From positions 608,001 to 672,000 of the forward strand of contig JAVZCZ010000001.1 of assembly GCA_038874135.1 (NCBI GenBank): 64,000 nucleotides of DNA, in the 5' to 3' direction. Positions within the stretch are counted from its first letter, which is position 1, and the number at the start of each line of letters is the position of its first letter. Below are positions 1 through 64,000 of this stretch, piece after piece. Below the pieces are notes generated by a model. That model was not told the DNA's origin. It made no database searches and saw only the letters and a program-made list of their open reading frames with translations. This stretch comes from Candidatus Woesearchaeota archaeon (GTDB taxonomy: Archaea > Nanobdellota > Nanobdellia > Woesearchaeales > 0-14-0-80-44-23). A program made the translations under genes and the position numbers.

Positions 1-66
1 TTTGGAAATTGTGAGAAGATTGCAGAAAGAGGAGAATTCGCAATATATGCAAGTAAATATCACTAA
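1..66 (+). CDS. 3' end of a gene entering from the left (FGNCEKIAERGEFAIYASKYH*), possibly a class I SAM methyltransferase C-terminus
   Basis: Open frame from base 1 to TAA at 64-66, followed by an AT-rich promoter region; only 21 codons visible. Confidence 0.4.
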   Translation, partial: FGNCEKIAERGEFAIYASKYH

Positions 67-119
67 TAAGTAGTAACTAAACGAAAGTTTTATATACTTA
101 TTCTTATTACTTTTACAGC

Positions 120-2801
120 ATGAAGCCGCAAAATCTCTCATCTCAAAAATCTCTTGAGGAGACCATATCACGAGAAGAGGAAAAAAATCTTAGGAGAAAA
201 CACTCTTTCGCACAGAAGATAAAAGCTGCTATAATGACTACAGCAACAGCAGCAGGAATACTCTCAGGCGTATTAAGCTTTAAACCCGGCAAAGCAAACG
301 CTTCTCAGATTCTATTAGGAGAAGATACTCCTAAAGTTGAGGCACCAATGCAAACATGGTACCTACTTAACTACCAACCTTTAGAAGCAATAATACGCGA
401 AGTGTACAGAAAAGACATAAAGCTCTGGATTGGAAAGACAGAGGCAACAATAGATGAACAGAACTATACACTAGATGCCGCACCGTACATAAAAAATTCA
501 AGAACGATGGTTCCACTCCGCTTTATCAGTGAGGGACTAGGCGCAACCGTAAGCTGGGATGGAACGCAGAAGAAGGTTACAATTCAGGAAGCTGACAACA
601 CTATAGAACTCTGGATTGGAAAAACAACAGCTCTAGTTAATGGAACAAGCTACACCTTAGATGCAGCCCCAGAAATAAAGAATTCAAGAACATTCGTGCC
701 GATAAGATTTGTCTCAGAAAATCTCAACGCAAATGTGAGCTGGAACTCAGCAACTAAAGAAGTTGGCATATACAGAGAAAAAGTGAGTGAGCATATAAAC
801 ATGAACTCTGATGCAGACAAAGATGGGCTCACATTCGCGCAGGAGCAGAAGCTCGGAACAAACCCTAACAACAAGAACACGATTTATAATACTCTGACAG
901 ACAAGCAGCTGTATGATCTAGTTTCAAAATATCCAGCCCTTAACATCTTCGCAAAGAATCCTGACGGAAAGACAAGGCTCACACTTCCAGACAAGGTTAA
1001 GTACGACCTTGACCCGCTGAACCCTTTCAATCTGGATGATATCCTAAACGATGAGCTTGCAATAAGGTACGCTGCAGCCAACAACAGCGCAGATGGCAAA
1101 GCCGCAGTCCTGCAAGCAGTTCAGTCAATACTGCAGAAATACGGACAAAAGCTCGGCACAGCAGCCAAGCAGGCAACTGCAGCATCCACAATTAGCCCAG
1201 AGGAGCTAGATGCCCAGGCAAACACTGCCAAGCAGCAGGTTGAAAGTTCATTCCAGAACAGGGCGTACAATTTCAGGAGTGATGGAAGCGCAATTACGAT
1301 TGAAGACCTCACCAGCACAGACAGGTATAGGACTCTCATATCTCTGAACAAGCTCTTCGCACCTGAAGACATAAACATACTACTCTCAGAAAGCCCAACG
1401 CTCCAAAAAGGCAACTTAAGCCAATACTCACAGCTCATAAACTCACTAATAGAATGCTCAAACGCGCAGGAGCAGTTCCTAAACGAGAAGGTGAAAGATA
1501 CAAACACATTCAAGCAGAACATAAACCAGCTCTCATTATATGACAACAACACTGCAGAACTGATAATAAGGCTTTGGAATGAAAATGAATCTCTCAGAGG
1601 CTTCATAGCCAGCCATCCAAAGACAACACTGGCAGTAGCATCAGCATTCTCAAACACAATCTTAGAACAGGGCAGAATAAACTATGATGGGAAAGAATAC
1701 GACCTTAACAGCCCCGAGGCGTTTGAAAGGATAAAAGGCATACTCTCAGGACTATTTAACTACTTTGCCAAGACTGAGGAGACATTCAAGAGTCAAAAGC
1801 TCGGCTTTGCACAGTCAATCTACCACAATTCAGGAATAGAGAGCTACACCCTGATTGAGCTTCAAGGATTAGCCCCCATAACAGCAGCGGACATATGCGA
1901 CGGCGTATTCGCATCCACATTAAAAGACCAGGGCGTATCAGCTGCAATCTCCATGTTTGATGTAAACGAGCTTCTTCCCAAGCTTTACGAAGTAGCAATG
2001 AAGAACTATCACATGCGCGTGGCAAGCTACGGGTCTGGAAAGGTGCTCCTAGACTGGCTCAACCCAGAAATAGGACCAGCCTCAATAAGAATAAAGCTCA
2101 CGCCATTCTACATGTCAACAAGGCCGGACATAATTGAGGGAGGAATAGTCTTTAAGAGCGACGAAAAGAAGAATCCGGAGCAGGTGAAGGATGTAGCAGT
2201 GAAGGCGCTGAGCATAATGGACAAGTTCTCCTTCACCACTGATGAGAGGATCAAAGCCAGAGAGATTGAAATGGTAGGAGTTGAAAAGCTCATCAACATA
2301 GCCCTTCTTAGGCCTGTAATCGAGAACCTCTACGCAGTTGATCTTAAGAACAACACAGCCAAGAGCGGAACTGGAAGCGCAATTGACAGGATGGATGCTG
2401 AGAGTGAGAAGCTCGCCCGCCAGATCGGGGGAGCAACTATCTTCAACCTGGAAAAACTCAGAAGCTCGCTGCCGGCAGGAAGATACTCTGATGCAAACGT
2501 TATAGCTATACTGCTCTATACTGAGATGCAGCCTAAAGACCTAAGCACGTACGAAAAGAATCCCATACTACTGCCCTGCAGGATTGGACCCGGCTGGATA
2601 ATCAGGCCCGAGCTCGTTGCCCCTGTAACCTTGAATGATTCAGACAGGCTCTACTTCGGGATTGAATCAATTGATAAGAAGATTGAGGGGTCTTCACTAG
2701 TTCAGTCTTTCGGCTCATACTCAGCCGAGTCAAATGAGGAGTTTGACAGAAAGCTGAGCGTGGCTAAGAGCTTTATCCCATATCCTGGGGTGAAGATGTA
2801 A
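120..2801 (+). CDS. Large exported protein with copper-amine-oxidase N-terminal-like (stalk) repeats, a DxDxDG Ca-binding motif and an unknown C-terminal region
   Basis: Signal peptide ending KANA; two repeats of LWIGK...TLDAAPxIKNSRTxVPxRFxSExLxAxVSW; DADKDGLT..EQKLGTNP motif; TTTATATA box about 25 nt upstream. Confidence 0.8.
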   Translation: MKPQNLSSQKSLEETISREEEKNLRRKHSFAQKIKAAIMTTATAAGILSGVLSFKPGKANASQILLGEDTPKVEAPMQTWYLLNYQPLEAIIREVYRKDIKLWIGKTEATIDEQNYTLDAAPYIKNSRTMVPLRFISEGLGATVSWDGTQKKVTIQEADNTIELWIGKTTALVNGTSYTLDAAPEIKNSRTFVPIRFVSENLNANVSWNSATKEVGIYREKVSEHINMNSDADKDGLTFAQEQKLGTNPNNKNTIYNTLTDKQLYDLVSKYPALNIFAKNPDGKTRLTLPDKVKYDLDPLNPFNLDDILNDELAIRYAAANNSADGKAAVLQAVQSILQKYGQKLGTAAKQATAASTISPEELDAQANTAKQQVESSFQNRAYNFRSDGSAITIEDLTSTDRYRTLISLNKLFAPEDINILLSESPTLQKGNLSQYSQLINSLIECSNAQEQFLNEKVKDTNTFKQNINQLSLYDNNTAELIIRLWNENESLRGFIASHPKTTLAVASAFSNTILEQGRINYDGKEYDLNSPEAFERIKGILSGLFNYFAKTEETFKSQKLGFAQSIYHNSGIESYTLIELQGLAPITAADICDGVFASTLKDQGVSAAISMFDVNELLPKLYEVAMKNYHMRVASYGSGKVLLDWLNPEIGPASIRIKLTPFYMSTRPDIIEGGIVFKSDEKKNPEQVKDVAVKALSIMDKFSFTTDERIKAREIEMVGVEKLINIALLRPVIENLYAVDLKNNTAKSGTGSAIDRMDAESEKLARQIGGATIFNLEKLRSSLPAGRYSDANVIAILLYTEMQPKDLSTYEKNPILLPCRIGPGWIIRPELVAPVTLNDSDRLYFGIESIDKKIEGSSLVQSFGSYSAESNEEFDRKLSVAKSFIPYPGVKM

Positions 2802-2814
2802 GTTTTTATGTTCA

Positions 2815-4350
2815 TTAACCAAGATCACAGGATGTGGTCGAATTAGGCCCGACTTTAAAACATTCATCATTACAACAAATTCCTGCACAACAGCTCCCCC
2901 CACACAGCACTTCACCCTTTTTACATTGTGTTGGGGGCATTGGCGGCTCATCCGGGGGAATTTCTTGATTAGTATTAACTTTTTGGCAGTTGCCGTTTTC
3001 GTCGCATTCGCAATCTACAGTGATGCCGTTTTCAATATATTTTGCTCTGAAGCCCTTTTTGAATGAGATTCTAGTGGTTTCGTTGCAGCAGGAGGGGTTA
3101 TAGGAAAACTTCTTGCTGCCAATTTTGAATAGAACATTTGAATCCGGAAGATATACTCCTATGTATTCATGATTTCTCGTTTCTAATTCTGGTGTTTGAG
3201 AAGAATATTCGCACATCACTCTTATTCTTATGCCTTCCTGCCAGTCCTTTAAGTCCTGAGGGTCTATTGCTGTAACATTTAACATGTGTACTCCAATATC
3301 GCCAGTACTGGCGTTGAAGCTATTCACCTTTCTCTTGTGAAAAATCCATTTTATGTTATTGCTGCTGTCCAGTGTCATGTTGTAAATGTCTACTGTGATG
3401 TTCAGCTGGTCTTCGTCAGGGTCAACTGCGTATCTTGTAAAGTCTATCTCGTCAGAGATGTTAAATTCAAGAGGGCTTGGAATGTTTTTTAGCACGGGAT
3501 TTCTGTTTTCTCTCAGGATTCTGAAGGTGTGTCCCGTTTTGTTGTCCCTCACCTCTATTGTGTCAAATTCTATTCCCCTTTTTATTACGAAGCCTCCGTA
3601 AGGGTAGAGCAGGTTGTAAGTAGGCTTGTTCAGCACATCCTCAAAAGCCATGAAGTCAAGCTTGAGGTCATTCAGGACAAACCTCAAAGCACTCTGATAC
3701 TCCCTGCCAATTCTGACTGGCGAGATGTACTTGTACTCGCTCTTTTTCAGCTTCACAGCAGTCTTGTTAACCTGTACTGAGAGTGGCAGGTAGAGCTCAA
3801 ATATTGTGTCCGAATCTCCAATTGTTACTTTCATGTCAGATGCTTCTGCACTGACCTTTAATCCGTACTTTTCATAATTTTGAAGGTCTATACACTCTTT
3901 TGTCCTATAAAGTGCGTATTCAGCCAGCATTTCCGCAATGCTTGGACTTAATTCCGAACTTGAGTCGAGCTTCGGGATTTGCAGCTTCCCAATCATGCTT
4001 TCAGATCTCGGATATGCTGGCGGCTGGTCTTCAGTGTTTCTAAGCATCCAGAAAACTTCTGAGCCATCATGCCTTCTAATTTTTGACTCATCTGCTACGC
4101 CGCCCTGCTCTTTGAATATGAATCCTCCCTGTGCTCCGGCAATTCGCAGAGCTTCTTCTGCTCCTATCTTAAGACAGGACTCAACATTTGCTTGTATGTT
4201 CAGCATCTGGTTTTCAATTGCGCTTTTTTGAATAGCATTCTGCCTCATCATGTTTATTGCGTTCTGCTGGCTGAATATTATTAGGATCGTGAAAGTGCCC
4301 ACTACTATTAATCCGAGTATGAGAAATATTGCCATCTGAGCCCTGGTCAT
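2815..4350 (-). CDS. Large pilin-like surface protein with class III signal peptide, Ig-like domain and Cys-rich C-terminus
   Basis: N-terminus RAQ/MAIFLILGLIVV; NRNPVL..DPDEDQL Ig/cadherin-like motif; Pro linker then CKKGEVLCGGSCCAGICCNDEC. Confidence 0.7.
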   Translation of the reverse strand: MTRAQMAIFLILGLIVVGTFTILIIFSQQNAINMMRQNAIQKSAIENQMLNIQANVESCLKIGAEEALRIAGAQGGFIFKEQGGVADESKIRRHDGSEVFWMLRNTEDQPPAYPRSESMIGKLQIPKLDSSSELSPSIAEMLAEYALYRTKECIDLQNYEKYGLKVSAEASDMKVTIGDSDTIFELYLPLSVQVNKTAVKLKKSEYKYISPVRIGREYQSALRFVLNDLKLDFMAFEDVLNKPTYNLLYPYGGFVIKRGIEFDTIEVRDNKTGHTFRILRENRNPVLKNIPSPLEFNISDEIDFTRYAVDPDEDQLNITVDIYNMTLDSSNNIKWIFHKRKVNSFNASTGDIGVHMLNVTAIDPQDLKDWQEGIRIRVMCEYSSQTPELETRNHEYIGVYLPDSNVLFKIGSKKFSYNPSCCNETTRISFKKGFRAKYIENGITVDCECDENGNCQKVNTNQEIPPDEPPMPPTQCKKGEVLCGGSCCAGICCNDECFKVGPNSTTSCDLG

Positions 4351-4481
4351 CCTCTTTTTCCCAGCTGTTCTCTATCTAAATTACTATTAAAATCTTTTCA
4401 TTTTATGGCATTGGACATTAGACATATGTACGCGCAGCCTATTTAAGCATTCTAACGCATTATTTTTATGAGGTGATAGGA

Positions 4482-4592
4482 ATGGTTGATCTTTCGCACG
4501 AGACGATAAGCAGGCTATTCTTTGAGCAGATCAGAAACTTAAGCGTTGGGCTGAAGGAGCCTAGGGCATTATGCCGTAGTAGAGTAGTGTGA
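4482..4592 (+). CDS. Putative 36-aa small protein or truncated gene remnant (MVDLSHETISRLFFEQIRNLSVGLKEPRALCRSRVV)
   Basis: Strong SD GAGGTGA 5 nt before ATG 4482; TTTAAG TATA-like element at 4442; overlaps the 3' end of the opposite-strand gene. Confidence 0.35.
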   Translation: MVDLSHETISRLFFEQIRNLSVGLKEPRALCRSRVV

Positions 4593-5148
4593 ATCTCTCC
4601 GCCGCCTTTATTGTTTCATTTCCACTTCCCCTTAAATATACGCAGTTGCCCCTTAAAAATACAGAAGCATTTCCAAAGCTCTCAATCTGTATTATGGGAG
4701 ATGAATTATCCACGCTGCAGTTTGTTACAGTGTAATTTTTGCACGCGGCATTGTCCTGTCTTGAGCACGCAACTTCAGGGGTTCTTCCAAAGTAGGTTAG
4801 CAGGTTTGTTTCCAGATCGAAGATTGTCACAAAGATGTACGGCATTTCTGATTTATCTGCCAGAGGGTCAAAAACTAGATAAACCCCGTTTCCCGTCAAG
4901 AACCTTTTGTCAACAGATCCTGAGACGCTCACATTTTCAAGCTCGGATGGGAGGTAGTGGAATGGAACCCTGTAAAGGTATTTTCCAACCTGCACTTGAG
5001 TATACCATAAGGGACCTTCTCTTTCAAATACGAAGCCGTTGTAGGTGTATGGCTGATTCATTTCCCTGAAGGGCTTCCAAACAAGGACTGCTAAGACTGC
5101 AGCTATTACAACTATGCTTATAACTATTAAGATATTTTGTATTTTCAT
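4561..5148 (-). CDS. Membrane-anchored hypothetical protein (paralog of 5145..5738)
   Basis: N-terminal TM, YNGFxF...W...F(H/Y)..P motif, C..PII..CVYL motif shared with its neighbour. Confidence 0.75.
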   Translation of the reverse strand: MKIQNILIVISIVVIAAVLAVLVWKPFREMNQPYTYNGFVFEREGPLWYTQVQVGKYLYRVPFHYLPSELENVSVSGSVDKRFLTGNGVYLVFDPLADKSEMPYIFVTIFDLETNLLTYFGRTPEVACSRQDNAACKNYTVTNCSVDNSSPIIQIESFGNASVFLRGNCVYLRGSGNETIKAAERFTLLYYGIMP

Positions 5149-5738
5149 TTCTGTGCACCTTCAGTAAGCTTTGCAATCCTGAACTCTATGAGGTCTCTGA
5201 GTGCGAGAATGTCTTGTGTGCTGCCAGCTTTGAATTCCAGGCAGTCTGCGCTTCCTGAGATTTCAAACTTTTGCGATTCTGATATTACAATCATCGGAGT
5301 TGAGGAGCAGTTTAGGATTGGGAGTGAATACTTTTCGTCATAGCTAGTGATTCCCCTTTGCAGGGTGATTCCCCTCTGCATTAGAAATGTGGTTAGGTCT
5401 AAGCTTACTGCATCCAGTGCAGTTAGGAACTGCTGTGAAGAGTTGGGGTTGAAGGAGAGGTATAACCTCCGCTGATCTGTAATGCTCTTTAAGCTTTCAT
5501 TAGGAATGTTGAGTGAGAGGAACTCTTCAGGTGAAGTATAAAATGTGATTCTGAAGCTGGCAGTTTTTGCACTCCAAACCCCGTTGGAATTGTAGAATCT
5601 AACCCCCTCATAACTTTTTATTGAGGATAGGTAATCTGCTATGAAGTATGCAACGGTTCCGAACAGCATTACTGATGTTATGGCTAAGGAGAGTATCCTT
5701 TTCCTCTTTTCCAAGTTGTCTTTTTCTCGTTTTTTCAT
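5145..5738 (-). CDS. Membrane-anchored hypothetical protein (paralog of 4561..5148)
   Basis: N-terminal TM, YEGVRF...W...FYTSP, NC...PMIVI...CLEF; 4-nt overlap coupling. Confidence 0.75.
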   Translation of the reverse strand: MKKREKDNLEKRKRILSLAITSVMLFGTVAYFIADYLSSIKSYEGVRFYNSNGVWSAKTASFRITFYTSPEEFLSLNIPNESLKSITDQRRLYLSFNPNSSQQFLTALDAVSLDLTTFLMQRGITLQRGITSYDEKYSLPILNCSSTPMIVISESQKFEISGSADCLEFKAGSTQDILALRDLIEFRIAKLTEGAQK

Positions 5739-5792
5739 GATAACTGGTCTGGATAAGAAATATTTAAAACTAATGAATTTTTATCATGTCTT

Positions 5793-6059
5793 ATGCAGCA
5801 GGTTCACCTCAGAATTTACGGAAGGGTGCACGGAGTCGGCTTCAGATTCTTTGTGAAGCAGCAAGCGCGCCTCCTGGGATTAAAAGGGTATGTGAGGAAT
5901 GAGAAGGACCATGTAGAGGTTGTTGCGCAGGGACAGGATTTCAAAATTAAAGAGTTTATAAACAGGTGTAAGAGGGGTCCCGTTCTTTCAAATGTTGAGC
6001 GCGTAGATGTATCCTATGAGGAGCCCTCTGAGCTAGAAGATTTTGAGATTCGTCTTTAG
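5793..6059 (+). CDS. acyP: Acylphosphatase
   Basis: GRVHGVGFR and GYVRN motifs; 88 aa. Confidence 0.95.
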   Translation: MQQVHLRIYGRVHGVGFRFFVKQQARLLGLKGYVRNEKDHVEVVAQGQDFKIKEFINRCKRGPVLSNVERVDVSYEEPSELEDFEIRL

Positions 6060-7192
6060 AACTCCCTGCAGATTAGTGCCCTGTCTGCTGTTATGAATAC
6101 CTGAAAGGCAGCGCTTCCCGATAGTCCTTTTTCCATCTCTCTTCTTACAATCCAATAATCCTCTGCAGGAATCCTGCCTCTGAGAAGTGCCCTTCCAGCC
6201 CCTAAAAGTTTTAGTTTTCGGTTTATCTCTTTGGGAGAGTTTGTGCAGGATTCAACAATCTTGTACCTTCTTAGGTATGGGCTTTCAAAGGGCTCCCGGC
6301 TTCCAAGGAGCATGAGCTTTTTGTCCTCATACAGTTTTCCGACTTCAATGTTTTCAGGGAGCGCTTCTACAACCAGGCCTGCTTTTCTGACAGCAGGATT
6401 AACTTCATATGCGTAGCTGCTGTTTTCAACATTTTTGAGCAGAACTTTTAGTTCCCTGTTCTGAAGGTAGTTTCCCTGTGGAAGGAGAACTGCGCTCCTG
6501 CTGCATCTTTTGAGACTTCCAAAATAGAGGTTAAGCCGGTTTAGACTCCAGTTGAGCGAGACATACTCCGCTTCGCATTCAAGGCTTATCCTCTCAGGAC
6601 CTATTTGAGGTGGTGCTTCTATGCATATCCTGTCTGTTATCTTTGAATATTCCGATAGTATTCTTCCTATTTCTGGAATGCTTTCAAGTCTCCTCTCAGC
6701 CGCACTTGGACTCCTGCTTGGATCACAAAATATTGCATCCACCCCCTTTATTTTCTCAAACAGCGAGCTATCAAATATGTCTGCACGTATGAATTCAATG
6801 TTTCTTATTCCCAATGCGTCAGCATTCATTTTTGCCAGTTTTATCTTTTCTGCATCCAGTTCAACAGCGTAAACCTTTTCAAAGCGTTTTGCAAATTCTA
6901 TTGTCTGAAAGCCTATGCCGCAGCAAAGGTCAGCTATGCTCAGGCTTCCAGATGCGGCAATTCTTGAAGCCCTGTATTCTCCAACTTCTTTTGGAGTTGC
7001 AAATCTTAACGCCTCTTCTGTTAAAAACATCTTGTACGCTTCAGGATGCTTCTTAACAGCTTTTCGTCTAATAACTTCTAGTTCAACCTCAGCGATGCTG
7101 CACTGCATTCCCTCATCTTTTAGTGCTGCGATTATCTCAGAAGGATTTTTTCCCATTTGGACGAGCTCCCTAATCCTTTCAGTTTTATCCAT
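6056..7192 (-). CDS. Class I SAM-dependent RNA methyltransferase (RNA cap N2-guanine MTase-like with THUMP-like C-terminus)
   Basis: ADLCCGIG SAM motif, FCDPSR motif, ECEAEYVSL. Confidence 0.8.
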   Translation of the reverse strand: MDKTERIRELVQMGKNPSEIIAALKDEGMQCSIAEVELEVIRRKAVKKHPEAYKMFLTEEALRFATPKEVGEYRASRIAASGSLSIADLCCGIGFQTIEFAKRFEKVYAVELDAEKIKLAKMNADALGIRNIEFIRADIFDSSLFEKIKGVDAIFCDPSRSPSAAERRLESIPEIGRILSEYSKITDRICIEAPPQIGPERISLECEAEYVSLNWSLNRLNLYFGSLKRCSRSAVLLPQGNYLQNRELKVLLKNVENSSYAYEVNPAVRKAGLVVEALPENIEVGKLYEDKKLMLLGSREPFESPYLRRYKIVESCTNSPKEINRKLKLLGAGRALLRGRIPAEDYWIVRREMEKGLSGSAAFQVFITADRALICREF

Positions 7193-7193
7193 G

Positions 7194-8207
7194 CTAACAC
7201 GCCTTGAGAACCATTATCCTTTTAGTTAGGCTCTTATGTATGTAGTGGTCAAATACTGCTTCTATTTTAATTCTCTTAAGCCTTTCTCTAAACATTGAAT
7301 AGTCTTTCTTGTTTATGCAGAGTACAGCAGTCCCTTTTAATCTTAATTCTAGCACTTTTATAAACTTTGCATATAATTTTTCTTTTTCTTCTGAAAGTTT
7401 GGAGCTTTTTCCATATGGAAGGTCTGAAACCACATATTCCAAAGGCTTTGAAATCTGAGTAGCATCCAGCCTGAAGATTTTTGCTCTTATTCCGAGATGT
7501 TTTAGGTTTTGGGCGCACAATTTAAGCATGTCCTCATCAATGTCGGAGCCCTCAGCTTTCATTCCAATTAGAGCCGCCTCAATAAGTATGCCGCCTGTTC
7601 CGCAGAAGGGATCATATACTCTGCTGCCATCTGATGCGCCCGTAAGGTTCACCATGCACCTTGAAAGTTTCGGATGCATCCCAACAGGATATCTTGACGG
7701 AAGCTTACCCTGTCTCCTATTCTCAAAACCTTCTTCCCTCTCCGCGATGACTTTAACACAAAAAATTTTTTCATCCTGAACTATGATTCTTATATCAGTC
7801 TCAGGATTAGTAAGATTGACAACTGGTTCTAATCCACTCTTTTTGAGAAACTCAAATATCAAACCGCCAATTTTACCTTCACTCAATTCCCGCTTATGAT
7901 TCTTTCTATTAATCCGCAACACCCTCACTGCAAAACTCTGTTCGTAAATCCTTGCCCAATCAAACTTTTTTAAAAGGCTGTCCAACTCGTGAACCTCGCA
8001 CCTGAATAGGAGATCTCCCGAAATCCTGGTCAATGCCAAGCGACTTTGAATCCTGCGCATCTTCTCTTTAGAAATCTCTGTTTTGACTATTACAAGACGG
8101 CCTTCCCTTTTCAACTTAATAATTTGAGAGTAGGCTTCAAGCACTGATTTCAGCTCTGCAGCTGCAAGTTTAGTGTTCTCTCCTGAGAGCAGAAAACATT
8201 TTAGCAT
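7194..8207 (-). CDS. trm11: tRNA (guanine-10-N2) methyltransferase, THUMP plus MTase
   Basis: THUMP (SFAVRV..VNLTNPE), YDPFCGTGGILIEA, SDLPYG. Confidence 0.85.
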   Translation of the reverse strand: MLKCFLLSGENTKLAAAELKSVLEAYSQIIKLKREGRLVIVKTEISKEKMRRIQSRLALTRISGDLLFRCEVHELDSLLKKFDWARIYEQSFAVRVLRINRKNHKRELSEGKIGGLIFEFLKKSGLEPVVNLTNPETDIRIIVQDEKIFCVKVIAEREEGFENRRQGKLPSRYPVGMHPKLSRCMVNLTGASDGSRVYDPFCGTGGILIEAALIGMKAEGSDIDEDMLKLCAQNLKHLGIRAKIFRLDATQISKPLEYVVSDLPYGKSSKLSEEKEKLYAKFIKVLELRLKGTAVLCINKKDYSMFRERLKRIKIEAVFDHYIHKSLTKRIMVLKAC

Positions 8208-8272
8208 AGTTGCACATGCTCTTATTTCATATTAAAATCTTTTTAAAAAAATATTTAATCCTAATATGATAA

Positions 8273-8638
8273 GTGTTTAATATGGAAGTTGCTCGTAGGG
8301 GCAGGCCCTCCTTTTCACAAGTAAGGGAAAATCTTGCTAAGATACTCTTTGTGGCTGGCGAATGTTACGGGTATGAAGCATTTCTAATTTACAGGATGGT
8401 TTTTTCTCCAGTGTCAATTCGCTCCATCTACTATAACCTTCAAAAAGGAGTAGCTCTTGAGGAGTTTTCAATATCCAGAGTGGAAAGGGCAGAGGGACGC
8501 TTTTCATGGGGTGATAATTCTGAAAGGAGTTATTACGCTCTGAATAACAAGCGGGTGAGCATTTCTGAAGAGGAAGTTGTTAGGATAAGGTACGCAATTA
8601 AAAGAATACAAGAACAGCATGGACCGGCCGGGAATTGA
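8273..8638 (+). CDS. Hypothetical winged-helix-like protein
   Basis: RRGRP..YGYE..SIRSIYYNLQKG..FSWG; PadR-like wHTH pattern. Confidence 0.65.
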   Translation: MFNMEVARRGRPSFSQVRENLAKILFVAGECYGYEAFLIYRMVFSPVSIRSIYYNLQKGVALEEFSISRVERAEGRFSWGDNSERSYYALNNKRVSISEEEVVRIRYAIKRIQEQHGPAGN

Positions 8639-8691
8639 ACCCGGAGCCTCTGCCGTGCGAAGGCAGCGTTATGCCGTTTAACTACCGGCCC
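8620..8691 (-). tRNA. tRNA-Ala(CGC)
   Basis: GGGCCGG acceptor with G3:U70, anticodon arm CTGCC-TTCGCAC-GGCAG, TTCAA T-loop; no encoded CCA. Confidence 0.95.
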
Positions 8692-8797
8692 GCACGCTTA
8701 AATGGTTTTGAAGAGCAGTTTTTAAGAATTTTGTTTTTGAAGTAGTTCCAAAACATTTAAATACGAATCGGACAAATTGATAAGGTGAGGTGGTCCA

Positions 8798-9031
8798 ATG
8801 TCAAAATCACCAATTCCCCTTGCCGTTGTTGAGAAGATCATCAAAGAGGTTGACCCCAACATCAGAGTTTCAGATTCTGCAAAGCAGGCCATGTCCGACT
8901 TTTTGAATGACATTGCTAAGAGCATTGCTAGAAAGGCAATAATCTATTCTCAACACGCGGGCAGAGTGACTGTGAAGGATGTGGATTTAAAACAGGTTAG
9001 GGAGGAGCTCTCACGCCTCCTGATGATCTAG
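8798..9031 (+). CDS. Archaeal histone (HMf family)
   Basis: IPLA.V.KII..RVS..AK..HAGRVTVKDVD histone-fold motifs; SD GAGGTGG. Confidence 0.93.
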   Translation: MSKSPIPLAVVEKIIKEVDPNIRVSDSAKQAMSDFLNDIAKSIARKAIIYSQHAGRVTVKDVDLKQVREELSRLLMI

Positions 9032-9032
9032 T

Positions 9033-9926
9033 TCAGAACTGGACCTTCATAAAATCGTGAGCGCAGCTTGAATTTGGAAAATACAGTTTTGCCTCTTCAA
9101 GTATTGGTGTTATGTCAGCGTATCTCTGACTGAAGTGTGTCAGAATCAGTTTCTTAGAGCCTGCAGATGCTGCTATTGTTGCAGAGTCCTTCGCAGTCAA
9201 GTGGGTGTATTCGTAGGCCTTCTCATCCAGCCGGCTTTCAAAAGTTGCTTCTGAAATTAGTATGTCAGCATTTTCTGCTATTTTGAGACAGTTGTCGCAT
9301 AATCCAGTGTCTGAGATATATCCGAGAATCCTTCCCTTTCTTATATGGGTTACTTGTGAAGGAAGTATCTTTTTTCCGTTTAGAATTATGCTTTTTCCAG
9401 CCTGGAGTTTTCCCAGCAGGGGCCCTTCTGGAATCCCGAGCTTTTTAGCTCTTTCTACATCTACCTTTCTTACATCCTTTTCTATAAATCTGAATCCGAG
9501 ACAGGGTATTCTGTGCTCCAGAGGATGGGCTTCAAGGATGTAGTCTTCGCTTTCATAAAATTTTATCTTTCTTATGTCAGTAACCTCTACATCTATCTTG
9601 TTAATAAAGTCAAATATGCTGAAGAGCATCTTAATGTTCTTCTTAGTTCCAGGAGGCCCGAATATTCTCAGCTTTTTTTCGTAGTTGTTTGCAGCCATTG
9701 TTTGCAGCAGTCCTGGAATTCCCAGGGTGTGGTCTCCATGCCAATGGCTTATCAAGATCTTGGTTATCCTGTTAGGATTTATCCCGGCAATTTTGAGCTG
9801 CCTCTGAGTGCCCTCTCCGCAGTCAAAGAGTATGCCTTCTTCTTTGAACGAGAGGAAGAATGCAGAATGGTTTCTGTCCCGTGTAGGCACCATGCTGGAT
9901 GTGCCTAAAAATGTTATTTCAGCCAT
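9033..9926 (-). CDS. rnz: Ribonuclease Z
   Basis: LGTS..P, FDCGEGTQ, SHWHGDH, exosite IPEGP, LTHFSQRY. Confidence 0.96.
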   Translation of the reverse strand: MAEITFLGTSSMVPTRDRNHSAFFLSFKEEGILFDCGEGTQRQLKIAGINPNRITKILISHWHGDHTLGIPGLLQTMAANNYEKKLRIFGPPGTKKNIKMLFSIFDFINKIDVEVTDIRKIKFYESEDYILEAHPLEHRIPCLGFRFIEKDVRKVDVERAKKLGIPEGPLLGKLQAGKSIILNGKKILPSQVTHIRKGRILGYISDTGLCDNCLKIAENADILISEATFESRLDEKAYEYTHLTAKDSATIAASAGSKKLILTHFSQRYADITPILEEAKLYFPNSSCAHDFMKVQF

Positions 9927-9944
9927 TCTTTTTCTCCTTACAGT

Positions 9945-11264
9945 TTAAGGCAGCAGCCTGTCTGGTTCTCTTGGGAAGAGAACTGCCTCTCTTATGTTGG
10001 GAAGTTTCAGTATTGCCTGAGTTAGCCTTTCAATTCCTATTGCGAAGCCCCCGTGGGGCGGCGCTCCGTATCTGAAGAATTCAGTAAACCATTCCAAATT
10101 CTTAGGATTAAGACCCTTCTCTCTGACCTGAGCCATAAGCACTTCATATCTGTGCTCCCTCTGTCCTCCCGAGCTGAGTTCAAGGTTTCCATAGTTCAGG
10201 TCTATTGAGCGCGCCCACTGAGGTTCAGAATCAACTCTCATTACATAGAATGGCTTTATTGAAAATGGGAACCGGTTTATGAAGTAGAAGTCTGAATCAT
10301 ATTCCTTTTTTACATATTTTGCCAGTAGTTCCATTGCTTCTGCATCCAAATCTGTTTCTGGAGGCAGATTCTTTCCCATGCTTTCAAGTATCTTATAAAC
10401 TTCAGGGAACCTTATCTCAGGGAAAGGCGCCTTTGGAACTTCTAGGTTAACATTTAAAATTTCAAGCTCACTTTTGCATTTACTTAATATGTTTCTTATT
10501 CCAGCTCGTATTATCTCTTCTTCCAATCTTTCAAGCTCAACCTCATCACTTATGAATGCCTTCTCCACTGCGCAGGCTCTATGTTCGCAGAGATGCTTTA
10601 CAGTATGCGACTTTTCAGCTCTCCAGTTTGGTCCAAGGTCATATATTCTTTCAAGCCCTCCCGCTATTGTTAGCTGTCTGTGAAGTTGAGGGTCCTGTCT
10701 CAGGTATGCTTCCCTATCGTAATATTTTATTCTGAAAACCTCTGCGCCCGATTCAGAAGCAGCTCCCATTATACACGGAGTAAATATGTGCATGAATCCA
10801 TTCTCATCCAAGTATTTTGTTATTCCCTGCACCAGTGTTGATTCTATTTTGAATATTGCAAGATTCTTTGGCTTTCTGAGATCTATGCTTCTGTAGTCAA
10901 ACCTTTTTGAAAAGCCAGTTTCAATGTCCCGCTCAACTACTGATATGGGTAGTGGTTCAGCTCTTGAGAGCACTTCAATTCTTTTTATGTGAACTTCACA
11001 TCCAGCTCTTGCTATGCTGCTCTTTTTAACTATGCCTTCAACTCTTATTGAAGTTTCCTGAGAAATTTTTGATACGGTTTCAAAAGTTTTCTCATCTAAA
11101 TCTTCTTTTAATGCTACAAGTTGGGCAGTTCCTGAGAAGTCTCTGAATACTATGAATATTATTTTTTTTATATTCCTTATCTCTTGAGCCCAGCCCATTA
11201 GCAGTACGCCTTTTCCATCCATCTCAGGAGTGATTTCTGAGGCAAATGTTCTTTTCATTTCCAT
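9945..11264 (-). CDS. aspS: Archaeal-type aspartyl-tRNA synthetase
   Basis: OB-fold anticodon domain, motif 2 WRAEKS, ELSSGGQR, YGAPPHGGFAIGIERL, FPREPDRLLP. Confidence 0.93.
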   Translation of the reverse strand: MEMKRTFASEITPEMDGKGVLLMGWAQEIRNIKKIIFIVFRDFSGTAQLVALKEDLDEKTFETVSKISQETSIRVEGIVKKSSIARAGCEVHIKRIEVLSRAEPLPISVVERDIETGFSKRFDYRSIDLRKPKNLAIFKIESTLVQGITKYLDENGFMHIFTPCIMGAASESGAEVFRIKYYDREAYLRQDPQLHRQLTIAGGLERIYDLGPNWRAEKSHTVKHLCEHRACAVEKAFISDEVELERLEEEIIRAGIRNILSKCKSELEILNVNLEVPKAPFPEIRFPEVYKILESMGKNLPPETDLDAEAMELLAKYVKKEYDSDFYFINRFPFSIKPFYVMRVDSEPQWARSIDLNYGNLELSSGGQREHRYEVLMAQVREKGLNPKNLEWFTEFFRYGAPPHGGFAIGIERLTQAILKLPNIREAVLFPREPDRLLP

Positions 11265-12011
11265 TCAATTCACCTTTTCAAGTATTTCAACCTTGCACTT
11301 GCATAGCTCTTTGAACTTCTGAGCGTCCTTTTCTGAGCCAACTATTGCTCCATAGTGTATAGGCACTGCAATTTTAGGCATCATTACACTTGCAGCTTCA
11401 GCTGCCTCTTCAGCATTCATGGTATATGTTCCCCCGACAGGTAGGAAGGCTACATCTATGTCTTTTATTTCTCTCATTTCAGGTATGAAATCAGTGTCCC
11501 CGGCGTGGTAAATCTTGTGTCCCTTTATATCTAAGACATAGCCTACCCACTCGTTATCTTTGGAGTGAAACATTTTTGCTATGTTGTATGCGGGCACAGT
11601 GCTTATTGAGAGCCACGGCATGTTTGCAATTTTTACATCCTTGTTCGGGCTTACTATTTTTATTGAGATGTTTTCCACCTTTCTCAGCTGGCTGATGCAG
11701 TCTGAAGTTGCTATAACGATTGTTCCATTTTTTACTATCTTCTTTATGTCCGCTATGCTGCAGTGGTCATAATGCCCATGAGTTATTAATATTAAATCTG
11801 CTTTTTGTATTGCGTCTATCTGATAAGGGTCTATGTATATGGTTCTGTTTTCAGCCGTTATCCTCACAGCGGCGTGTCCAAGCCATTCTAAATTTATGTC
11901 TTCCAGCTTAATGTCTTTCATATTGCTCAGCCCCCCTGTTTTTGAATTCTTACAGCCAATAAAAAGCATACAGGTTATAAGTAGTATTATTATTGTTATC
12001 TTTTTTGACAT
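11265..12011 (-). CDS. Metallo-beta-lactamase-fold hydrolase (UPF0173/UlaG-like), possibly a lipoprotein
   Basis: WLGHA, THGHYDH, YHAGDT, PIHYG; ATG 12011 directly follows the translin stop and gives the signal MSKKITIIILLITCMLFIGC; alternative start at 11921. Confidence 0.85.
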   Translation of the reverse strand: MSKKITIIILLITCMLFIGCKNSKTGGLSNMKDIKLEDINLEWLGHAAVRITAENRTIYIDPYQIDAIQKADLILITHGHYDHCSIADIKKIVKNGTIVIATSDCISQLRKVENISIKIVSPNKDVKIANMPWLSISTVPAYNIAKMFHSKDNEWVGYVLDIKGHKIYHAGDTDFIPEMREIKDIDVAFLPVGGTYTMNAEEAAEAASVMMPKIAVPIHYGAIVGSEKDAQKFKELCKCKVEILEKVN

Positions 12012-12012
12012 T

Positions 12013-12597
12013 TTAGTTTTTATTTCTAATGGACAGCTGAAGCCCCATCTCTTCAAGGCGTTTTACCTCATATTTTATTCCATCAAACTTCTTTCTCAAC
12101 TCTCCATTTGAAAAGTCAAACTGCATAAGCTCATCATAAATATCTGATACGATTTTTTTAATCTTCAATGCGGTGGAATAGTCCGATTCAGCAGCTGAGT
12201 TTATTGCCTTTCGCGAAAGTTCCCCCACTAGGTCGCATATTCCGAGCAGATAGTGTTCTGCCATTACATTCAGTTCTTTATGTGTAGGTAGTTTATCCTT
12301 TTCAATTATGCTGTAGAAGCATGCTGCTTCAACATATTCCTGAACTGAGCTTTTGAAGAGTCCAGAATAGAACAGCTCTGGCTGCAATTTAGCACTCTTA
12401 TTCAACTCTTTAAATCTTTTTTCCAACTCTTTAAGTGATGAGGCAGCATTTTTTGAATCTCCACGATGCACTGAGTAAATTACCTTCTTTGAAAGCCGTA
12501 TAAGCTCCCTGCTCTTTGCTATTAGCTCGTCTCTCCTCTCTTCAAACTTGGCAAGTTGTTCTCTCATTATCTTGAAATCTTCACTATTCATTTTCAC
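12013..12597 (-). CDS. Translin/TRAX family (C3PO-like) RNase
   Basis: QEYVEA, YLLGICDLVGELSR, LRKKFD motifs. Confidence 0.9.
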   Translation of the reverse strand: MKMNSEDFKIMREQLAKFEERRDELIAKSRELIRLSKKVIYSVHRGDSKNAASSLKELEKRFKELNKSAKLQPELFYSGLFKSSVQEYVEAACFYSIIEKDKLPTHKELNVMAEHYLLGICDLVGELSRKAINSAAESDYSTALKIKKIVSDIYDELMQFDFSNGELRKKFDGIKYEVKRLEEMGLQLSIRNKN

Positions 12598-12701
12598 AAC
12601 TTCATATTCTTAGAGTGTTTATAAATTTATTTGTGAAAATCCATATTTTCTGCTATTTTTAATTCCAAAAATATTTATACTAGACTTTTCTTAAAAAAAG
12701 T

Positions 12702-14018
12702 GTGACTTACGATATAATAATAGGTAGGGAAGAGAAGGATAGAGCGAGGCTTGGGCTTCTTGGAACCATCTTTATAGGTAAGCATTACATAAAGATGGGA
12801 CAGACAGTTTCTCTCTCTAATCCAATCTACCTGGATGTGGCAAGAAGCCATGTTGTCTTCATATGTGGAAAGAGGGGCTCTGGAAAGAGCTACACTATGG
12901 GTGTTATTGCAGAGTCAATTGCAGACATGCCTCCAGAGGTATCACAGAATATAGCTGTACTGATGCTAGACACTATGGGGATATACTGGACTATGAAGTA
13001 TCCTAATGAGGCTGAAAGGGCACTTCTTGAGAGCTGGGGGCTTAAGCCAAAGGCGCTTAACATAACCATCTTTACTCCAAAGGGTTATTTTGAAGATTTT
13101 CAGAAGAAGGGCATACCTACAGATAGGCCTTTTTCCATAAAGCCTTCTGAACTCTCTGCAGCAGACTGGTGCACCACATTTGAGATAAACCCTGACGACT
13201 CGGTTGGCGTTTTGATATCCAGAGTGATTTCCGACATGCAGGAGGAGGGGCTTGACTATGATATTGATGAGATAATTGCTAGGCTTCGTTCTGAAGAGAG
13301 TGCATCTCAAACAGTTAAAGATGCTGCTGAGAATCATTTCAGAGATGCCAAGACCTGGGGGCTTTTTGATAAGCAGGGCACTCCTCTTAAGGATTTGATA
13401 AGTGCGGGCAGTGTAAGCGTTTTGGATGTTAGCTGCTATGTTACAAGCCCTTCTGGGAAAAACATTAGGGCATTGGTCATAGGTTTAGTTTCAAAGAAAC
13501 TTTTTATAGAGAGAATGCTTGCGAGAAGAGAAGAAGAATACCGTATGGTCTCTCAGGAAGTGAATTTTTTGGAAGAGGAAAAGACAAAGAAGTTTCCTCT
13601 CGTGTGGCTAATCCTTGATGAGGCGCACGAGTTCCTTCCAAAAGAGGGCAAAACTTTAGCTAGTGATCCACTCATAATTATACTTAGAGAAGGCAGACAG
13701 CCTGGAATTTCGCTAATACTAGCATCGCAGCAGCCGGGAAAGATTCATACGGATGTTATGACTCAGGCAGATATTGTTATAAGTCACAGGCTTACTGCCA
13801 AGCTGGATGTAGACGCATTAGGAATGCTTATGCAGAGCTATATGACTGTCGGGTTGGACAAGGCTTTGAATACTCTTCCAAGAGAGTCGGGAGCTGCAGT
13901 AATCTTTGATGACACTAACGAGAGGATATACCCAATGGCTATAAGGCCAAGATTTTCCTGGCATGGAGGAAAATCTCCGAGTGCTGTCGAGGAAAAAAAG
14001 AAAACTTTTGAATTCTAA
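12702..14018 (+). CDS. HerA/FtsK-superfamily ATPase (DUF87)
   Basis: Walker A GKRGSGKS, Walker B ILDEAH, REGRQPG, ASQQP. Confidence 0.88.
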   Translation: MTYDIIIGREEKDRARLGLLGTIFIGKHYIKMGQTVSLSNPIYLDVARSHVVFICGKRGSGKSYTMGVIAESIADMPPEVSQNIAVLMLDTMGIYWTMKYPNEAERALLESWGLKPKALNITIFTPKGYFEDFQKKGIPTDRPFSIKPSELSAADWCTTFEINPDDSVGVLISRVISDMQEEGLDYDIDEIIARLRSEESASQTVKDAAENHFRDAKTWGLFDKQGTPLKDLISAGSVSVLDVSCYVTSPSGKNIRALVIGLVSKKLFIERMLARREEEYRMVSQEVNFLEEEKTKKFPLVWLILDEAHEFLPKEGKTLASDPLIIILREGRQPGISLILASQQPGKIHTDVMTQADIVISHRLTAKLDVDALGMLMQSYMTVGLDKALNTLPRESGAAVIFDDTNERIYPMAIRPRFSWHGGKSPSAVEEKKKTFEF

Positions 14019-14022
14019 AAAT

Positions 14023-14223
14023 TCATGCCTTTTTGAATCTGGCTATTGTGTCTATGAGCTCAACATGTCCAAGCATTACTGCGCGGCAGCAGTATCTCTC
14101 TAAGCCAAGTGAGTCCAACACCTTTTTTCTGTCCTCTCCGCTACTAACTCTCTTCTCAAATTCTTCCCAGAGGTGTCCTATAGGCTTTCCACAGCTCCAG
14201 CATCTTATTGGAATTATCATCAA
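14023..14223 (-). CDS. rpoN: RNA polymerase subunit N (Rpo10)
   Basis: [12 protein letters not shown]...RYCCR. Confidence 0.97.
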
Positions 14224-14234
14224 TTATCACCTGC

Positions 14235-14633
14235 TTATCTGTATGACTTCTGAACCTTTCCACGCGCGTTGCCGTGTGTATTCGGTTTTCTCGGCTCTCT
14301 CTGTCTTGAATCTGCAACTAGGAGGTGCCTGTCATATCTTAAGAATTGTTCTCTGAGTGCTGAGTTTGCAGCAGACAAAGACTTTGCAATTACCAGCCTG
14401 ACAGCGTCCGCCTGTCCGTTTCTTCCGCCCCCCTTAACATCTATGGCTATGTCATACTTCTTATACGCGTCTCCCGCTAAGATTAGGGGCTCGCATACCC
14501 TGTCGTGCAGCATCTTTTCAGGAAAGAATGCGCCAAGTGAATTGCCATTGACAATTATCTTTCCACTTCCCTCTTTCAGGGTTGCTCTAGCAATTGCAGT
14601 TTTTCTTTTTCCCGAAACGTGAATTATTTTCAT
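14235..14633 (-). CDS. rps9: 30S ribosomal protein S9
   Basis: SGKRKTAIARA, GGG..GQADA, C-terminal QKSYR. Confidence 0.97.
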   Translation of the reverse strand: MKIIHVSGKRKTAIARATLKEGSGKIIVNGNSLGAFFPEKMLHDRVCEPLILAGDAYKKYDIAIDVKGGGRNGQADAVRLVIAKSLSAANSALREQFLRYDRHLLVADSRQREPRKPNTHGNARGKVQKSYR

Positions 14634-15058
14634 CTTGATCCTCCTATATTTTTTGAAAGCTCTGCTACAGTCATGTACTTTTGAGTTGAGAGTTTTGAGA
14701 TGTCTGCTTTTGGAGCTTTTTCAGTTGGTTTTCCTTCAAACTCCCTGGGCACTCCCGAATAGCAGATTATCCTTTTCAGGAGCTCCTTTCCCTTTGCTTT
14801 CTTGTGTTCTAGCATTCCCCTTATTGCTCTTTTCATTATCCATTCGGGACTCCTTCTTAGGAATGGTCCGTGTGCTGGAGTGCCCATGCTCATTTTATGT
14901 CTGTATTTTGAAAGGATATATTCCCTGTTTCCACTTATTATTGCCTTTTCGCAGTTAACTACAACTACCTTATCATGTTCCTTTGCCTTTTCCACAGCAA
15001 ACATTGCAACCCTTCCCATTATTGAGTTTTCAGCATCTATGATTATCATATTTTTCAC
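14630..15058 (-). CDS. rpl13: 50S ribosomal protein L13
   Basis: IIDA..IMGRVA, VNCEKAIISG, RAIRGML. Confidence 0.97.
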   Translation of the reverse strand: MKNMIIIDAENSIMGRVAMFAVEKAKEHDKVVVVNCEKAIISGNREYILSKYRHKMSMGTPAHGPFLRRSPEWIMKRAIRGMLEHKKAKGKELLKRIICYSGVPREFEGKPTEKAPKADISKLSTQKYMTVAELSKNIGGSR

Positions 15059-15411
15059 CCTATCACTTTAATCTCCTTCCCTTCAGGATTCTTTTTGAGC
15101 AGTTCTTCAATGCTCAAAATTTGGGCTCCTGCTCTTTTAAGCTTTTCAATAGCCTCTTTTGAGAAGTTTAATGCTGCTATTGTTATCTTATGCTCAATTT
15201 CTCCCGAGGCGAGAACTTTTCCGGGAACCACAACCACTTCATTTTCAGAGGTTAGTCTGTTCAACTTTGAAAGGTTTACAACCTTTTTCTTTCTAGTAGG
15301 CACGTTTAAGTCGTCAGCCACTTTTTTCCAGACAGGATTTCCAGCGTAGGAAGCCTGCCTGAGCATTTCTATTGTCCTCTTGTATATCTCATTTTTTGGA
15401 CGAATCTGCAT
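15055..15411 (-). CDS. rpl18e: 50S ribosomal protein L18e (start corrected to 15411; the longer ORF runs into the tRNA)
   Basis: VNLSKL, VVVPGKVL, FSKEA. Confidence 0.95.
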   Translation of the reverse strand: MQIRPKNEIYKRTIEMLRQASYAGNPVWKKVADDLNVPTRKKKVVNLSKLNRLTSENEVVVVPGKVLASGEIEHKITIAALNFSKEAIEKLKRAGAQILSIEELLKKNPEGKEIKVIG

Positions 15412-15451
15412 TTGAACTACCTTTTTTTCTTTTTTTATATGCTTACCATGA

Positions 15452-15537
15452 TGCGGGGGACGTGATTTGAACACGCGAACCCACTAAGGGACAAGGCCCT
15501 CAACCTTGCGCATTTGACCAGGCTTTGCTACCCCCGC
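15452..15537 (-). tRNA. tRNA-Leu(GAG)
   Basis: GCGGGGG acceptor, anticodon arm CAAGG-TTGAGGG-CCTTG, long variable arm, TTCAAAT T-loop. Confidence 0.95.
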
Positions 15538-15546
15538 ATTGTGAAT

Positions 15547-16353
15547 TCAATCGTGCTTAGGGAGCCCTTCAACATTTTTTATGAACTCATCAATTTTGGA
15601 GTCTAAAATTTTTGAGGATTCCCTTACGATTTCCTTGCAGGAGAGTTGTCCCCAGCTTTCAATTGTAAATATGAACTCTTTCTCTTTCGGATTTACCCTG
15701 ACGGCTTTTGGCGCTGCTTCTGAGCATGCCAAGCAGAGTGTGCATTCATTCTCTTTTTGCTTATCAATTGAGAGCATTCCTTTATCGTAGAGGAGTATTT
15801 TCTTTGGACAGAGCTTGGCAGCAGTTTCAGCTCCTTCCGCCTTTGGGTTTATTATTTCTATCTCAGGAACAGATCTGTGGTATATAAGGCCAGGGCTCCA
15901 CTTTGCATGTACTTTTCCAATTCCTAGCACGGCAGTTGCTTCAAGTTCCAGCACTTGCCCTTTAAGGAGCTTTGCGATTATCATCTTGGGATGTACCGGC
16001 TTTATGTCCGGATCGCTGGATTTTAACTCAGATGCATAAACATATCCCGGCTCCTTTTTGCTCAGAGTGAATTTTACCTGGCATTTTGGACAGCCCTCGC
16101 CTTTGCAAGTGCACTTTTCAGGCAGGTTGTATGTTTTTAGGTCTGTTGTTAATGGTATGAGTCCAAGCCTGTGTGCTATTATTTCGTCATAAAGTCCTGA
16201 AGTGTTTTTCAGGAAGTGCACGTCCTCAATTGCCATTGTTGGAACTTCTTCAGTGCAGATTCTCCTTATAGCGTTTATGAAAGCAGGAGTTACTCCTCTG
16301 ACTATGAAGCTCATTTTTCCGTCTTTTTCTTTGCTAAGCTGTTCAACCTTCAT
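15547..16353 (-). CDS. rpoD: RNA polymerase subunit D (Rpo3) with Fe-S-type domain
   Basis: NAIRR..EVPTMAI, IAHRLGLIPL, HAKW; CP..CTLCLAC; start corrected to 16353. Confidence 0.96.
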   Translation of the reverse strand: MKVEQLSKEKDGKMSFIVRGVTPAFINAIRRICTEEVPTMAIEDVHFLKNTSGLYDEIIAHRLGLIPLTTDLKTYNLPEKCTCKGEGCPKCQVKFTLSKKEPGYVYASELKSSDPDIKPVHPKMIIAKLLKGQVLELEATAVLGIGKVHAKWSPGLIYHRSVPEIEIINPKAEGAETAAKLCPKKILLYDKGMLSIDKQKENECTLCLACSEAAPKAVRVNPKEKEFIFTIESWGQLSCKEIVRESSKILDSKIDEFIKNVEGLPKHD

Positions 16354-16355
16354 TT

Positions 16356-16781
16356 TCAAACCCTTCTTCCCCTTTTTCCTCCCTTCTTTCTGCAACCATC
16401 ATGAGGTATTGGTGTTACGTCTTCTATTATTCCTATTCTGAGCCCCATTCTTGAAAGAGCTCTTACTGCCGCCTGCGCTCCCGGTCCTGGACTGTTGGGC
16501 CCGTTGTGGCCTCCAGGCGCTTTTATCTTAACATTAATTGCAGTTATTCCTTTTTCCATGGCGATTTCAGCAGCTTTCTTAGCAGCCATCATGGCTGCAG
16601 TTGGGCTTCCCTCTAATCTGTCTGCCTTGACCATCATTCCGCCTGAAACACGCGCTATGCTCTCGCTCCCGGTTATGTCTGTTATGTGTATTATCGTATT
16701 GTTGTATGAGGAGTATATGTGTGCAATTCCCCACTTGATTTTTCTTTCGCTGCTCCTCTTTTCAGGAGTGTTTTCGCTCAT
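16356..16781 (-). CDS. rps11: 30S ribosomal protein S11
   Basis: [33 protein letters not shown]. Confidence 0.98.
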
Positions 16782-17347
16782 TTTTTCTCACCGCTGTTCT
16801 TTGGAGCTTCCTTCTTTTTTTCCCCTTTTTTCTGAACATTTCTTTCCGGATGGTCTGGAGAGGCAAATTTTGAGTCCGGTGATATGGTCACCAGCTCCTC
16901 TTCTACTCTTGATACGAGATACCCCGGCGAGGATATCTTTCTTTCACCAACCAATATGTGCCCGTGAGTTATCATCTGCCTAGCTTTTTTTGGAGTATTT
17001 GCGAATCCCTTTCTGTAAACTATTGATTGAAGTCGCCTGTCAAGTATCTTATCTAGCGTTAATGCTAAAGCATCGTCCAGCTGCGGGTTGGGATTTTGTG
17101 TAAATCCCATCTCATAAAGCTTTTTGAGCATTATTGCTCTCTCCTTTTCTGCCTGAATGTTTTTAGCAACTATGAGCTTCTTAGCCTGTTCTGTAAACTT
17201 CCTTAGTACTGCTTCCATTTTCCTAATTTCACGCTTATTCTTCAGCCCATAATTCTTTATCAGTGCCTTCTCAGCCTCTATCCTTTCCGCTTGCCACGGA
17301 TGAATTGGATTCTTGTATTTCTTTCTAAGTCTTCTCGGATCTCCCAT
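16778..17347 (-). CDS. rps4: 30S ribosomal protein S4
   Basis: [29 protein letters not shown]. Confidence 0.98.
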
Positions 17348-17363
17348 TTTTTATTCACCACAA

Positions 17364-17879
17364 CTACTTCTTTTCCTTCTCTGCAACAGCAGCCTTCGCC
17401 GCTTTTGATTTTATGACGCCAACAACTTTTCCTTTGTTCTTTCTGAAGTGGGATTTAGTGCGCTGTCCCCTAACCGTTAATCCAAGAGGAAGCCTTTGAC
17501 CCCTGTAGGTTTTTATCATTCTAAGGCGTTTTATATCATTCTCCTGAACATACTTGAGGTCGTTTCCGATCAGGTGCATGTCCTCTCCGCTTTCATAATC
17601 TTTTCTCCTGTTGAAAAGCCAAGATGGAATGCCGTACCTTGCAGGACTCCTTATTGAATCATCAATCTTTTTGAGCTGCTCATCTGAAAGTGTTCCAATC
17701 TGTGCGTATGGGTCCACGCCAGCCACTTGGCATACTGCGTTTATCATCATAAAGCTTAGGCCCTTTATCTTCCTAAGCCCATTAACTACCTTCTTGTTTC
17801 CATTTATGTCCGTGTTTGCAATTCTTACGATGTGCTTGAAGTTTTCCTGATGCTTTTGCTCTTTTTCCATTTTAACCAT
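17364..17879 (-). CDS. rps13: 30S ribosomal protein S13
   Basis: IVRIANTDING, IPSWLFNRRKD, GLTVRGQRT. Confidence 0.97.
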   Translation of the reverse strand: MVKMEKEQKHQENFKHIVRIANTDINGNKKVVNGLRKIKGLSFMMINAVCQVAGVDPYAQIGTLSDEQLKKIDDSIRSPARYGIPSWLFNRRKDYESGEDMHLIGNDLKYVQENDIKRLRMIKTYRGQRLPLGLTVRGQRTKSHFRKNKGKVVGVIKSKAAKAAVAEKEKK

Positions 17880-17895
17880 GCCAAAACCGGTTTAA

Positions 17896-17935
17896 CATCC
17901 AGAGAACATTTAAAACCCTAAACGCGCTCTAGATG
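17896..17935 (-). promoter_or_regulatory. Long hairpin in the 5' leader of the S13 operon
   Basis: Minus-strand CATCTAGAG/CTCTGGATG plus GCGTTTAGG/TTTAAATGT; G:U pairs work only on the transcribed strand. Confidence 0.5.
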
Positions 17936-17972
17936 AACTCGGGCTTTTAAGAATGGGAAAAAGAAGCCATAT

Positions 17973-18329
17973 TTAAATCTTTCTGAGACGCCGACTCTCC
18001 TTCTGCTCTTTAAGATAAGGATGCCTCTTAATATTTCCGCAGTTTAGGCAGAAGTAACTGATTCGGCCTTTTCTAAGCCGCACCCTTAAGTTCCTTCCAG
18101 GTATTAATGGGGAGTAGCACTTCTTGCAAAATTTTCCTTTTAGTTCAGTTGGAATTTTTACCTTGTATTTTTGAGATATTCTTAATGCAAGAGCAACATA
18201 TCTTCTGGCTAGAGCAGGATTCTTTTCTGATAGAGAAAGCGTGAGAAGTTCGCTTATCTGCCTTTTCGCATTTTCTCTCACTCCTAAAGGCTTCTCCTTC
18301 CACTGCTGCTTGGTGCGAACTTCTTCCAT
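17973..18329 (-). CDS. rnp4: RNase P protein Rpp21
   Basis: ARRYV.LA, FCKKC..L.PG, CLNCG..KR.PY. Confidence 0.93.
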   Translation of the reverse strand: MEEVRTKQQWKEKPLGVRENAKRQISELLTLSLSEKNPALARRYVALALRISQKYKVKIPTELKGKFCKKCYSPLIPGRNLRVRLRKGRISYFCLNCGNIKRHPYLKEQKESRRLRKI

Positions 18330-18380
18330 TTAATTCTGAAAAAGAAGTAGTATATAAAAAGGTTAAAGAAATATCTCGGC

Positions 18381-18635
18381 CTATTTTCTTATCTTGCAGC
18401 AAATCTTGTCAGCACCGCAGCTCTGTGTTCCTGAAGGAATTTCTATGCTTCCATCAGTAATTTTGCAATTATCAGCAGCTGTACAAGTTCCGCCTAAGTC
18501 TTGGCAGTTGCTTGTTCCCCTTGCAAATATGCTTAGCTTCCCAGTGAAGATTGCAAACAACACTACTAAAACTACGAGCGCTATTATTGCTATTATTATC
18601 ACATTCACGGATAGTTCTACTCCTCTCCTCTTCAT
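18381..18635 (-). CDS. Small type IV pilin-like protein with 6-Cys C-terminal domain
   Basis: KRRG/VELSVNVIIIAIIALVVL class III signal; C-x6-C-x5-C-x15-C-x5-CC. Confidence 0.8.
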   Translation of the reverse strand: MKRRGVELSVNVIIIAIIALVVLVVLFAIFTGKLSIFARGTSNCQDLGGTCTAADNCKITDGSIEIPSGTQSCGADKICCKIRK

Positions 18636-18644
18636 TTTTTCACC

Positions 18645-18902
18645 TCACGGATTTTTTCCTGGTAAGCAGCAAACTTCTCCATTGTTACTGCACTTGGCAG
18701 ATGGAAAGGGCGTTTCATCCATCTCGCACAGTCCTTGTCTGCAAATTCCTCCTTTTTTAGTGCAATCGCCCTGAAATCTTTCAGTATTCTCTCCCATAAC
18801 ATTAGTAAATATGAGTATTACAACTCCCAGAACGACAAGTGCTATTATCGCAATTATTACCACATTTATAGATAGTTCAACTCCCCTCCTTTCTTTCATC
18901 AT
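18645..18902 (-). CDS. Small type IV pilin-like protein with 6-Cys C-terminal domain (tandem paralog)
   Basis: ERRG/VELSINVVIIAIIALVVL; C-x6-C-x4-C-x11-C-x6-CC. Confidence 0.8.
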   Translation of the reverse strand: MMKERRGVELSINVVIIAIIALVVLGVVILIFTNVMGENTERFQGDCTKKGGICRQGLCEMDETPFPSAKCSNNGEVCCLPGKNP

Positions 18903-19007
18903 CTCGCTCTTATTTTTTTCTCTATTTAAATCTTTCCTTAGCTTTTGATTTTCCTGTATAAAAAAATATATAAAGCATTGTAGTTTCTATTTTGCTCGGG
19001 AAAGACT

Positions 19008-19982
19008 ATGGAGAGCTCCATCTGGACTGAGAAGTATAGGCCCGAAGACTTTTCTGATATAATAGGGCAGGATGAAGTTGTCAGGAGGGTTAAGGCTTTT
19101 GTCAAGAGTGGCAACATGCCCCACCTAATGTTTGCAGGCCCGGCTGGCACTGGAAAAACTTCTCTGGCAATTGTTATTGCTAAGAAGCTTTTTTCTGAAA
19201 GCTGGAGGGAGAACTTTCTTGAGCTGAACGCTTCTGACGAGAGGGGCATAGATGTTATAAGGGAGAATGTCAAGAACTTTGCGAGGACCAAGACTATAGG
19301 GGACGCCCCTTTTAAGATTATCTACCTTGATGAGAGTGATGCTCTCACCAGAGAGGCTCAGCAGGCTCTCAGGAGAACCATGGAGAATTATACTAGAACA
19401 TGCAGGTTTATTCTCTCATGTAATTATTCTTCAAAGATAATTGAGCCTATACAGTCTAGGTGTGCTGTTTTCAGGTTTCAACGCCTGAGCAAGGAGGACA
19501 TATTCAAAATTATAGAGAGGATTGCAAAATCAGAGAACCTTGTCGTTGAGAAGGATGCAATGGAGGCGCTCTACTCTGCGTCTCAGGGCGATTGCAGAAA
19601 GCTTGAGAATATAATGCAGAGCTGCGCAGCACTCTCTTCAAAAATAACAGAAAAGGCAGTTTACGATGTTGCAGCTTATGCCAGACCTGCCGAGCTGAAG
19701 CATGTTCTTGAAATTGCCATTTCAGGAAGGTTTGAGGAATCAAGGAACAAGCTTTTTGAGATCATGTCCAGCCATGGGCTTTCCGGATTGGACATCCTTG
19801 GGCAGATGCAGTCTGAAATTCTGAAGCTCACTATTGATAATAGGGCAAAGATGTGGCTGATTGAAAAAGTTGGAGAGATAGAATTTAGAATAGTTGAGGG
19901 GTCTGACGAGAAAGTTCAATTAGAAGCCCTTCTTGCTTCATTCTGCCTGGCAGGACATTCAAAAAAAGAATCTGAGAAGTAG
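19008..19982 (+). CDS. rfcS: Replication factor C small subunit
   Basis: WTEKYRP, GPAGTGKT, ELNASDERG, LDESD, QSRC; no intein. Confidence 0.97.
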   Translation: MESSIWTEKYRPEDFSDIIGQDEVVRRVKAFVKSGNMPHLMFAGPAGTGKTSLAIVIAKKLFSESWRENFLELNASDERGIDVIRENVKNFARTKTIGDAPFKIIYLDESDALTREAQQALRRTMENYTRTCRFILSCNYSSKIIEPIQSRCAVFRFQRLSKEDIFKIIERIAKSENLVVEKDAMEALYSASQGDCRKLENIMQSCAALSSKITEKAVYDVAAYARPAELKHVLEIAISGRFEESRNKLFEIMSSHGLSGLDILGQMQSEILKLTIDNRAKMWLIEKVGEIEFRIVEGSDEKVQLEALLASFCLAGHSKKESEK

Positions 19983-19987
19983 CTAAA

Positions 19988-21352
19988 ATGCTTTCAAAAA
20001 AAGGCGCTCCAAAAAAGACAGGCACTCAATCTGCCGAAAGAAGCCCTTCTAGGATTAATGCGAAGGCTGAAGCATCTTCTTCCTATGGCGAATCAGAACA
20101 GGCTTTGAAACAAAATTCAACTGTTGACAAGCTGGAGTATGTAGCCATGAGGGAGCGGCTTATTGAAGCGTCTAGAATAATAAGGCGTCTCTCCTCAGAA
20201 AATGAAGCCTTAAAAAACCGTCTTGCTCAATTAGTTGAGGAGCAGGCGCAGAAGCCAGTTCCAAACGAGGAGCTCTTATCTGCTCTTGAAAAGCGCTCTG
20301 CAGAAGTGCTGCAGCTTAAGTCCCAACTTTTAAATGAGCTTAAATATAGAGACTCTGCAGCTGAGCAGATTAGGGCCTTAGAATCGCAGATTTCGCACCT
20401 TAACAGCACAATTCTGACTCTTACAGAGGCGCTTAAAAATAGGGATTCTGTAGAGGAAGCAATGAGTTCTCAGCTTTTAGATTTGAAACAGCAGCTGGCA
20501 GATCGTGACCAAATAATAAGGGAACTGAGAAGTCACTTTCACGAGCGAAACAAGATTGAAGAACAGCTCATTTCAGATATAGGTGCACTGAAAAAAAATC
20601 TTGCCGAGAAAAATTCCACAATAGAAGAGCTTCTAAGAACAAACAAGTCCCTAGTTGAGATGAACAGAAGCACTGACGAGCTTGCAAGAAAAAAGGAAAA
20701 AGAGCTTGAGTTGGCATTAAAGCAGATTGATTCAATGAAGGAGCAGATAGAAAACCTCAATTCACAAATTAGAAGCCAGCAGGAAGAACATAAAAAGACG
20801 CTTGAAGATGTCAAAAGGGCGTTTGAGCTTGAGAGGAAAATGCTTCTTGAGGAGTTTTCAGAGAAAGAGGCAACACTCAGGTCCAGAATTTCCGAGATGG
20901 AAGCAGCTATGACAGATATGAAAAAGACAATAGAATTAAGAAATTCCGAAATTTCTTCAATGGCAGCTGCACTTAATCAGCAAGTTTCAATGCTTTCCCA
21001 GCTCTCGCAGATGCCAAAGAGCGTTACAGAAAGGGTTGAAGAACTTAAGCAGCCGATCCTTCAAAAAAATTCAAGAGCAAAACCTAAGGAAAGGTTAAAA
21101 ATTGAAGAGAGAAAGGAAGTTTTACGCATTCCAGAACCTCCAGCTCAGATACGAGATTCTAATAAGACCGTTAGCGCTTATGATAATATTAGTGAGGAGC
21201 GCCTAGAAGAGATACGCGCCGCTCTAGAAATAGCTGCGATGCGCAAGGAGCCTTTGGCTAGAACAAAAAAATCTCTTCTCAGCTCAGGCTACTCTGAAGC
21301 AGAGATAGACTTGGCATTATCACAGGTTAACAAAGAAAAAGAAAGGCAGTAA
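19988..21352 (+). CDS. Long coiled-coil protein with small C-terminal helical domain
   Basis: Heptad-rich E/K/L/Q composition over about 290 aa; C-terminal L...GYSEAEI..AL motif. Confidence 0.75.
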   Translation: MLSKKGAPKKTGTQSAERSPSRINAKAEASSSYGESEQALKQNSTVDKLEYVAMRERLIEASRIIRRLSSENEALKNRLAQLVEEQAQKPVPNEELLSALEKRSAEVLQLKSQLLNELKYRDSAAEQIRALESQISHLNSTILTLTEALKNRDSVEEAMSSQLLDLKQQLADRDQIIRELRSHFHERNKIEEQLISDIGALKKNLAEKNSTIEELLRTNKSLVEMNRSTDELARKKEKELELALKQIDSMKEQIENLNSQIRSQQEEHKKTLEDVKRAFELERKMLLEEFSEKEATLRSRISEMEAAMTDMKKTIELRNSEISSMAAALNQQVSMLSQLSQMPKSVTERVEELKQPILQKNSRAKPKERLKIEERKEVLRIPEPPAQIRDSNKTVSAYDNISEERLEEIRAALEIAAMRKEPLARTKKSLLSSGYSEAEIDLALSQVNKEKERQ

Positions 21353-21359
21353 GAAAGGT

Positions 21360-22301
21360 TTAACAGCTCTTCTTTACAACTATCGGCTGTATCTTATATG
21401 AGAGGTAGTCATATGTTAGTGTTATGGTTACATCCTTCTGATAATCCACCCTTCCCTGCCCAGTTGGAACTTTTTGTATGCAATTAACTATTGCCTTTCC
21501 AGCTCCCTTGTCACTGCTAAGCGTTATGAATCCTGAAGTGTCCGAGCCATCCCTTAAACCAGTGCATCTCAGCCCAGGTATGCCGCTCTCAATTGTGAAT
21601 AACACCCTATTCCTATTGGCAAAAGTGTCTAAACATCCGGAATCCTGCTTAAAGACATTGCCGTTCCCCTTATGCTCTACAGTTATTTCAAACCTCACCT
21701 GATCTGTACCGGCTACGCTCTCAACAAAAGAGGTAACCTGTATTGGAGCACCGGAATTGGCCACCTGCTTTGCCCCATCTATAGTGCAGGCACCCTTGCT
21801 TGTGTCCCTGAGGTTGCTTTTTATGCACGCCTGCGCGATTGCTGTTGTCTTATAGTTGTAACATATTTCAGCTCTTAGTGTTGGATATTTTATGTCGCCC
21901 AGCACGTTTCCTCTGTAAGCAAGATTTGGAAATTCCACCTGAACTGGGATGGACGGCTGATTAACCTTTTTTCCTATTAAATCTTCAGGGGGGTGCTTAC
22001 TGAATTCAGCTGGCGAATATCCAAACTGTTCTGGCATTATGCCCGTTATTGTAACTAGAGCCTTATCTTTAGGAACGTCGTACTCTCCATCATTATTGAG
22101 TTCAACTATTATATCAAACTGGTTAGTACTACCAGCGCAGGAGTCAAACACCTCTGCAGGCGGCGACTCAGGAGCAAAGTTAATCAGCACCCCGTTTGTT
22201 CCTCCCGCAAAGGTTCTTGTTGTTGAACTGGTGTTCTCAGTGCATCCTAAAGACATTAGGATTCCTAAAATTAAGATTCCAAAGAGTATTTCTCTCTTCA
22301 T
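21360..22301 (-). CDS. Predicted lipoprotein, Cys-containing beta-sandwich family (paralog 3)
   Basis: Lipobox-like MSLGC; GV.I.F....PP, CYNYKT.A...C, GAPIQV, LTYDY. Confidence 0.75.
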   Translation of the reverse strand: MKREILFGILILGILMSLGCTENTSSTTRTFAGGTNGVLINFAPESPPAEVFDSCAGSTNQFDIIVELNNDGEYDVPKDKALVTITGIMPEQFGYSPAEFSKHPPEDLIGKKVNQPSIPVQVEFPNLAYRGNVLGDIKYPTLRAEICYNYKTTAIAQACIKSNLRDTSKGACTIDGAKQVANSGAPIQVTSFVESVAGTDQVRFEITVEHKGNGNVFKQDSGCLDTFANRNRVLFTIESGIPGLRCTGLRDGSDTSGFITLSSDKGAGKAIVNCIQKVPTGQGRVDYQKDVTITLTYDYLSYKIQPIVVKKSC

Positions 22302-22310
22302 TTTTAACCC

Positions 22311-23216
22311 TCACAATCTTATTAGCTTGACATTTTTAACAGTTGAATATTTATAGCCATATTCCAGTGTAAGCTGGACGTTTGTAGTGTAAGCGCTCTG
22401 AGAGCTGCTCAGCCCAGAAACCTTGCATACAACTATGCCCTCCCCATTCACCAGTCTTACATCGCTCGGAGTGCAACTCATCTGACGGTCTGATAGGCTT
22501 CCAGACACCTTAACAAGGTTCTGCTTGCTCAGGTCAGCAGACATGCAGGTTCCAGTGCTGTCAGAAGATATTACTTCGCCTCCTCCAACATTCTTTATTG
22601 TAAAAGTGAATATTACATTTCCAACTCCTGATTCCTGCTGTATTGAAGTTACAGAAACTGGACCACCCTGACCTCCTGACATTGAAATTGACCTAGCAGG
22701 CTTGCACGCCTTTGTGCCCGGCTTAGACGGGTTTGGGTCTATGCACACTGTTGTTCCTGCAATTGTCTTATACTTGTAGCAGGCAGTTGCCATAAGGGGG
22801 ATTTCTATAAAGTCAACTCCAGAGGGCATTCTAAATTCAAAGTTTCCCACCTCTACATACTCTAAAGAGCCTGAAGGATTTTTGGATTCTTCTTTACCTT
22901 CCAGCCTTTTAACGCTTACTGTGCTTGGCAGTGGCAATATGTTTGGATCGTAACCGCTAAGGTATATTGTTGCTCCATCGCAGCTTTCCGCCCCCAAGTT
23001 TCTTACTTCAATGCTTACTGCCACTCTATTGTCACCCCCTTGGCTGTAGTGTAAACTCTCAGGTGGGCTGCTCTCTGCGAAGTTTATTTCAACTCCTTTT
23101 GTTCCAGTGCGATAGTTAGTAGTGCTCTTGCTTGAAGGGCCGCACCCATAAGCCAGAATCAAGAGAAATAGCGTTGCAAAGATTGCTGAATTTTTTAAAA
23201 CCTTGTTTGCTCTCAT
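22311..23216 (-). CDS. Predicted lipoprotein, same family (paralog 2)
   Basis: LAYGC; GVEINF...PP, ACYKYKT.A...C, GGPVSV, LEYGY. Confidence 0.75.
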   Translation of the reverse strand: MRANKVLKNSAIFATLFLLILAYGCGPSSKSTTNYRTGTKGVEINFAESSPPESLHYSQGGDNRVAVSIEVRNLGAESCDGATIYLSGYDPNILPLPSTVSVKRLEGKEESKNPSGSLEYVEVGNFEFRMPSGVDFIEIPLMATACYKYKTIAGTTVCIDPNPSKPGTKACKPARSISMSGGQGGPVSVTSIQQESGVGNVIFTFTIKNVGGGEVISSDSTGTCMSADLSKQNLVKVSGSLSDRQMSCTPSDVRLVNGEGIVVCKVSGLSSSQSAYTTNVQLTLEYGYKYSTVKNVKLIRL

Positions 23217-23270
23217 TTTTCTTCACTCTCCAATAGCGTTTAATTATATAAAGTTTTCTTTAATCTTTTC

Positions 23271-24212
23271 CTATCCTGGCAGTTTTTTAATTATCACTTC
23301 TTTAGTTGCAATCTGTACATAGCCGTAGCTAACATTTATTAACAACGGGCTTACATAGGAGCCGTCGCTAACCTTTAAGATTCCAGTTTCGCAGGTTACA
23401 ATGTCTTCAGAATTCTGCGAGAGGTCTGCATAGTTTCGCTTTCCGCAGTTCAACTCTTTATCCCCAAGCTTGGCGCTGACATATGCCCTTCCAAAGTATG
23501 CTGAAGGAGCGCCCGTCACCTTGGTGTTAGAGCATAAGACTTCCCACTTTCCTTTATCTACTACAATTCCATCCCCTACATTTCTTATCTTTATTGTGAA
23601 TACCATTTTTACTTCGCTCTCGCTTTGAAATAATTTTGCGGCGTCTATCTCGCTAATTACAATCGGCGCTCCCTGACTGGAGAGTGTTGTTTTCTCTCTG
23701 AATGTGCACGGCTTTCTTCCACCTTCATATATCGAGGTATCAACACAGAAGGAGGTTGTAGCAATTGTGTAATAAGGGTAACATGCAGTTGCAGTTATTT
23801 CAGTGTTTATTTCGTTGAGGCCCAACTCTTCAGGAGCGCTTAGCATAAATATTTTAAAACTTCTTCCACCAATAAATGTTCTAGTGTCTTCCCTGCCGGG
23901 AATTTTAAATCTAAAAAAGTCATCATTTTTTATCATCTTTTCTGTCGGAAATTCAGGAGCATTTATTATGAGCACTCCATCTAAGGCAACAGCACCCGCG
24001 TTTTCCAACATTATACCTACTGGGAATTCCGTGCCTGCATATACAATGTCTGGAGGTGAATTTTTCATGAATGAAATTCTCAAAGCTTCTGTCCCGCTAT
24101 GGGCATTGAATGGTAAGGCTCCAGGCGAGTAGGTGCATCCCGAAATTATAACTAACAATATCACGATCGGAGTAGCCGTCTTAATGATTTTAAGCTCTGC
24201 AGCCCTAAACAT
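23271..24212 (-). CDS. Predicted lipoprotein, same family (paralog 1)
   Basis: IISGC; L.ISF...PP, ACYPYYT.A...C, GAPIVI, VSYGY. Confidence 0.75.
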   Translation of the reverse strand: MFRAAELKIIKTATPIVILLVIISGCTYSPGALPFNAHSGTEALRISFMKNSPPDIVYAGTEFPVGIMLENAGAVALDGVLIINAPEFPTEKMIKNDDFFRFKIPGREDTRTFIGGRSFKIFMLSAPEELGLNEINTEITATACYPYYTIATTSFCVDTSIYEGGRKPCTFREKTTLSSQGAPIVISEIDAAKLFQSESEVKMVFTIKIRNVGDGIVVDKGKWEVLCSNTKVTGAPSAYFGRAYVSAKLGDKELNCGKRNYADLSQNSEDIVTCETGILKVSDGSYVSPLLINVSYGYVQIATKEVIIKKLPG

Positions 24213-26153
24213 TTATTGCACCCCGCAGAAGTAACTGTTCCAATAGTACATGTAGTTTATTACAGGGATATAATAATTCTCATCCGCGGCATTTTTATTG
24301 TTGTAAGTTTTTATTGCACACCTGAGCTTTTCCTGCGTTTCAGCATTCACATATTCCTTACAATAGCTATCGTCAGTAACATAACTCTTTATCCTCTCGG
24401 CAGCACATACTATGTCAGCCACAACATCATAGGCCGGAGCACAGCACTTACATCCTGCAATGTGATAAGGTATCCCTTCAGCATTTAATACATCCCGATT
24501 TGTTCCCAAGCTTGATTCCTTAATCATCATTGCCAGCAGCAACGCCCTGGTTTGCTGTTCATCCAACCAATCTGGCTTATACCTTGTTATTGCCTTGTCC
24601 AGCCCCTCTTTTATCAGGTCTGAGAGGGGTCCGCTGTTGTAAATCTTAACATAATACTTCATATACTCAGGCAGGGACTCCGCCTTGTTTGTACAGTCAA
24701 AGCTGGACTCAATCTTTGGACCAGTGTAAATTCCTAACCCGCCAAAATCCTCAGTGCTTCCACTTTCGTCATTTTCCAAAACATTCAGTTCGTATGTGGA
24801 AGAGAGCCTGTACGAGTAGGATGCACTCACCACTATGAACCCCCTCATGTATCCCGTGCTTCCCAAATTGATATTGTTCTCTGCTTTCAAACCGCACACA
24901 AAGCTTCTAACAGTTGTTATATTATAATCCGGAGGGATTATATCCTTATCCAGCACATAGGTCTGTCCCGAGCCCGTGAAAGGGCAGGATTCCTTATTTG
25001 GAATAAGTGTTAGTCCTAAAGGTAGCTGAACTTTTATGTTGCTTACGCCAATTGCATCTCCAGAAAAGGCACCCCACTGGTTGGTCAAGGCGAAAACAAG
25101 CTCTGCGCTATTTCCCTCAGGTCCGTTAATTGTCATCGGAGTTGGATTAACTTTTATGCCGATGTTGATTGGGCCGTCATTAAACACTGCTTTCTTTTCG
25201 GGGTCAATCTTGTAATATTTTAGTAAGAAGTCCCTGCCATACTGCTGCATGAGGGCATTTCTCCTGCTGTAATCCATCAAGTGTACTGGCAGGTAGGATG
25301 TAGTGTTAAATGGGAATACAATTGAGAATTTCAGCTTGTTTATTCCTGAACTCGTTTTTATTGTTTCTAGGGTGCAGCTTATCGTCCTCTTGTTGCTGCT
25401 TATATCAGGAAAAGGTATCTGCTCCGGGGTAGGCTTTCCAGTGATCCTGCCATTTGAGCAGTTTGTAATCACTGTTATGTCAGGGTATATTCTAAGGTTT
25501 TCTCCTTCTACATCAGCATATACCTCAACAGAGTCTCCAACATAGTAATCCTTGTCAGGCAGCAGCAGCTGGGGTTTGGATATTGAAATTCCTATCAGGT
25601 CTTGAGCCTCCCCTGTTGGGCAGTTTCCAGATGCGCACTGAATCTGCGTATCCACATAGTTTTTGACCTGATTGTTGAATCTCTGCAGCGACTCGCTTAT
25701 GCTTCCGAAGGTTTTTGCAGCAGTTCCTTCTTTTTTATTCTCAGCACTATACACCTTTACCAGGGGCCAGAACATCATTAGGCCCCACACGACTAGCAGG
25801 AGAATAACCATGCTTAGGAAGTATTTGCTCCTGATTAGAGCTGGCAGTATCAACACTCCTACTCCTATGAGTATGGTCCACACTAGGGGGATTCCTGCAA
25901 TGTAAGCAGCAATTGCACCTCCCAGTGCAGCTAAAATTTCTAAGGAAGTATATGTCGGGTTTTCGGAGAACTTGGACATTGAATTGCGATAGGCATCTGC
26001 CAGCTTCTGGCCTCCAGCCTTAAAGGCTCCCTTTATTCCTCTACCAATATTAGAAAAAACCTCTGCTGCTTTTTTCGCAGCAGCATTACTCTCAATTCCG
26101 CTTTTTCTATCATCAATTCTCGGGATTCGTCCCGCTATCGCTTCATCCACCAT
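24213..26153 (-). CDS. Multi-TM membrane protein with a lipoprotein-family-like beta domain and a C-terminal lysozyme/transglycosylase-like domain
   Basis: Three TM segments; DGPINIG and ASYSY motifs; C-terminal ALLLAMMIKESS...DIVCAAERIK...CAIKTYN...NYYIPVI; likely start ATG 26153. Confidence 0.7.
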   Translation of the reverse strand: MVDEAIAGRIPRIDDRKSGIESNAAAKKAAEVFSNIGRGIKGAFKAGGQKLADAYRNSMSKFSENPTYTSLEILAALGGAIAAYIAGIPLVWTILIGVGVLILPALIRSKYFLSMVILLLVVWGLMMFWPLVKVYSAENKKEGTAAKTFGSISESLQRFNNQVKNYVDTQIQCASGNCPTGEAQDLIGISISKPQLLLPDKDYYVGDSVEVYADVEGENLRIYPDITVITNCSNGRITGKPTPEQIPFPDISSNKRTISCTLETIKTSSGINKLKFSIVFPFNTTSYLPVHLMDYSRRNALMQQYGRDFLLKYYKIDPEKKAVFNDGPINIGIKVNPTPMTINGPEGNSAELVFALTNQWGAFSGDAIGVSNIKVQLPLGLTLIPNKESCPFTGSGQTYVLDKDIIPPDYNITTVRSFVCGLKAENNINLGSTGYMRGFIVVSASYSYRLSSTYELNVLENDESGSTEDFGGLGIYTGPKIESSFDCTNKAESLPEYMKYYVKIYNSGPLSDLIKEGLDKAITRYKPDWLDEQQTRALLLAMMIKESSLGTNRDVLNAEGIPYHIAGCKCCAPAYDVVADIVCAAERIKSYVTDDSYCKEYVNAETQEKLRCAIKTYNNKNAADENYYIPVINYMYYWNSYFCGVQ

Positions 26154-26175
26154 CCTCTTTTGCTCCAAACTCCTT

Positions 26176-27384
26176 TTAAGGCAGGTAATATTCAACTTTT
26201 AATTCTGATATGTAAATTGTATTTATAGGTTCTATTTTTATCGCGTTGTTGCCTTCAAGAATTTCTGATGAGGAGAAGTTTATAGAATACTCAACATTTT
26301 TAGTGCTAACCCTCTTGAGAATGTTGTTCAGGCGTATGTTGAACACCTTTTCGGAATTGTCAGGGAAGCGCATGTACATTCTTACTCCGAGAGTTCCGCT
26401 TTTTATTTTTGAATAGTCGCTCTGACTGATATCAAAATAGTAAATCGGGTAGGATATCTCTTTGAATTGGGGAACTATCCTTATCTGTTCTATAGAATAG
26501 AGCCCGCTATCTGTTGAGAATGTTATCCTGTTTTGGCCCTGCTTGAAGTATTCTGGCGAGGCTTCTATGCTATAGGGTGAGCCGCATTCGGGCACGAATG
26601 CTGCAACCTCGTTCTGATTTATTGTGATTGTAAGCTTTCCGCGGTTGGAAGAAGCGCAGTCCGCATAAAACTTCAGATTATACTTTTCTGCGTATGCAAT
26701 TTCAAAATCTGAGATTTCGAAGGAAGCTGTTGCTTTCTGGTATGAAAGGTCAGTTATGTATCCGGTTATCTTTATGTCCAGTAAGTTGTAGTTGTTTTCC
26801 CTCCAGATTGCAAGCCCGGGACTTGAAACTGAAAATTCCAAAGTGTTTGTGCCTTCAACAAGATTATCCTTTGGAAGTTGAATCGGGTTTGGATTGTACG
26901 AAGTTATTTCGCTGTTGAATATCTCCTCTCCATTAAGCTTTATTATGAGCCTTCCGGAGTGGGAGCTAGCTGCAAAAGAGAGCATCAGATTATCTACAGC
27001 TTCTAAGTTTTTAACTTCAAAAGTCACCTGTTTAGAAATCGCTCCGAATATGTTGTTCTTTATATAGAAGGGGTTTATCGTCTTTATCACAGCCGCATTT
27101 CTTGTAACCTTTACAACTAAGTCGTTAACCGAGTGGCCATCTGAATATTTGTCATACATTGAAGAGGCATCAAGCCTTCCAGGCTTTTCATCCAGCAGAA
27201 CCTTATTGGCTGAACTGTCCTGAGAGCTTGAGTTAGTAGCGTTTTCAGTTAGAAGTTCCTGTCTGGTTTCAGGGGGTAAGAAGAGGATGTAAATTATTAT
27301 TAAAAGTCCAATGAGTCCAACAAGAACTCCTGCGCTGGTTGCAGTCTGGGCCTTCCTATTTTTTTTAAGGGGTTGAGCGAGCAT
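26176..27384 (-). CDS. Class III signal peptide surface protein with repeated beta-sandwich (jelly-roll-like) domains
   Basis: KKNRKAQ/TATSAGVLVGLIGLLIIIYILF; three L.I.(L/I)N...G.N.(L/I) repeats. Confidence 0.72.
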   Translation of the reverse strand: MLAQPLKKNRKAQTATSAGVLVGLIGLLIIIYILFLPPETRQELLTENATNSSSQDSSANKVLLDEKPGRLDASSMYDKYSDGHSVNDLVVKVTRNAAVIKTINPFYIKNNIFGAISKQVTFEVKNLEAVDNLMLSFAASSHSGRLIIKLNGEEIFNSEITSYNPNPIQLPKDNLVEGTNTLEFSVSSPGLAIWRENNYNLLDIKITGYITDLSYQKATASFEISDFEIAYAEKYNLKFYADCASSNRGKLTITINQNEVAAFVPECGSPYSIEASPEYFKQGQNRITFSTDSGLYSIEQIRIVPQFKEISYPIYYFDISQSDYSKIKSGTLGVRMYMRFPDNSEKVFNIRLNNILKRVSTKNVEYSINFSSSEILEGNNAIKIEPINTIYISELKVEYYLP

Positions 27385-27487
27385 TCTGATCCTCCAACAC
27401 TTTCTTAATTACTACTCTAAACAAATAACTTTATATATAAATCTTTTCCTATTTCACTACTTGAAAAAGAGTGAAAAACGAGGCATT

Positions 27488-28540
27488 ATGAAAATACTCT
27501 ATAAGAATATTAAAAAAGGAATAATTAAGGTAAGAGCTGAGTGCTCTGACGATTTATGGGTACTTTCAGAAGTTATAAGTCGGGGCGACACAGTTTCGGG
27601 CAGAACGTTTCGCAAGATTAAACTTGGCGGCGAGGATTCTAAGTCTGAAAGCTACAGGAAAGAGGTCTACCTCTCTATAATTGTAGAGACCATTGAATTT
27701 TATGAATATGGCAACGAGCTCAGAATATCTGGGAAGATAATCAATGCTCAGGAAGATATTCCCGCGGGAGCATATCACACAATTTCAGTTAGGGAAGGGA
27801 GTGAGATAGAGATAGAGAAGAAAGACTGGCTAAACTTTCAATTGGAAAAGCTGGAACAGGCGCAAAACAGAGCACCCAACCTGCTCATATGCCTCTGCGA
27901 CAGGGATTCTGCAGAGTTTTACAGGCCAAGGTTTCAAGGGTATGAAAAGCTTCTTCAACTGAGGGGGGAAGTTGAAAAGAAGATGATGAAGAGCGAGTGC
28001 AAGGACTTCTACGCAGAGATAAAAAAAGCAGTTTTGGAATATAACAAGCGGCTTAATCCGGATAAGATAATTGTAGCGAGTCCGTCCTTCTGGAAGGAGT
28101 CTCTTTCCAAAGCGTTAGATTGTGAGGAGCTTAAGGGGAAGCTTTTATACTCAAGCATAAGTTCAGCAGATTCTACTTCGCTATCAGAATTGATGAAGAG
28201 GCCAGAGGTTTTGGAAGTTTTGAAGCATGACAGGATTGCAAATGAGGACCGCCTGGTTTCTGAGCTTCTTGAGAAGGTTGCTAAGGGAAGGTTGGCAGAG
28301 TACGGTATTGAGCAGGTGCGGCTTGCAACCTCATTGGGCGCTGTTGATAAGCTGTTAGTGGCAGATTCATTGATAAGCGAAGCGGTCAGATCTCGCACTT
28401 ATTCTGAGTTTGAGGAACTCTTTAAGAATGTTGAGAAGATGGGCGGGAAGGTTTTTATTCTCTCCTCAAAGGATGCTCCAGGTCAGAGGCTTCTTGGCCT
28501 TTCAGGAATTGCAGCGACACTCAGGTTTCCAATAAGCTAA
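27488..28540 (+). CDS. pelA: Pelota (Dom34) mRNA surveillance protein
   Basis: DDLWVLS, T.RKIK, LRISG.I, GAYHT, GAVDKLL, GIAATLRF. Confidence 0.95.
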   Translation: MKILYKNIKKGIIKVRAECSDDLWVLSEVISRGDTVSGRTFRKIKLGGEDSKSESYRKEVYLSIIVETIEFYEYGNELRISGKIINAQEDIPAGAYHTISVREGSEIEIEKKDWLNFQLEKLEQAQNRAPNLLICLCDRDSAEFYRPRFQGYEKLLQLRGEVEKKMMKSECKDFYAEIKKAVLEYNKRLNPDKIIVASPSFWKESLSKALDCEELKGKLLYSSISSADSTSLSELMKRPEVLEVLKHDRIANEDRLVSELLEKVAKGRLAEYGIEQVRLATSLGAVDKLLVADSLISEAVRSRTYSEFEELFKNVEKMGGKVFILSSKDAPGQRLLGLSGIAATLRFPIS

Positions 28541-29721
28541 GCATTCCTTTTCTGCTTCCTCAGCACCCTTTCAGTTTCAAGAGCTATCATCCTCTCTTCA
28601 TCAGCCTTTACAACTACAACCTTTACAGGTGAATCTTTCTCTGAGATCAACTCTTCATTTTTCATATTCTTCTCTTTGTCAATGTGCACTCCTAAAAATT
28701 CAAGATTCTTAAGAACTGCACTTCTTAGAACTCCAGAGTTTTGGCCTATTCCCCCAGTGAATATTATGACATCAACTCCACCAAGCGCAGCAGCATATGC
28801 CCCGATGTATTTGCTTATCCGGTAAGCAAACATCTCAAAGGCAAGGCGGGCTTTTGGGCTTCCGCTCTTCAGCCCCTTCAACACGTCTCTGAAGTCAGAA
28901 GAATCCCCCATTATGCCAATCACTCCAGATTTCCTATTCAGCATTGTTTCTAATTCTTCAACGCTCATTCCATTTTTGAGAAGGTGAATTATTATTCCAG
29001 GGTCTACATCTCCGCACCGCGTCCCCATCATTAAGCCCTCCATTGGAGTGAAGCCCATGCTGGTGTCTATGCACCTACCGCTAAGCACCGCAGCTACAGA
29101 AGATCCACCTCCAAGATGGCAGCTTATTACCCTTAAATTTTTTAACTTTTTTCCGAGGATCTCAGCAGCTTTTAAGCAGGCGTAGTTGTGGCTTATGCCG
29201 TGAAAGCCATACCTCACTATGCCTTCCTTGTAATATTTCAGCGGGATTGGATATGCTCTGCTCCTTTTAGGAATGGATGTGTGGAATGCAGTGTCAAAAA
29301 CAGCCACTTGAATTGCTTTGGGCATAAGCTTTGCGCACGCTCTGATTCCGAGTAGATTTGCAGGATTATGAAGGGGTGCAAGCCTTGAATATCTCCTTAT
29401 TGTAGAGATCACATGCTTTGTTATTACTACGCTCTCATTGAACTTTCCCCCGTGCACAACCCTGTGTCCAACAGCACCTATTTCAGACAGGCTTCTTATA
29501 ACTGAGTTCGCAGTTAGAATTCTAAAAATTTCATTCAGCGCTTCGCTATGATTTTTGAGTTTGCATCTAAAAGTTTTTTCTCCATCACAGTTTAATATTA
29601 TGAATGAGCCCGGCAGCCCTATCCTATCAGCAATACCCCAGCAAACCTTCTTTCCTCGAGAGAATAGTGCATACTTTATGCTAGTGCTTCCAGAATTTAT
29701 TGAGAGTATCTTGCTAAACAT
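28537..29721 (-). CDS. ackA: Acetate kinase
   Basis: INSGSTSIK, GHRVVHGG, APLHNP, FDTAFH, YGFHGISH, HLGGG.S, FTGGIG. Confidence 0.97.
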   Translation of the reverse strand: MFSKILSINSGSTSIKYALFSRGKKVCWGIADRIGLPGSFIILNCDGEKTFRCKLKNHSEALNEIFRILTANSVIRSLSEIGAVGHRVVHGGKFNESVVITKHVISTIRRYSRLAPLHNPANLLGIRACAKLMPKAIQVAVFDTAFHTSIPKRSRAYPIPLKYYKEGIVRYGFHGISHNYACLKAAEILGKKLKNLRVISCHLGGGSSVAAVLSGRCIDTSMGFTPMEGLMMGTRCGDVDPGIIIHLLKNGMSVEELETMLNRKSGVIGIMGDSSDFRDVLKGLKSGSPKARLAFEMFAYRISKYIGAYAAALGGVDVIIFTGGIGQNSGVLRSAVLKNLEFLGVHIDKEKNMKNEELISEKDSPVKVVVVKADEERMIALETERVLRKQKRNA

Positions 29722-30689
29722 TATTCTTCACCAGCCTGAACAGCCGTTATAGCAGCTACCTCAACTATGTCTTGAACGCTGCACCCCCTGGAAAGGTCAT
29801 TCACAGGCCTGGCAAGTCCCACAATTATGGGACCGACTGCCCTTGCCCCTCCAAATCTTTCCACAAGCTTATACCCTATGTTTCCAGCGTTAAGGTCTGG
29901 AAAGATTAGAACGTTAGCCCTTCCCCTAATCTTTGAGCCAGGCGCCTTCCTCTTAGCAACCTCTGGAACTATTGCAGCGTCCACCTGAAGTTCTCCCTCA
30001 ACTAGCAGGTTAGGCATCTTTTCAGAAGCTATCCTCACGGCATTTTTTACCTTCTCAACAAGCGGGTGGCTGGCGCTTCCGAGTGTTGAGAATGAAAGCA
30101 TCGCAATCCTCGGCTTAATGCCCAACTGAATTGCAAATTCTGCAGCATTTTTAGATATCTCTGCCAGCTGGTTCTCATCAGGATTAGGATTTACTCCGCA
30201 GTCTGAGAATATGAAGTTGCCCATCTTGTGGATCATGAGAAAACATCCGCTGGCAATTGAAACGCCAGGCTTCGTCTTTATTATCTGAAACGCAGGCCTC
30301 AGCGTGTGTTCAGTTGGGTGGGCAGCTCCAGATACTATGCCATCTATTCTTCCATCTTTTAGGAGCATCGCTGCTAGGTACATCTTGTCATTCAACAAGG
30401 TTTTTGCTTCTGAAATTGTAAGCCCCTTTTCCTTTCTAATGTCGTAAAGTCGCGCTGCCATCTCTTCATAATCTAAACTTTTCGTGTCTATTATCTCAAC
30501 TTTTCCGACAATACTTCCTGGTAACTTCTTCTCTATACTGCTCCTTTCCCCAAGTAGAACTGGAATTGCTATCCGCTTTTTGGCTATTATCGCAACTGCT
30601 TTTAGGATTCTATCATCTTCATCTTCAGGAAATAGTATCCTCTTTCCGAGCCTTCTTGCTCTGCTTTCAATTCTTGCGAGAATGTCCAT
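29721..30689 (-). CDS. pta: Phosphate acetyltransferase
   Basis: DCGVNPNP, MLSFSTLGS, GELQVDAA, FPDLNAGNIGYK, VNDLSRGC; SD GGAGG before ATG 30689. Confidence 0.97.
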   Translation of the reverse strand: MDILARIESRARRLGKRILFPEDEDDRILKAVAIIAKKRIAIPVLLGERSSIEKKLPGSIVGKVEIIDTKSLDYEEMAARLYDIRKEKGLTISEAKTLLNDKMYLAAMLLKDGRIDGIVSGAAHPTEHTLRPAFQIIKTKPGVSIASGCFLMIHKMGNFIFSDCGVNPNPDENQLAEISKNAAEFAIQLGIKPRIAMLSFSTLGSASHPLVEKVKNAVRIASEKMPNLLVEGELQVDAAIVPEVAKRKAPGSKIRGRANVLIFPDLNAGNIGYKLVERFGGARAVGPIIVGLARPVNDLSRGCSVQDIVEVAAITAVQAGEE

Positions 30690-30858
30690 AATGCGCCTCC
30701 TTTCAGGTTGATATTCTTCTGTTTGCATTTAAATTTTTTCCGATTTACAAATTTTAACCCACTAATTTAAAATAAACAAAAAGCTTTATAAATCGCTCAG
30801 ATTCCCCAAAGTGGATAAGAGCATAACAAAACAAAATTGCCCATTTGAGGTGTTACTA

Positions 30859-31251
30859 ATGACTACCAAGATTGTAGGAGCAAATTCTCTTCAGAAGGGA
30901 AACTATGTAATAATGGAAGGGGCAGCATGCCGAATAACTGATGTTCAGATATCAAAACCTGGAAAGCACGGGCATTCTAAGGTTAGGTTTGAGGGGGTCG
31001 GCCTTCTAGATAACAAGAAGAGGGTAATGGTGCTGCCTGGACACGACAATGTGGAAGTGCCAATAATTGAAAAGAAGACAGCTCAGGTGCTTTCAATATC
31101 GGGAGATAAGGCAACTGTGATGGATATGGACTCCTACGAGACATTTGAGCTGGAAATTCCGGAAGAGCTGAAGGGACAGGTCACAGAGGGATGCCAGGTT
31201 ATATACTGGGTGGTGCTGGACGCTCGGGTCATGAAGCAGTTAAAAGTGTGA
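30859..31251 (+). CDS. eif5a: Translation factor aIF-5A
   Basis: Hypusine motif SKPGKHGHSK; SD GAGGTG before ATG 30859. Confidence 0.97.
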   Translation: MTTKIVGANSLQKGNYVIMEGAACRITDVQISKPGKHGHSKVRFEGVGLLDNKKRVMVLPGHDNVEVPIIEKKTAQVLSISGDKATVMDMDSYETFELEIPEELKGQVTEGCQVIYWVVLDARVMKQLKV

Positions 31252-31261
31252 GGTTATAAAA

Positions 31262-31420
31262 ATGAAGTTTCCAGAAGCAGAAGCAAGACTTTTTAAGAAT
31301 GTTTTTGTGTGCAGAAAATGCAAGAGCAAGGTTAGGGCTCCGATGATGAAGGTCTTGGCTAAGAAGGTTTCCTGCAGAAGGTGTGGGAGCAAGGCACTTA
31401 AGCCGGTCAGGAAGAAGTAA
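31262..31420 (+). CDS. rpl40e: 50S ribosomal protein L40e (52 aa, absent from the ORF track)
   Basis: Translates MKFPEAEARLFKNVFVCRKCKSKVRAPMMKVLAKKVSCRRCGSKALKPVRKK; SD GAGGT. Confidence 0.92.
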   Translation: MKFPEAEARLFKNVFVCRKCKSKVRAPMMKVLAKKVSCRRCGSKALKPVRKK

Positions 31421-31474
31421 GCCCTTGATTTCTCTAGATATTCCAAAAGATTATTAACTACACATTGTTCTACA

Positions 31475-32422
31475 ATGGTAATGCTTACCCCCATGCCTAA
31501 TGCAGATTCAATAGAGTTTAAGCAGGAGTTTATAGAAAGATACTCTCAGCTTACGGATTTTGAAGAGTTCAGAAGGGTTTCTTTGTCATTTCCGCGAAAG
31601 GCATTTAGAATAAATACGCTTAAGGCAGATGTAAGGGATGTGTTAGAAGGCTTTAAGAGGGAGTGGGATATAAAGCAGGTGCCCTGGTGTGCTGAAGGAT
31701 TCTTTGTGGAGAGCGAGCGCCGAGACATTGGAAACACCCTGGAACATTCTTTAGGCTTAATATACGTGCAAGATGCTGCTTCAATGATTCCAGCAGTAGT
31801 GCTTAATCCAAGCCCAGGCGAGGTTGTGCTGGATATGTGTGCTGCTCCCGGTTCAAAAAGCACACAAATCGCTCAGTATATGAAAAATCAGGGGCTTCTA
31901 ATTTCTAATGACAGCGATTATAAAAGGATAAAGGCATTAGCCATGAACCTTCAAAGGTGCGGGGTGGCAAATGCAGTAATAACGCTGACAGATGCTCAGA
32001 AGTATTCTTTTATGAAAAACTTTTTTGATAAAATACTCCTAGACGCGCCATGCTCAGGCACAGGCACTATCAACAAGTCTGTTGAAACAATAAAGATGTG
32101 GAATCCCTCAATGGTGAAGAGGTTATCCAGCATACAAAAGCGCCTAATCAATGCAGCATTTTCAGCATTAAAGCCCGGGGGAACCCTTGTCTATTCAACC
32201 TGCACAATGGAGCCCGAAGAGAATGAATCAGTTGTTAACTTCCTGCTATCTAAGCATGAAGATGCAAATCTGGAAGAAATTAGTCTGAACATAAAAAGAA
32301 GTCGTCCAATAATGGAATTTGAAGGGGAAAGGTTCAGAGAGGAAATCTCTAAATGTTTAAGAATATGGCCTCAAGACAACCTGACAGAAGGATTCTTTGT
32401 AGCGAAGATTTTGAAAGGCTAA
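31475..32422 (+). CDS. RsmB/NOL1/NOP2 family RNA m5C methyltransferase
   Basis: QDAASM, LDMCAAPGSKS, LLDAPCSG, VYSTCT..PEENE. Confidence 0.95.
   Translation: MVMLTPMPNADSIEFKQEFIERYSQLTDFEEFRRVSLSFPRKAFRINTLKADVRDVLEGFKREWDIKQVPWCAEGFFVESERRDIGNTLEHSLGLIYVQDAASMIPAVVLNPSPGEVVLDMCAAPGSKSTQIAQYMKNQGLLISNDSDYKRIKALAMNLQRCGVANAVITLTDAQKYSFMKNFFDKILLDAPCSGTGTINKSVETIKMWNPSMVKRLSSIQKRLINAAFSALKPGGTLVYSTCTMEPEENESVVNFLLSKHEDANLEEISLNIKRSRPIMEFEGERFREEISKCLRIWPQDNLTEGFFVAKILKG
31778..31866 (+). repeat. 89-bp inverted repeat, copy 1 (inside m5C MTase)
   Basis: 86/89 identical to the reverse complement of 40802..40890. Confidence 0.9.
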
Positions 32423-32474
32423 ACCCTTTTGCCATTTAAAAAAGTTTATATAATACCCACTCATCTTTTATCCC

Positions 32475-33017
32475 ATGGAAGAGGTGGTCAGGCAGGACAT
32501 TCTTTCAGTTCTCTCAGATGCAGAAAAATATATCAGAGAATCAAAAATATCTAACCTGAAGGAGCTTAGCAACCACACAATACACAACTGCAGCATATTT
32601 CAAGACCACGATTCAATAATCATAGCTGTTCTGATATATTCCCTCTCCAAAGTTATGGAGAAAACTGATGGAGAGTTTTCTGCTCACGCTTTACGAAGCC
32701 TAGCGTATGCTAGAAATAACCTCCTCTTAAACCATGAAGAGGAATATCAGAAGAGCATACAGGAGCTGATGGATTATATAGCCAAAACTGATAGCGCAAC
32801 TAAGAAATATATACAGGAAGTAATCCTGCAGGCAATGGTTAAGAAGGGAGGTCGCATCTATGAGCACGGCATATCGCTAACCAGAGCAGCTTCAATTCTG
32901 GGAGTTAGCCCGTGGGAGCTCATGACATATGTTGGGCAGAGTGCAGAGGTTGACGAGTTTATCTCAGGCAGAACTAGGGAGCGCCTTAATTTTGCCCGTT
33001 CGCTTTTTAAGAAGTGA
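32475..33017 (+). CDS. Hypothetical protein with C-terminal UPF0175-like HTH
   Basis: IYEHGISLTRAASILGVSPWELM; coupled to the downstream PIN gene. Confidence 0.65.
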   Translation: MEEVVRQDILSVLSDAEKYIRESKISNLKELSNHTIHNCSIFQDHDSIIIAVLIYSLSKVMEKTDGEFSAHALRSLAYARNNLLLNHEEEYQKSIQELMDYIAKTDSATKKYIQEVILQAMVKKGGRIYEHGISLTRAASILGVSPWELMTYVGQSAEVDEFISGRTRERLNFARSLFKK

Positions 33018-33022
33018 TACTT

Positions 33023-33727
33023 ATGAAAAATATAGTTATGGATTCAAGTTCAGTGATTTCATTAACTCTTAACAATATGCTGTGGGTTCTTGAAGAGCTT
33101 AGGCACTACCTGGATGGAGATTTTTACATTCCCCCCGCAGTAAAAGCCGAGCTTGTAGAACACCCTCTCAATACTAAGCGGTTTGAGTTTGAAGCGCTGC
33201 AGGTTCTTGCTCACATAAATCAGGGAACATTAAAGGTTGCTGAGCTGAACTCAGAATCCAAGGCGCTTTATGATGAACTTCTGAATCTTGCAAACACATC
33301 TTTCAAATCTAAAGGAGTCTGGATAAATATAGTACACTCAGGTGAGATTCAAGCTTTAGCAGTGGCAGTTGCAAATAAGGCAAGTGCTTTTTGTGTAGAT
33401 GAGCGGACCACCACGCTTCTGATAGAAAATCCCGCAGCGCTCAAGAGCCTGCTCCAGAGCAAGCTTCACAGCAGGGTTGAAGTTAATCGTGAAAATATTA
33501 ACAGGTTTAAATCACTTATACGAGGGATAAGAGTAGTTAGGTCTGTAGAGCTTATGCTGGTAGCTTATGAGAAGGGAATTCTAAACAGGTATCTTCCTGC
33601 TGATATTCCCGAGGCGCGGCAGGTTCTTCTGGATGGAATCCTCTGGGGACTAAAACTTAGAGGGTGCGCAATCTCCGAGCATGAAATTGCTCAGCTTAAG
33701 CGGATAGAAGCTAATTTTACAGCATGA
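33023..33727 (+). CDS. PIN-domain protein (DUF3368-like)
   Basis: IVMDSS, IPPAVKAE, GEIQALA, VDER acidic motifs. Confidence 0.75.
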   Translation: MKNIVMDSSSVISLTLNNMLWVLEELRHYLDGDFYIPPAVKAELVEHPLNTKRFEFEALQVLAHINQGTLKVAELNSESKALYDELLNLANTSFKSKGVWINIVHSGEIQALAVAVANKASAFCVDERTTTLLIENPAALKSLLQSKLHSRVEVNRENINRFKSLIRGIRVVRSVELMLVAYEKGILNRYLPADIPEARQVLLDGILWGLKLRGCAISEHEIAQLKRIEANFTA

Positions 33728-33791
33728 CAAGTTTTTAGCATTCTCAAATAGCAAAATATTTAAAATGCTTCAGAAAAACTAACCAGTTCCC

Positions 33792-34424
33792 ATGGCAAAT
33801 CTAATCAGAAGATTTACAAGATTTTTCAAAAAGCTCTTCCTCAGGAGGAAACACCTCAAAATAGGAATATACGGACCTCCTAATGGTGGAAAGACCACTC
33901 TGGCTAATAGAATTTGCTCGGACTGGCTTGGTGAAGAGCTAGGAAAGGCTTCTAAGATACCTCACGAGACGAGAAAAGTTCAGATGAAAGAAGAAGTCAG
34001 AATAAAGTCGGGAAAGCATCAGCTCACATTCGCGCTTCTGGACACTCCCGGAATTGCAACCCGGATTGACTATGAAGATTTTGTTTCGGCAGGGCTTTCT
34101 GAAAAGGAAGCAAAGCAGAGGGCCAGGGATGCAGCCCGCGGCGTGATTGAGGCGATAAAATGGCTTGACGAGATGGATATAGTTGTACTTGTTTTAGACG
34201 CTACTAAGGATCCTTATAATCAGGTTAATCTAACAATCTTGGGAAATCTTGAAGCGAGAAATATCCCTGTTCTCATTGTTGCAAATAAGATTGATCTTAA
34301 ACGGGCAAATGTTGCTAAGATAACTTCTGCATTTCCAAACCATAAGATTATAGGCATATCTGCAAAGTTTGGTAATAACATGGAAGATTTTTATAGAAAC
34401 CTTATAGAATTGTCTTTTATCTGA
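33792..34424 (+). CDS. Era-like GTPase (OapA-type)
   Basis: IGIYGPPNGGKTTLANRI, IPHETR, DTPG, NKID. Confidence 0.9.
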   Translation: MANLIRRFTRFFKKLFLRRKHLKIGIYGPPNGGKTTLANRICSDWLGEELGKASKIPHETRKVQMKEEVRIKSGKHQLTFALLDTPGIATRIDYEDFVSAGLSEKEAKQRARDAARGVIEAIKWLDEMDIVVLVLDATKDPYNQVNLTILGNLEARNIPVLIVANKIDLKRANVAKITSAFPNHKIIGISAKFGNNMEDFYRNLIELSFI

Positions 34425-34478
34425 TTTTTTTCCATAATTAAAAAAGAAATAAAAAGGGGAACATATTTATTTTCAGAT

Positions 34479-34874
34479 ATGCCTCACCAGTGCGTAAGAT
34501 GTGGAGCAGTTTATGAAGATAATTCTTCACAAATAATTAGAGGGTGCAGCTGCGGTTCAAAGCTTTTTTACTATGTTAGTAAGGAGCGACTTGAATTCCT
34601 TAGGCGTAAGGATGAGAAGTCTAAACAGGAGATACAAGAAGCTGAAAATGATGTTTTAGAAATTTTGGGCTCAGCTGTAGAGGAAATTTCACCAGTGCTC
34701 CTAGAAACTGGTTCAGTAAGAGTAATTCAGCCTGGAAAGTATGAGTTGGATGTAGTTAAACTTTTTAGAGAAAAGGTGCCAATTTTTGAAATTTCAGAAG
34801 GCAAATTTGTAATTGATATTGACTCTGCATTTAAAGGAAAATCAAACAAGAAGAGCAAGCTTATTTTGAAGTGA
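34479..34874 (+). CDS. Zn-ribbon protein (DUF2072/OapC-type)
   Basis: MPHQCVRCG...GCSCGSKLFYY; SVRVIQPGKYELD. Confidence 0.88.
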   Translation: MPHQCVRCGAVYEDNSSQIIRGCSCGSKLFYYVSKERLEFLRRKDEKSKQEIQEAENDVLEILGSAVEEISPVLLETGSVRVIQPGKYELDVVKLFREKVPIFEISEGKFVIDIDSAFKGKSNKKSKLILK

Positions 34875-36060
34875 CAATTTCTATCACATCTCTGTGTTTG
34901 AGAATATAATTCTTTCCAACAGGCTTCTTGCTCCTCACATCTATTGCCGTTATAAAATTATTTCCCAAATCAGTGTGTATCTTGTATGCAAAGTCGAGCG
35001 CAGTTGAATTTTTAGGCATGAGGAAACAGTCGGGCAGTATTCTACCTTCTGAATCTTCAAGCTTATGCACCCCTCCCGGAAATACTGCAATATAGCCTAG
35101 AAGTTTGAACACCGCATCGTCTAGCGCATTCTGAACGCCGGTATTTCCAAATCTTTTCAAAACATTTTCTCTAATAAACTCCAAGGCGCGCTTCTGCTTT
35201 TCAGAAATCCTACTCTCATCAATTATTCTAAAATCAGAATCTCCAGGAACATACTCTATTAACCCTCTTGCATCAGCCTCTTTTAATGCAAGTTCCGACT
35301 CGGCAGAGCATGGCACCACAAGGTATTCTGGAAACTTCTCTTTAATACGTCTTATGTTTTCTTCAGCGTTAGGATAGTCCGCCTTATTTGCTGCTATTAT
35401 CATCGGCTTTGTCTTTCTTCTCAGGCTAGAGGCAAGATTTTTTAAGTCTTCAACACTCCACTTCGCAATTGGAATCTCATTAAGTTTAAGCTTCTCAATT
35501 ATCTCTTTGAAATCGTCCTCATCCGCGCCCAGCCCAGTGAACTGCTTAGCTATTGCCTTAATTGCATCAGCGTGTTCCATCGTAACTATCTTAGCAAACC
35601 TTTCCCATCCTTTGTTGAGTATCTGAAAATACCACATGTCCAGCTCTCTCTCCAAAAATTCTACATCTTCACAAGGATCGTGGCTTCCGGGCTGTACCGG
35701 CTCTCCGGATATGGTTGTAGAGCCGGCAGCGTCCACTATGTGTATAAAAGCATCGGCCTGTCTCAGATCATCTAAGAACTGATTTCCCATCCCCTTGCCC
35801 TCATGAGCTCCTGGAACAAGCCCTGCAACATCCATAACCTGAACGGGAACAAACCTGAAGGCACCCTTGTTAAAGCCGAAGCGTGGCGTAGATTTTACAT
35901 TAAATTCCTTATCTACATTTTCAACCCTCACATAGGCTACTCCACTGTTCGGCTTTATAGTTGCAAAAGGAAAGTTGGCAATATACACATCTGCAAGGGT
36001 CAGAGCTTTAAAGAATGTTGATTTTCCAACATTAGGTTTTCCAACAACGCCTATAAGCAT
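34861..36060 (-). CDS. ychF: Obg-family translation-associated GTPase/ATPase (YchF-like) with TGS domain
   Basis: GKPNVGKSTFF, ANFPFATI, DVAGLVPGAH, ANKAD, IHTDL. Confidence 0.92.
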   Translation of the reverse strand: MLIGVVGKPNVGKSTFFKALTLADVYIANFPFATIKPNSGVAYVRVENVDKEFNVKSTPRFGFNKGAFRFVPVQVMDVAGLVPGAHEGKGMGNQFLDDLRQADAFIHIVDAAGSTTISGEPVQPGSHDPCEDVEFLERELDMWYFQILNKGWERFAKIVTMEHADAIKAIAKQFTGLGADEDDFKEIIEKLKLNEIPIAKWSVEDLKNLASSLRRKTKPMIIAANKADYPNAEENIRRIKEKFPEYLVVPCSAESELALKEADARGLIEYVPGDSDFRIIDESRISEKQKRALEFIRENVLKRFGNTGVQNALDDAVFKLLGYIAVFPGGVHKLEDSEGRILPDCFLMPKNSTALDFAYKIHTDLGNNFITAIDVRSKKPVGKNYILKHRDVIEIVTSK

Positions 36061-36072
36061 CTTATCCCCTTG

Positions 36073-37941
36073 CTATTTTGTAATCTCTGAAATTTTTTCC
36101 TTCACAATCCTAGCTATAAGACTTCCGTCAGCCTTGCCTCTCAGTAGGGCCATGCTTCTCCCCATAACAAGACCTTCTCTAAGCTCAGCACCCTTGGATT
36201 TTAACTCAACTATTACACCCTCAATAATTTCTTTGACCTGCTCCTCGCTTAGGCGCTCGCGCTTTTTAATTGCTTCTTCAATGTTTATACCACTTGCCGC
36301 TTCAGCCAGCACTTCCTCAACAGCTTCTTTGGGAATAAGCCCTTTTGATAAAGCGCTTAATGCCCTGCGGAAGTCCTCATACTTAAGTCTGGAAGCATCA
36401 ATTCCCATTCGTGATTTTATATCCTTTGGGTATAGGAAAACTACTGAGAATACGAACTGTGGACCTATATCCGGAAATTCTTCTAGCAGACTTTCAAAGA
36501 GTTCCCTATGTTGGGACTTAGATATGATATCAGCAGCCTGCTCGCTAAGCCCCATTTTCTTATAATCCTCAGCAAACTCTGTAATGAGCTTTGGAATCTT
36601 TATCATATTGATATCTGGCGTTTTTATTATCGGGACATCCGTTTCGGGATACATCCTGCTAGCCCCCGAAATTGGCCTCATATAAGTTGTTGTTCCGTCA
36701 GTATTAGCCCTTCTCACTTCTTTCGGCACACCCATAATGCACATTTCCGCTCTCTTCAAAGCAGATTCTGCCGCCCTCTTCGCTTTTTCTTCAGAATCTG
36801 AAGCAATTATGAAGAAGGCGTCACTCTCTCCGCACCGCAAAAACTTTCTCGCATTATTTACTTCATCTTCTGATATCCCATACCCTGGTAACTCGTCAGA
36901 GTGAATTATTCCTGAAACGCCGAACTTCTTCGCATATTCAGAAAGCTCAGTGCCCAGGCGCTTTCCAGGCTGTATCTCAACTCCTAAGAGGCCTGACATT
37001 CCTTTAAGCATCGCTCCCACTACTACTCCGCCAGAGTGTATTGCTCCGAGAAGAACTTTGGAAGAGGTTTCTTTAAAGATATTTGTCATTTCTACAGCAC
37101 TGCTCTTTATCTCTTTAATTCCCCTCCTGTTTAATTCGTTTCTTATTTCTAACAGCTTCTTCTGCCGAATGGCTTCTATTTCAACTATTCTGTCCAGCAT
37201 TCTTAAATCTTGAGCTCCTTTTATCTCAACTCTTGAGCCGCCTTCTATTGAAACATTCACATCCTGCCTTATTGTGCCAAGCCCTCTTCTTATCTTGCCA
37301 GTGCTTCGCAGAATCATTCCTATCTTTTCCGCGCACTCTTTAACTTCTTTAGGATTTGATAGGTCGGGAGTAGTTGATATCTCAACTAAGGGTATTCCTA
37401 GGCGTGAAAGGTTATAAATATCATACTCCGGAGTTCTTTCTACAATTTTAGCAGCTTCTTCTTCAAGGCATATTGTGGAAATTCCCACTTTTTTACTTCC
37501 AATTTCAAGATATCCATTAACCGCTACAAGCCCAGTTCTTTGAAATCCTGAAGTGTTACTGCCATCTACAACTGTTTTTCTCATAAAGATTATCTTGGGA
37601 AGAGGCTTTGCGTTTAGTAGCAGTGCTATTTGAAGTGCAGTTTCTATTGCTTCAGGATTGGGCTCGTGCGGCGGCTCTTCGTCCAGCTCCACGGGGCAGT
37701 TTGATTTTTTGTACGCATGATATATGAAATTCTTCTTTAGCTCACTTTCATGCAGAGCAGCTTCATCTATGCTTCCCAACTCGCCAGCTACAGCTCTCAA
37801 CTTTCTTATTATCTTCAAATCCGGTTCATCTTCAATTATTTCAGAAGGACAGCTGCAAAAGAGCTTTCTAGTTGAAAGCTGCTGATGTATCTCCAGACCG
37901 CATCTCAGTCCCAATTTATCAAATTCATCCATCTGTGCCAT
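36073..37941 (-). CDS. gatE: Glu-tRNA(Gln) amidotransferase subunit E
   Basis: GLEIHQQL, DGSNTSGFQRT, GTIRQDVNVSI, RMYPETD. Confidence 0.97.
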   Translation of the reverse strand: MAQMDEFDKLGLRCGLEIHQQLSTRKLFCSCPSEIIEDEPDLKIIRKLRAVAGELGSIDEAALHESELKKNFIYHAYKKSNCPVELDEEPPHEPNPEAIETALQIALLLNAKPLPKIIFMRKTVVDGSNTSGFQRTGLVAVNGYLEIGSKKVGISTICLEEEAAKIVERTPEYDIYNLSRLGIPLVEISTTPDLSNPKEVKECAEKIGMILRSTGKIRRGLGTIRQDVNVSIEGGSRVEIKGAQDLRMLDRIVEIEAIRQKKLLEIRNELNRRGIKEIKSSAVEMTNIFKETSSKVLLGAIHSGGVVVGAMLKGMSGLLGVEIQPGKRLGTELSEYAKKFGVSGIIHSDELPGYGISEDEVNNARKFLRCGESDAFFIIASDSEEKAKRAAESALKRAEMCIMGVPKEVRRANTDGTTTYMRPISGASRMYPETDVPIIKTPDINMIKIPKLITEFAEDYKKMGLSEQAADIISKSQHRELFESLLEEFPDIGPQFVFSVVFLYPKDIKSRMGIDASRLKYEDFRRALSALSKGLIPKEAVEEVLAEAASGINIEEAIKKRERLSEEQVKEIIEGVIVELKSKGAELREGLVMGRSMALLRGKADGSLIARIVKEKISEITK

Positions 37942-37945
37942 CTCT

Positions 37946-39265
37946 TTAAATGAAACTAAGCGGCTCCCTCTCTGAGATTTCACCTCTGAAATTCTTCAGG
38001 ATTAGGTTGTTCCTTTTTATTTCTTCAACAGAGAAGTTACTTAGTAGCCAGGCCAGCTTTATGAAGGTGGTTTCAGGAGTCATATCAGAGTAATTACCCA
38101 GCACTCCCGCATCCAGAAGCTTCCTTCCAGGGCTGTACACGTTCATATTTACTCTTCCAAATATTGTTTGCGTGCTCATAACTACCACTTTTTCTTTTGC
38201 AATCTTGGCTATCGCTTTGAATATCTTTTCATTTTCTTCAGTAAACTCGTCGCTTTTCGTTATAGGCATATGCCCAAGTCCAGTTCCCTCCAGCACTATT
38301 CCGTCATAGTGTGAAAATCTTTCAATCTCATCAGCATACATGTTCGGGTGCGATTTAATAATTCCAATTTTTAAGTTCTCCTTTATAGGCATTAGTTTTA
38401 GAGTGAAATTTCTTGATCTTCGCGTGTAGTTTTCTGAGAAGATTTTTATTCTTCTGTTTTCATAATCTACGAGAGCTATTGGTTCAGAATTTACTGCTTT
38501 AAAAGCATCTCTTCTTGAAGAGTGGAGCTTTCTGCACTTACATGCTGGCAGTATTGCAGCAAGCCTATCCTCTGTGGAGTGGTGCATACAGACTGCGACT
38601 CCTGCAAAGTCGGAGTTAGATATGAAATACGCAGCAGAGGTTAGGTTCAGCGCGGCGTCAGAGCTTCCCCTGTCTGAGCTTCTCTGCGATCCAACTATAA
38701 TTATAGGAATTGAAATTCCGTCAAGAATAAATGAGAGGGCTGCTGCAGTGTAATGCAGCGTGTCAGTTCCTTGAGTTATTATTATGCCGTCGCTTCCAGC
38801 TTCTACTTCCTTTTTAACCTCCTCTGCTAAAAGGTTGTAATGTGCAAATCTCATGTCGTCTGACATCATGTTGCGAACAAGTCTGCTTTTTATATTAGCT
38901 ATTTCTCCGAGCTCCGGCACCATCTCTAAAATTTCTTCAGGTGAGAACTTTGCCTTGACTGCTCCAGTTTCATAATCCACTTTTGAGGCAATTGTCCCTC
39001 CAGCGTGCAGTATTGATATTGTTGGAAGCCCCTCGCGTTTTTCAGAAACTGCAGTCCTAACATTTTTTTCCTCTTTTTGATTAAAAATTCTTTCTAGGGA
39101 TTTGGCTTCAATAATCCCTCTTTTTGGAATTGACACCTGATATCCGCTTTCCAGCTTGAGTACTAAGTCTTCCTCATCTTCTTTTATTATCATCCCGTAA
39201 AACTCGCCCTGTGCTGTTCTAACTAAAAACCAGTTTCCAGTTTCAAAGTTAAAGCTTCTTTCCAT
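37946..39265 (-). CDS. gatD: Glu-tRNA(Gln) amidotransferase subunit D
   Basis: GGTIASKVDYETG, GTDT, GSQRSSDRGSSD, GTGLGH. Confidence 0.97.
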   Translation of the reverse strand: MERSFNFETGNWFLVRTAQGEFYGMIIKEDEEDLVLKLESGYQVSIPKRGIIEAKSLERIFNQKEEKNVRTAVSEKREGLPTISILHAGGTIASKVDYETGAVKAKFSPEEILEMVPELGEIANIKSRLVRNMMSDDMRFAHYNLLAEEVKKEVEAGSDGIIITQGTDTLHYTAAALSFILDGISIPIIIVGSQRSSDRGSSDAALNLTSAAYFISNSDFAGVAVCMHHSTEDRLAAILPACKCRKLHSSRRDAFKAVNSEPIALVDYENRRIKIFSENYTRRSRNFTLKLMPIKENLKIGIIKSHPNMYADEIERFSHYDGIVLEGTGLGHMPITKSDEFTEENEKIFKAIAKIAKEKVVVMSTQTIFGRVNMNVYSPGRKLLDAGVLGNYSDMTPETTFIKLAWLLSNFSVEEIKRNNLILKNFRGEISEREPLSFI

Positions 39266-39387
39266 CTAAGCCCCTCTTATGCTTCTCAGAGGTGTTAGAT
39301 GCGGTATATATTAAAATCTTTTCGGATGAAACTTATTGGGAAAAATTTAAAAGATAGGACTTCCTCTATGCTGAGCGAGGTGGTAGT

Positions 39388-39696
39388 ATGCAGGTTGAGC
39401 ATTTTGGAAATCTTTCAAAAAAGATAATTCTGATAGGTCTGATAGCAATTCTTACAGGAATCGCTGTTGTAGCTTGGATATTTACAACCACGCCAGCATT
39501 TCTCTTTGGAATCTACGCCGGCTTCCTCTGGATTATGGCGGTTGGCATAATAATCATGGCAGCATATCTAGACGAGATAAGTATGGAGCTGAAAGGGTTG
39601 TATTCACAGCAGACAGATGAGCTTAAGCTTCTAAGGGCTGAGGTTGGACTTCTCAGGCACGAGATGACTAGCCCTGAAAAGAAGGGTAAGAGGTAA
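39388..39696 (+). CDS. Small two-TM membrane protein with coiled-coil tail
   Basis: SD GAGGTGG; two hydrophobic segments. Confidence 0.7.
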   Translation: MQVEHFGNLSKKIILIGLIAILTGIAVVAWIFTTTPAFLFGIYAGFLWIMAVGIIIMAAYLDEISMELKGLYSQQTDELKLLRAEVGLLRHEMTSPEKKGKR

Positions 39697-39703
39697 AGCC
39701 ATA

Positions 39704-40255
39704 TTATTTTTTTACTCTCTCCCTTCTTAAAAAGTCACCCAGATCAAAATTGTTTATAATTATAACATCTTTCTTTGCATTATCAGCTATCCTTCCATAT
39801 CCCAAACATTCTAGTGTGGAGTTGAAAATGAGGTACAGCTGAGCAGTTTTTGAAGAGGTGTGCATCTTTACTATTCCCCGCCGCATCACATCCCTGCCGC
39901 ATAGGAAGAGCCACGCAGCCTTATCATTCAGAACAACATAGTTAAGCTCATCTTTGAATATGCTAAGCTCGTTGAGAAAAGGATAAGCACACCTAAACCT
40001 ATCGTTTTTAAAACTTCCTACCCTCACTCCTAAGTATAAAACATCTCTCAACAGTGTAGCGAAGCTTACTAAGTCTTCTGGCGCAATGAAAATTTCCTCA
40101 TTGAGAATTACTAAGCCCTTCCCCTCATTTATCTTACTTTCTAGCATTTCCTGGAATATCCTTTCAGGATTGTCTGCTCCGAAATTCTTTATGAATTGAA
40201 TAACTGATTTTTTAATAGCATTTAATGAGGCTTTACCTTCTACTTCTTTTTTCAT
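39704..40255 (-). CDS. NIP7-like PUA-domain ribosome biogenesis protein
   Basis: AAWLFLCGRDV, LGYG, DLGDFLRRE; directly downstream of a NOP2-type MTase; likely start 40255. Confidence 0.7.
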   Translation of the reverse strand: MKKEVEGKASLNAIKKSVIQFIKNFGADNPERIFQEMLESKINEGKGLVILNEEIFIAPEDLVSFATLLRDVLYLGVRVGSFKNDRFRCAYPFLNELSIFKDELNYVVLNDKAAWLFLCGRDVMRRGIVKMHTSSKTAQLYLIFNSTLECLGYGRIADNAKKDVIIINNFDLGDFLRRERVKK

Positions 40256-40260
40256 AATCT

Positions 40261-41163
40261 TCAGCCCTTTTTCAGTTTCGCTATGAAAAAACCCTGCGTG
40301 CCCGTTAGATGGGGCCACAACCTTCTCGCTAGACTAACTGATTTTTCATATTCTCTACCATTAAATTCTAAGACAGCTGGAACTCCTATTTCAAGTCCGG
40401 TTTGTTCAGCTTGCATGCCCAAAACCCTTATTGCGTAGTCCACAATCTCTTCATCTTCTTCTGGCTCAAGAGAGCAGGTTGAATATACTATAGTTCCACC
40501 CCTCTTAAGCAGTTTGAACGCTTTCTCTATAAGCCTTTTTTGCATTTCAGAATTTTTTAATATTCCTGCAATGTTTCTCTTAACGAACCAGTTTGGTTCG
40601 CTTAGATAATTCCCGGAACATGGCGCATCAAGAAGGATTCTGTCAAATCTTTCTCCTGCTTCAATTTCAAGAGCATCCTTAAGCAGTACTGCAGCGTTTC
40701 TGCAACCGGTTCTTTCCAGGTTGTTTGAGAGGGCTTCAGCCCTCTTTCTATTTTTTTCAACAGCAATTAAAACACCAGTGTTGTTCATCAGCTCGCAGAG
40801 CTGTGTGCTCTTTGAACCGGGAGCAGCGCACATATCCAGCACAACCTCGCCCGGGCTTGGATTAAGCACTACTGCTGGAATCATTGAAGCGGCTTCTTGA
40901 AGATAATAATAACCTAGTAAATATTCTGGAGTTGCTCCTAAGGAAAATCTGCTTTCATAATAAAACGCATTCTTAACAAAGGGTATCTCTTCTAAGGACA
41001 CTCCTTTTTCTTCCAACCGCCTCTTCACCTCGCTCGTGCTAATCTTTAAAGTATTGACTCTTAATGTTTTTCTAAGCTGAATATCCTGAATGTCGCCTCC
41101 TATGCTCTTATACCTTTTAAGAAAGAATGATTGATCCATGAAGTAAATTAAAGTAGTGACCAT
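40261..41163 (-). CDS. RsmB/NOL1/NOP2 family RNA m5C methyltransferase (paralog)
   Basis: QEAASM, LDMCAAPGSKS, LLDAPCSG, VYSTCSLEPEE, GFFIAKL. Confidence 0.95.
   Translation of the reverse strand: MVTTLIYFMDQSFFLKRYKSIGGDIQDIQLRKTLRVNTLKISTSEVKRRLEEKGVSLEEIPFVKNAFYYESRFSLGATPEYLLGYYYLQEAASMIPAVVLNPSPGEVVLDMCAAPGSKSTQLCELMNNTGVLIAVEKNRKRAEALSNNLERTGCRNAAVLLKDALEIEAGERFDRILLDAPCSGNYLSEPNWFVKRNIAGILKNSEMQKRLIEKAFKLLKRGGTIVYSTCSLEPEEDEEIVDYAIRVLGMQAEQTGLEIGVPAVLEFNGREYEKSVSLARRLWPHLTGTQGFFIAKLKKG
40802..40890 (-). repeat. 89-bp inverted repeat, copy 2
   Basis: Matches 31778..31866 with three synonymous differences. Confidence 0.9.
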
Positions 41164-41185
41164 TTAAAAATGTTGATGTGAAGAA

Positions 41186-41258
41186 AGCCTCTGGAGGGAC
41201 TTGCACCCTCGACCTACTGATTACAAGTCAGTCGCTCTAGCTCCTGAGCTACAGAGGC
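41186..41258 (-). tRNA. tRNA-Thr(TGT)
   Basis: GCCTCTG acceptor, anticodon arm ACTGA-CTTGTAA-TCAGT, T-arm GAGGG-TGCAAGT-CCCTC. Confidence 0.93.
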
Positions 41259-41319
41259 GTATTTTTGCTGGTTCAAAAACACCTTTTTAAAGCTTTTCTA
41301 TTTTAGAGCTCAGTTAGGA

Positions 41320-41889
41320 TCACTCGTAGCCTTTTGGTTCGTGGAAGAGTTGCTTTTCTGGAGTGTACTGGTATAGCTCAAAGTACATCTTTATTATGGA
41401 GTATAGCTTGTTAACCTCATCCAGGAGTATCTTCTTGTGCATTTCCATCTCTTTTATCCACACTCTCCTCTTGAAGAATTCTAAGAATAACTTCATAAAC
41501 CACGACTTGTCCCACTCCTTCCCATAGTCAAGCTCAACCGTCCCATTTATGAATATGTTAAGTTCTCCCTTTTGAGCTTTTATCTTTTTGTCCTTGAATT
41601 GCACTTCAACATCGCTCACTGCAACGCCCAAGTATTCCATGTTTATCTTATAGGTTATTCTGGAATTGCTGGACGGCTTTTTAAACCTCCACCATATGTT
41701 CATAACATATGTGGAGCCGCTCTCCTCGTGGGAATAGAATGGCTCCATAAAAGAATCCTTATTGTCAGTCAGGTCTTGATATCCATTTTCAATGAACCAG
41801 TCGTGAAGCATCTCATAAAGGGGCTTATAAGCCGCAGTTGCTTTATATCTAAAGGCGATTTCAGGCAGTTTTATCTTTAATGTGCCCAT
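41320..41889 (-). CDS. Conserved hypothetical protein
   Basis: Intact ORF (LYEMLHDWFIENGY...LDYGKEW); likely ATG 41889. Confidence 0.7.
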   Translation of the reverse strand: MGTLKIKLPEIAFRYKATAAYKPLYEMLHDWFIENGYQDLTDNKDSFMEPFYSHEESGSTYVMNIWWRFKKPSSNSRITYKINMEYLGVAVSDVEVQFKDKKIKAQKGELNIFINGTVELDYGKEWDKSWFMKLFLEFFKRRVWIKEMEMHKKILLDEVNKLYSIIKMYFELYQYTPEKQLFHEPKGYE

Positions 41890-41990
41890 AAAAGTTTTCA
41901 ATCTCTTCAAGCTTTATAAATCTTTCCGACTGGCATAGACCACAAGTTTTATATAGGTATTAGTTCAAAAATGGGCGAAGAGGTGGAAGC

Positions 41991-42311
41991 ATGGCAAAAA
42001 AGCAAAAAAAGAAGACCTCTCACCAAGCAGTAAAGAAGAAGGTGCAAGCTAAGAAGAAGACCGGGCAGAAGAGTGTAAAGCATGCACACAAGAATGCATC
42101 TTCAAAAACGAAGCGAAATGTAAAAGAGGAGAAGATGCAAAGAACTGCTAAACAACCTAAAGAGGAAGAAGAATTTTATGTGGATGAAGATGAGATAAGA
42201 GAGGAACCGTTCCCTTACTTCGCGGAAGATAGAGAAAATGAGGTTCCGGACGCTGACGAACCTGGTTATGACTTTGATGAAGACGAGTCCAGTTATGAGG
42301 ATGAATTTTAA
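41991..42311 (+). CDS. Bipolar low-complexity protein (Lys-rich N-half, Asp/Glu-rich C-half)
   Basis: TTTATATA promoter, SD GAGGTGG, strong charge segregation. Confidence 0.75.
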   Translation: MAKKQKKKTSHQAVKKKVQAKKKTGQKSVKHAHKNASSKTKRNVKEEKMQRTAKQPKEEEEFYVDEDEIREEPFPYFAEDRENEVPDADEPGYDFDEDESSYEDEF

Positions 42312-42326
42312 ATCTTTTTTATAAAA

Positions 42327-42351
42327 CATCCTGCCAGATAAAGGCAGGGTG
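42327..42351 (+). terminator. GC-rich intergenic hairpin
   Basis: CATCCTGCC-AGATAAA-GGCAGGGTG downstream of the 106-aa gene. Confidence 0.3.
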
Positions 42352-42406
42352 GCGCCTTTCTGAAAAAGTTTAAATACTTGAATGCTAATTTAATGGTGAA
42401 AAAGAG

Positions 42407-42892
42407 GTGTTCAAAATATCCAATTTCTTACAAAATGCAGTTAAGGTTCTGGTGCTCGCTAACGGCACAGTAGTTAGAAATCTCTATGATCTCAGATTGG
42501 CTTTAAAATACATGGATGATAAGACTTTCTCCATTCATGTTAACCGGAATAAGAATGACTTTGTAAATTGGATCGAAGTTGCAATAGGAGACGTTAATCT
42601 GGCAAACAGCCTCCGATCAGCCACAACAAAGAAGGAAATGTATGAGATAGTTGATAGGAGAATAGAGTTTTTATCTTCCTCACTCACTACACGTTCTGAA
42701 AGCGAAGACAAAAAAATCCAGTCCCAGAACGATAAATATATTGATTATGAGTCCCTAGAAGATGATGTAAAGAAGGAAATTCTTAAAATTGAAGAGGGGC
42801 TTGGGCTTGAAAGGTTTAGGAAGGGACTTATTGAATTCCTCTTCGGTCTGGTGCTAGGCATCCTTTTCGGGTTCCTGCTGGCGATGCTTTAG
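42407..42892 (+). CDS. DUF5752-like domain protein with C-terminal TM anchor
   Basis: NL.DL..AL..M....F..HV....NDF.NWI....GD..LA motif; hydrophobic tail. Confidence 0.7.
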   Translation: MFKISNFLQNAVKVLVLANGTVVRNLYDLRLALKYMDDKTFSIHVNRNKNDFVNWIEVAIGDVNLANSLRSATTKKEMYEIVDRRIEFLSSSLTTRSESEDKKIQSQNDKYIDYESLEDDVKKEILKIEEGLGLERFRKGLIEFLFGLVLGILFGFLLAML

Positions 42893-42903
42893 CACGGTAA
42901 AAT

Positions 42904-44259
42904 TCACCTGAACCTTATACTACTCCCGCCAACCTTTCCAACCTTCCTTACAAGCTGTTCAAGGTTTCGCGGAGTCCCGCCGGAGAATGCTTTTATAAGC
43001 TTCTTACTCTGTTTATACTGCTTTAAGAGCTCCCTGACATCCTTAGCAGATGTTCCAGAGCCGCGCGCAATCCTTTCAACCCTTCCAAAGTCAATTATTT
43101 CCGGATTTTCCAGTTCATATTTAGTCATTGAGTCCATAATGAACTTCCAGCGCTTAAGCTTTTCATCCTGCACAGAAATTAGCTCCTTAGGAATTGAAGC
43201 GCTGCTGAGTCCAGGAATCATATTTATAATGCTGCTGAGAGGTCCCATCTTTTTAACTGCTTGCATCTGCTCATAGAGATCTAATAGGTTAAAGTCTCCT
43301 TTCAGCATTTTATCTTTGATTTTTTCAGCATCTTTTTCAGAAATTGCATCTTTTGCTTTCTCCAGCAGAGCGTCTATGTCCCCCATTCCGAGCAGCCTTG
43401 AAACAAATCCTGCGGGGTTGAACTCTTCTAAGTCCTCAATTTTTTCTCCAACACCTATAAACTTGACCGGGGTTCCAGTCGCTGCGCAGGCAGATAGTGC
43501 ACCCCCTCCCTTGGCAGTGCCCTCCATTTTTGTTATTATTACCCCAGTTATCTTGCAGTTGGCATGAAAGCTTTCCGCCTGAAATCTTGCACTCTGTCCA
43601 ATGTCAGCACTTATTACGAGAAGGTTTTCATCCGGCAGGATGCGCTCGTAGAGAGCTCTTATCTCCCTTATCAACTCATCTGAGAGAGCATCCCTTCCAG
43701 CAGTGTCTATTATTGCTATGTCATACTTCTTTATCTCATCTTCAAACTTTTCATATATCTTTAAAGCATCTCCAAGCTTAGGATCGCCATATACTGGCAC
43801 GCCGATTGACCTTCCAAGCTGTGTGAGCTGTTCAAAGCCGGCGGGCCTGTATATGTCTGTTTGGAGCAGGCAGACTTTGAATCCTCTTTTCTGGAAGAAT
43901 CTTGCGAGTTTTGCAGCCTGGGTTGTCTTTCCAGAAGCGTACAGCCCCACTAGCATTATTTTGAAGTTTTTCTTGTTAACTTCTATCTTAGCGCCCTTTT
44001 CTCCGAGAAATCTGACAAGCTCTTCATAAACTATCTTTATGAGCTGTTCCTTCTTGCTAAGCCCGGGGGTTTCCTCTTTTAAAGCGCGCTCTCTTATCCT
44101 GCTGGAAAGTTCAAAAACCAGTTTTACATCCACATCAGATTGGAGAAGTGCCTTCTGAATCTCCTTCACAAGCTCATTTATCAGTTTTTCATCTACAAAT
44201 AGGCTTTGAGATATCCTCTTTAGCACTCCTCTGAGAGAATCTCCAAGTTTTTCCAGCAT
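42904..44259 (-). CDS. srp54: Signal recognition particle protein SRP54
   Basis: SGKTT, DTAGR, TKMEGTAKGGGALS, RIARGSG. Confidence 0.97.
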   Translation of the reverse strand: MLEKLGDSLRGVLKRISQSLFVDEKLINELVKEIQKALLQSDVDVKLVFELSSRIRERALKEETPGLSKKEQLIKIVYEELVRFLGEKGAKIEVNKKNFKIMLVGLYASGKTTQAAKLARFFQKRGFKVCLLQTDIYRPAGFEQLTQLGRSIGVPVYGDPKLGDALKIYEKFEDEIKKYDIAIIDTAGRDALSDELIREIRALYERILPDENLLVISADIGQSARFQAESFHANCKITGVIITKMEGTAKGGGALSACAATGTPVKFIGVGEKIEDLEEFNPAGFVSRLLGMGDIDALLEKAKDAISEKDAEKIKDKMLKGDFNLLDLYEQMQAVKKMGPLSSIINMIPGLSSASIPKELISVQDEKLKRWKFIMDSMTKYELENPEIIDFGRVERIARGSGTSAKDVRELLKQYKQSKKLIKAFSGGTPRNLEQLVRKVGKVGGSSIRFR

Positions 44260-44352
44260 TTTATACTGAGCATTCTAAATCTTTTTATAAATTTATTGCG
44301 GAACCCATCCTAATCCAAAAGTTTATATACCTTTGGCGGTTTTTTGGATTTT

Positions 44353-44411
44353 GGGCTATCTTTTGAAGTTTTTTATTATTTTTTCAAGCCCTGTTGTAGA
44401 GGGATGAAAAA
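44353..44411 (+). promoter_or_regulatory. thrS 5' leader with tRNA-Thr anticodon-like hairpin occluding the SD and start codon
   Basis: TTTTTCA-AG-CCCT-[GT TGT AG]-AGGG-A-TGAAAAA; TATA box TTTATATA at 44322. Confidence 0.6.
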
Positions 44412-46315
44412 TGGTCGTAGTAAACATGGGAAATTCTAAGCACGTATTTAAAAGCGGAATTACCTGTAGTGAGATTGCAGGCTCTCTAAATATTAAAGAC
44501 GCAGTTGCTGCTAAGGTTGATGGAGAGCAGGTTGACCTGTCATACCGCGTGGATAAGGATTGCACTCTTGAGTTCATAAAGCTGTCCTCTTCAGATGGGC
44601 TAACAATCCTTAGGCATACAGCAGCGCACATACTCGCACAAGCAGTTCTGAGATTATTTCCCAAAGCTCTTCTGACAATAGGGCCAGCTGTGGAAGATGG
44701 CTTTTATTACGACATAGACCATGAGCCTTTCACCCCGGAAGACATTAAAAGGATTGAAGAGGAGATGCATAGAATAGTCAAAGAAAACCTTCCAATCATA
44801 AGGGAAGAGATTTCAAAAGAAGAAGCATTGAAGCTTTTCAGCAAAAATCCTTACAAGATTGAGATGATAAATGAGCTTCCAGGCGGCATTGTTTCAATTT
44901 ATAGGCAGGGGGAATTCTTTGACCTGTGCAGGGGCCCACACCTTCCGTATACCTCTCTTGTGAAGGCGTTTAAGCTTACTAAGATTGCAGGCGCATACTG
45001 GCGCGCAGACGCTAAAAACAAGCAGTTGCAGAGAATATACGGCATCGCATTTCCGGAAGAAAAGCAGTTAAAATATTACATTACCATGATGGAAGAGGCA
45101 GAGCAGAGGGACCATAGGAAGATAGGAAGAGAGATGGACCTGTTCAGCTTTCACGAAGAGGGCCCGGGATTTCCTTTCTTTCACCCAAAGGGCGTAATAA
45201 TTCTAAATGAGCTCGTTCAGTTCTGGAGGGAAGAGCATTCCAAGGCAGGCTATCAGGAGATAAAGACGCCGATAATTCTTTCAAAGACACTCTGGGAGCG
45301 CAGCGGTCATTGGGAGCACTACCGCAATAACATGTACTTCACTAAGATTGATGAGAAGGACTTTGCTGTAAAACCGATGAACTGCCCAGGAGGCATTTTA
45401 GTATACAAATCCTCCCCTAAGAGTTATAGGGATCTTCCTCTCAAACTTTCTGAGCTCGGATTAGTGCACAGGCACGAGCTTTCAGGAGTGCTCTCGGGAC
45501 TATTCAGGGTGAGGTGCTTCACTCAGGACGATGCGCACATCTATGTTACAGAGGACCAGATAGAGGAGGAGGTAGTGAATGTTGTCAGACTGGTAGACAA
45601 GTTTTACAAGAAGTTCGGATTTGAATACCATGTAGAACTATCCACCAGGCCTGAGGATTATATGGGCGAACTTGAACTTTGGAATAGAGCAGAGTCAAGC
45701 CTTAAGCACGCTTTAGAATCCTTAGGAATGAAATATAAGATTAATGAGGGAGACGGAGCATTTTATGGACCTAAGATAGACTTTCACATAAAGGACTGCA
45801 TAGGCAGGACATGGCAGTGCGGCACTGTTCAGCTGGACTTTCAGATGCCCATAAAATTTGACCTGGAGTATGACGGGCAGGATGGAAAGAAGCACAGGCC
45901 AGTGATGATTCACAGGGTTGTTTATGGAAGTCTTGAGAGGTTCTTAGGCATTCTTATTGAGCACTACGCTGGAAGGTTCCCGCTTTGGCTGGCTCCAGTT
46001 CAGGTCAGAATTCTTACGGTTGCGGACAGGCATAATGAGTATGCTTCTCAGATAGAAAACATGCTCTCATCTAAGAAGCTGAGGGTTGAACTGGATTCGA
46101 AGGCTCAGACCATCGCCTATAAGGTGAGAGACGCTCAGCTGCAGAGAATTCCAGTGATACTCACAGTGGGTGATAAGGAAGTAAGCTCCAGAACAGTTGC
46201 ACTTAGGACTCTGGACGGAAGGGTTAAGTTTAATGTTGATCCAGCTAAGCTGACTGAAATCCTCATAAGGAATGTTGAGGAGCGCTCTAACTCTTTAGAG
46301 CTTGATGGAATTTAA
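44411..46315 (+). CDS. thrS: Threonyl-tRNA synthetase, bacterial type
   Basis: TGS domain, editing motifs HTAAH and DLCRGPH, KPMNCP, FTQDDAH, GAFYGPKID. Confidence 0.97.
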   Translation: MVVVNMGNSKHVFKSGITCSEIAGSLNIKDAVAAKVDGEQVDLSYRVDKDCTLEFIKLSSSDGLTILRHTAAHILAQAVLRLFPKALLTIGPAVEDGFYYDIDHEPFTPEDIKRIEEEMHRIVKENLPIIREEISKEEALKLFSKNPYKIEMINELPGGIVSIYRQGEFFDLCRGPHLPYTSLVKAFKLTKIAGAYWRADAKNKQLQRIYGIAFPEEKQLKYYITMMEEAEQRDHRKIGREMDLFSFHEEGPGFPFFHPKGVIILNELVQFWREEHSKAGYQEIKTPIILSKTLWERSGHWEHYRNNMYFTKIDEKDFAVKPMNCPGGILVYKSSPKSYRDLPLKLSELGLVHRHELSGVLSGLFRVRCFTQDDAHIYVTEDQIEEEVVNVVRLVDKFYKKFGFEYHVELSTRPEDYMGELELWNRAESSLKHALESLGMKYKINEGDGAFYGPKIDFHIKDCIGRTWQCGTVQLDFQMPIKFDLEYDGQDGKKHRPVMIHRVVYGSLERFLGILIEHYAGRFPLWLAPVQVRILTVADRHNEYASQIENMLSSKKLRVELDSKAQTIAYKVRDAQLQRIPVILTVGDKEVSSRTVALRTLDGRVKFNVDPAKLTEILIRNVEERSNSLELDGI

Positions 46316-47344
46316 TCATTCAAGAACGCCTTCCCGTTTTTTTATCTCTTTTATTAACTCTTCTCTTTTGAAGTCTTCTCCCAGTTTCTTTCTTATCTCA
46401 AATTCAACTCTATAAGCATTGTAGTTTTTCATGATCTTATCTACATAATTTATGATTTCTTTTGCCTTATCCTTCGGGTATGAATAATATTCTGAACAGG
46501 CTTTTTCTATGTATGGAACTAAGTCTTTCCACTCTTGCTCCCAGTATGCCTTGCCATTATCTCTAGATGCCATTTTTACAGCGTCTCTAACTACGCTTTG
46601 ACCACCGTTGTATGCAGCGAGTACCAGCTTTAAGTGTTCCCATCTTAGTTTGTAGTATCTTGCTGAATCTCTTTCTTTAAGCCATTCGGGCGGCTCGCAG
46701 AATTTAAGGTAGCTCTCCTTCTCATTAAGTATTTTTATTCCAGCCCTTATATTTGAATATGGGTCAAATCTGTTCTTCCAATCTTCTGCACTGACGCTGT
46801 TACGCATTATCTGCATCAGGCCTGAAGCTCCGCATTCAGATATACACCTTTCATTCCAAGTGCTTTCTGATTCTATTATTGCAGCTATGAGGGCAATGTC
46901 TTTCATTTTAGAGAATTCGTTTAGGATGTTCCAATATTTTTCAGGCATGTTTATTCTCTGGTAATTTTTTATGTAGTATGCCATTTCAGCTTCTGGAATT
47001 TTAGAAAGCACTTCTTCAAGAGATTTGTTGTTAGCTCTTGTCTCTTTCAGCTGCATTCTCTGAGCAGTAGCTTCCAAACCTTTCAGCTCCACACCGCAAA
47101 TTCCAGGAGTTTTGCCAATGTTAATCTGGACTACATTTGATGTTTCATAATTTTGTGTTTTATAGCAATCATACTTCTTGTCTTTTGAAATTCCCTTCGC
47201 AATACCCAGAGCCAGCAGTCCAACTCCGATAATTCCTGCTGCTGCTTTAATCAAGTTTTTCTTTCTTTTCCTTTTTTCTTCATAATCCAATCTGCCGGCA
47301 TCAGGGTTATTATACATGAATCGGAGCATCGGGTCTTTTTCCAT
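46316..47344 (-). CDS. Membrane-anchored lytic transglycosylase (SLT domain)
   Basis: LIAAIIESESTWN, S..GASGLMQIM, FDPYSNIRAG, LAAYNGG, E..NYVDKIM; N-terminal signal anchor. Confidence 0.92.
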   Translation of the reverse strand: MEKDPMLRFMYNNPDAGRLDYEEKRKRKKNLIKAAAGIIGVGLLALGIAKGISKDKKYDCYKTQNYETSNVVQINIGKTPGICGVELKGLEATAQRMQLKETRANNKSLEEVLSKIPEAEMAYYIKNYQRINMPEKYWNILNEFSKMKDIALIAAIIESESTWNERCISECGASGLMQIMRNSVSAEDWKNRFDPYSNIRAGIKILNEKESYLKFCEPPEWLKERDSARYYKLRWEHLKLVLAAYNGGQSVVRDAVKMASRDNGKAYWEQEWKDLVPYIEKACSEYYSYPKDKAKEIINYVDKIMKNYNAYRVEFEIRKKLGEDFKREELIKEIKKREGVLE

Positions 47345-47369
47345 ATTTGTTACTAAGTAGTAGTGATAT

Positions 47370-48044
47370 TTAAATCTTTTGTTTTTTCGCGTTATCAAAT
47401 AGTATTTTCATAATAAGAAACAATATGACTTCTTCAATTGCTGTTGCTATCAAAACAAAAAACAGCCCATCCATAAAGAACCTTTCTGGAAAAAAAATTA
47501 GGATTCTGCTCCCTAAAGGAAACTGCCAGTTTCCCATTTTAAAAAATATTGCATGAAAACCAATGAAAGCTGCTGAGAAAACATTCCTAAAACAAACTGA
47601 AAATCCTAAGATAATCACTAGAAAGAAAGTGGCAAAAATCATTTTTCTAAGACATACAAAAAAATTATCCAGCATAGCTGTACTTACTGCTAACATCATA
47701 AGTAAGCCTGCCAAACAGACAATATAAACCTTAAACCCGAATTTAAACAAATTCTTAACATCATTCAGATGAGACGCTTCTTCTACACTAAAAATCCCCT
47801 CGCTGAGGGAAGCCCTTCCAACTAAAAAATCTGGGAATGTGTTAATGAATGATTCTGCGTCTTCCCTTGCAATTCCTACCTGTTCCAGCTCGCCATAAAT
47901 ATTTAGACGGTAGAACTCAAGCCTATACCATGTCTCACTGAAGGCAAGTGCGAAAGTGTTTGAAAGCATTAGAATAAATAGCAGGATTAAAGCCGCTAAG
48001 AAAGAAGATATCCAGCATAGTGCAACCTTGCTAATCTTTACCAT
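47370..48044 (-). CDS. DUF1461/Lit-like integral membrane protein (lipoprotein intramolecular transacylase family)
   Basis: Four TM; E.SHL.DVK.LF and F..FH.IFF...NW.F....L..FPE.FF motifs with both His residues. Confidence 0.75.
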   Translation of the reverse strand: MVKISKVALCWISSFLAALILLFILMLSNTFALAFSETWYRLEFYRLNIYGELEQVGIAREDAESFINTFPDFLVGRASLSEGIFSVEEASHLNDVKNLFKFGFKVYIVCLAGLLMMLAVSTAMLDNFFVCLRKMIFATFFLVIILGFSVCFRNVFSAAFIGFHAIFFKMGNWQFPLGSRILIFFPERFFMDGLFFVLIATAIEEVILFLIMKILFDNAKKQKI

Positions 48045-48098
48045 AATATGCGTATTATCCAGCAAATTATTAAAACCTGTGCTTATTCTTTATGAAAA

Positions 48099-49190
48099 AT
48101 GTTTCGGAGAATGGTTCAGGCAATCATAGATTCTTCCTTTTTAGATGATACTTCAGCAGAGGAAATCCCTCTAGTCTCTCAAGGGTCCGCCGGAGTTCCA
48201 CTAACAAGAGAAAACTTTCACCCTCTAACCATATTTAAAAAGGAACTTCCGGAAATGGCTTTCTGCGATGGGGGAAACTGCGAGATTCTCTCAGCACCCA
48301 ATGCATCCATACAGCTAATCCGAGGCTACTTCTCAATTTTCAGAAGCAATCAGAAGGTTTTCTCGCACACAGAGCAGTTTTATCTCCTGGTAAAAGCTCA
48401 AGGCTCTGATGGGAAAATCAATTATAAATGCAGATTCTTCTCAGAGATGGGTTCTGAACTTTCGGAAGAGGAGATTTGCGCTCTTTTCAATATCCCTCAG
48501 GAAGAAAGGGAAGAATTTTTTTCTTCAACAAATAACTTTATATTTGATCCATTTGACCGGAACCTCACAACTTCCAGAGAAAGGGCTACCCCTTCAAAGA
48601 TTGCAGAGGTTATAAGAAGGCTGTTTGAACTTGCCATAGCAGAAAGAGCTGCTCACAAGCTTGAGTGTGGAATACTAATCTTAGACGGCTCATTGCAAGA
48701 GAGCCATCCCAGTGAGAATTATCTTATGCAACGACTTTTCAGCAAATGTAAATTTAGAAGAATTGTGCTTGGCGGCATGTCAAAAACTTCTAATCTGCTT
48801 ACAAACTCTGGCAAACCACTTCTGCCACTCCTTTCTTCAATATCACCGTTTTCAGAGTGGTATTACTTCCCAATCGTCAAAGAGCAGGATGACTCACTGG
48901 TCAGACAGTATGTTGTAAAACTTAATTCCTCTTCACCCTACTCTTTCAGGATTGAAATTGCGAGCTCACCCATTAATGCTGAAGAGGTTTTCTGGGCCCT
49001 TCAAAAGAACGCTACAGATTATGCCTTTCCCGGATATCCCTATGGTCTTATTGATGCTGACAAGTTTGCGCAGGTTTCAAATGATGAGAAAAAAATTCTT
49101 GTGGCTGCACTTCTTTCAGAATCTGGCTCTTCCAAACTTCAGCTGCTAGGTGCATCTCTGGACGCGCATAAAATTCTGAATACCCTTTAA
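48099..49190 (+). CDS. nurA: NurA-family nuclease
   Basis: FCDGG, ILDGSL, GMSKTS, GYPYGLIDAD. Confidence 0.85.
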   Translation: MFRRMVQAIIDSSFLDDTSAEEIPLVSQGSAGVPLTRENFHPLTIFKKELPEMAFCDGGNCEILSAPNASIQLIRGYFSIFRSNQKVFSHTEQFYLLVKAQGSDGKINYKCRFFSEMGSELSEEEICALFNIPQEEREEFFSSTNNFIFDPFDRNLTTSRERATPSKIAEVIRRLFELAIAERAAHKLECGILILDGSLQESHPSENYLMQRLFSKCKFRRIVLGGMSKTSNLLTNSGKPLLPLLSSISPFSEWYYFPIVKEQDDSLVRQYVVKLNSSSPYSFRIEIASSPINAEEVFWALQKNATDYAFPGYPYGLIDADKFAQVSNDEKKILVAALLSESGSSKLQLLGASLDAHKILNTL

Positions 49191-49273
49191 AATATCACGC
49201 TTTTATAGTAATAACAAATCTTTTTAATATTCCCGCCAAATATTCAGAGTGCCAGGGAAAAAGAGGTGTTATA

Positions 49274-51700
49274 ATGGAAAAAAAGGACAGATTTATTCTT
49301 TGGTTTGACGAGATAGGCATAGAAGATATCTCGCTAGTAGGAGGAAAAAACGCATCTCTGGGTGAAATGTATCGCTTTTTAAAAGACAAAGTGTCCATCC
49401 CGAATGGCTTTGCAATAACAGCCACAGCGTACAACTTCTTTCTTGAAAGAACTAAACTCAAGGATAGGATAAGAGAAGAACTTAAAGGACTAAACACTAG
49501 AAATATAAGAAACCTGGAAGAAAAAGGACACAAAATCCGTTCTATGATACGAAATGCTGAAATTCCATATGAGCTTAGAACAGAAATTCTTGCAGCATAC
49601 CAAAAGCTCTGCGAGCAGTACGGTCCCAACACAGATGTTGCAGTGCGAAGCAGCGCCACTGCAGAAGACCTTCCAGACGCAAGCTTTGCCGGACAGCAGG
49701 AATCCTACCTGAACATAAGAGGACCTGAAGAACTAATTAAAGCATGCCTGATGTGTTTCTCCTCACTTTTCACAAACCGAGCAATCTCATACAGGGCAGA
49801 TAAGAAGTTTGACCAATTCGGAGTTTCTCTGAGCATAGTTGTCCAGAAGATGGTACGCTCAGACAAGGCGTGCTCTGGCGTCATGTTCACTGTAGACACG
49901 GAGTCGGGCTTCAAAGATGCAATAGTAATAAACGCCAGCTACGGCCTGGGCGAAAACATTGTCAAGGGCTTAGTAAATCCAGACCAGTTCATAGTATTTA
50001 AACCAACACTTAAACAAGGCTTTAAACCAATAATATCCAAGCGTATCGGCTCAAAGGAGATGAAGCTGATATACTCCTCAGAAGGGAATGCTAACACGCG
50101 AAATGTGCATGTTCCCATAGAGGATAGAGAGAGATTCTGTATTTCTGACGAGGAGGTTCTTCAGCTGGCAAGGGCAGGATGCGCAATAGAAGACTACTAC
50201 ACTGCAAAGAAGGGAAGGTTCACGCCCATGGATATAGAATGGGCTAAAGACGGAGTTTCAGGAAAGCTATTTATAGTGCAGGCGAGGCCAGAAACAGTAG
50301 TTTCAAGAAGAGACCCGAACATAGTTAAGAAATATGTGTTAAAAAAGAAGGGTAAGTTAATAATTGAAGGCACAAGCGTAGGCGACAAGATCGGGAGCGG
50401 CGTTGCAAATGTTATAAAGAGCGTTCACGAGATAAACAAGTTCAAGCCAGGGGAGGTTCTCGTTACAGAAATGACCGATCCAGATTGGGAGCCGATAATG
50501 AAGATTGCTTCAGCAATAGTTACCAACAAGGGCGGAAGGACTTGTCACGCTGCAATTGTTTCAAGAGAGCTAGGAATTCCCTGCGTGGTAGGAACAATTG
50601 AAGCAACAAAGAGGATAAAATCCGGTCAGAAGGTAACAGTGAGCTGTGCAGAGGGAGATGTCGGCAAGGTGTATGAAGGTATTTTAAAATATGAGGAGCA
50701 GGAAATCAACCTGAAAGAGATTCCGAGGCCAAAGACTAAGATAATGATGAATGTTGGCGATCCTGAGGAAGCGTTTAAACTCTCATTCATTCCCAATGAC
50801 GGCGTCGGCTTAGCAAGGGAGGAATTTATAATAACATCTTACATAAAAGCCCATCCAAAAGCACTACTTAAGTTTAAGTATCTGAAAGACAAGGATGCCA
50901 AAGAAAAGATTGCAGAGCTTACAAAAGGCTATGATGACAAGGCAATGTTCTTTGTGGACATGCTAGCTCAGGGCATAGGCACCATAGCTGCGGCATTCTA
51001 CCCCAAGGATGTTATTGTTCGCCTAAGCGATTTTAAAAGCAATGAGTACTCTGGACTTATTGGAGGAGAAGAGTTTGAGCCTAAGGAGGACAATCCAATG
51101 ATAGGATGGAGGGGAGCTTCTAGGTATTATGATGAGAATTACAAGGATGCCTTCGCATTGGAGTGTAAGGCGTTTTTGAAGGTTAGAAATGAGTATGGCT
51201 TGAAGAATGTTAAGATAATGATTCCCTTCTGTAGGACTGTTGAAGAGGGGATTAAGGTGTTGGCAGAGATGAAGAAGAATGGTCTTGAAAGGGGAAAAGA
51301 CGGTTTGGAAGTTTATGTGATGTGCGAGATTCCTTCAAATGTTATTCTGGCTGACGAGTTCTGTAAGATATTTGATGGCTTCAGCATTGGGAGTAACGAC
51401 TTGACACAACTAACCCTTGGCGTGGATAGGGATTCTGAACTGGTAAGCAAAGTGTATGATGAGAATAATCCCGCAGTAAAAAGACTAATTGAGTCAGTAA
51501 TAAAAACAGCCAAGCAGTTTAACAGGAAGGTTGGAATATGCGGGCAGGCACCTTCTGATTTTCCGGAATTTGCAGAGTTCCTTGTGGATTGCGGCATAGA
51601 TTCAATATCACTAAATCCGGATACAGTTATAAAAACAACGTTTAGGATTTATGAGAAGGAAAGCAAATCTTCACAGCTGTTGCCTTCACCACATTTTTAA
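49274..51700 (+). CDS. ppsA: Phosphoenolpyruvate synthase (pyruvate, water dikinase)
   Basis: VGGKNASLGE, RSSATAED, GGRTCHAAIVSRE, SIGSNDLTQ, GICGQAPS. Confidence 0.97.
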   Translation: MEKKDRFILWFDEIGIEDISLVGGKNASLGEMYRFLKDKVSIPNGFAITATAYNFFLERTKLKDRIREELKGLNTRNIRNLEEKGHKIRSMIRNAEIPYELRTEILAAYQKLCEQYGPNTDVAVRSSATAEDLPDASFAGQQESYLNIRGPEELIKACLMCFSSLFTNRAISYRADKKFDQFGVSLSIVVQKMVRSDKACSGVMFTVDTESGFKDAIVINASYGLGENIVKGLVNPDQFIVFKPTLKQGFKPIISKRIGSKEMKLIYSSEGNANTRNVHVPIEDRERFCISDEEVLQLARAGCAIEDYYTAKKGRFTPMDIEWAKDGVSGKLFIVQARPETVVSRRDPNIVKKYVLKKKGKLIIEGTSVGDKIGSGVANVIKSVHEINKFKPGEVLVTEMTDPDWEPIMKIASAIVTNKGGRTCHAAIVSRELGIPCVVGTIEATKRIKSGQKVTVSCAEGDVGKVYEGILKYEEQEINLKEIPRPKTKIMMNVGDPEEAFKLSFIPNDGVGLAREEFIITSYIKAHPKALLKFKYLKDKDAKEKIAELTKGYDDKAMFFVDMLAQGIGTIAAAFYPKDVIVRLSDFKSNEYSGLIGGEEFEPKEDNPMIGWRGASRYYDENYKDAFALECKAFLKVRNEYGLKNVKIMIPFCRTVEEGIKVLAEMKKNGLERGKDGLEVYVMCEIPSNVILADEFCKIFDGFSIGSNDLTQLTLGVDRDSELVSKVYDENNPAVKRLIESVIKTAKQFNRKVGICGQAPSDFPEFAEFLVDCGIDSISLNPDTVIKTTFRIYEKESKSSQLLPSPHF

Positions 51701-51712
51701 ATTTTTTTAACT

Positions 51713-52783
51713 TTAGAATTCTGTAAGCTTGGCATCTGAAGAGTCTTTTACTATAGTTGTTTTTCCTTCCTTGCCACCACTTATTTTCTCAAGGTTCACA
51801 AACTTTCCCTGCTCTAATCTATCTATTCTTCTTTGAAAAGTCTTGTAAGTGTATCTTCCACCCCTCTCAACATATTCCTTATATAATTCTCCTATCTTCT
51901 TTCCCGAATTTTCTCTAACGATTTCTAGTATTAGCTGTTCATCTTCTCCCAACTCCTTCTTGTCCTTAACATAAAACTCATCCAGCTTATTCACTGCACT
52001 CCTTACACTTTCAACCCCAATTTGCCTTTTTCCCTCGTCCTCAGCGCAGCTTCCCGCTTCCCTCATAAGATAAAGCCCAGCTCTTATGTCACCAGTTTCA
52101 TAAGTTTTTCTCACCACAACCTCAAAAGCATCCTGCTTCCAAACATCAGGGTAGAAGGCAATATCTCTTCTTTGCTTAAGTATCTCACGCACTTCCTCCA
52201 GCGAATACTTTCTGAACTCTAAAACCTCAGGAATCAAACGGGAGCGTATTCGCGAGTCCAACACTGCTAAATAATCCTTATCATTAGTTATTAGGATGAC
52301 GCTCTTTCTATAAACTTCTTCCAGTATGGAATAGAGAAAGTCGTCATCCTCAGCCTTATCTGCCTCGTCAAAAACAAAAACAGCTGAATGCTTGTTTATT
52401 ATATCTCTAACTATATTGAAAAGCTCCTCAGTTTTCTTGTTCTGTGTGAACTTGTATCCAAGATCCTCACATATCTTGAGAATCACCTTATAAGAAGTAT
52501 TGTGCTTCCAGCAGTTAATATACAAAGGATAAATGTCTTCAGTAGTCTCTTCAATCTCGTTAAGAACATGTTTACACGCAGCCGTCTTTCCAACTCCGGG
52601 ACTTCCAAATATGAACAGGTTACGGCCGTTCCTGCTTTGAAATAATGGTTTTATGCAGCTGGCAATCCGCGCCTGTTCGTTCTCCCTGAAAGGAATTATC
52701 TTTGGAAGGTAATCGTAGTCCAGAGCAACAGAGTCCCTGAAAAGGGTTTCCCCTCCCGAAAGCATGTCTTTAAAGATTCCCAT
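51713..52783 (-). CDS. cdc6: Orc1/Cdc6 replication initiator
   Basis: Y.PK.IPFRE, GSPGVGKT, YINC, FDEAD, GDIR, C-terminal wHTH. Confidence 0.9.
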   Translation of the reverse strand: MGIFKDMLSGGETLFRDSVALDYDYLPKIIPFRENEQARIASCIKPLFQSRNGRNLFIFGSPGVGKTAACKHVLNEIEETTEDIYPLYINCWKHNTSYKVILKICEDLGYKFTQNKKTEELFNIVRDIINKHSAVFVFDEADKAEDDDFLYSILEEVYRKSVILITNDKDYLAVLDSRIRSRLIPEVLEFRKYSLEEVREILKQRRDIAFYPDVWKQDAFEVVVRKTYETGDIRAGLYLMREAGSCAEDEGKRQIGVESVRSAVNKLDEFYVKDKKELGEDEQLILEIVRENSGKKIGELYKEYVERGGRYTYKTFQRRIDRLEQGKFVNLEKISGGKEGKTTIVKDSSDAKLTEF

Positions 52784-52922
52784 CCTTTCAATTATGAACA
52801 ATCAGCTGTTTATATATCTTTTTCTATAAAATTCGCAAATGTTTCTTTTAAGTCTGAGGCACACTTCATAAAAATTTATAAAGAGATGCCCCACTCTGAA
52901 GTGCGCTTAAGAGGTGCGAAAA

Positions 52923-55580
52923 ATGGCAAGTGATCAGTCTGAACAAAAACATGTATACTTCTTTGGTGAGACCAAATCCGATAAGAATCTTCTCGGAGGA
53001 AAGGGTGCTGGATTGAATGAGATGACTAAGATAGGAATCCCTGTGCCCCCTGGATTTGTGATTACAACCGAAGCGTGCAGGGAATTCTTTAAAAATGGTT
53101 CAGTCAGAGGTTTAGATCTTGAAGTTGAAGAAGCAATATTAAAGCTTGAAAGGATTACTGGCAAGAAATTTGGAAGCCCAAAAAATCCTCTATTAGTTTC
53201 AGTTCGCTCGGGTGCCCCAGTCTCAATGCCCGGAATGATGGATACAATCTTAAATCTCGGAATGAACGAAGACACTGCTGCGGGGCTGACAGAACTTTCA
53301 GGGGATAGCCGATTTGCATATGACTGTTACAGAAGATTTATTCAGATGTTTGGAAATGTTGTTCTCGGAATAAAACATGAGGAATTTGAAAAAATAATAG
53401 AAGAAGCGAAGAAACAACTGAACAAGAGACAGGACACAGAATTGACAGCTGAGGACTGGAAAGAAGTAATAAGAAAGTATAAGAAGCTAGTGCTAGAAAG
53501 GACTGGAAAGCAGTTCCCAGAAAATCCGCGCCAGCAGTTAAAACTTGCAATAGAAGCAGTTTTTAATTCTTGGAAAAATGAGCGGGCAATAACATACAGG
53601 AAGCTTAATAATATTCCCGACGAGATGGGCACTGCAGTGAATGTACAGGCAATGGTCTTCGGAAACCTGGGCGACGACAGCGCTACCGGCGTAGCATTCA
53701 CCAGAAATCCTTCCACGGGCCAGAATGAGTTTTATGGAGAGTTTCTCATAAACGCGCAGGGGGAGGATGTAGTTGCAGGTATAAGAACGCCTAAGCCAAT
53801 CTCCGAATTAAAAAAGGAGATGCCAGAAACCTATGAGCAGCTGCTTCAAGTTAGAAAAAAATTAGAATCTCACTATAAGGACATGCAGGACATAGAATTT
53901 ACAGTTGAAAGGGGAAAGCTGTTCCTGCTGCAAACAAGAAGTGGTAAAAGAAGTGCATATGCGGCAGTAAAAATCGCCCTGGACATGTTAGAAGAAGGTA
54001 TAATCTCAGAAGAAGAGGCACTACTCAGGATAGAGCCAGCTCACCTCAACAGCCTAATGCACAAGCGCATAGATCCAAATGCTAAGCTGAAAGTCATTGC
54101 AAAAGGACTCGGCGGAAGCCCCGGAGCTGCCTCAGGACTGGCAGTTTTCAGCGCAGATGAAGCTGAACTCTTAGGTAAGGAGGGCAAGAGCGTAATCCTT
54201 GTTAGGAGCGAAACATCTCCAGACGACATTCACGGAATGGCAGCAGCGCAGGGAATACTTACTGCAAGGGGCGGACTAACAAGTCACGCAGCAGTCGTAG
54301 CTAGAGGCATGGGAAAGTGCTGCGTGGTAGGATGTGAGGACATAGTGATTGATGAGAAATCCCAATCTTTTAAGACAAAATCCGGAATAATAGTTAAACA
54401 TCTTGATTCAATCACCATAAACGGCACTACAGGTGAAGTAATTCTTGGAGAAGTCAAACTTGTAGAGCCAGAGCTTGGTCCTGAATTTAGAAGGATATTA
54501 GAGATTGCTGATAGGCATAGGCGCTTAGGAGTCAAGGCGAATGCAGACATTCCCAGAGACGCAATCATTGCCAAAAAGTTTGGAGCAGAGGGCATAGGCC
54601 TATGTAGGACAGAGCACATGTTCTTTGCAGAGGAGCGCCTCCCAATAATGCAGGAGATGATACTTGCTGATAATGAGGTTGACAGGCGAAGGGCTCTTGA
54701 AAAGCTGCTGCCAATGCAGAGGGCTGACTTTTACGGATTGTTTAAAGAAATGGAAGGCTTTCCCGTAATAATTAGACTTTTGGACCCGCCCCTTCACGAA
54801 TTCCTTCCTAAGAGGGAAGAACTAATGGTGGAGTTGGCATTAGCGAAGGAGAGAAAGAATGATCCTGAAAAGATTGAAAAGTTGGAAAGATTGCTTAAGA
54901 GGGTTGAATCTCTCCACGAATTTAATCCAATGCTTGGCCACAGAGGCTGCCGATTAGGAATAGTTTATCCTGAAATAACTGAGATGCAGGCTAGAGCAAT
55001 CTTCCAGGCAGCATGCTCCCTTGCAAAGGAGGGGAAAAGCGTTATGCCAGAAGTAATGATTCCCATAGTTAGCGATGTTAAGGAGTTTGTAAATCAGAAG
55101 AAGATAGTTGATGCAGTTGCAGAGCAGGTGATAAAGGAGGAAGGAATCAAGATAAATTATAAAGTCGGCACAATGATAGAGCTTCCCCGGGCAGCTCTTC
55201 TGGCAGATGAGATAGCCGGTGCAGCTGAATTCTTTTCTTTCGGCACTAACGACTTGACACAGACAACATTTGGCTTCAGTAGGGATGACTCTGGAAAGTT
55301 TATAAGATACTACTTAGAGCATGGAATTCTAGAGAAGGATCCATTTGCAGTGCTGGATCGCAGGGGCGTGGGAAAGCTTGTGGAGATGGCAGTTCGGCTT
55401 GGAAAAGAAGCTAATAAGCAGCTGGAGGTTGGAATCTGCGGAGAGCACGGCGGCGACCCTGAAAGCATAGAATTCTGCCATAAGGCAGGGCTAGATTATG
55501 TTAGCTGCTCACCTTTCAGAGTTCCAATAGCCCGCCTTGCAGCAGCAAGGGCAGCTGTTTTGGAAAAAATCAAACAATAA
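52923..55580 (+). CDS. ppdK: Pyruvate, phosphate dikinase
   Basis: LLGGKGAGL, SVRSGA..SMPGMMDT, TSHAAVVARG, GLCRTEHMF, GICGEHGG. Confidence 0.97.
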   Translation: MASDQSEQKHVYFFGETKSDKNLLGGKGAGLNEMTKIGIPVPPGFVITTEACREFFKNGSVRGLDLEVEEAILKLERITGKKFGSPKNPLLVSVRSGAPVSMPGMMDTILNLGMNEDTAAGLTELSGDSRFAYDCYRRFIQMFGNVVLGIKHEEFEKIIEEAKKQLNKRQDTELTAEDWKEVIRKYKKLVLERTGKQFPENPRQQLKLAIEAVFNSWKNERAITYRKLNNIPDEMGTAVNVQAMVFGNLGDDSATGVAFTRNPSTGQNEFYGEFLINAQGEDVVAGIRTPKPISELKKEMPETYEQLLQVRKKLESHYKDMQDIEFTVERGKLFLLQTRSGKRSAYAAVKIALDMLEEGIISEEEALLRIEPAHLNSLMHKRIDPNAKLKVIAKGLGGSPGAASGLAVFSADEAELLGKEGKSVILVRSETSPDDIHGMAAAQGILTARGGLTSHAAVVARGMGKCCVVGCEDIVIDEKSQSFKTKSGIIVKHLDSITINGTTGEVILGEVKLVEPELGPEFRRILEIADRHRRLGVKANADIPRDAIIAKKFGAEGIGLCRTEHMFFAEERLPIMQEMILADNEVDRRRALEKLLPMQRADFYGLFKEMEGFPVIIRLLDPPLHEFLPKREELMVELALAKERKNDPEKIEKLERLLKRVESLHEFNPMLGHRGCRLGIVYPEITEMQARAIFQAACSLAKEGKSVMPEVMIPIVSDVKEFVNQKKIVDAVAEQVIKEEGIKINYKVGTMIELPRAALLADEIAGAAEFFSFGTNDLTQTTFGFSRDDSGKFIRYYLEHGILEKDPFAVLDRRGVGKLVEMAVRLGKEANKQLEVGICGEHGGDPESIEFCHKAGLDYVSCSPFRVPIARLAAARAAVLEKIKQ

Positions 55581-55592
55581 TCTTTTATCTTT

Positions 55593-56777
55593 TTATTTAA
55601 GAAAATTTTTAACTGCGTATATGAACATTCCTGCAGCCCAGGCAAATGGGCGCTCGCTCTTGTAAAGAATACGATCTACAGGAATTCCTCTTCTCTCTTC
55701 ATACACTTCGCAAACATCACTGTCCCTATTTATGATGTCAGAAATTTTTTCTGCAAGTAGCATCGCATTCTTTTTCTTTCCCGCGACCGTCTTTGCTATT
55801 ATTCCTAGGCAGCCTATCCAGAGCCAGCTCATTCCATCTTGGTAATCTGGAATCAGTAGGAGATAATTAGCTGGGTCAATGTTTCTCCAGCCATAGTGTG
55901 GATAATTCGTCCTGTAAGGGACTCCGTTTTCCAGTCCAAATTCTTCCAACTTTGAGATTATTAAGGAAGCCCTTTTATTGTCAGCTATTCCCAGCATTAT
56001 TGCCATCAGGTTTCCTTCAGTTGAAAAGAATTCGTGTCTCTGCCCATCTTCGGAAATCCAATCAGTGTAGTATGCTCCGTTCCACATCAAAGAGTTTATT
56101 TTCTTTTTAACCTTTTCAGCAATAGACTGGCTTTTCTTATAATCCTTCCAACGATTTTGCCGCTTTGCAATTTCAGCGAAAGAGAGGCATCCCCAGTAGT
56201 GGCAGGCTTCAGTATAAAGCACCTTGCCCGACTTTTTCACAGTGTCCAGCCAGCTGCAATAGGTACCTTCCTCTATAAGCCCGTCTTCATCCACATCTAA
56301 GGTTAGGTTCCACTCAAAAGCCTTCTTCACAGCTTCATAATTTTTTCTTGCAAAATTCCAATCTCCTGACTTTTTACAATACTCATTAAATGCAACTAGG
56401 AATAGAGAATTCTGATCAGCAGGCTTTTTAGACCCTGAAATCCAGGGGTATGCTCTATCAATTTCATACCTGACCTTATTTATCTTTTCTTCCGGAGAGC
56501 TTTTTAGGTGTATTCCTAATATTTTAGGGATAATATTGTTACAGCCTATCCTTAGAGGAATCTGCCCATCCTCTTTCTGCTTTGAGATGAACAACTGCAA
56601 ATGATCTCTTACGACTTTGTAGTGCTCCAGCGATGAGGCTCCTAAGCACGCAAAGAAGCCGTCCCTTGCCCAGTAGTCATCAAAATGTCTCTTTCCCGCA
56701 AGAATTCCGTAAGGGGTGTAACATTTTTTTAGAGAATGAGTTGCAACTTCCAAAGCTTTAATTATCTTCCTATTCAT
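55593..56777 (-). CDS. (alpha/alpha)6-barrel glycoside hydrolase (amylo-alpha-1,6-glucosidase/invertase-like)
   Basis: YWARDG, D.DGLIE, W.D, YQDG..W.W, F.W.AG motifs. Confidence 0.8.
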   Translation of the reverse strand: MNRKIIKALEVATHSLKKCYTPYGILAGKRHFDDYWARDGFFACLGASSLEHYKVVRDHLQLFISKQKEDGQIPLRIGCNNIIPKILGIHLKSSPEEKINKVRYEIDRAYPWISGSKKPADQNSLFLVAFNEYCKKSGDWNFARKNYEAVKKAFEWNLTLDVDEDGLIEEGTYCSWLDTVKKSGKVLYTEACHYWGCLSFAEIAKRQNRWKDYKKSQSIAEKVKKKINSLMWNGAYYTDWISEDGQRHEFFSTEGNLMAIMLGIADNKRASLIISKLEEFGLENGVPYRTNYPHYGWRNIDPANYLLLIPDYQDGMSWLWIGCLGIIAKTVAGKKKNAMLLAEKISDIINRDSDVCEVYEERRGIPVDRILYKSERPFAWAAGMFIYAVKNFLK

Positions 56778-57205
56778 TTTATGAACTCAAAAATCGCCGT
56801 GCCAGTCCAGTCTGAAGGAGTTGCATTCTCAGGTATATTAGCAGTGCAGCTTATTGTAATCTTCTCGTTAGGCATTATTGTTGAGCCATTACCAGTGCAA
56901 CTCACTAGTTCTGAAGCATTTCCAACTATCCAAAACCTCAACTTTAGGGGAATCTTATCTGAATTTGTTATGATTAACTCTCTTCTTCCAAAACCTCCAG
57001 GTGGTATCTGCCCAAAATACAGAATATTCCCCTGAATTATTCCTACACCTACTTCCATCTCTTTGGATACTGAAAAATTTATTGGAACCTCAACCATTTT
57101 ATAAGATGAGGTTTTAACTCTTATCAGTAAGAAGAATGATACCACAGAGAAAACTACTAAAATAATTAAGGCTATTGCAACCTGAAAATTATTCTTTTTT
57201 AGCAT
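56774..57205 (-). CDS. Membrane-anchored single Ig-like domain protein (candidate minor fimbrial subunit)
   Basis: N-terminal TM; LYFGQIPPG, I.NS, IPENA.P...G. Confidence 0.7.
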   Translation of the reverse strand: MLKKNNFQVAIALIILVVFSVVSFFLLIRVKTSSYKMVEVPINFSVSKEMEVGVGIIQGNILYFGQIPPGGFGRRELIITNSDKIPLKLRFWIVGNASELVSCTGNGSTIMPNEKITISCTANIPENATPSDWTGTAIFEFIK

Positions 57206-57221
57206 ACCAATCCTTCTTTTA

Positions 57222-58388
57222 TTAATTAAGCCTTTCTTTCCTATTGATGATTATCCAGATGCCTATATTTATTAGAAGGACTGCAATTACAATTATGGAA
57301 ATTACTGCCCACTGAGGTACTGTAAACTTTTCTTTCTGCTTCGGCTCAAGCTTAACTTCAAAGCTTCCAGAATACGCTTCTGCTTTATTCCCATACTTCA
57401 AAGATATGTCTAGCGTGTAGTTTCCAATTGGGATGCTGCTTAAATCTATATATCCGGTTAAGTTCTTTCTATCCCAGCTTGTTAAGGATTCGGAAAGAGT
57501 TCTAAACTGGGAGAGCTTTACAGTTCCATTCTTTAAGGAGACCTCTGCTACAACCTCATTTATTGGCTCGTTCCAATTGCTCTCAACTTCTAAATAGAAG
57601 GGATTTATCTTTCCTACAAATCCGCTTCTGCTGAAGTCAATCAAGTCCACTTTGAGTTCTCCAATCCTGAACTCTATGGGAGGAGTATGCGCTGATATCC
57701 CATCATAGTCCAGCTCTGCATAAGCCCAGTACCTTCCCGGGCTCAGCCCATCCCCCTTGAGCAATGCTTCAGTTTCTTTTACTTCATTCGGTTCAAGTCC
57801 AATGACTTCCTGCACATCTGTGCTTCCCACACTCTCGTTTGCCCCGTTGTAGGCATAAACAGTTCCATTTATCCTATCTATAGCCTGGTCTCCCAAGTTT
57901 GTCATTGATACCTTAAACTTAACATCTTCTCCCTGTTTTGCCCCTTCACTTGAAAGATAAGCATCTAGGTATTTTCCAGAATATGGCACGTGGATTCTTA
58001 AAGGCTGATTAACCTGTGCAAATACAACTATTGTTCCATGCTGATTGTACCTGTTTTCCTTTACGCTTATCAGCTGCTGGTGCACTCCCGGCTTTTCAAT
58101 CTTTTCAGGAAATTTTATTATCACATTGAACTTTTTAGTTTCGTGAGGTGCAAGCTGAAACTCATCAGGAGAAGCGCTCATATACTCTGCAAGGTCTCCT
58201 GAAAAAAATATTGAAATGCCCATTGTTTCATCATTTGTGTTGTATGCTGCGTATTCTATTGTAAGCTCCTGATTTGGCACAAAGCTTACATCCTTTGTTG
58301 AGAACATTATTCCTACTGCTCCGGCAAAGCTTGAAAAAAAGAGGAAAAGAATCATCCAGTAAAGTGTGAGCCAGCCTTTCTTAACCAT
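57222..58388 (-). CDS. Secreted three-Ig-domain protein with C-terminal TM (DUF916/DUF3324-like architecture)
   Basis: Signal peptide ..AGA, F.L.P.E..F.V.I..P..PG, NLG, L.PG.Y.A.AEL.Y, C-terminal TM with basic tail. Confidence 0.7.
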   Translation of the reverse strand: MVKKGWLTLYWMILFLFFSSFAGAVGIMFSTKDVSFVPNQELTIEYAAYNTNDETMGISIFFSGDLAEYMSASPDEFQLAPHETKKFNVIIKFPEKIEKPGVHQQLISVKENRYNQHGTIVVFAQVNQPLRIHVPYSGKYLDAYLSSEGAKQGEDVKFKVSMTNLGDQAIDRINGTVYAYNGANESVGSTDVQEVIGLEPNEVKETEALLKGDGLSPGRYWAYAELDYDGISAHTPPIEFRIGELKVDLIDFSRSGFVGKINPFYLEVESNWNEPINEVVAEVSLKNGTVKLSQFRTLSESLTSWDRKNLTGYIDLSSIPIGNYTLDISLKYGNKAEAYSGSFEVKLEPKQKEKFTVPQWAVISIIVIAVLLINIGIWIIINRKERLN

Positions 58389-58462
58389 AACAACCACAAT
58401 AGTCTTTAACAACTATAAAAATTTTATTAAAAATTTTGAAATAAGAAAAAAATTGTAAATCC

Positions 58463-59125
58463 TTATGATGAGATAAAGTCTATTTGCACCTGCACCTGTT
58501 TTTCTCCAGGAACTGCGTCAAACGGCACGGTTACCTTTGCAGCTACCCAGAGTTCGTTGTTAGTTCCATATGTGAAGGCTGTTCCAGTAGCGTTGGCGCA
58601 AAGGTTGCTCTTGGCAGTTGTTAGAGGTGTCCAGCTGGTTGTCTGGAAAGCGTCGTTACAGCCATCGTTTGCAGTTGGGTTTATAGCTGCAAACCACGCC
58701 TGGCTCCAGCCTGTTGAAACAGAGTTTATCCAAGCTGTAGCGTTTGCAGAAGCATTTATTGTAAGGTTTCCATTAGTGTTTCCAGTATTTCTAACTATTA
58801 TGTACCTCTTTGTCGGGTCTGATATGGCGTTTGCCCAGTCGCCCTGGCAGTCGGTGTCAGGTCTGGCTCCTGAAGAGAGGTTGCTTTCCATTGTGCAGTT
58901 TGTATTAACTAAAGCGTATCCGCTTCCGAAGTCAATCGCCTGCGTTACGGTTATTGCTGAGCTGCTCGTAACAGTAAGGTTAACCTTTGCAGATCCAGAT
59001 GTTGCGAATCCGGTTATTCCGAACTTCGAAAGCCGGTTTAGGCTGATTAGTGTTCCGCCTATTGAAACTATTATGGCAATCACGAGAAGGGTTGCCAATG
59101 TTTTATTGCTTATTTCTTCTGCCAT
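58463..59125 (-). CDS. Ala/Thr/Asn-rich surface protein (candidate major fimbrial subunit)
   Basis: SD GGAGG; EISNKTLA.LL TM; ITGFAT..AKVNLTV; IDFG; V.NTGN; V.VP.DA.PG.K. Confidence 0.75.
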   Translation of the reverse strand: MAEEISNKTLATLLVIAIIVSIGGTLISLNRLSKFGITGFATSGSAKVNLTVTSSSAITVTQAIDFGSGYALVNTNCTMESNLSSGARPDTDCQGDWANAISDPTKRYIIVRNTGNTNGNLTINASANATAWINSVSTGWSQAWFAAINPTANDGCNDAFQTTSWTPLTTAKSNLCANATGTAFTYGTNNELWVAAKVTVPFDAVPGEKQVQVQIDFISS

Positions 59126-59147
59126 TTTATTCCTCCCATCATTCCCA

Positions 59148-59366
59148 TCATTCTGGTTTTATAACATTTAAGCTTATTCTCGCCTGTCCGCTGGGCGGCT
59201 GCGAGGGCTTTATGACTGTGAGTGATATTTTTGAAGTTGTCGGGGCTGGCTGCGCGCTCTGTTTTTGCGTATTTGTCGCACTGAGTATTGTCCAAGTTCC
59301 AAGTATTGAAACAATAATCGTTAGAACAAGCAGCACAGCTACAGTGTTTTTTGAGACTTCAACCAT
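59148..59366 (-). CDS. 72-aa membrane peptide with two beta-strand repeats
   Basis: SD GAGG before ATG 59366; MVEVSKNTVAVLL TM; SKISLTVIKP and ARISLNVIKP. Confidence 0.7.
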   Translation of the reverse strand: MVEVSKNTVAVLLVLTIIVSILGTWTILSATNTQKQSAQPAPTTSKISLTVIKPSQPPSGQARISLNVIKPE

Positions 59367-59486
59367 TTTCAACCTCTCCAGAGATGATTTAAGCTGCTTT
59401 AAATCATTTCCATTTTTAAATATTTCTATTCTGCGGTGGTTATAGAATGGCAAAATTTTTAATTTAGCACAGCTATCATTTAAAAG

Positions 59487-59787
59487 GTAGGGCAGATACC
59501 CGGCTTTCGGAGCAGATGCTCTGAGGAAAGTCCGCCCACCATACAGAGCTGCACGCACAAGCGTGGCCTGGAAACAGGCGGCAACCGCTCAGAAACGAGA
59601 CCTCCTGAGCCAAGGATGAAGCGTGAGAGTGCCCTGGCGACAGGGCTCAGTTAACCCGCAGACGTTCCTCAGGGAAGGGTGAAACGGCGAGCCCCAGCGG
59701 TGCAAGTCCGTTTTTGGACGCTAAGTAGAATGCTGGGAGGGGCATTTCGCAAGATGCCTGACAGAAGGCGGCTTATTTCTGCCCTAC
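59487..59787 (+). ncRNA. rnpB: RNase P RNA
   Basis: P1 GTAGGGCAGA/TCTGCCCTAC; GAGGAAAGTCC; CAGAAA; GTGAAAC; ACAGAAGGCGGCTTA. Confidence 0.95.
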
Positions 59788-59962
59788 AATATATTCCTTC
59801 TTTTTTCAATTCATTTTTTTACTACTTCCTACTCTGTTAAACTCTTATGTTACCGCAAAGTAGAACATTTTTGAAAAGATTTAAATATTGAAAGGTTACA
59901 ATTACACAAAAAAAGGGGTGGAATGTCAGTTAGCACGTTCCAGATGCACCGGAGGTAATAAG

Positions 59963-60790
59963 ATGATAGTAAAGGAAGAGTTTCTCAGCAAACTGCGCCT
60001 GTATTTCTCTCTAAACCTCTATGAAGTCAAGATTTGGACTGCTCTGCTCTCAAGAGGAGTTTCCACAGCAGGAGAGCTCTCAGACATAGCAAATGTTCCG
60101 AGGTCAAGGGCTTACGATGTTCTGGAATCCCTTGAAAAGAAGGGCTTCGTAATAATGAAGTTCGGAAAGCCTATAAAGTATCTTGCAGTCCCTCCAGAAG
60201 AAGTTGTTGAAAGGGTAAAAAAACACATGCAGAGAGAGGCAGAAACAAAGATAAAGCGCCTAAATGACATAAGAAATACTGACATTCTGGATGAGTTAAA
60301 ATCCATTCACAGTCAAGGAATAGAACTGGTAGAACCAACAGACCTCTCAGGTAGCCTAAGGGGAAGGCACAACCTATATAACCACCTTGAGTCAATGATG
60401 CTAGCTGCAGAAAAAACAGTCACGATAATAACGACAACGCAAGGTTTCATAAGAGAAGTTGAAGGATTTAAGCCGGTATTTGAAAAACTCAAAAAGAGAG
60501 GAGTAAAAATAAGAATAGCAGCCCCCCTAACGCAGCAGTGTGCAGCAGCAGTTGAAGAAGCCTCAAAGTATGCTGAAGTGAGGCATACAAAGACAAAGGC
60601 GAGATTCACAATAGTTGATTCAAAAGACATAACCTTTATGGTTATGGATGATGCGGACGTGCACCCCACATATGACATAGGAATCTGGATAAACTCTCCA
60701 TTCTTTGCATCTGCGCTTGAAGAGATGTTTGAACTCGCCTGGAAGGAGATGAAGCCAGCAGAAGAAGTTATAAAATTAAAAACCAAATAA
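59963..60790 (+). CDS. TrmB-family transcriptional regulator/chromatin protein
   Basis: LNLYE.KIW.ALL, VPRSRAYDVL.SLE.KG, KY.AVPP; SD GGAGGT before ATG 59963. Confidence 0.92.
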   Translation: MIVKEEFLSKLRLYFSLNLYEVKIWTALLSRGVSTAGELSDIANVPRSRAYDVLESLEKKGFVIMKFGKPIKYLAVPPEEVVERVKKHMQREAETKIKRLNDIRNTDILDELKSIHSQGIELVEPTDLSGSLRGRHNLYNHLESMMLAAEKTVTIITTTQGFIREVEGFKPVFEKLKKRGVKIRIAAPLTQQCAAAVEEASKYAEVRHTKTKARFTIVDSKDITFMVMDDADVHPTYDIGIWINSPFFASALEEMFELAWKEMKPAEEVIKLKTK

Positions 60791-60812
60791 ACTTTCTATT
60801 TTTTTAATTAAT

Positions 60813-62123
60813 CTAATCTAATTCAATCTTCTTCCCACTCTGCCTTTTTATTGTTTCATATGCACTCATTATTAGCTCGCGAACCTTCTTCCTTTCACTT
60901 GGAGAAAGCTTCTCATAATCCATCCTTAAACGCTGATAAATCTTAACTGCTCTTTCAACATTTCTCAACTCAGCTTCCCTGATAGCCCTCTTAGCCCTCA
61001 GCTTAATGATAGAAGTTTTCAAGCCAGCCGACCTAAAAACAAAAATCAGAATAATTGAAGCAACAAAAAATACCACAATAGTTAAAAGCCTCTTCTGCCG
61101 TAAGGCGTCCTCACTCTCAGCATAGGTAATTCCCGACATAGCACTAAGACGGAATTCTCGCATTTCAGAAACATTATCATAAAAGGCATAAACCTTAAAG
61201 GTATACCTCCCCTCGGGAATTTCTGAACAATCCCAAAAGAATTCAACATCTGCGTCTTTAAATATCGTAAGTGAATTTGCCCTTATTTCAGAAATTAGAC
61301 TACCTTTAGAATTCACAACCTCAATTTTCGGCTCAAACTCAACACCCCTATTCCAATTTGAAACATAACTCACAACAATCCTATTTATCTCTCCAGGCTT
61401 GAATCCTGGAACTTCTACCCTAATCGGAACTACTCTCACCTTCCCAATTCGGATAAGGGAATCATACCCTCGCTCTACACCATCGTAATACAGCCACACC
61501 CTTGCAAGATACTCACCCGAAAGATTACCACGGCTCCTACTTATCGTCTTCTCACTTCCAGAAGCAACTCCGCCAATACTCTGATTAATCCTGAAAACCT
61601 CAGAATCGCCATCATAAAGAACAAGAGAAGCATATGCATCCCTAATGTCACTCAGTCCAAGGTTTCTAACTCTTAAAGCAATCTCCCTCTCACTAGAGTT
61701 TATCATCGCAAAGAGAAACTTATCAGACTTCACCACAGTATAAATCTGAGCACTTACAGATACACCGGCATTTATACCTTCTCCTTCAGAAGGCCTGGCT
61801 GAAAACACCACTTCAGTAACATAAGTTCCAGGGCTCAAGCCAGAAGGTAGTTTTACTTCAACATTAACAGGATAGTATTCCTGCTCTGCACTTATCTTGA
61901 AAGAATAGTTGGATATTTTAAAATATTCTGCAAGCTCACCGCTCACAATAGCAGAAACATAAACCGGTACTCTATCCTTATTATACAATCTGAACTGCAA
62001 GTTATTTACAATGCCCGGCTCGTATTCCAGAGTATAATATGCTGGACCAACACCCAATCTCAATGCTTGCACAATTGAAGCTAATGTAAGCACTCCTAAA
62101 ATCCAGATTAAAATTTTTTTCAT
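60813..62123 (-). CDS. Secreted three-Ig-domain protein with C-terminal TM (paralog of 57222..58388)
   Basis: Signal ..VQA, GELAEY, NLG..I, G.Y.A...YDG, G.IN.....SNWN shared with 57222..58388. Confidence 0.72.
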   Translation of the reverse strand: MKKILIWILGVLTLASIVQALRLGVGPAYYTLEYEPGIVNNLQFRLYNKDRVPVYVSAIVSGELAEYFKISNYSFKISAEQEYYPVNVEVKLPSGLSPGTYVTEVVFSARPSEGEGINAGVSVSAQIYTVVKSDKFLFAMINSSEREIALRVRNLGLSDIRDAYASLVLYDGDSEVFRINQSIGGVASGSEKTISRSRGNLSGEYLARVWLYYDGVERGYDSLIRIGKVRVVPIRVEVPGFKPGEINRIVVSYVSNWNRGVEFEPKIEVVNSKGSLISEIRANSLTIFKDADVEFFWDCSEIPEGRYTFKVYAFYDNVSEMREFRLSAMSGITYAESEDALRQKRLLTIVVFFVASIILIFVFRSAGLKTSIIKLRAKRAIREAELRNVERAVKIYQRLRMDYEKLSPSERKKVRELIMSAYETIKRQSGKKIELD

Positions 62124-62124
62124 C

Positions 62125-64000
62125 TCAACTCGCCATAATATAGATCGTAGCATTCTTAGTAGCAGGAGGCTCCGCGCTTGGAACTTCCACTCTTATGTCA
62201 ATCCTCGCTTCATCCGCATAGTCCAGATATCCTAAATCAATAATTGAAAGAGTTGAAATGTTAGTCATGTTAGTCCAGGATGTCCGCGAGTTTCTCCAGT
62301 CAAAAGCATAATATTCTCCGCTAATATTTCCTATCCTGAACTGATAATAGCTAGTGTTAAGAGGCACTGAACTCCAGAGGGCTGTAGAGTTTATACTTAT
62401 ATTCACAGGAATGTTACCATTATTTCTAATTTTTATAGGCTGAGGACTATTATCTAAGGTGTCTTCTATTGCTCCAGGATTTAAATTTCCGAAAGAGACA
62501 TTTGCAACATAGATTTCAATATCCCTATAAGGCTCTATTGAGAAGTTCCAAGTATCACTCCACTCTCCATAGTCAAAGCTGTCAAACGCCCTAACCTTCC
62601 AGAAGTACGAAGTTGAGAGGTTAAGCTGGCCCGGATAGGTGTAGCTTGTTAAATTCGTATCAGTGATTATTAATGGAGAGGAGAAGTCAGCATTGTCATC
62701 TACCACGAGAGAATATGTTATCTTATCTGATTCTGGGTCAATGGCGGCATTCCAGACGAAAGTCATATTTCGGTCATGCTCTGTTCCGCTGTTATTCAAT
62801 GGGCTTGTAAGGTTAACTTTTGAAGGAGGAGTGTTGTTACTCCTAATTTCAATGTATGTGGGTAGGGTTTGATTGTATCCCGTTTGAGAATAATTCAGAG
62901 ATTCAAATATTACAAAGAATTCGTACTTGCTACCCTTAGTGCCAGTTGCGTTTACATACCAAGTTACATTGCAGCTCTGCTGGTCATAAATACTGCCCAA
63001 GCAGCTTAAATCGCTGCTCAGCAGAGGATTTGAAGTGTTGGTCCAGAACGGGATTGTTCCAGGAATAGTTGAAATTATCCCTTTTGAGGATAACACTAAG
63101 AACTCGTGACTGGCGTACCCGCCGATGTTTCCAGCATTGTCAAACGCCTTAACATAGAATGTGTGATTCCCCGACGGAAGCGTTTCGTTCATGTAATACA
63201 AACTAGTTGTATTTCTACCACCCACTTCAGGCGCACTATCATCAATAGCGTAGTAATAGCCAGCCACCCCGCTCACATCATCATATGAAGCACTCCAGTT
63301 AAATGTTCTGTTGCTCACAAAGCTCCACCCTTCAATTGAGTCCGTAAGATTCTGAGGTATGGATGGCGGAGTCCAGTCAATGCTGAAATTTACTGAAATA
63401 GTGTTTGAATTATTAACATTATCATACGCTCTCAGCTCAACAACACAGCCGTACTGCATCTCAACATTACAGTCCATTCCTAAGCCAACGCTTATTCCTA
63501 AAACATCGTTGCAGTTCCTTACAGTCCAGCCCTTAGTTTGAGTTCCATTGCTCAAAACCCTGTAGTAGCATGCCTTGAGCCCTGAAACAGAATCGGAATC
63601 TGAGATGTTAATCTGGAAGTTAGAATTCTTCCAGGAGCCCGCAGCTGGAGAGTTAAGAACTATTTGAGGTGCAGTTACATCTCTAACTAAGGTAAACTGA
63701 GTTGTATTCATATTTCCAGCATTATCATAACAGGTTATTGTGCCGCTTCCATTAAAGGTGCTGGAAGTGCTAAAATTATAAGCGCCAACATCCTGAGAGG
63801 CATATGGTGAAGAAGTATCATTCCCATACCCGGCAATTGTAGAAAGCTGAGGGAAATTTACAGCCGCAATCCCGTTGGAATCACCAGCACTCACAGAAAT
63901 GTTAATGCTTCCAGAGCCAGCAGGGCTATAATATGTAGTGTTTCCAACAACATATGCATAATCAGAAGTTTTAGAAATTTCTGTAATCACGCAATAAGGT
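62125..64000 (-). CDS. Large surface adhesin (Ig/FN3-like repeats) with C-terminal subunit-like domain; 5' end outside the window
   Basis: D.TAP/D.TPP repeats, SG..GYYY, YFWKVRAFD; C-terminal VSFGNL.PG, IRNNGN, VEVP..EP...K; frame open to the window end. Confidence 0.8.
   Translation of the reverse strand, partial: PYCVITEISKTSDYAYVVGNTTYYSPAGSGSINISVSAGDSNGIAAVNFPQLSTIAGYGNDTSSPYASQDVGAYNFSTSSTFNGSGTITCYDNAGNMNTTQFTLVRDVTAPQIVLNSPAAGSWKNSNFQINISDSDSVSGLKACYYRVLSNGTQTKGWTVRNCNDVLGISVGLGMDCNVEMQYGCVVELRAYDNVNNSNTISVNFSIDWTPPSIPQNLTDSIEGWSFVSNRTFNWSASYDDVSGVAGYYYAIDDSAPEVGGRNTTSLYYMNETLPSGNHTFYVKAFDNAGNIGGYASHEFLVLSSKGIISTIPGTIPFWTNTSNPLLSSDLSCLGSIYDQQSCNVTWYVNATGTKGSKYEFFVIFESLNYSQTGYNQTLPTYIEIRSNNTPPSKVNLTSPLNNSGTEHDRNMTFVWNAAIDPESDKITYSLVVDDNADFSSPLIITDTNLTSYTYPGQLNLSTSYFWKVRAFDSFDYGEWSDTWNFSIEPYRDIEIYVANVSFGNLNPGAIEDTLDNSPQPIKIRNNGNIPVNISINSTALWSSVPLNTSYYQFRIGNISGEYYAFDWRNSRTSWTNMTNISTLSIIDLGYLDYADEARIDIRVEVPSAEPPATKNATIYIMAS

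Follow-up and report, generated by a model that had tools for sequence, protein, structure and literature searches.

Lytic transglycosylases of the SLT type have been described in small-genome DPANN archaea that lack a wall (2021, PMC8204110; earlier, Rinke 2013 and Castelle 2015), where attack on or attachment to bacterial walls is deduced and bacterial hosts are considered possible. The "vampiristic" Woesearchaeota of Lake A also encode GH23 lytic transglycosylases, which have been read as predation on bacteria together with a TlyC-type pore-forming toxin and abundance correlations (Vigneron et al. 2022, PMC9723730). Haloarchaea harbor M23 hydrolases of bacterial origin, which are secreted modular proteins with PG_binding_1 domains and demonstrated activity; the same study notes M23 homologues in Nanoarchaeia (PMC12352652). 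The idea of a bacterial host or prey is already in the literature (Castelle 2015/2021, PMC8204110; Vigneron 2022, PMC9723730; PMC12352652). The DPANN brought into culture so far have, without exception, archaeal hosts (PMC11291902).

SLT or M23 enzymes can also be carried by a fibre or machine for the local opening of peptidoglycan, as in phage tail or tape-measure lysins and in the dedicated lytic transglycosylases that serve secretion and pilus machines in bacteria (EtgA, FlgJ, and VirB1-type enzymes). Bacterial modular type IV pilins (e.g., PilB and PilC of Streptococcus sanguinis) join a pilin N-terminus to a module for display on the filament.

The window analyzed here comprises 64,000 nt of the Candidatus Woesearchaeota archaeon assembly GCA_038874135.1 (contig JAVZCZ010000001.1, positions 608,001–672,000, forward strand). 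The source organism is a hot-spring archaeon without a bacterial-type wall. The original prediction described a dispersed toolkit directed at bacterial envelopes, and every item on its list is present in the window. An SLT protein predicted to face outward, a GH23-like domain, and an M23 peptidase, together with a linkage to pilin arrays, lend support to the bacterium-directed part; the Lit-like, thrS, pta-ackA, and ppdK genes fall outside it, and an antimicrobial role of the pilin heads is not supported. The reading that we somewhat favor is that murein hydrolases are displayed on the exterior of this archaeon, where they would act on the peptidoglycan of the bacteria that it touches.

Several features set this set of genes apart from the systems above. 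In comparison with the DPANN SLT proteins, the SLT protein of the window is small (342 aa) and carries a plain transmembrane (TM) anchor. The present genome adds a second GH23-like domain, which is cryptic, and an M23 peptidase on a pilin-like scaffold, and the passages of that account considered here (PMC8204110) say nothing of a link to pilin-like gene arrays. This linkage stands here in place of the toxin and abundance data of the Lake A organisms. Unlike the haloarchaeal enzymes, the M23 domain lies in a pilin-like scaffold that carries no known wall-binding module, and its activity on walls is a prediction. In contrast to the bacterial modular pilins, the cargo would be a murein hydrolase, the signals are of the archaeal class III, and assembly into a filament is presumed. 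Finally, EtgA, FlgJ, and VirB1-type enzymes cut the organism's own wall from the inside, whereas here, as with phages, a foreign wall would be cut from the outside.

Candidate murein hydrolases

The SLT gene and the surface operon that encodes the second lysozyme-like domain are as follows.

46316–47344, minus strand: membrane-anchored family-1 lytic transglycosylase, 342 aa (PF01464), with its best PDB matches to MltF
26176–27384, minus strand: protein of 402 aa that opens a five-gene surface operon (21360–27384); its class-III-like signal reads RKAQ and continues into a hydrophobic helix
24213–26195, minus strand: protein of 660 aa that combines three TM helices with a beta-rich outer region and, by predicted fold, a C-terminal cryptic GH23/lysozyme-like domain
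21360–24212, minus strand: three paralogous lipoproteins of 313, 301, and 313 aa whose lipoboxes read LGC, YGC, and SGC, encoded further downstream in the operon

The SLT domain (approximately 46553–46906) is recognized by PF01464 with an E-value of 3.6e-19 (68.9 bits; cut-off 21.3) in the ORF 46316–47398(-). The likely start at 47344 gives the 342-aa form found in databases, and the longer ORF reading gives 360 aa. The motifs IIESES (harboring the catalytic glutamate in ES), GLMQI, and AAYNGG are intact and all align with MltF, in agreement with the canonical SLT transglycosylase of the original prediction. The sequence matches include a phage tape-measure protein. The protein has a single TM helix (residues 48–66 of the 360-aa reading) following a Lys/Arg-rich N-terminus, and hydropathy predicts that the catalytic domain lies outside the cytoplasm. 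Tethered at the membrane, the enzyme would cut glycan strands; its domain and motifs suggest that these are strands of murein.

The GH23-like domain occupies residues ~490–660 of the 660-aa protein (24216–24728), which contains 15 cysteines and has only seven homologues among 1.8 billion representatives. No Pfam match was obtained for this domain even at E-values up to 5, nor any sequence or profile match in the PDB, and hhalign against the SLT domains of relatives gives a probability of 21% that spans just the region of the AYN-type motif. An AlphaFold model, built with the seven homologues in the alignment, has a pLDDT of 83.5 and a pTM of 0.85. VIA places MltF first (Z 11.5 over 134 residues, rmsd 3.2), followed by g-type lysozyme (9.6) and MltC (8.7), although the threshold for helical models is about 13 and a Z of 11.5 is by itself middling. 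The stronger argument for the predicted lysozyme-like fold is the family-specific list of matches: members of the lysozyme superfamily make up most of the top 50, with EtgA, FlgJ, phage tail lysins, and a Ralstonia GH23 chitinase among the fold matches. The best Foldseek matches concur but are weak (E about 0.1). A candidate catalytic glutamate is invariant in all seven homologues, in an ESS or ETG context (KESS/QETG), and the domain is highly divergent, with HIAGC in place of GLMQ. A second lysozyme-like domain, as originally proposed, is thus upheld at the level of predicted fold.

This domain would sit on a three-TM protein encoded beside a pilin-like protein and three lipoproteins. The 402-aa protein has a weak CBM-like match (26.6 bits, under the cut-off of 27), and no Pfam family was found for the lipoproteins. 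The operon and its synteny, including the neighboring pta-ackA pair, are conserved in a relative, which carries a 412-aa gene at the position of the 402-aa gene; three genes of 332, 311, and 307 aa occur in relatives in an order matching that of the lipoproteins. BLASTP of the operon's proteins against the pilin arrays of other families gave no matches.

The third candidate is encoded outside the window (genome 474.6–476.6 kb), where an M23 domain (E 6e-30) resides in a 643-aa protein. This putative endopeptidase would be a peptide cutter inserted in a pilin-like scaffold. In an order-level sample of 61 genomes (this one and 60 relatives), SLT occurs in 41 and M23 in 36. One or both are found in 50 of the 60 relatives and neither in the other 10, making the murein-hydrolase-type trait order-wide as judged by domain matches. 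The two domains are fused in one ORF in six genomes of the order. No Mur ligase was found in the present genome.

Pilin-like arrays and mini-pilins

Two small genes of the window encode proteins that the original prediction termed defensin-like pilins.

18381–18635 and 18645–18902, minus strand: two mini-pilins in tandem (84 and 85 aa), each combining a class-III-like signal with a six-cysteine head of beta-defensin-like spacing

Both begin with RRGVELS followed by a hydrophobic helix, a pattern kept in 22 aligned homologues, and we infer that they are class-III-signal pilins of the type-IV-filament-like kind, which would be processed and assembled as such. No curated Pfam pilin family matched the mini-pilins or the scaffold-type proteins at the thresholds used. 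The six-cysteine family is present in 59 of the 61 genomes, and the six cysteines are invariant in 22 of 22 sequences (consensus CxxxGGxC...C...C...CC). The heads carry the framework C-x(4-8)-C-x(3-5)-C-x(9-13)-C-x(4-7)-CC, with a third spacer that is often longer (up to 18 residues). In a PDB profile search, the top 19 matches are all beta-defensin-fold proteins (E 9.5e-4 to 0.33), and all six cysteines align with those of human beta-defensin 1 and a tick carboxypeptidase inhibitor. Pfam Defensin_beta matches four of the 22 family members (best E 2.5e-4). Such a framework on archaeal pilins bears on the current literature. The defensin-like cysteine spacing agrees with the original prediction. 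A cationic, antimicrobial character is not supported: the net charge of the heads ranges from −6 to +1 (mean −1.7), i.e., neutral to acidic, in contrast to antimicrobial defensins. They are probably structural pilin heads, as judged from their sequences.

In relatives, the hydrolases and the pilins meet. All 13 loci that were fetched for the closeness of their pilin and SLT matches are co-directional arrays of class-III-signal genes, six-cysteine pilins included. The SLT protein ends the array in most of these, often with a 4-nt overlap with the preceding gene. Of the 50 hydrolase-bearing relatives, 20 have a hydrolase gene no more than about 12 kb from a pilin array, a lower bound because the assemblies are fragmented, where ~5–12 would be expected by chance. 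In relatives, SLT or M23 sits on pilin-like scaffold proteins that close arrays of pilin-like genes. Residues 10–139 of the M23 protein share 34% identity (E 2e-19) with the N-terminal part of an SLT protein encoded in the pilin array of another family. Over 360 aa that take in the M23 domain, the M23 protein also shares 30% identity with a scaffold protein of a third genome's array. The SLT gene of the present genome lies outside any pilin array, and its N-terminus differs from that of the array scaffold; the parts would look dispersed here because the array has been broken up.

Type IV filament systems are rare in DPANN according to a recent survey (PMC13705601). This genome encodes three T4F ATPases (PF00437), platform proteins (PF00482), and a prepilin peptidase (PF01478), none of which is adjacent to either of the two arrays checked. 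It is proposed that these ATPases, platform proteins, and prepilin peptidase assemble a type-IV-filament-like structure that carries or positions the hydrolases, leading to local opening of a foreign wall. In relatives, the gene for the scaffold with SLT or M23 comes last, translationally coupled, in a 10–18-gene pilin-like array that includes the six-cysteine pilins. What was a loose list of bacterial-type genes becomes a concrete and testable object: tethered glycan and peptide cutters, which relatives build into pilin-like proteins and encode alongside a conserved mini-pilin.

Bacterial-type genes with cellular roles

The remaining bacterial-type genes listed below belong to the cell itself and, together with the lipoproteins, lie outside the proposed tool; the surface protein is listed with them.

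47370–48065, minus strand: Lit-like (DUF1461/TIGR01906) membrane protein with five TM helices, 25 nt upstream of the SLT gene and on the same strand
44411–46315, plus strand: bacterial-type threonyl-tRNA synthetase (TGS, SAD, core, and anticodon domains), housekeeping
28537–29721 and 29721–30728, minus strand: bacterial-type AckA and Pta, respectively, a syntenic neighbor of the surface operon and not an envelope tool
52914–55580, plus strand: pyruvate, phosphate dikinase (ppdK), metabolic (TIGR01828, 1376 bits)
49274–51700, plus strand: PEP synthase (NF005057, 1216 bits)
120–2801, plus strand: surface protein of 893 aa containing two Cu_amine_oxidN1 ("stalk") domains

The Lit-like protein is recognized by PF07314 (E 1e-18, 68.3 bits against a cut-off of 24) and falls slightly under the cut-off of NCBIfam TIGR01906 (70.0 against 74.8 bits). 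Lit occurs in 47 of the 61 genomes but adjoins SLT only within this organism's family (G000, G002, and G003). Lgt (E 2e-74) and LspA (E 7e-31) are present in this genome, and lipobox proteins are encoded in the window. The gene is as predicted, whereas its aim at bacteria is not sustained: an anti-bacterial role was rejected in view of Lgt, LspA, and the cell's own lipobox proteins, and the putative Lit completes a bacterial-type Lgt-LspA-Lit maturation of the cell's own lipoproteins. The pathway resembles that of Firmicutes, which yields lyso-form lipoproteins, in that all three genes and lipobox proteins are present; it differs in occurring in an archaeon, with no GGGPS or PlsY match in the genome to point to the lipid donor. 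Homologues of Lgt or Lsp were stated in 2025 to be not yet identified in archaea (PMC12462473), a statement on which the presence of Lgt in 55 of the 61 genomes, Lit in 47, and LspA here bears.

The threonyl-tRNA synthetase scores 715 bits with TIGR00418 (cut-off 384) and only 198 bits with the archaeal NF003068, below its cut-off of 484. AckA and Pta are identified by PF00871 (E 6e-137) and PF01515 (E 9e-119), and the NCBIfam ackA and pta models also match. The bacterial type of thrS, pta-ackA, and ppdK is as claimed, but their roles are housekeeping or metabolic and exclude them from a bacterium-directed toolkit. The further suggestion that such genes were acquired from host partners is not supported: the nearest relatives of AckA are 40–48% identical and scattered over many bacterial phyla, and no donor or ecological link emerges. 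The two copies of PF07833 (E 3e-56) in the 893-aa protein agree with the predicted copper-amine-oxidase-N repeats. Outside this organism's family, the protein was seen in just one further genome of the order, and its nearest named non-archaeal homologues are in Coprothermobacteraceae (57%), Caldisericia (52%), Syntrophomonadaceae, and Clostridia.

Use of the hydrolases

The use of the enzymes, be it host contact, predation, or feeding, is a matter of what the genes allow us to infer, and they do not settle between a host and a prey, a competitor, or dead wall material. One alternative, which we consider unlikely, is that the hydrolases serve antagonism toward bacteria or their scavenging, with the real host, if any, being archaeal, as for every cultivated DPANN. 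The enzymes would then lyse bacterial competitors or break down wall debris as a nutrient source. Haloarchaea are known to kill bacteria by means of peptidoglycan hydrolases (PMC12352652), and a VanX/DdpX-type D-Ala-D-Ala dipeptidase encoded at genome positions 419878–420327 could serve the use of wall peptides. However, AnmK was not found in this genome, which leaves the anhydro-muramic acid that SLT makes without its usual route of use. Tethering to the membrane or to pilins, in place of free secretion, favors action on contact, and a genome of 0.91 Mb with no match to GGGPS, PlsY, or a Mur ligase points to partner dependence.

In a fuller scheme, the hydrolase-bearing scaffolds, the other pilin-like proteins, and the mini-pilins would form a single type-IV-filament machine for docking on living bacteria and opening their wall. 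The heads of the mini-pilins would bind the bacterial envelope by means of a true beta-defensin fold, and Lgt-LspA-Lit would acylate the cell's own surface proteins with ester lipids obtained from the bacterial host. Taken jointly, this is distinctly unlikely; if true, the heads would be the first beta-defensin fold outside animals and these archaea the first DPANN group having bacterial hosts.

It is improbable that there is no system at all and that unrelated bacterial-type genes were grouped through the reading of a single window. The items lie 2–27 kb apart in this genome with housekeeping genes between them, Lit, thrS, pta-ackA, and ppdK have ordinary cellular roles, and the relatives of AckA are scattered across bacteria. 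Bacterial genes are, moreover, common in DPANN (PMC8204110). Nevertheless, in other families of the order the hydrolases and pilins share arrays, a scaffold, and fusion proteins.

A substrate other than murein, such as chitin-like or other GlcNAc glycans or an archaeal host's envelope, is improbable; the name murein hydrolase would then be wrong. GH23 includes chitinases, one of which is among the structural matches of the second domain, and that domain is very divergent and has no Pfam match. Against this, the SLT domain keeps every family-1 motif, and the joining of SLT and M23 in single ORFs of six relatives is a classic murein pairing. The lytic transglycosylase reaction also needs the C6 hydroxyl of MurNAc, which is absent from pseudomurein. 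Murein is the likely, though not proven, substrate.

An assembly or binning artefact as the source of the bacterial-type genes is refuted by the assembly, a single closed, non-chimeric contig of 909,956 bp (completeness 99.4%, contamination 0.24%) with even GC content across the window, in which these genes are interleaved with archaeal ones (RFC, GatD/E, aRF1, SRP54, Cdc6, RpoD, aIF5A, and HerA/NurA) and recur in 41 to 59 of the 61 related genomes.

Putative murein hydrolases and pilin-like arrays

The central idea of the original prediction, a bacterial host or prey reached via wall hydrolases, is already published. Castelle et al. 2021 (PMC8204110) report SLT-domain proteins in Woesearchaeota and Pacearchaeota, suggest bacterial hosts, and cite works of 2013 and 2015 as earlier mentions. 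Vigneron et al. 2022 proposed predatory Woesearchaeota on the basis of GH23 genes (PMC9723730), and the point is repeated in a 2024 survey and in an experimental study of archaeal peptidoglycan hydrolases from 2025 (PMC12352652). No paper joining Woesearchaeota, pilin, and transglycosylase was found in the literature. The murein-hydrolase and pilin parts together make a credible surface system, found across the order and directed at bacterial walls, whose targets may be prey, competitors, or debris as well as a bacterial host. To that extent the bacterium-parasitising reading is partly supported, but the support does not extend to Lit, thrS, pta-ackA, ppdK, or partner-derived genes; the remaining listed genes are ordinary bacterial-type content.

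The window spans bases 608001-672000 of a genome that is a single contig of 909,956 bp (completeness 99.4%, contamination 0.24%), and GC content is uniform along the window. The contig thus passes the check for chimerism that the original prediction had called for, and this explanation can be set aside. The closest homologues carry NCBI names consistent with Woesearchaeota, and Pfam assignments for about 60 ORFs reveal an archaeal backbone that includes the RFC small subunit, GatD/GatE, aRF1, SRP54, Cdc6/Orc1, and RpoD, as well as S11, aIF5A, HerA/NurA, TrmB, and a non-discriminating AspRS.

The predicted transglycosylase proved to be real:
46316-47344 (-): SLT (family-1, PF01464) lytic transglycosylase, 342 aa, database form starting at Met19

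It matches PF01464 with an E of 3.6e-19. Among proteins of solved structure it is closest to MltF enzymes, and the alignment covers each of the catalytic motifs (E-S, GLMQ, and AYNGG). The protein is predicted to have a basic N-terminus followed by one TM helix, so that the catalytic domain should face outward.

No Mur ligase was found in the closed genome, which is therefore unable to build murein by the standard pathway. SLT is present in 41 and M23 in 36 of the 61 genomes of the order, and one or both occur in 50 of the 60 relatives. Six genomes (G019, G032, G040, G042, G043, and G057) harbor M23 and SLT matches in one ORF of 467 to 1692 aa. By their domain content, these ORFs are putative two-enzyme wall cutters, and the fusion of a peptide-cutting to a glycan-cutting enzyme would be hard to explain with a substrate other than peptidoglycan. 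Nutritional use via anhydro-MurNAc is rejected, since AnmK was not found in the closed genome. A VanX/DdpX-type D-Ala-D-Ala dipeptidase is encoded at C1:419878-420327 (-) (contig coordinates; PF01427, E 2e-24).

Two features of this genome introduce the pilin-like component:
18381-18902 (-): two small mini-pilin ORFs, each with six Cys and a class-III-like signal (RRGVELS, then a hydrophobic helix)
C1:474653-476585 (+), or 2654-4582 of fetched locus L047: M23 protein, 643 aa, a pilin-like scaffold with an M23 peptidase insert

With one of the two mini-pilins as query, the family is found in 59 of the 61 genomes, usually in tandem arrays, many of which lie near SLT or M23 genes. Thirteen loci were fetched, selected for pilin and SLT matches close together. 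All 13 contain co-directional arrays of 10-18 genes, six-Cys mini-pilins included, and the start of nearly every array gene encodes a short basic stretch and then a hydrophobic helix. An SLT protein is encoded by the last gene of the array in most of these loci, often with a 4-nt overlap with the preceding gene. Of the 50 relatives with a hydrolase gene, at least 20 have such a gene no more than about 12 kb from a pilin array (about 5-12 expected by chance), a lower bound because the assemblies are fragmented. Because related genomes are not independent, the structure of the operons carries more weight than this count.

The 643-aa M23 gene is flanked by TldD/PmbA-like peptidase and tRNA-guanine transglycosylase genes, away from any pilin array. 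Its product shares the N-terminal 130 residues and a later segment with an array SLT protein (34% identity over the N-terminal part, E 2e-19) and, over 360 residues that take in the M23 domain, shows 30% identity to an array scaffold protein of a third genome. These similarities point to one pilin-like scaffold with interchangeable murein-hydrolase inserts, SLT taking the place of M23 in other families. Homologues of array genes occur at no fewer than four places in the window's genome (474.6, 506.7-508.6, 574.9-579.5, and 626.4-626.9 kb); what other families keep as a compact cluster has been broken up here, which is why the toolkit looks dispersed.

Type IV filament ATPases, platform proteins, and a prepilin peptidase are encoded in the window's genome, and type IV filament systems are described as rare in DPANN in a 2026 survey (PMC13705601). 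No filament machinery genes were found beside the two arrays checked; a multi-TM gene upstream of the array in the relative G020 encodes a Na/H exchanger. Also upstream of that array is a gene for an 1877-aa protein (L045:319-5949, on G020:C1) that has calcium-binding repeats of the bacterial TSP3 kind; the exchanger gene and a 159-aa ORF lie between it and the array.

Mini-pilin heads and the second lysozyme-like domain

The six cysteines are invariant in 22 mini-pilin homologues, with the consensus CxxxGGxC...C...C...CC. When a profile of the heads only is compared with the PDB, the top 19 matches all have the beta-defensin fold, with marginal E values of 9.5e-4 to 0.33. They comprise human beta-defensins 1, 3, and 106, a tick carboxypeptidase inhibitor, and defensin-like peptides of the platypus. 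Each of the three alignments inspected (to beta-defensin 1, to the carboxypeptidase inhibitor, and to one platypus peptide) pairs all six cysteines. The best match of the full-length profile is a horseshoe-crab big defensin (E 0.003). Trans-defensins are said to be restricted to animals. The predicted defensin-like pilins are borne out in their six-Cys framework. The heads are neutral to acidic, and as they are not cationic, a role as antimicrobial peptides is unlikely. We read them from sequence as compact, disulfide-stabilized pilin heads, and the mini-pilins are probably the major subunit.

A second lysozyme-like domain, predicted at 24213-24640, lies within a surface operon:
21360-27384 (-): five-gene operon encoding a class-III-like protein, the 660-aa protein, and three lipoproteins
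24213-26195 (-): 660-aa protein with three TM helices, its C-terminal 170 residues forming a GH23-like domain by predicted fold

The GH23-like domain has no match by Pfam, PDB phmmer, or PDB profile search, and hhalign against SLT domains gives a probability of only 21%. A word-indexed search returned only two homologous proteins, and seven were found among 1.8 billion representative proteins. The addition of these seven raised the AlphaFold pLDDT from 41 (no alignment, unusable) to 83.5. In a fold search independent of Foldseek, MltF ranks first for the model (Z 11.5, 134 residues, rmsd 3.2), followed by g-type lysozyme, MltC, SltB1, a GH23 chitinase, MltE, Slt70, and other lysozyme-superfamily enzymes; the top Foldseek matches are weak and agree with a lysozyme-like fold. 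The homologues share an invariant Glu in a KESS/QETG context resembling the SLT E-S motif, and some retain a YNxGP motif. On the predicted model, the C-terminus of the 660-aa protein is accepted as lysozyme-like at the level of fold.

The operon is kept, with the same neighbors (Pta, AckA, aRF1, RFC, one mini-pilin, and Rpr2), in a relative whose homologue of the 660-aa protein has 52-57% identity in the C-terminal domain. When the operon's proteins were compared by BLASTP with pilin arrays from 13 other genomes, there was no match. The operon is accordingly not claimed as the local equivalent of those arrays and is treated as a family-specific surface module.

Lipoprotein maturation, bacterial-type genes, and other surface proteins

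The Lit-like gene is present as predicted, and it completes a bacterial-type set:
47370-48065 (-): Lit
C1:534748-535467 (-): Lgt, E 2e-74
C1:388418-388813 (-): LspA, E 7e-31

Lit is found in 47 and Lgt in 55 of the 61 genomes, and Lit adjoins SLT only within the window genome's family. With Lgt, LspA, Lit, and the lipobox proteins of the window, the cell has every step of a pathway that matures lipoproteins of its own, which removes Lit from the proposed anti-bacterial toolkit. The known reaction of Lit requires an ester-linked acyl chain, a hint of ester lipids in the cell, possibly obtained from outside. Neither archaeal GGGP synthase (PF01884) nor bacterial PlsY (PF02660) was found in the closed genome. 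The complete Lgt-LspA-Lit pathway in an archaeon bears on the statement in a 2025 paper that archaeal Lgt or Lsp homologues have not been identified (PMC12462473).

The thrS, pta-ackA, and ppdK genes are present and bacterial in type, but they are not part of an anti-bacterial tool. AckA's 80 nearest relatives, by similarity ranking rather than phylogeny, share 40-48% identity with it and are scattered among many phyla of bacteria; the original prediction had itself held scattered donors to speak against acquisition from a partner, which this scatter does not support.

The copper-amine-oxidase-N repeats correspond to two Cu_amine_oxidN1 stalk domains, in a protein found only in the window genome's family and one other genome. 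These domains share 50-57% identity with counterparts in Coprothermobacteraceae, Caldisericia, and Clostridia-type bacteria, where the domain is joined to many different exoenzymes. Judged by this similarity, the stalk-domain protein is the sole gene here of suggestive origin, and it possibly binds bacterial envelopes.

Two further groups of surface or glycan genes occur in the window. The first (55593-59125, -) comprises a 394-aa GH116/amylo-alpha-1,6-glucosidase-like glycosidase without a signal peptide, then three small proteins that have TM helices at their N-termini; one of the three shows weak Ig-like matches. The second (2815-5738, -) consists of three co-directional genes encoding proteins of 511, 195, and 197 aa that belong to no Pfam family and have hydrophobic helices at their N-termini. 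The largest of them, with a class-III-like RAQ motif at its start and a Cys-rich tail of 16 Cys at its end, may be a further pilin-like surface protein.

Follow-up and report, generated by a model that had tools for sequence, protein, structure and literature searches.

Threonyl-tRNA synthetase (ThrRS) of E. coli binds anticodon-like hairpins upstream of the thrS start, excludes the 30S subunit and obeys the identity rules of the tRNA in doing so (PMC11088916, PMC9976931, PMC3858243); exchanging the anticodon of the operator for CAU shifts control from ThrRS to MetRS (PMC11088916). The literature that we found describes control of synthetases by tRNA mimics in E. coli and yeast only. In yeast, the mRNA of AspRS contains an anticodon mimic (PMC9976931), and synthetases that bind their own mRNAs are reported (PMC6542539). 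The translational autoregulation found for archaea was that of L7Ae, which represses its own translation via a k-turn in its 5' UTR (PMC5539422). Autoregulation of an archaeal synthetase by tRNA mimicry was not found in the literature searched, from which subscription journals were largely absent, and the matching of synthetase levels to tRNA supply in archaea is little described.

The window considered here (the whole stretch of 64,000 nucleotides that was analysed, from a Woesearchaeota archaeon) contains a thrS gene preceded by a hairpin that presents a threonine anticodon. A sequence-only reading of the window had proposed an anticodon mimic for translational autoregulation by ThrRS, built as a two-state switch. 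The core of that proposal is strengthened by the conserved loop, the covarying stems and the predicted leader described below; the two-state switch did not hold up as a general feature. Like the E. coli thrS operator (domains 1-4; PDB 1KOG, 1QF6), the locus combines a bacterial-type ThrRS with a stem-loop that displays a Thr triplet in the enzyme's own leader, by the ribosome-binding site, and competition with tRNA-Thr, as in E. coli, is predicted. However, the E. coli operator is bacterial, whereas host and promoter are archaeal here. The E. coli operator has two mimics (domains 2 and 4), whereas the archaeal leaders, about 30-70 nt long, have one, mostly with UGU. No second mimic equivalent to domain 4 was found in the source leader, whose upstream hairpin lacks a GU loop and excludes the mimic; in L036, L038 and L049, a second hairpin with a 7-nt loop lacks G35-U36. 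The Shine-Dalgarno sequence (SD) is unpaired in E. coli but lies inside the stem in the source genome, most other families matching the E. coli geometry. Thus, the hairpin would act like the E. coli operator, but is not classed as a member of that type because the second mimic and the unpaired SD are absent.

The remaining systems are further removed. The T-box riboswitch of Bacillota also places thrS under the control of tRNA-Thr status, but it does so as a long RNA to which the tRNA itself binds, whereas the leader predicted here measures 58 nt. In this leader, we found no T-box motif, no terminator-like site and no relevant Rfam match (two chance matches only, E 3-4), and a scan for bacterial-type promoters and terminators saw none. 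The nearest bacterial ThrRS matches do come from Bacillota, with leaders that carry a T-box-like consensus. This, together with the scattered occurrence of the hairpin on the ThrRS tree, suggests an origin separate from that of the E. coli operator, on a tree whose deep support is poor. The yeast cases, too, involve an mRNA whose anticodon-like stem-loop is read by a synthetase, but they are eukaryotic and without SD occlusion, and the RPC10 case involves another target gene and a positive effect. L7Ae is likewise an archaeal protein that represses itself through a substrate-like RNA at the SD, but pairs a ribosomal/sRNP protein with a k-turn rather than a synthetase with a tRNA mimic.

The genome comprises 910 kb in a single contig and derives from hot-spring metagenomes, obtained by DNA sequencing in one study; the named ThrRS nearest to its enzyme is from Woesearchaeota. 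The sequence-only reading had called the enzyme bacterial in type, which is borne out by its Pfam domains, TGS, tRNA_SAD (editing), tRNA-synt_2b (catalytic) and HGTP_anticodon (anticodon-binding), and by its match to 1QF6 (E 2.7e-181). No second ThrRS was found in the genome, leaving this gene as the sole one detected. Residues R583, E600 and R609 of 1QF6, which we take to be those reading G35 and U36, have R, E and R as their equivalents in 24/24 ThrRS enzymes with a mimic, including the present one. The features of the locus are collected in Table 1.

Table 1. Features of the thrS locus, in window coordinates
Feature	Position	Strand	Remarks
SRP54	42904..44259	-	divergent from thrS; own TATA-like box near 44283-44290
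Archaeal BRE + TATA box (predicted)	44316..44329	+	best PWM site, start 89 nt upstream of AUG
Fold B (alternative 5' hairpin)	44353..44391	+	44353-57 and 44364-68 pair with 44382-91; U-rich loop
Fold A (extended)	44380..44411	+	lower stem 44380-86/44405-11 plus mimic; SD and A of AUG buried; MFE
tRNA-Thr anticodon stem-loop mimic	44389..44403	+	4-bp stem, loop 44393-44399, anticodon UGU 44395-44397
Shine-Dalgarno-like sequence	44399..44407	+	overlaps 3' strand of mimic stem
thrS	44411..46315	+	634-aa bacterial-type threonyl-tRNA synthetase; AUG A = 44411

The thrS transcript probably has a leader. A PWM for BRE/TATA, trained on the upstream regions of thrS genes, scored the box at 12.4 and its runner-up at -1.9, and the box recurs 72-101 nt from the AUG in 10 loci of the family, even where the divergent gene is a different one. 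Since the boxes of predicted leaderless thrS genes cluster 30-31 nt from the start, which we used as calibration of the box-to-start spacing, a box at 89 nt from the AUG places the predicted transcription start near 44352-44354 and gives a leader of about 58 nt. A leaderless transcript, which would have told against the sequence-only reading, is not predicted, the sole good BRE/TATA pointing to a leadered one. Transcription without a leader from a U-rich box some 40 nt upstream was considered and rejected (score -1.9 vs 12.4).

The stem CCCT/AGGG (44389-92 with 44400-03) closes a 7-nt loop in which UGU occupies loop positions 3-5 between U33 (44394) and A37 (44398), exactly where the sequence-only reading had put it, and loop positions 33-37 are identical to those of the genome's own tRNA-Thr(UGU). 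The lower stem, which according to that reading sequesters the SD together with the A of AUG, is part of the minimum-energy structure, but the best match to the anti-SD falls slightly 3' of the GAGGGA hexamer it had named, the 3' end of 16S rRNA pairing best at about 44400-44407 (-8.4 kcal/mol). SD words are enriched before starts throughout the genome (e.g. 55 vs 1 and 27 vs 4), which thus relies on SD pairing, and the SD of the thrS leader is about 70% paired according to a folding computation. The alternative pairing also exists: when both states were folded at 37 C, constrained fold B gave -8.1 against -10.6 kcal/mol for fold A, and the gap shrinks to about 1-2 kcal/mol at 55-70 C. The computed probability of the mimic stem falls from about 0.92 at 37 C to 0.5-0.6 at 70 C. 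That of fold B does not exceed 13% in the source leader and reaches 25% in L072 at 70 C. A folding z-score of -0.29 puts the 59-mer at the level of its shuffles (-2.5 for 44370-44425), and so the significance of the hairpin rests on relatives. An out-of-frame AUG within the SD opens an 11-codon frame (44404-44439, + strand) that overlaps the thrS start; it is seen in L004 and L072 as well and probably arose as a side effect of the SD variant.

The relatives were drawn from a first set of 159 thrS leaders, all distinct, from GTDB genomes of the order and from a held-out set of 112 further genomes, for which the rule was fixed beforehand. A hairpin with a 7-nt loop bearing U33, G35 and U36 and ending 8-30 nt before the start was present in 11/159 thrS leaders of the first set; the same detector found it at 5/422 neighbouring genes, and shuffles gave a mean of 1.2 and a maximum of 6. 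Circularity was avoided by choosing sites solely for a U-Y-G-U sequence between -8 and -36 and scoring the stem afterwards. The following p-values are overstated, kin not being independent, and 11 families against about two chance matches is the safer count: a stem accompanied 12/32 such sites at thrS and 10/198 at control genes (p 2e-6); UGU was the sole clearly enriched triplet of the 64 (11/159 vs 7/1261, p 4e-7; next triplet 0.02); the held-out set gave 5/112 vs 10/1261 (p 0.005); and a looser detector admitting any GU loop was weak (p 0.018), becoming stronger once U33 was required. The held-out hits added four new families, and four of the five had six of six pairs. Over both sets, a stable U33-Y34-G35-U36 hairpin occurs in 17/271 thrS leaders (11 GTDB families), 0/271 antisense sequences and 2/1450 control genes, with a stability filter that was added post hoc (the 9/271 antisense matches all had dG > 0, and all 17 sense hairpins had -4.5 kcal/mol or below). 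Among long leaders of the first set, 10/33 have a mimic, as against 0/129 predicted leaderless thrS genes. A covariance model reached only about 18 bits and was left out of genome scans, and alignment A2, chosen on the stem, makes pair counts circular and is excluded as proof.

Among 28 distinct hairpins selected for U33, Y34, G35 and U36, 26 have A at the unselected position 37, and 27 have U at position 34; the remaining one has C there, giving CGU, the other Thr anticodon. In the closest relative, L031/L072 (80% identity), the stem and the UUGUAG loop are kept with one change, at position 32. The conserved loop with a covarying stem that the sequence-only reading had asked to look for is thus what the relatives present: the loop is constant, and the stems differ throughout, by compensatory and G-U changes among others. 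This comparison of sequences establishes the hairpin as a real conserved RNA element. The detector missed some variants, namely hairpins of family f7 (L028, L351, L373) that lie directly 5' of the SD and present UGU in a loop of 4-6 nt on a long stem, a C33 loop in L317 (f126) and an 8-nt loop in L102. In a separate group (L060-L062, L065, L114, L115, L117 and L118), the ThrRS match begins only at about residue 230, with 53-67% identity; these enzymes have a differing N-terminal domain, probably an archaeal editing domain, and no mimic near their starts.

Covariation is documented in the genus g159, picked by taxonomy, in which 11/11 thrS leaders have the mimic and 96% of cells are paired. Four stem pairs are doubly changed (covariation 0.398 vs 0.205, 0/500 shuffles), and exchanges between U-G and C-G retain pairing on the sense RNA only. 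In one member, L281 (G405), a leader typical of the genus precedes a strongly diverged ThrRS (46% identity); placement of this enzyme with its genus mates was rejected at p-AU 0.0008, for a group noticed after inspection of the tree, and a coding region replaced in place with its leader retained is possible.

Placement of the hairpin varies. The loop ends 20-23 nt before the AUG in 20/28 hairpins, with the SD 3' of the stem, and in most families the hairpin nearly fills the leader and stops just 5' of a free SD. In the source genome and L072, the loop ends 10-11 nt before the AUG, and the SD is the 3' strand; hairpin and SD also overlap in L048 and L352, and family f126 has only a few bases between stem and AUG. 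Wherever the hairpin lies, a bound enzyme would cover the initiation region, and this speaks for repression. In L269 (G238), the mimic and an SD lie about 65 nt upstream of thrS, displaced by a 45-nt insert that contains two more hairpins, the last pairing a second SD.

Taking binding, competition and the negative sign from E. coli, and given the leader, hairpin, conservation, covariation, Thr triplet and enzyme type found here, we consider it likely that the hairpin is a translational operator through which ThrRS blocks its own translation. ThrRS free of tRNA-Thr would bind the loop via its anticodon-binding domain, recognize G35 and U36 there as it does in the tRNA, and keep the small ribosomal subunit off the thrS mRNA. 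In most families, the enzyme would sit just 5' of the SD (loop end 16-23 nt before the AUG) and block by bulk; in the source genome, where the SD itself forms the 3' side of the stem, binding would also lock it. When demand for tRNA-Thr is high, the tRNA would titrate ThrRS and thrS would be translated. Some observations fit autorepression less well. Occurrence is patchy (about 6% of the thrS leaders in the order, scattered on the ThrRS tree with 11-12 changes, gains or losses), and L002, of the same genus, has no mimic. Each leader has a single mimic although ThrRS is dimeric. Loop positions 32 and 38 are mostly G and G in the mimics, where tRNA-Thr has C and A, and the equivalents of N575 and K577 (E. 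coli numbering) are changed in these archaeal ThrRS.

A two-state switch confined to one lineage may have been added to autorepression, a proposal that we regard as tentative. While the leader is being transcribed, the 5' hairpin would form first and leave the SD open, and ThrRS would then capture the fold that buries SD and AUG. In its favour, folds A and B share 44389-91 and are mutually exclusive both here and in L072; their energies are close at 55-70 C, in keeping with the origin of the sample in a hot spring; and both have been retained between genomes with 20% ThrRS divergence. However, fold B has the low probability given above, only two independent sequences have both folds, and only three lower-stem pairs of fold A are retained in L072. 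Only in the source genome and L031/L072 was an SD inside the stem seen together with a competing 5' hairpin, no competing arm being seen in the leaders of ten other mimic-bearing families, and for most families a switch would be unnecessary. Moreover, the 5' arm of fold B is conserved within the family, its 3' arm is re-paired in L002, L032, L035, L072 and L073, and the hairpin persists in L002, L032, L035 and L073, all four without the mimic; it must have another reason to exist, and is probably a decayed ancestral mimic hairpin. In L083-L085, the hairpin homologous to fold B itself bears a UGU loop. The simplest history may be that fold B represents an older mimic hairpin, its loop having decayed to a run of U, and is overlapped here by a second mimic. 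The full scenario, in which a portable one-hairpin mimic repressing thrS arose in Woesearchaeota independently of E. coli, and probably repeatedly, and was rebuilt here into an SD-burying two-state switch, is possible, but we would not favour it.

Two other readings accept the hairpin as functional but dispute its effect or its reader, and we find both unlikely. ThrRS might bind the mimic with a positive effect, raising translation or stabilizing the mRNA, as yeast ThrRS binds an anticodon-like element of the RPC10 mRNA and supports its translation (PMC9956033), and human TARS1 builds an initiation complex (PMC11088916). However, a stabilized hairpin should block initiation in the four leaders where it overlaps the SD and in f126, where it is near the AUG, and positive feedback directed at the enzyme itself would be hard to rationalize. 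Alternatively, the reader could be a tRNA-modifying enzyme, a nuclease or an RNA-binding protein, or the hairpin could be a mere 5' stabilizer; positions 32 and 38 are conserved and not tRNA-like, the leaders are short, and the hairpin begins near the predicted 5' end. Yet a stabilizer would have no need for a fixed loop, and a different reader fits poorly with a hairpin confined to thrS that displays only Thr anticodons (UGU, once CGU), a quick pass over nine other synthetase genes of the source genome having seen no cognate loops. Least probable, by a little, is that the hairpin of the source genome is a chance fold or an inverted repeat acting as a DNA operator: the 59-mer folds no better than its shuffles, only 4 pairs close the loop, it lies at -11 rather than the usual -20 to -23 and L002 lacks it, but its loop agrees with the consensus across the order, chance would yield a strict mimic (4 pairs, D-U-Y-G-U-A-K loop) at about 6e-4 per 29-position leader window (35 in the genome, both strands), it is kept in L072 despite diverged flanks, and G-U pairs with strand asymmetry indicate RNA.

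If ThrRS autorepression holds, a covarying mimic in 11 families would bring synthetase autoregulation to the third domain and provide a defined cis-regulatory RNA, absent from Rfam, for the uncultured DPANN archaea. A minimal operator of 25 nt lets one ask if one hairpin serves a dimeric ThrRS, and hairpin and enzyme are testable in vitro, culture of the organism being unnecessary.

The surroundings of thrS offer some further observations. The tRNA-Thr(UGU) gene (window 41186-41258, - strand) lies 3.1 kb from thrS and has the same anticodon as the copy in the leader. A tRNA-Thr(GGU) with a 40-nt intron (G000 C1:250942-251071) was detected at a relaxed threshold only, and tRNA-Ser(CGA) has two calls in the genome, one with an intron. 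Convergent with thrS, with abutting stops and a synteny that is family-wide, is a gene for a lytic transglycosylase (SLT, PF01464; window 46316-47398, - strand). The SLT fold acts on murein, yet the host is archaeal, which perhaps reflects contact with bacterial cells.
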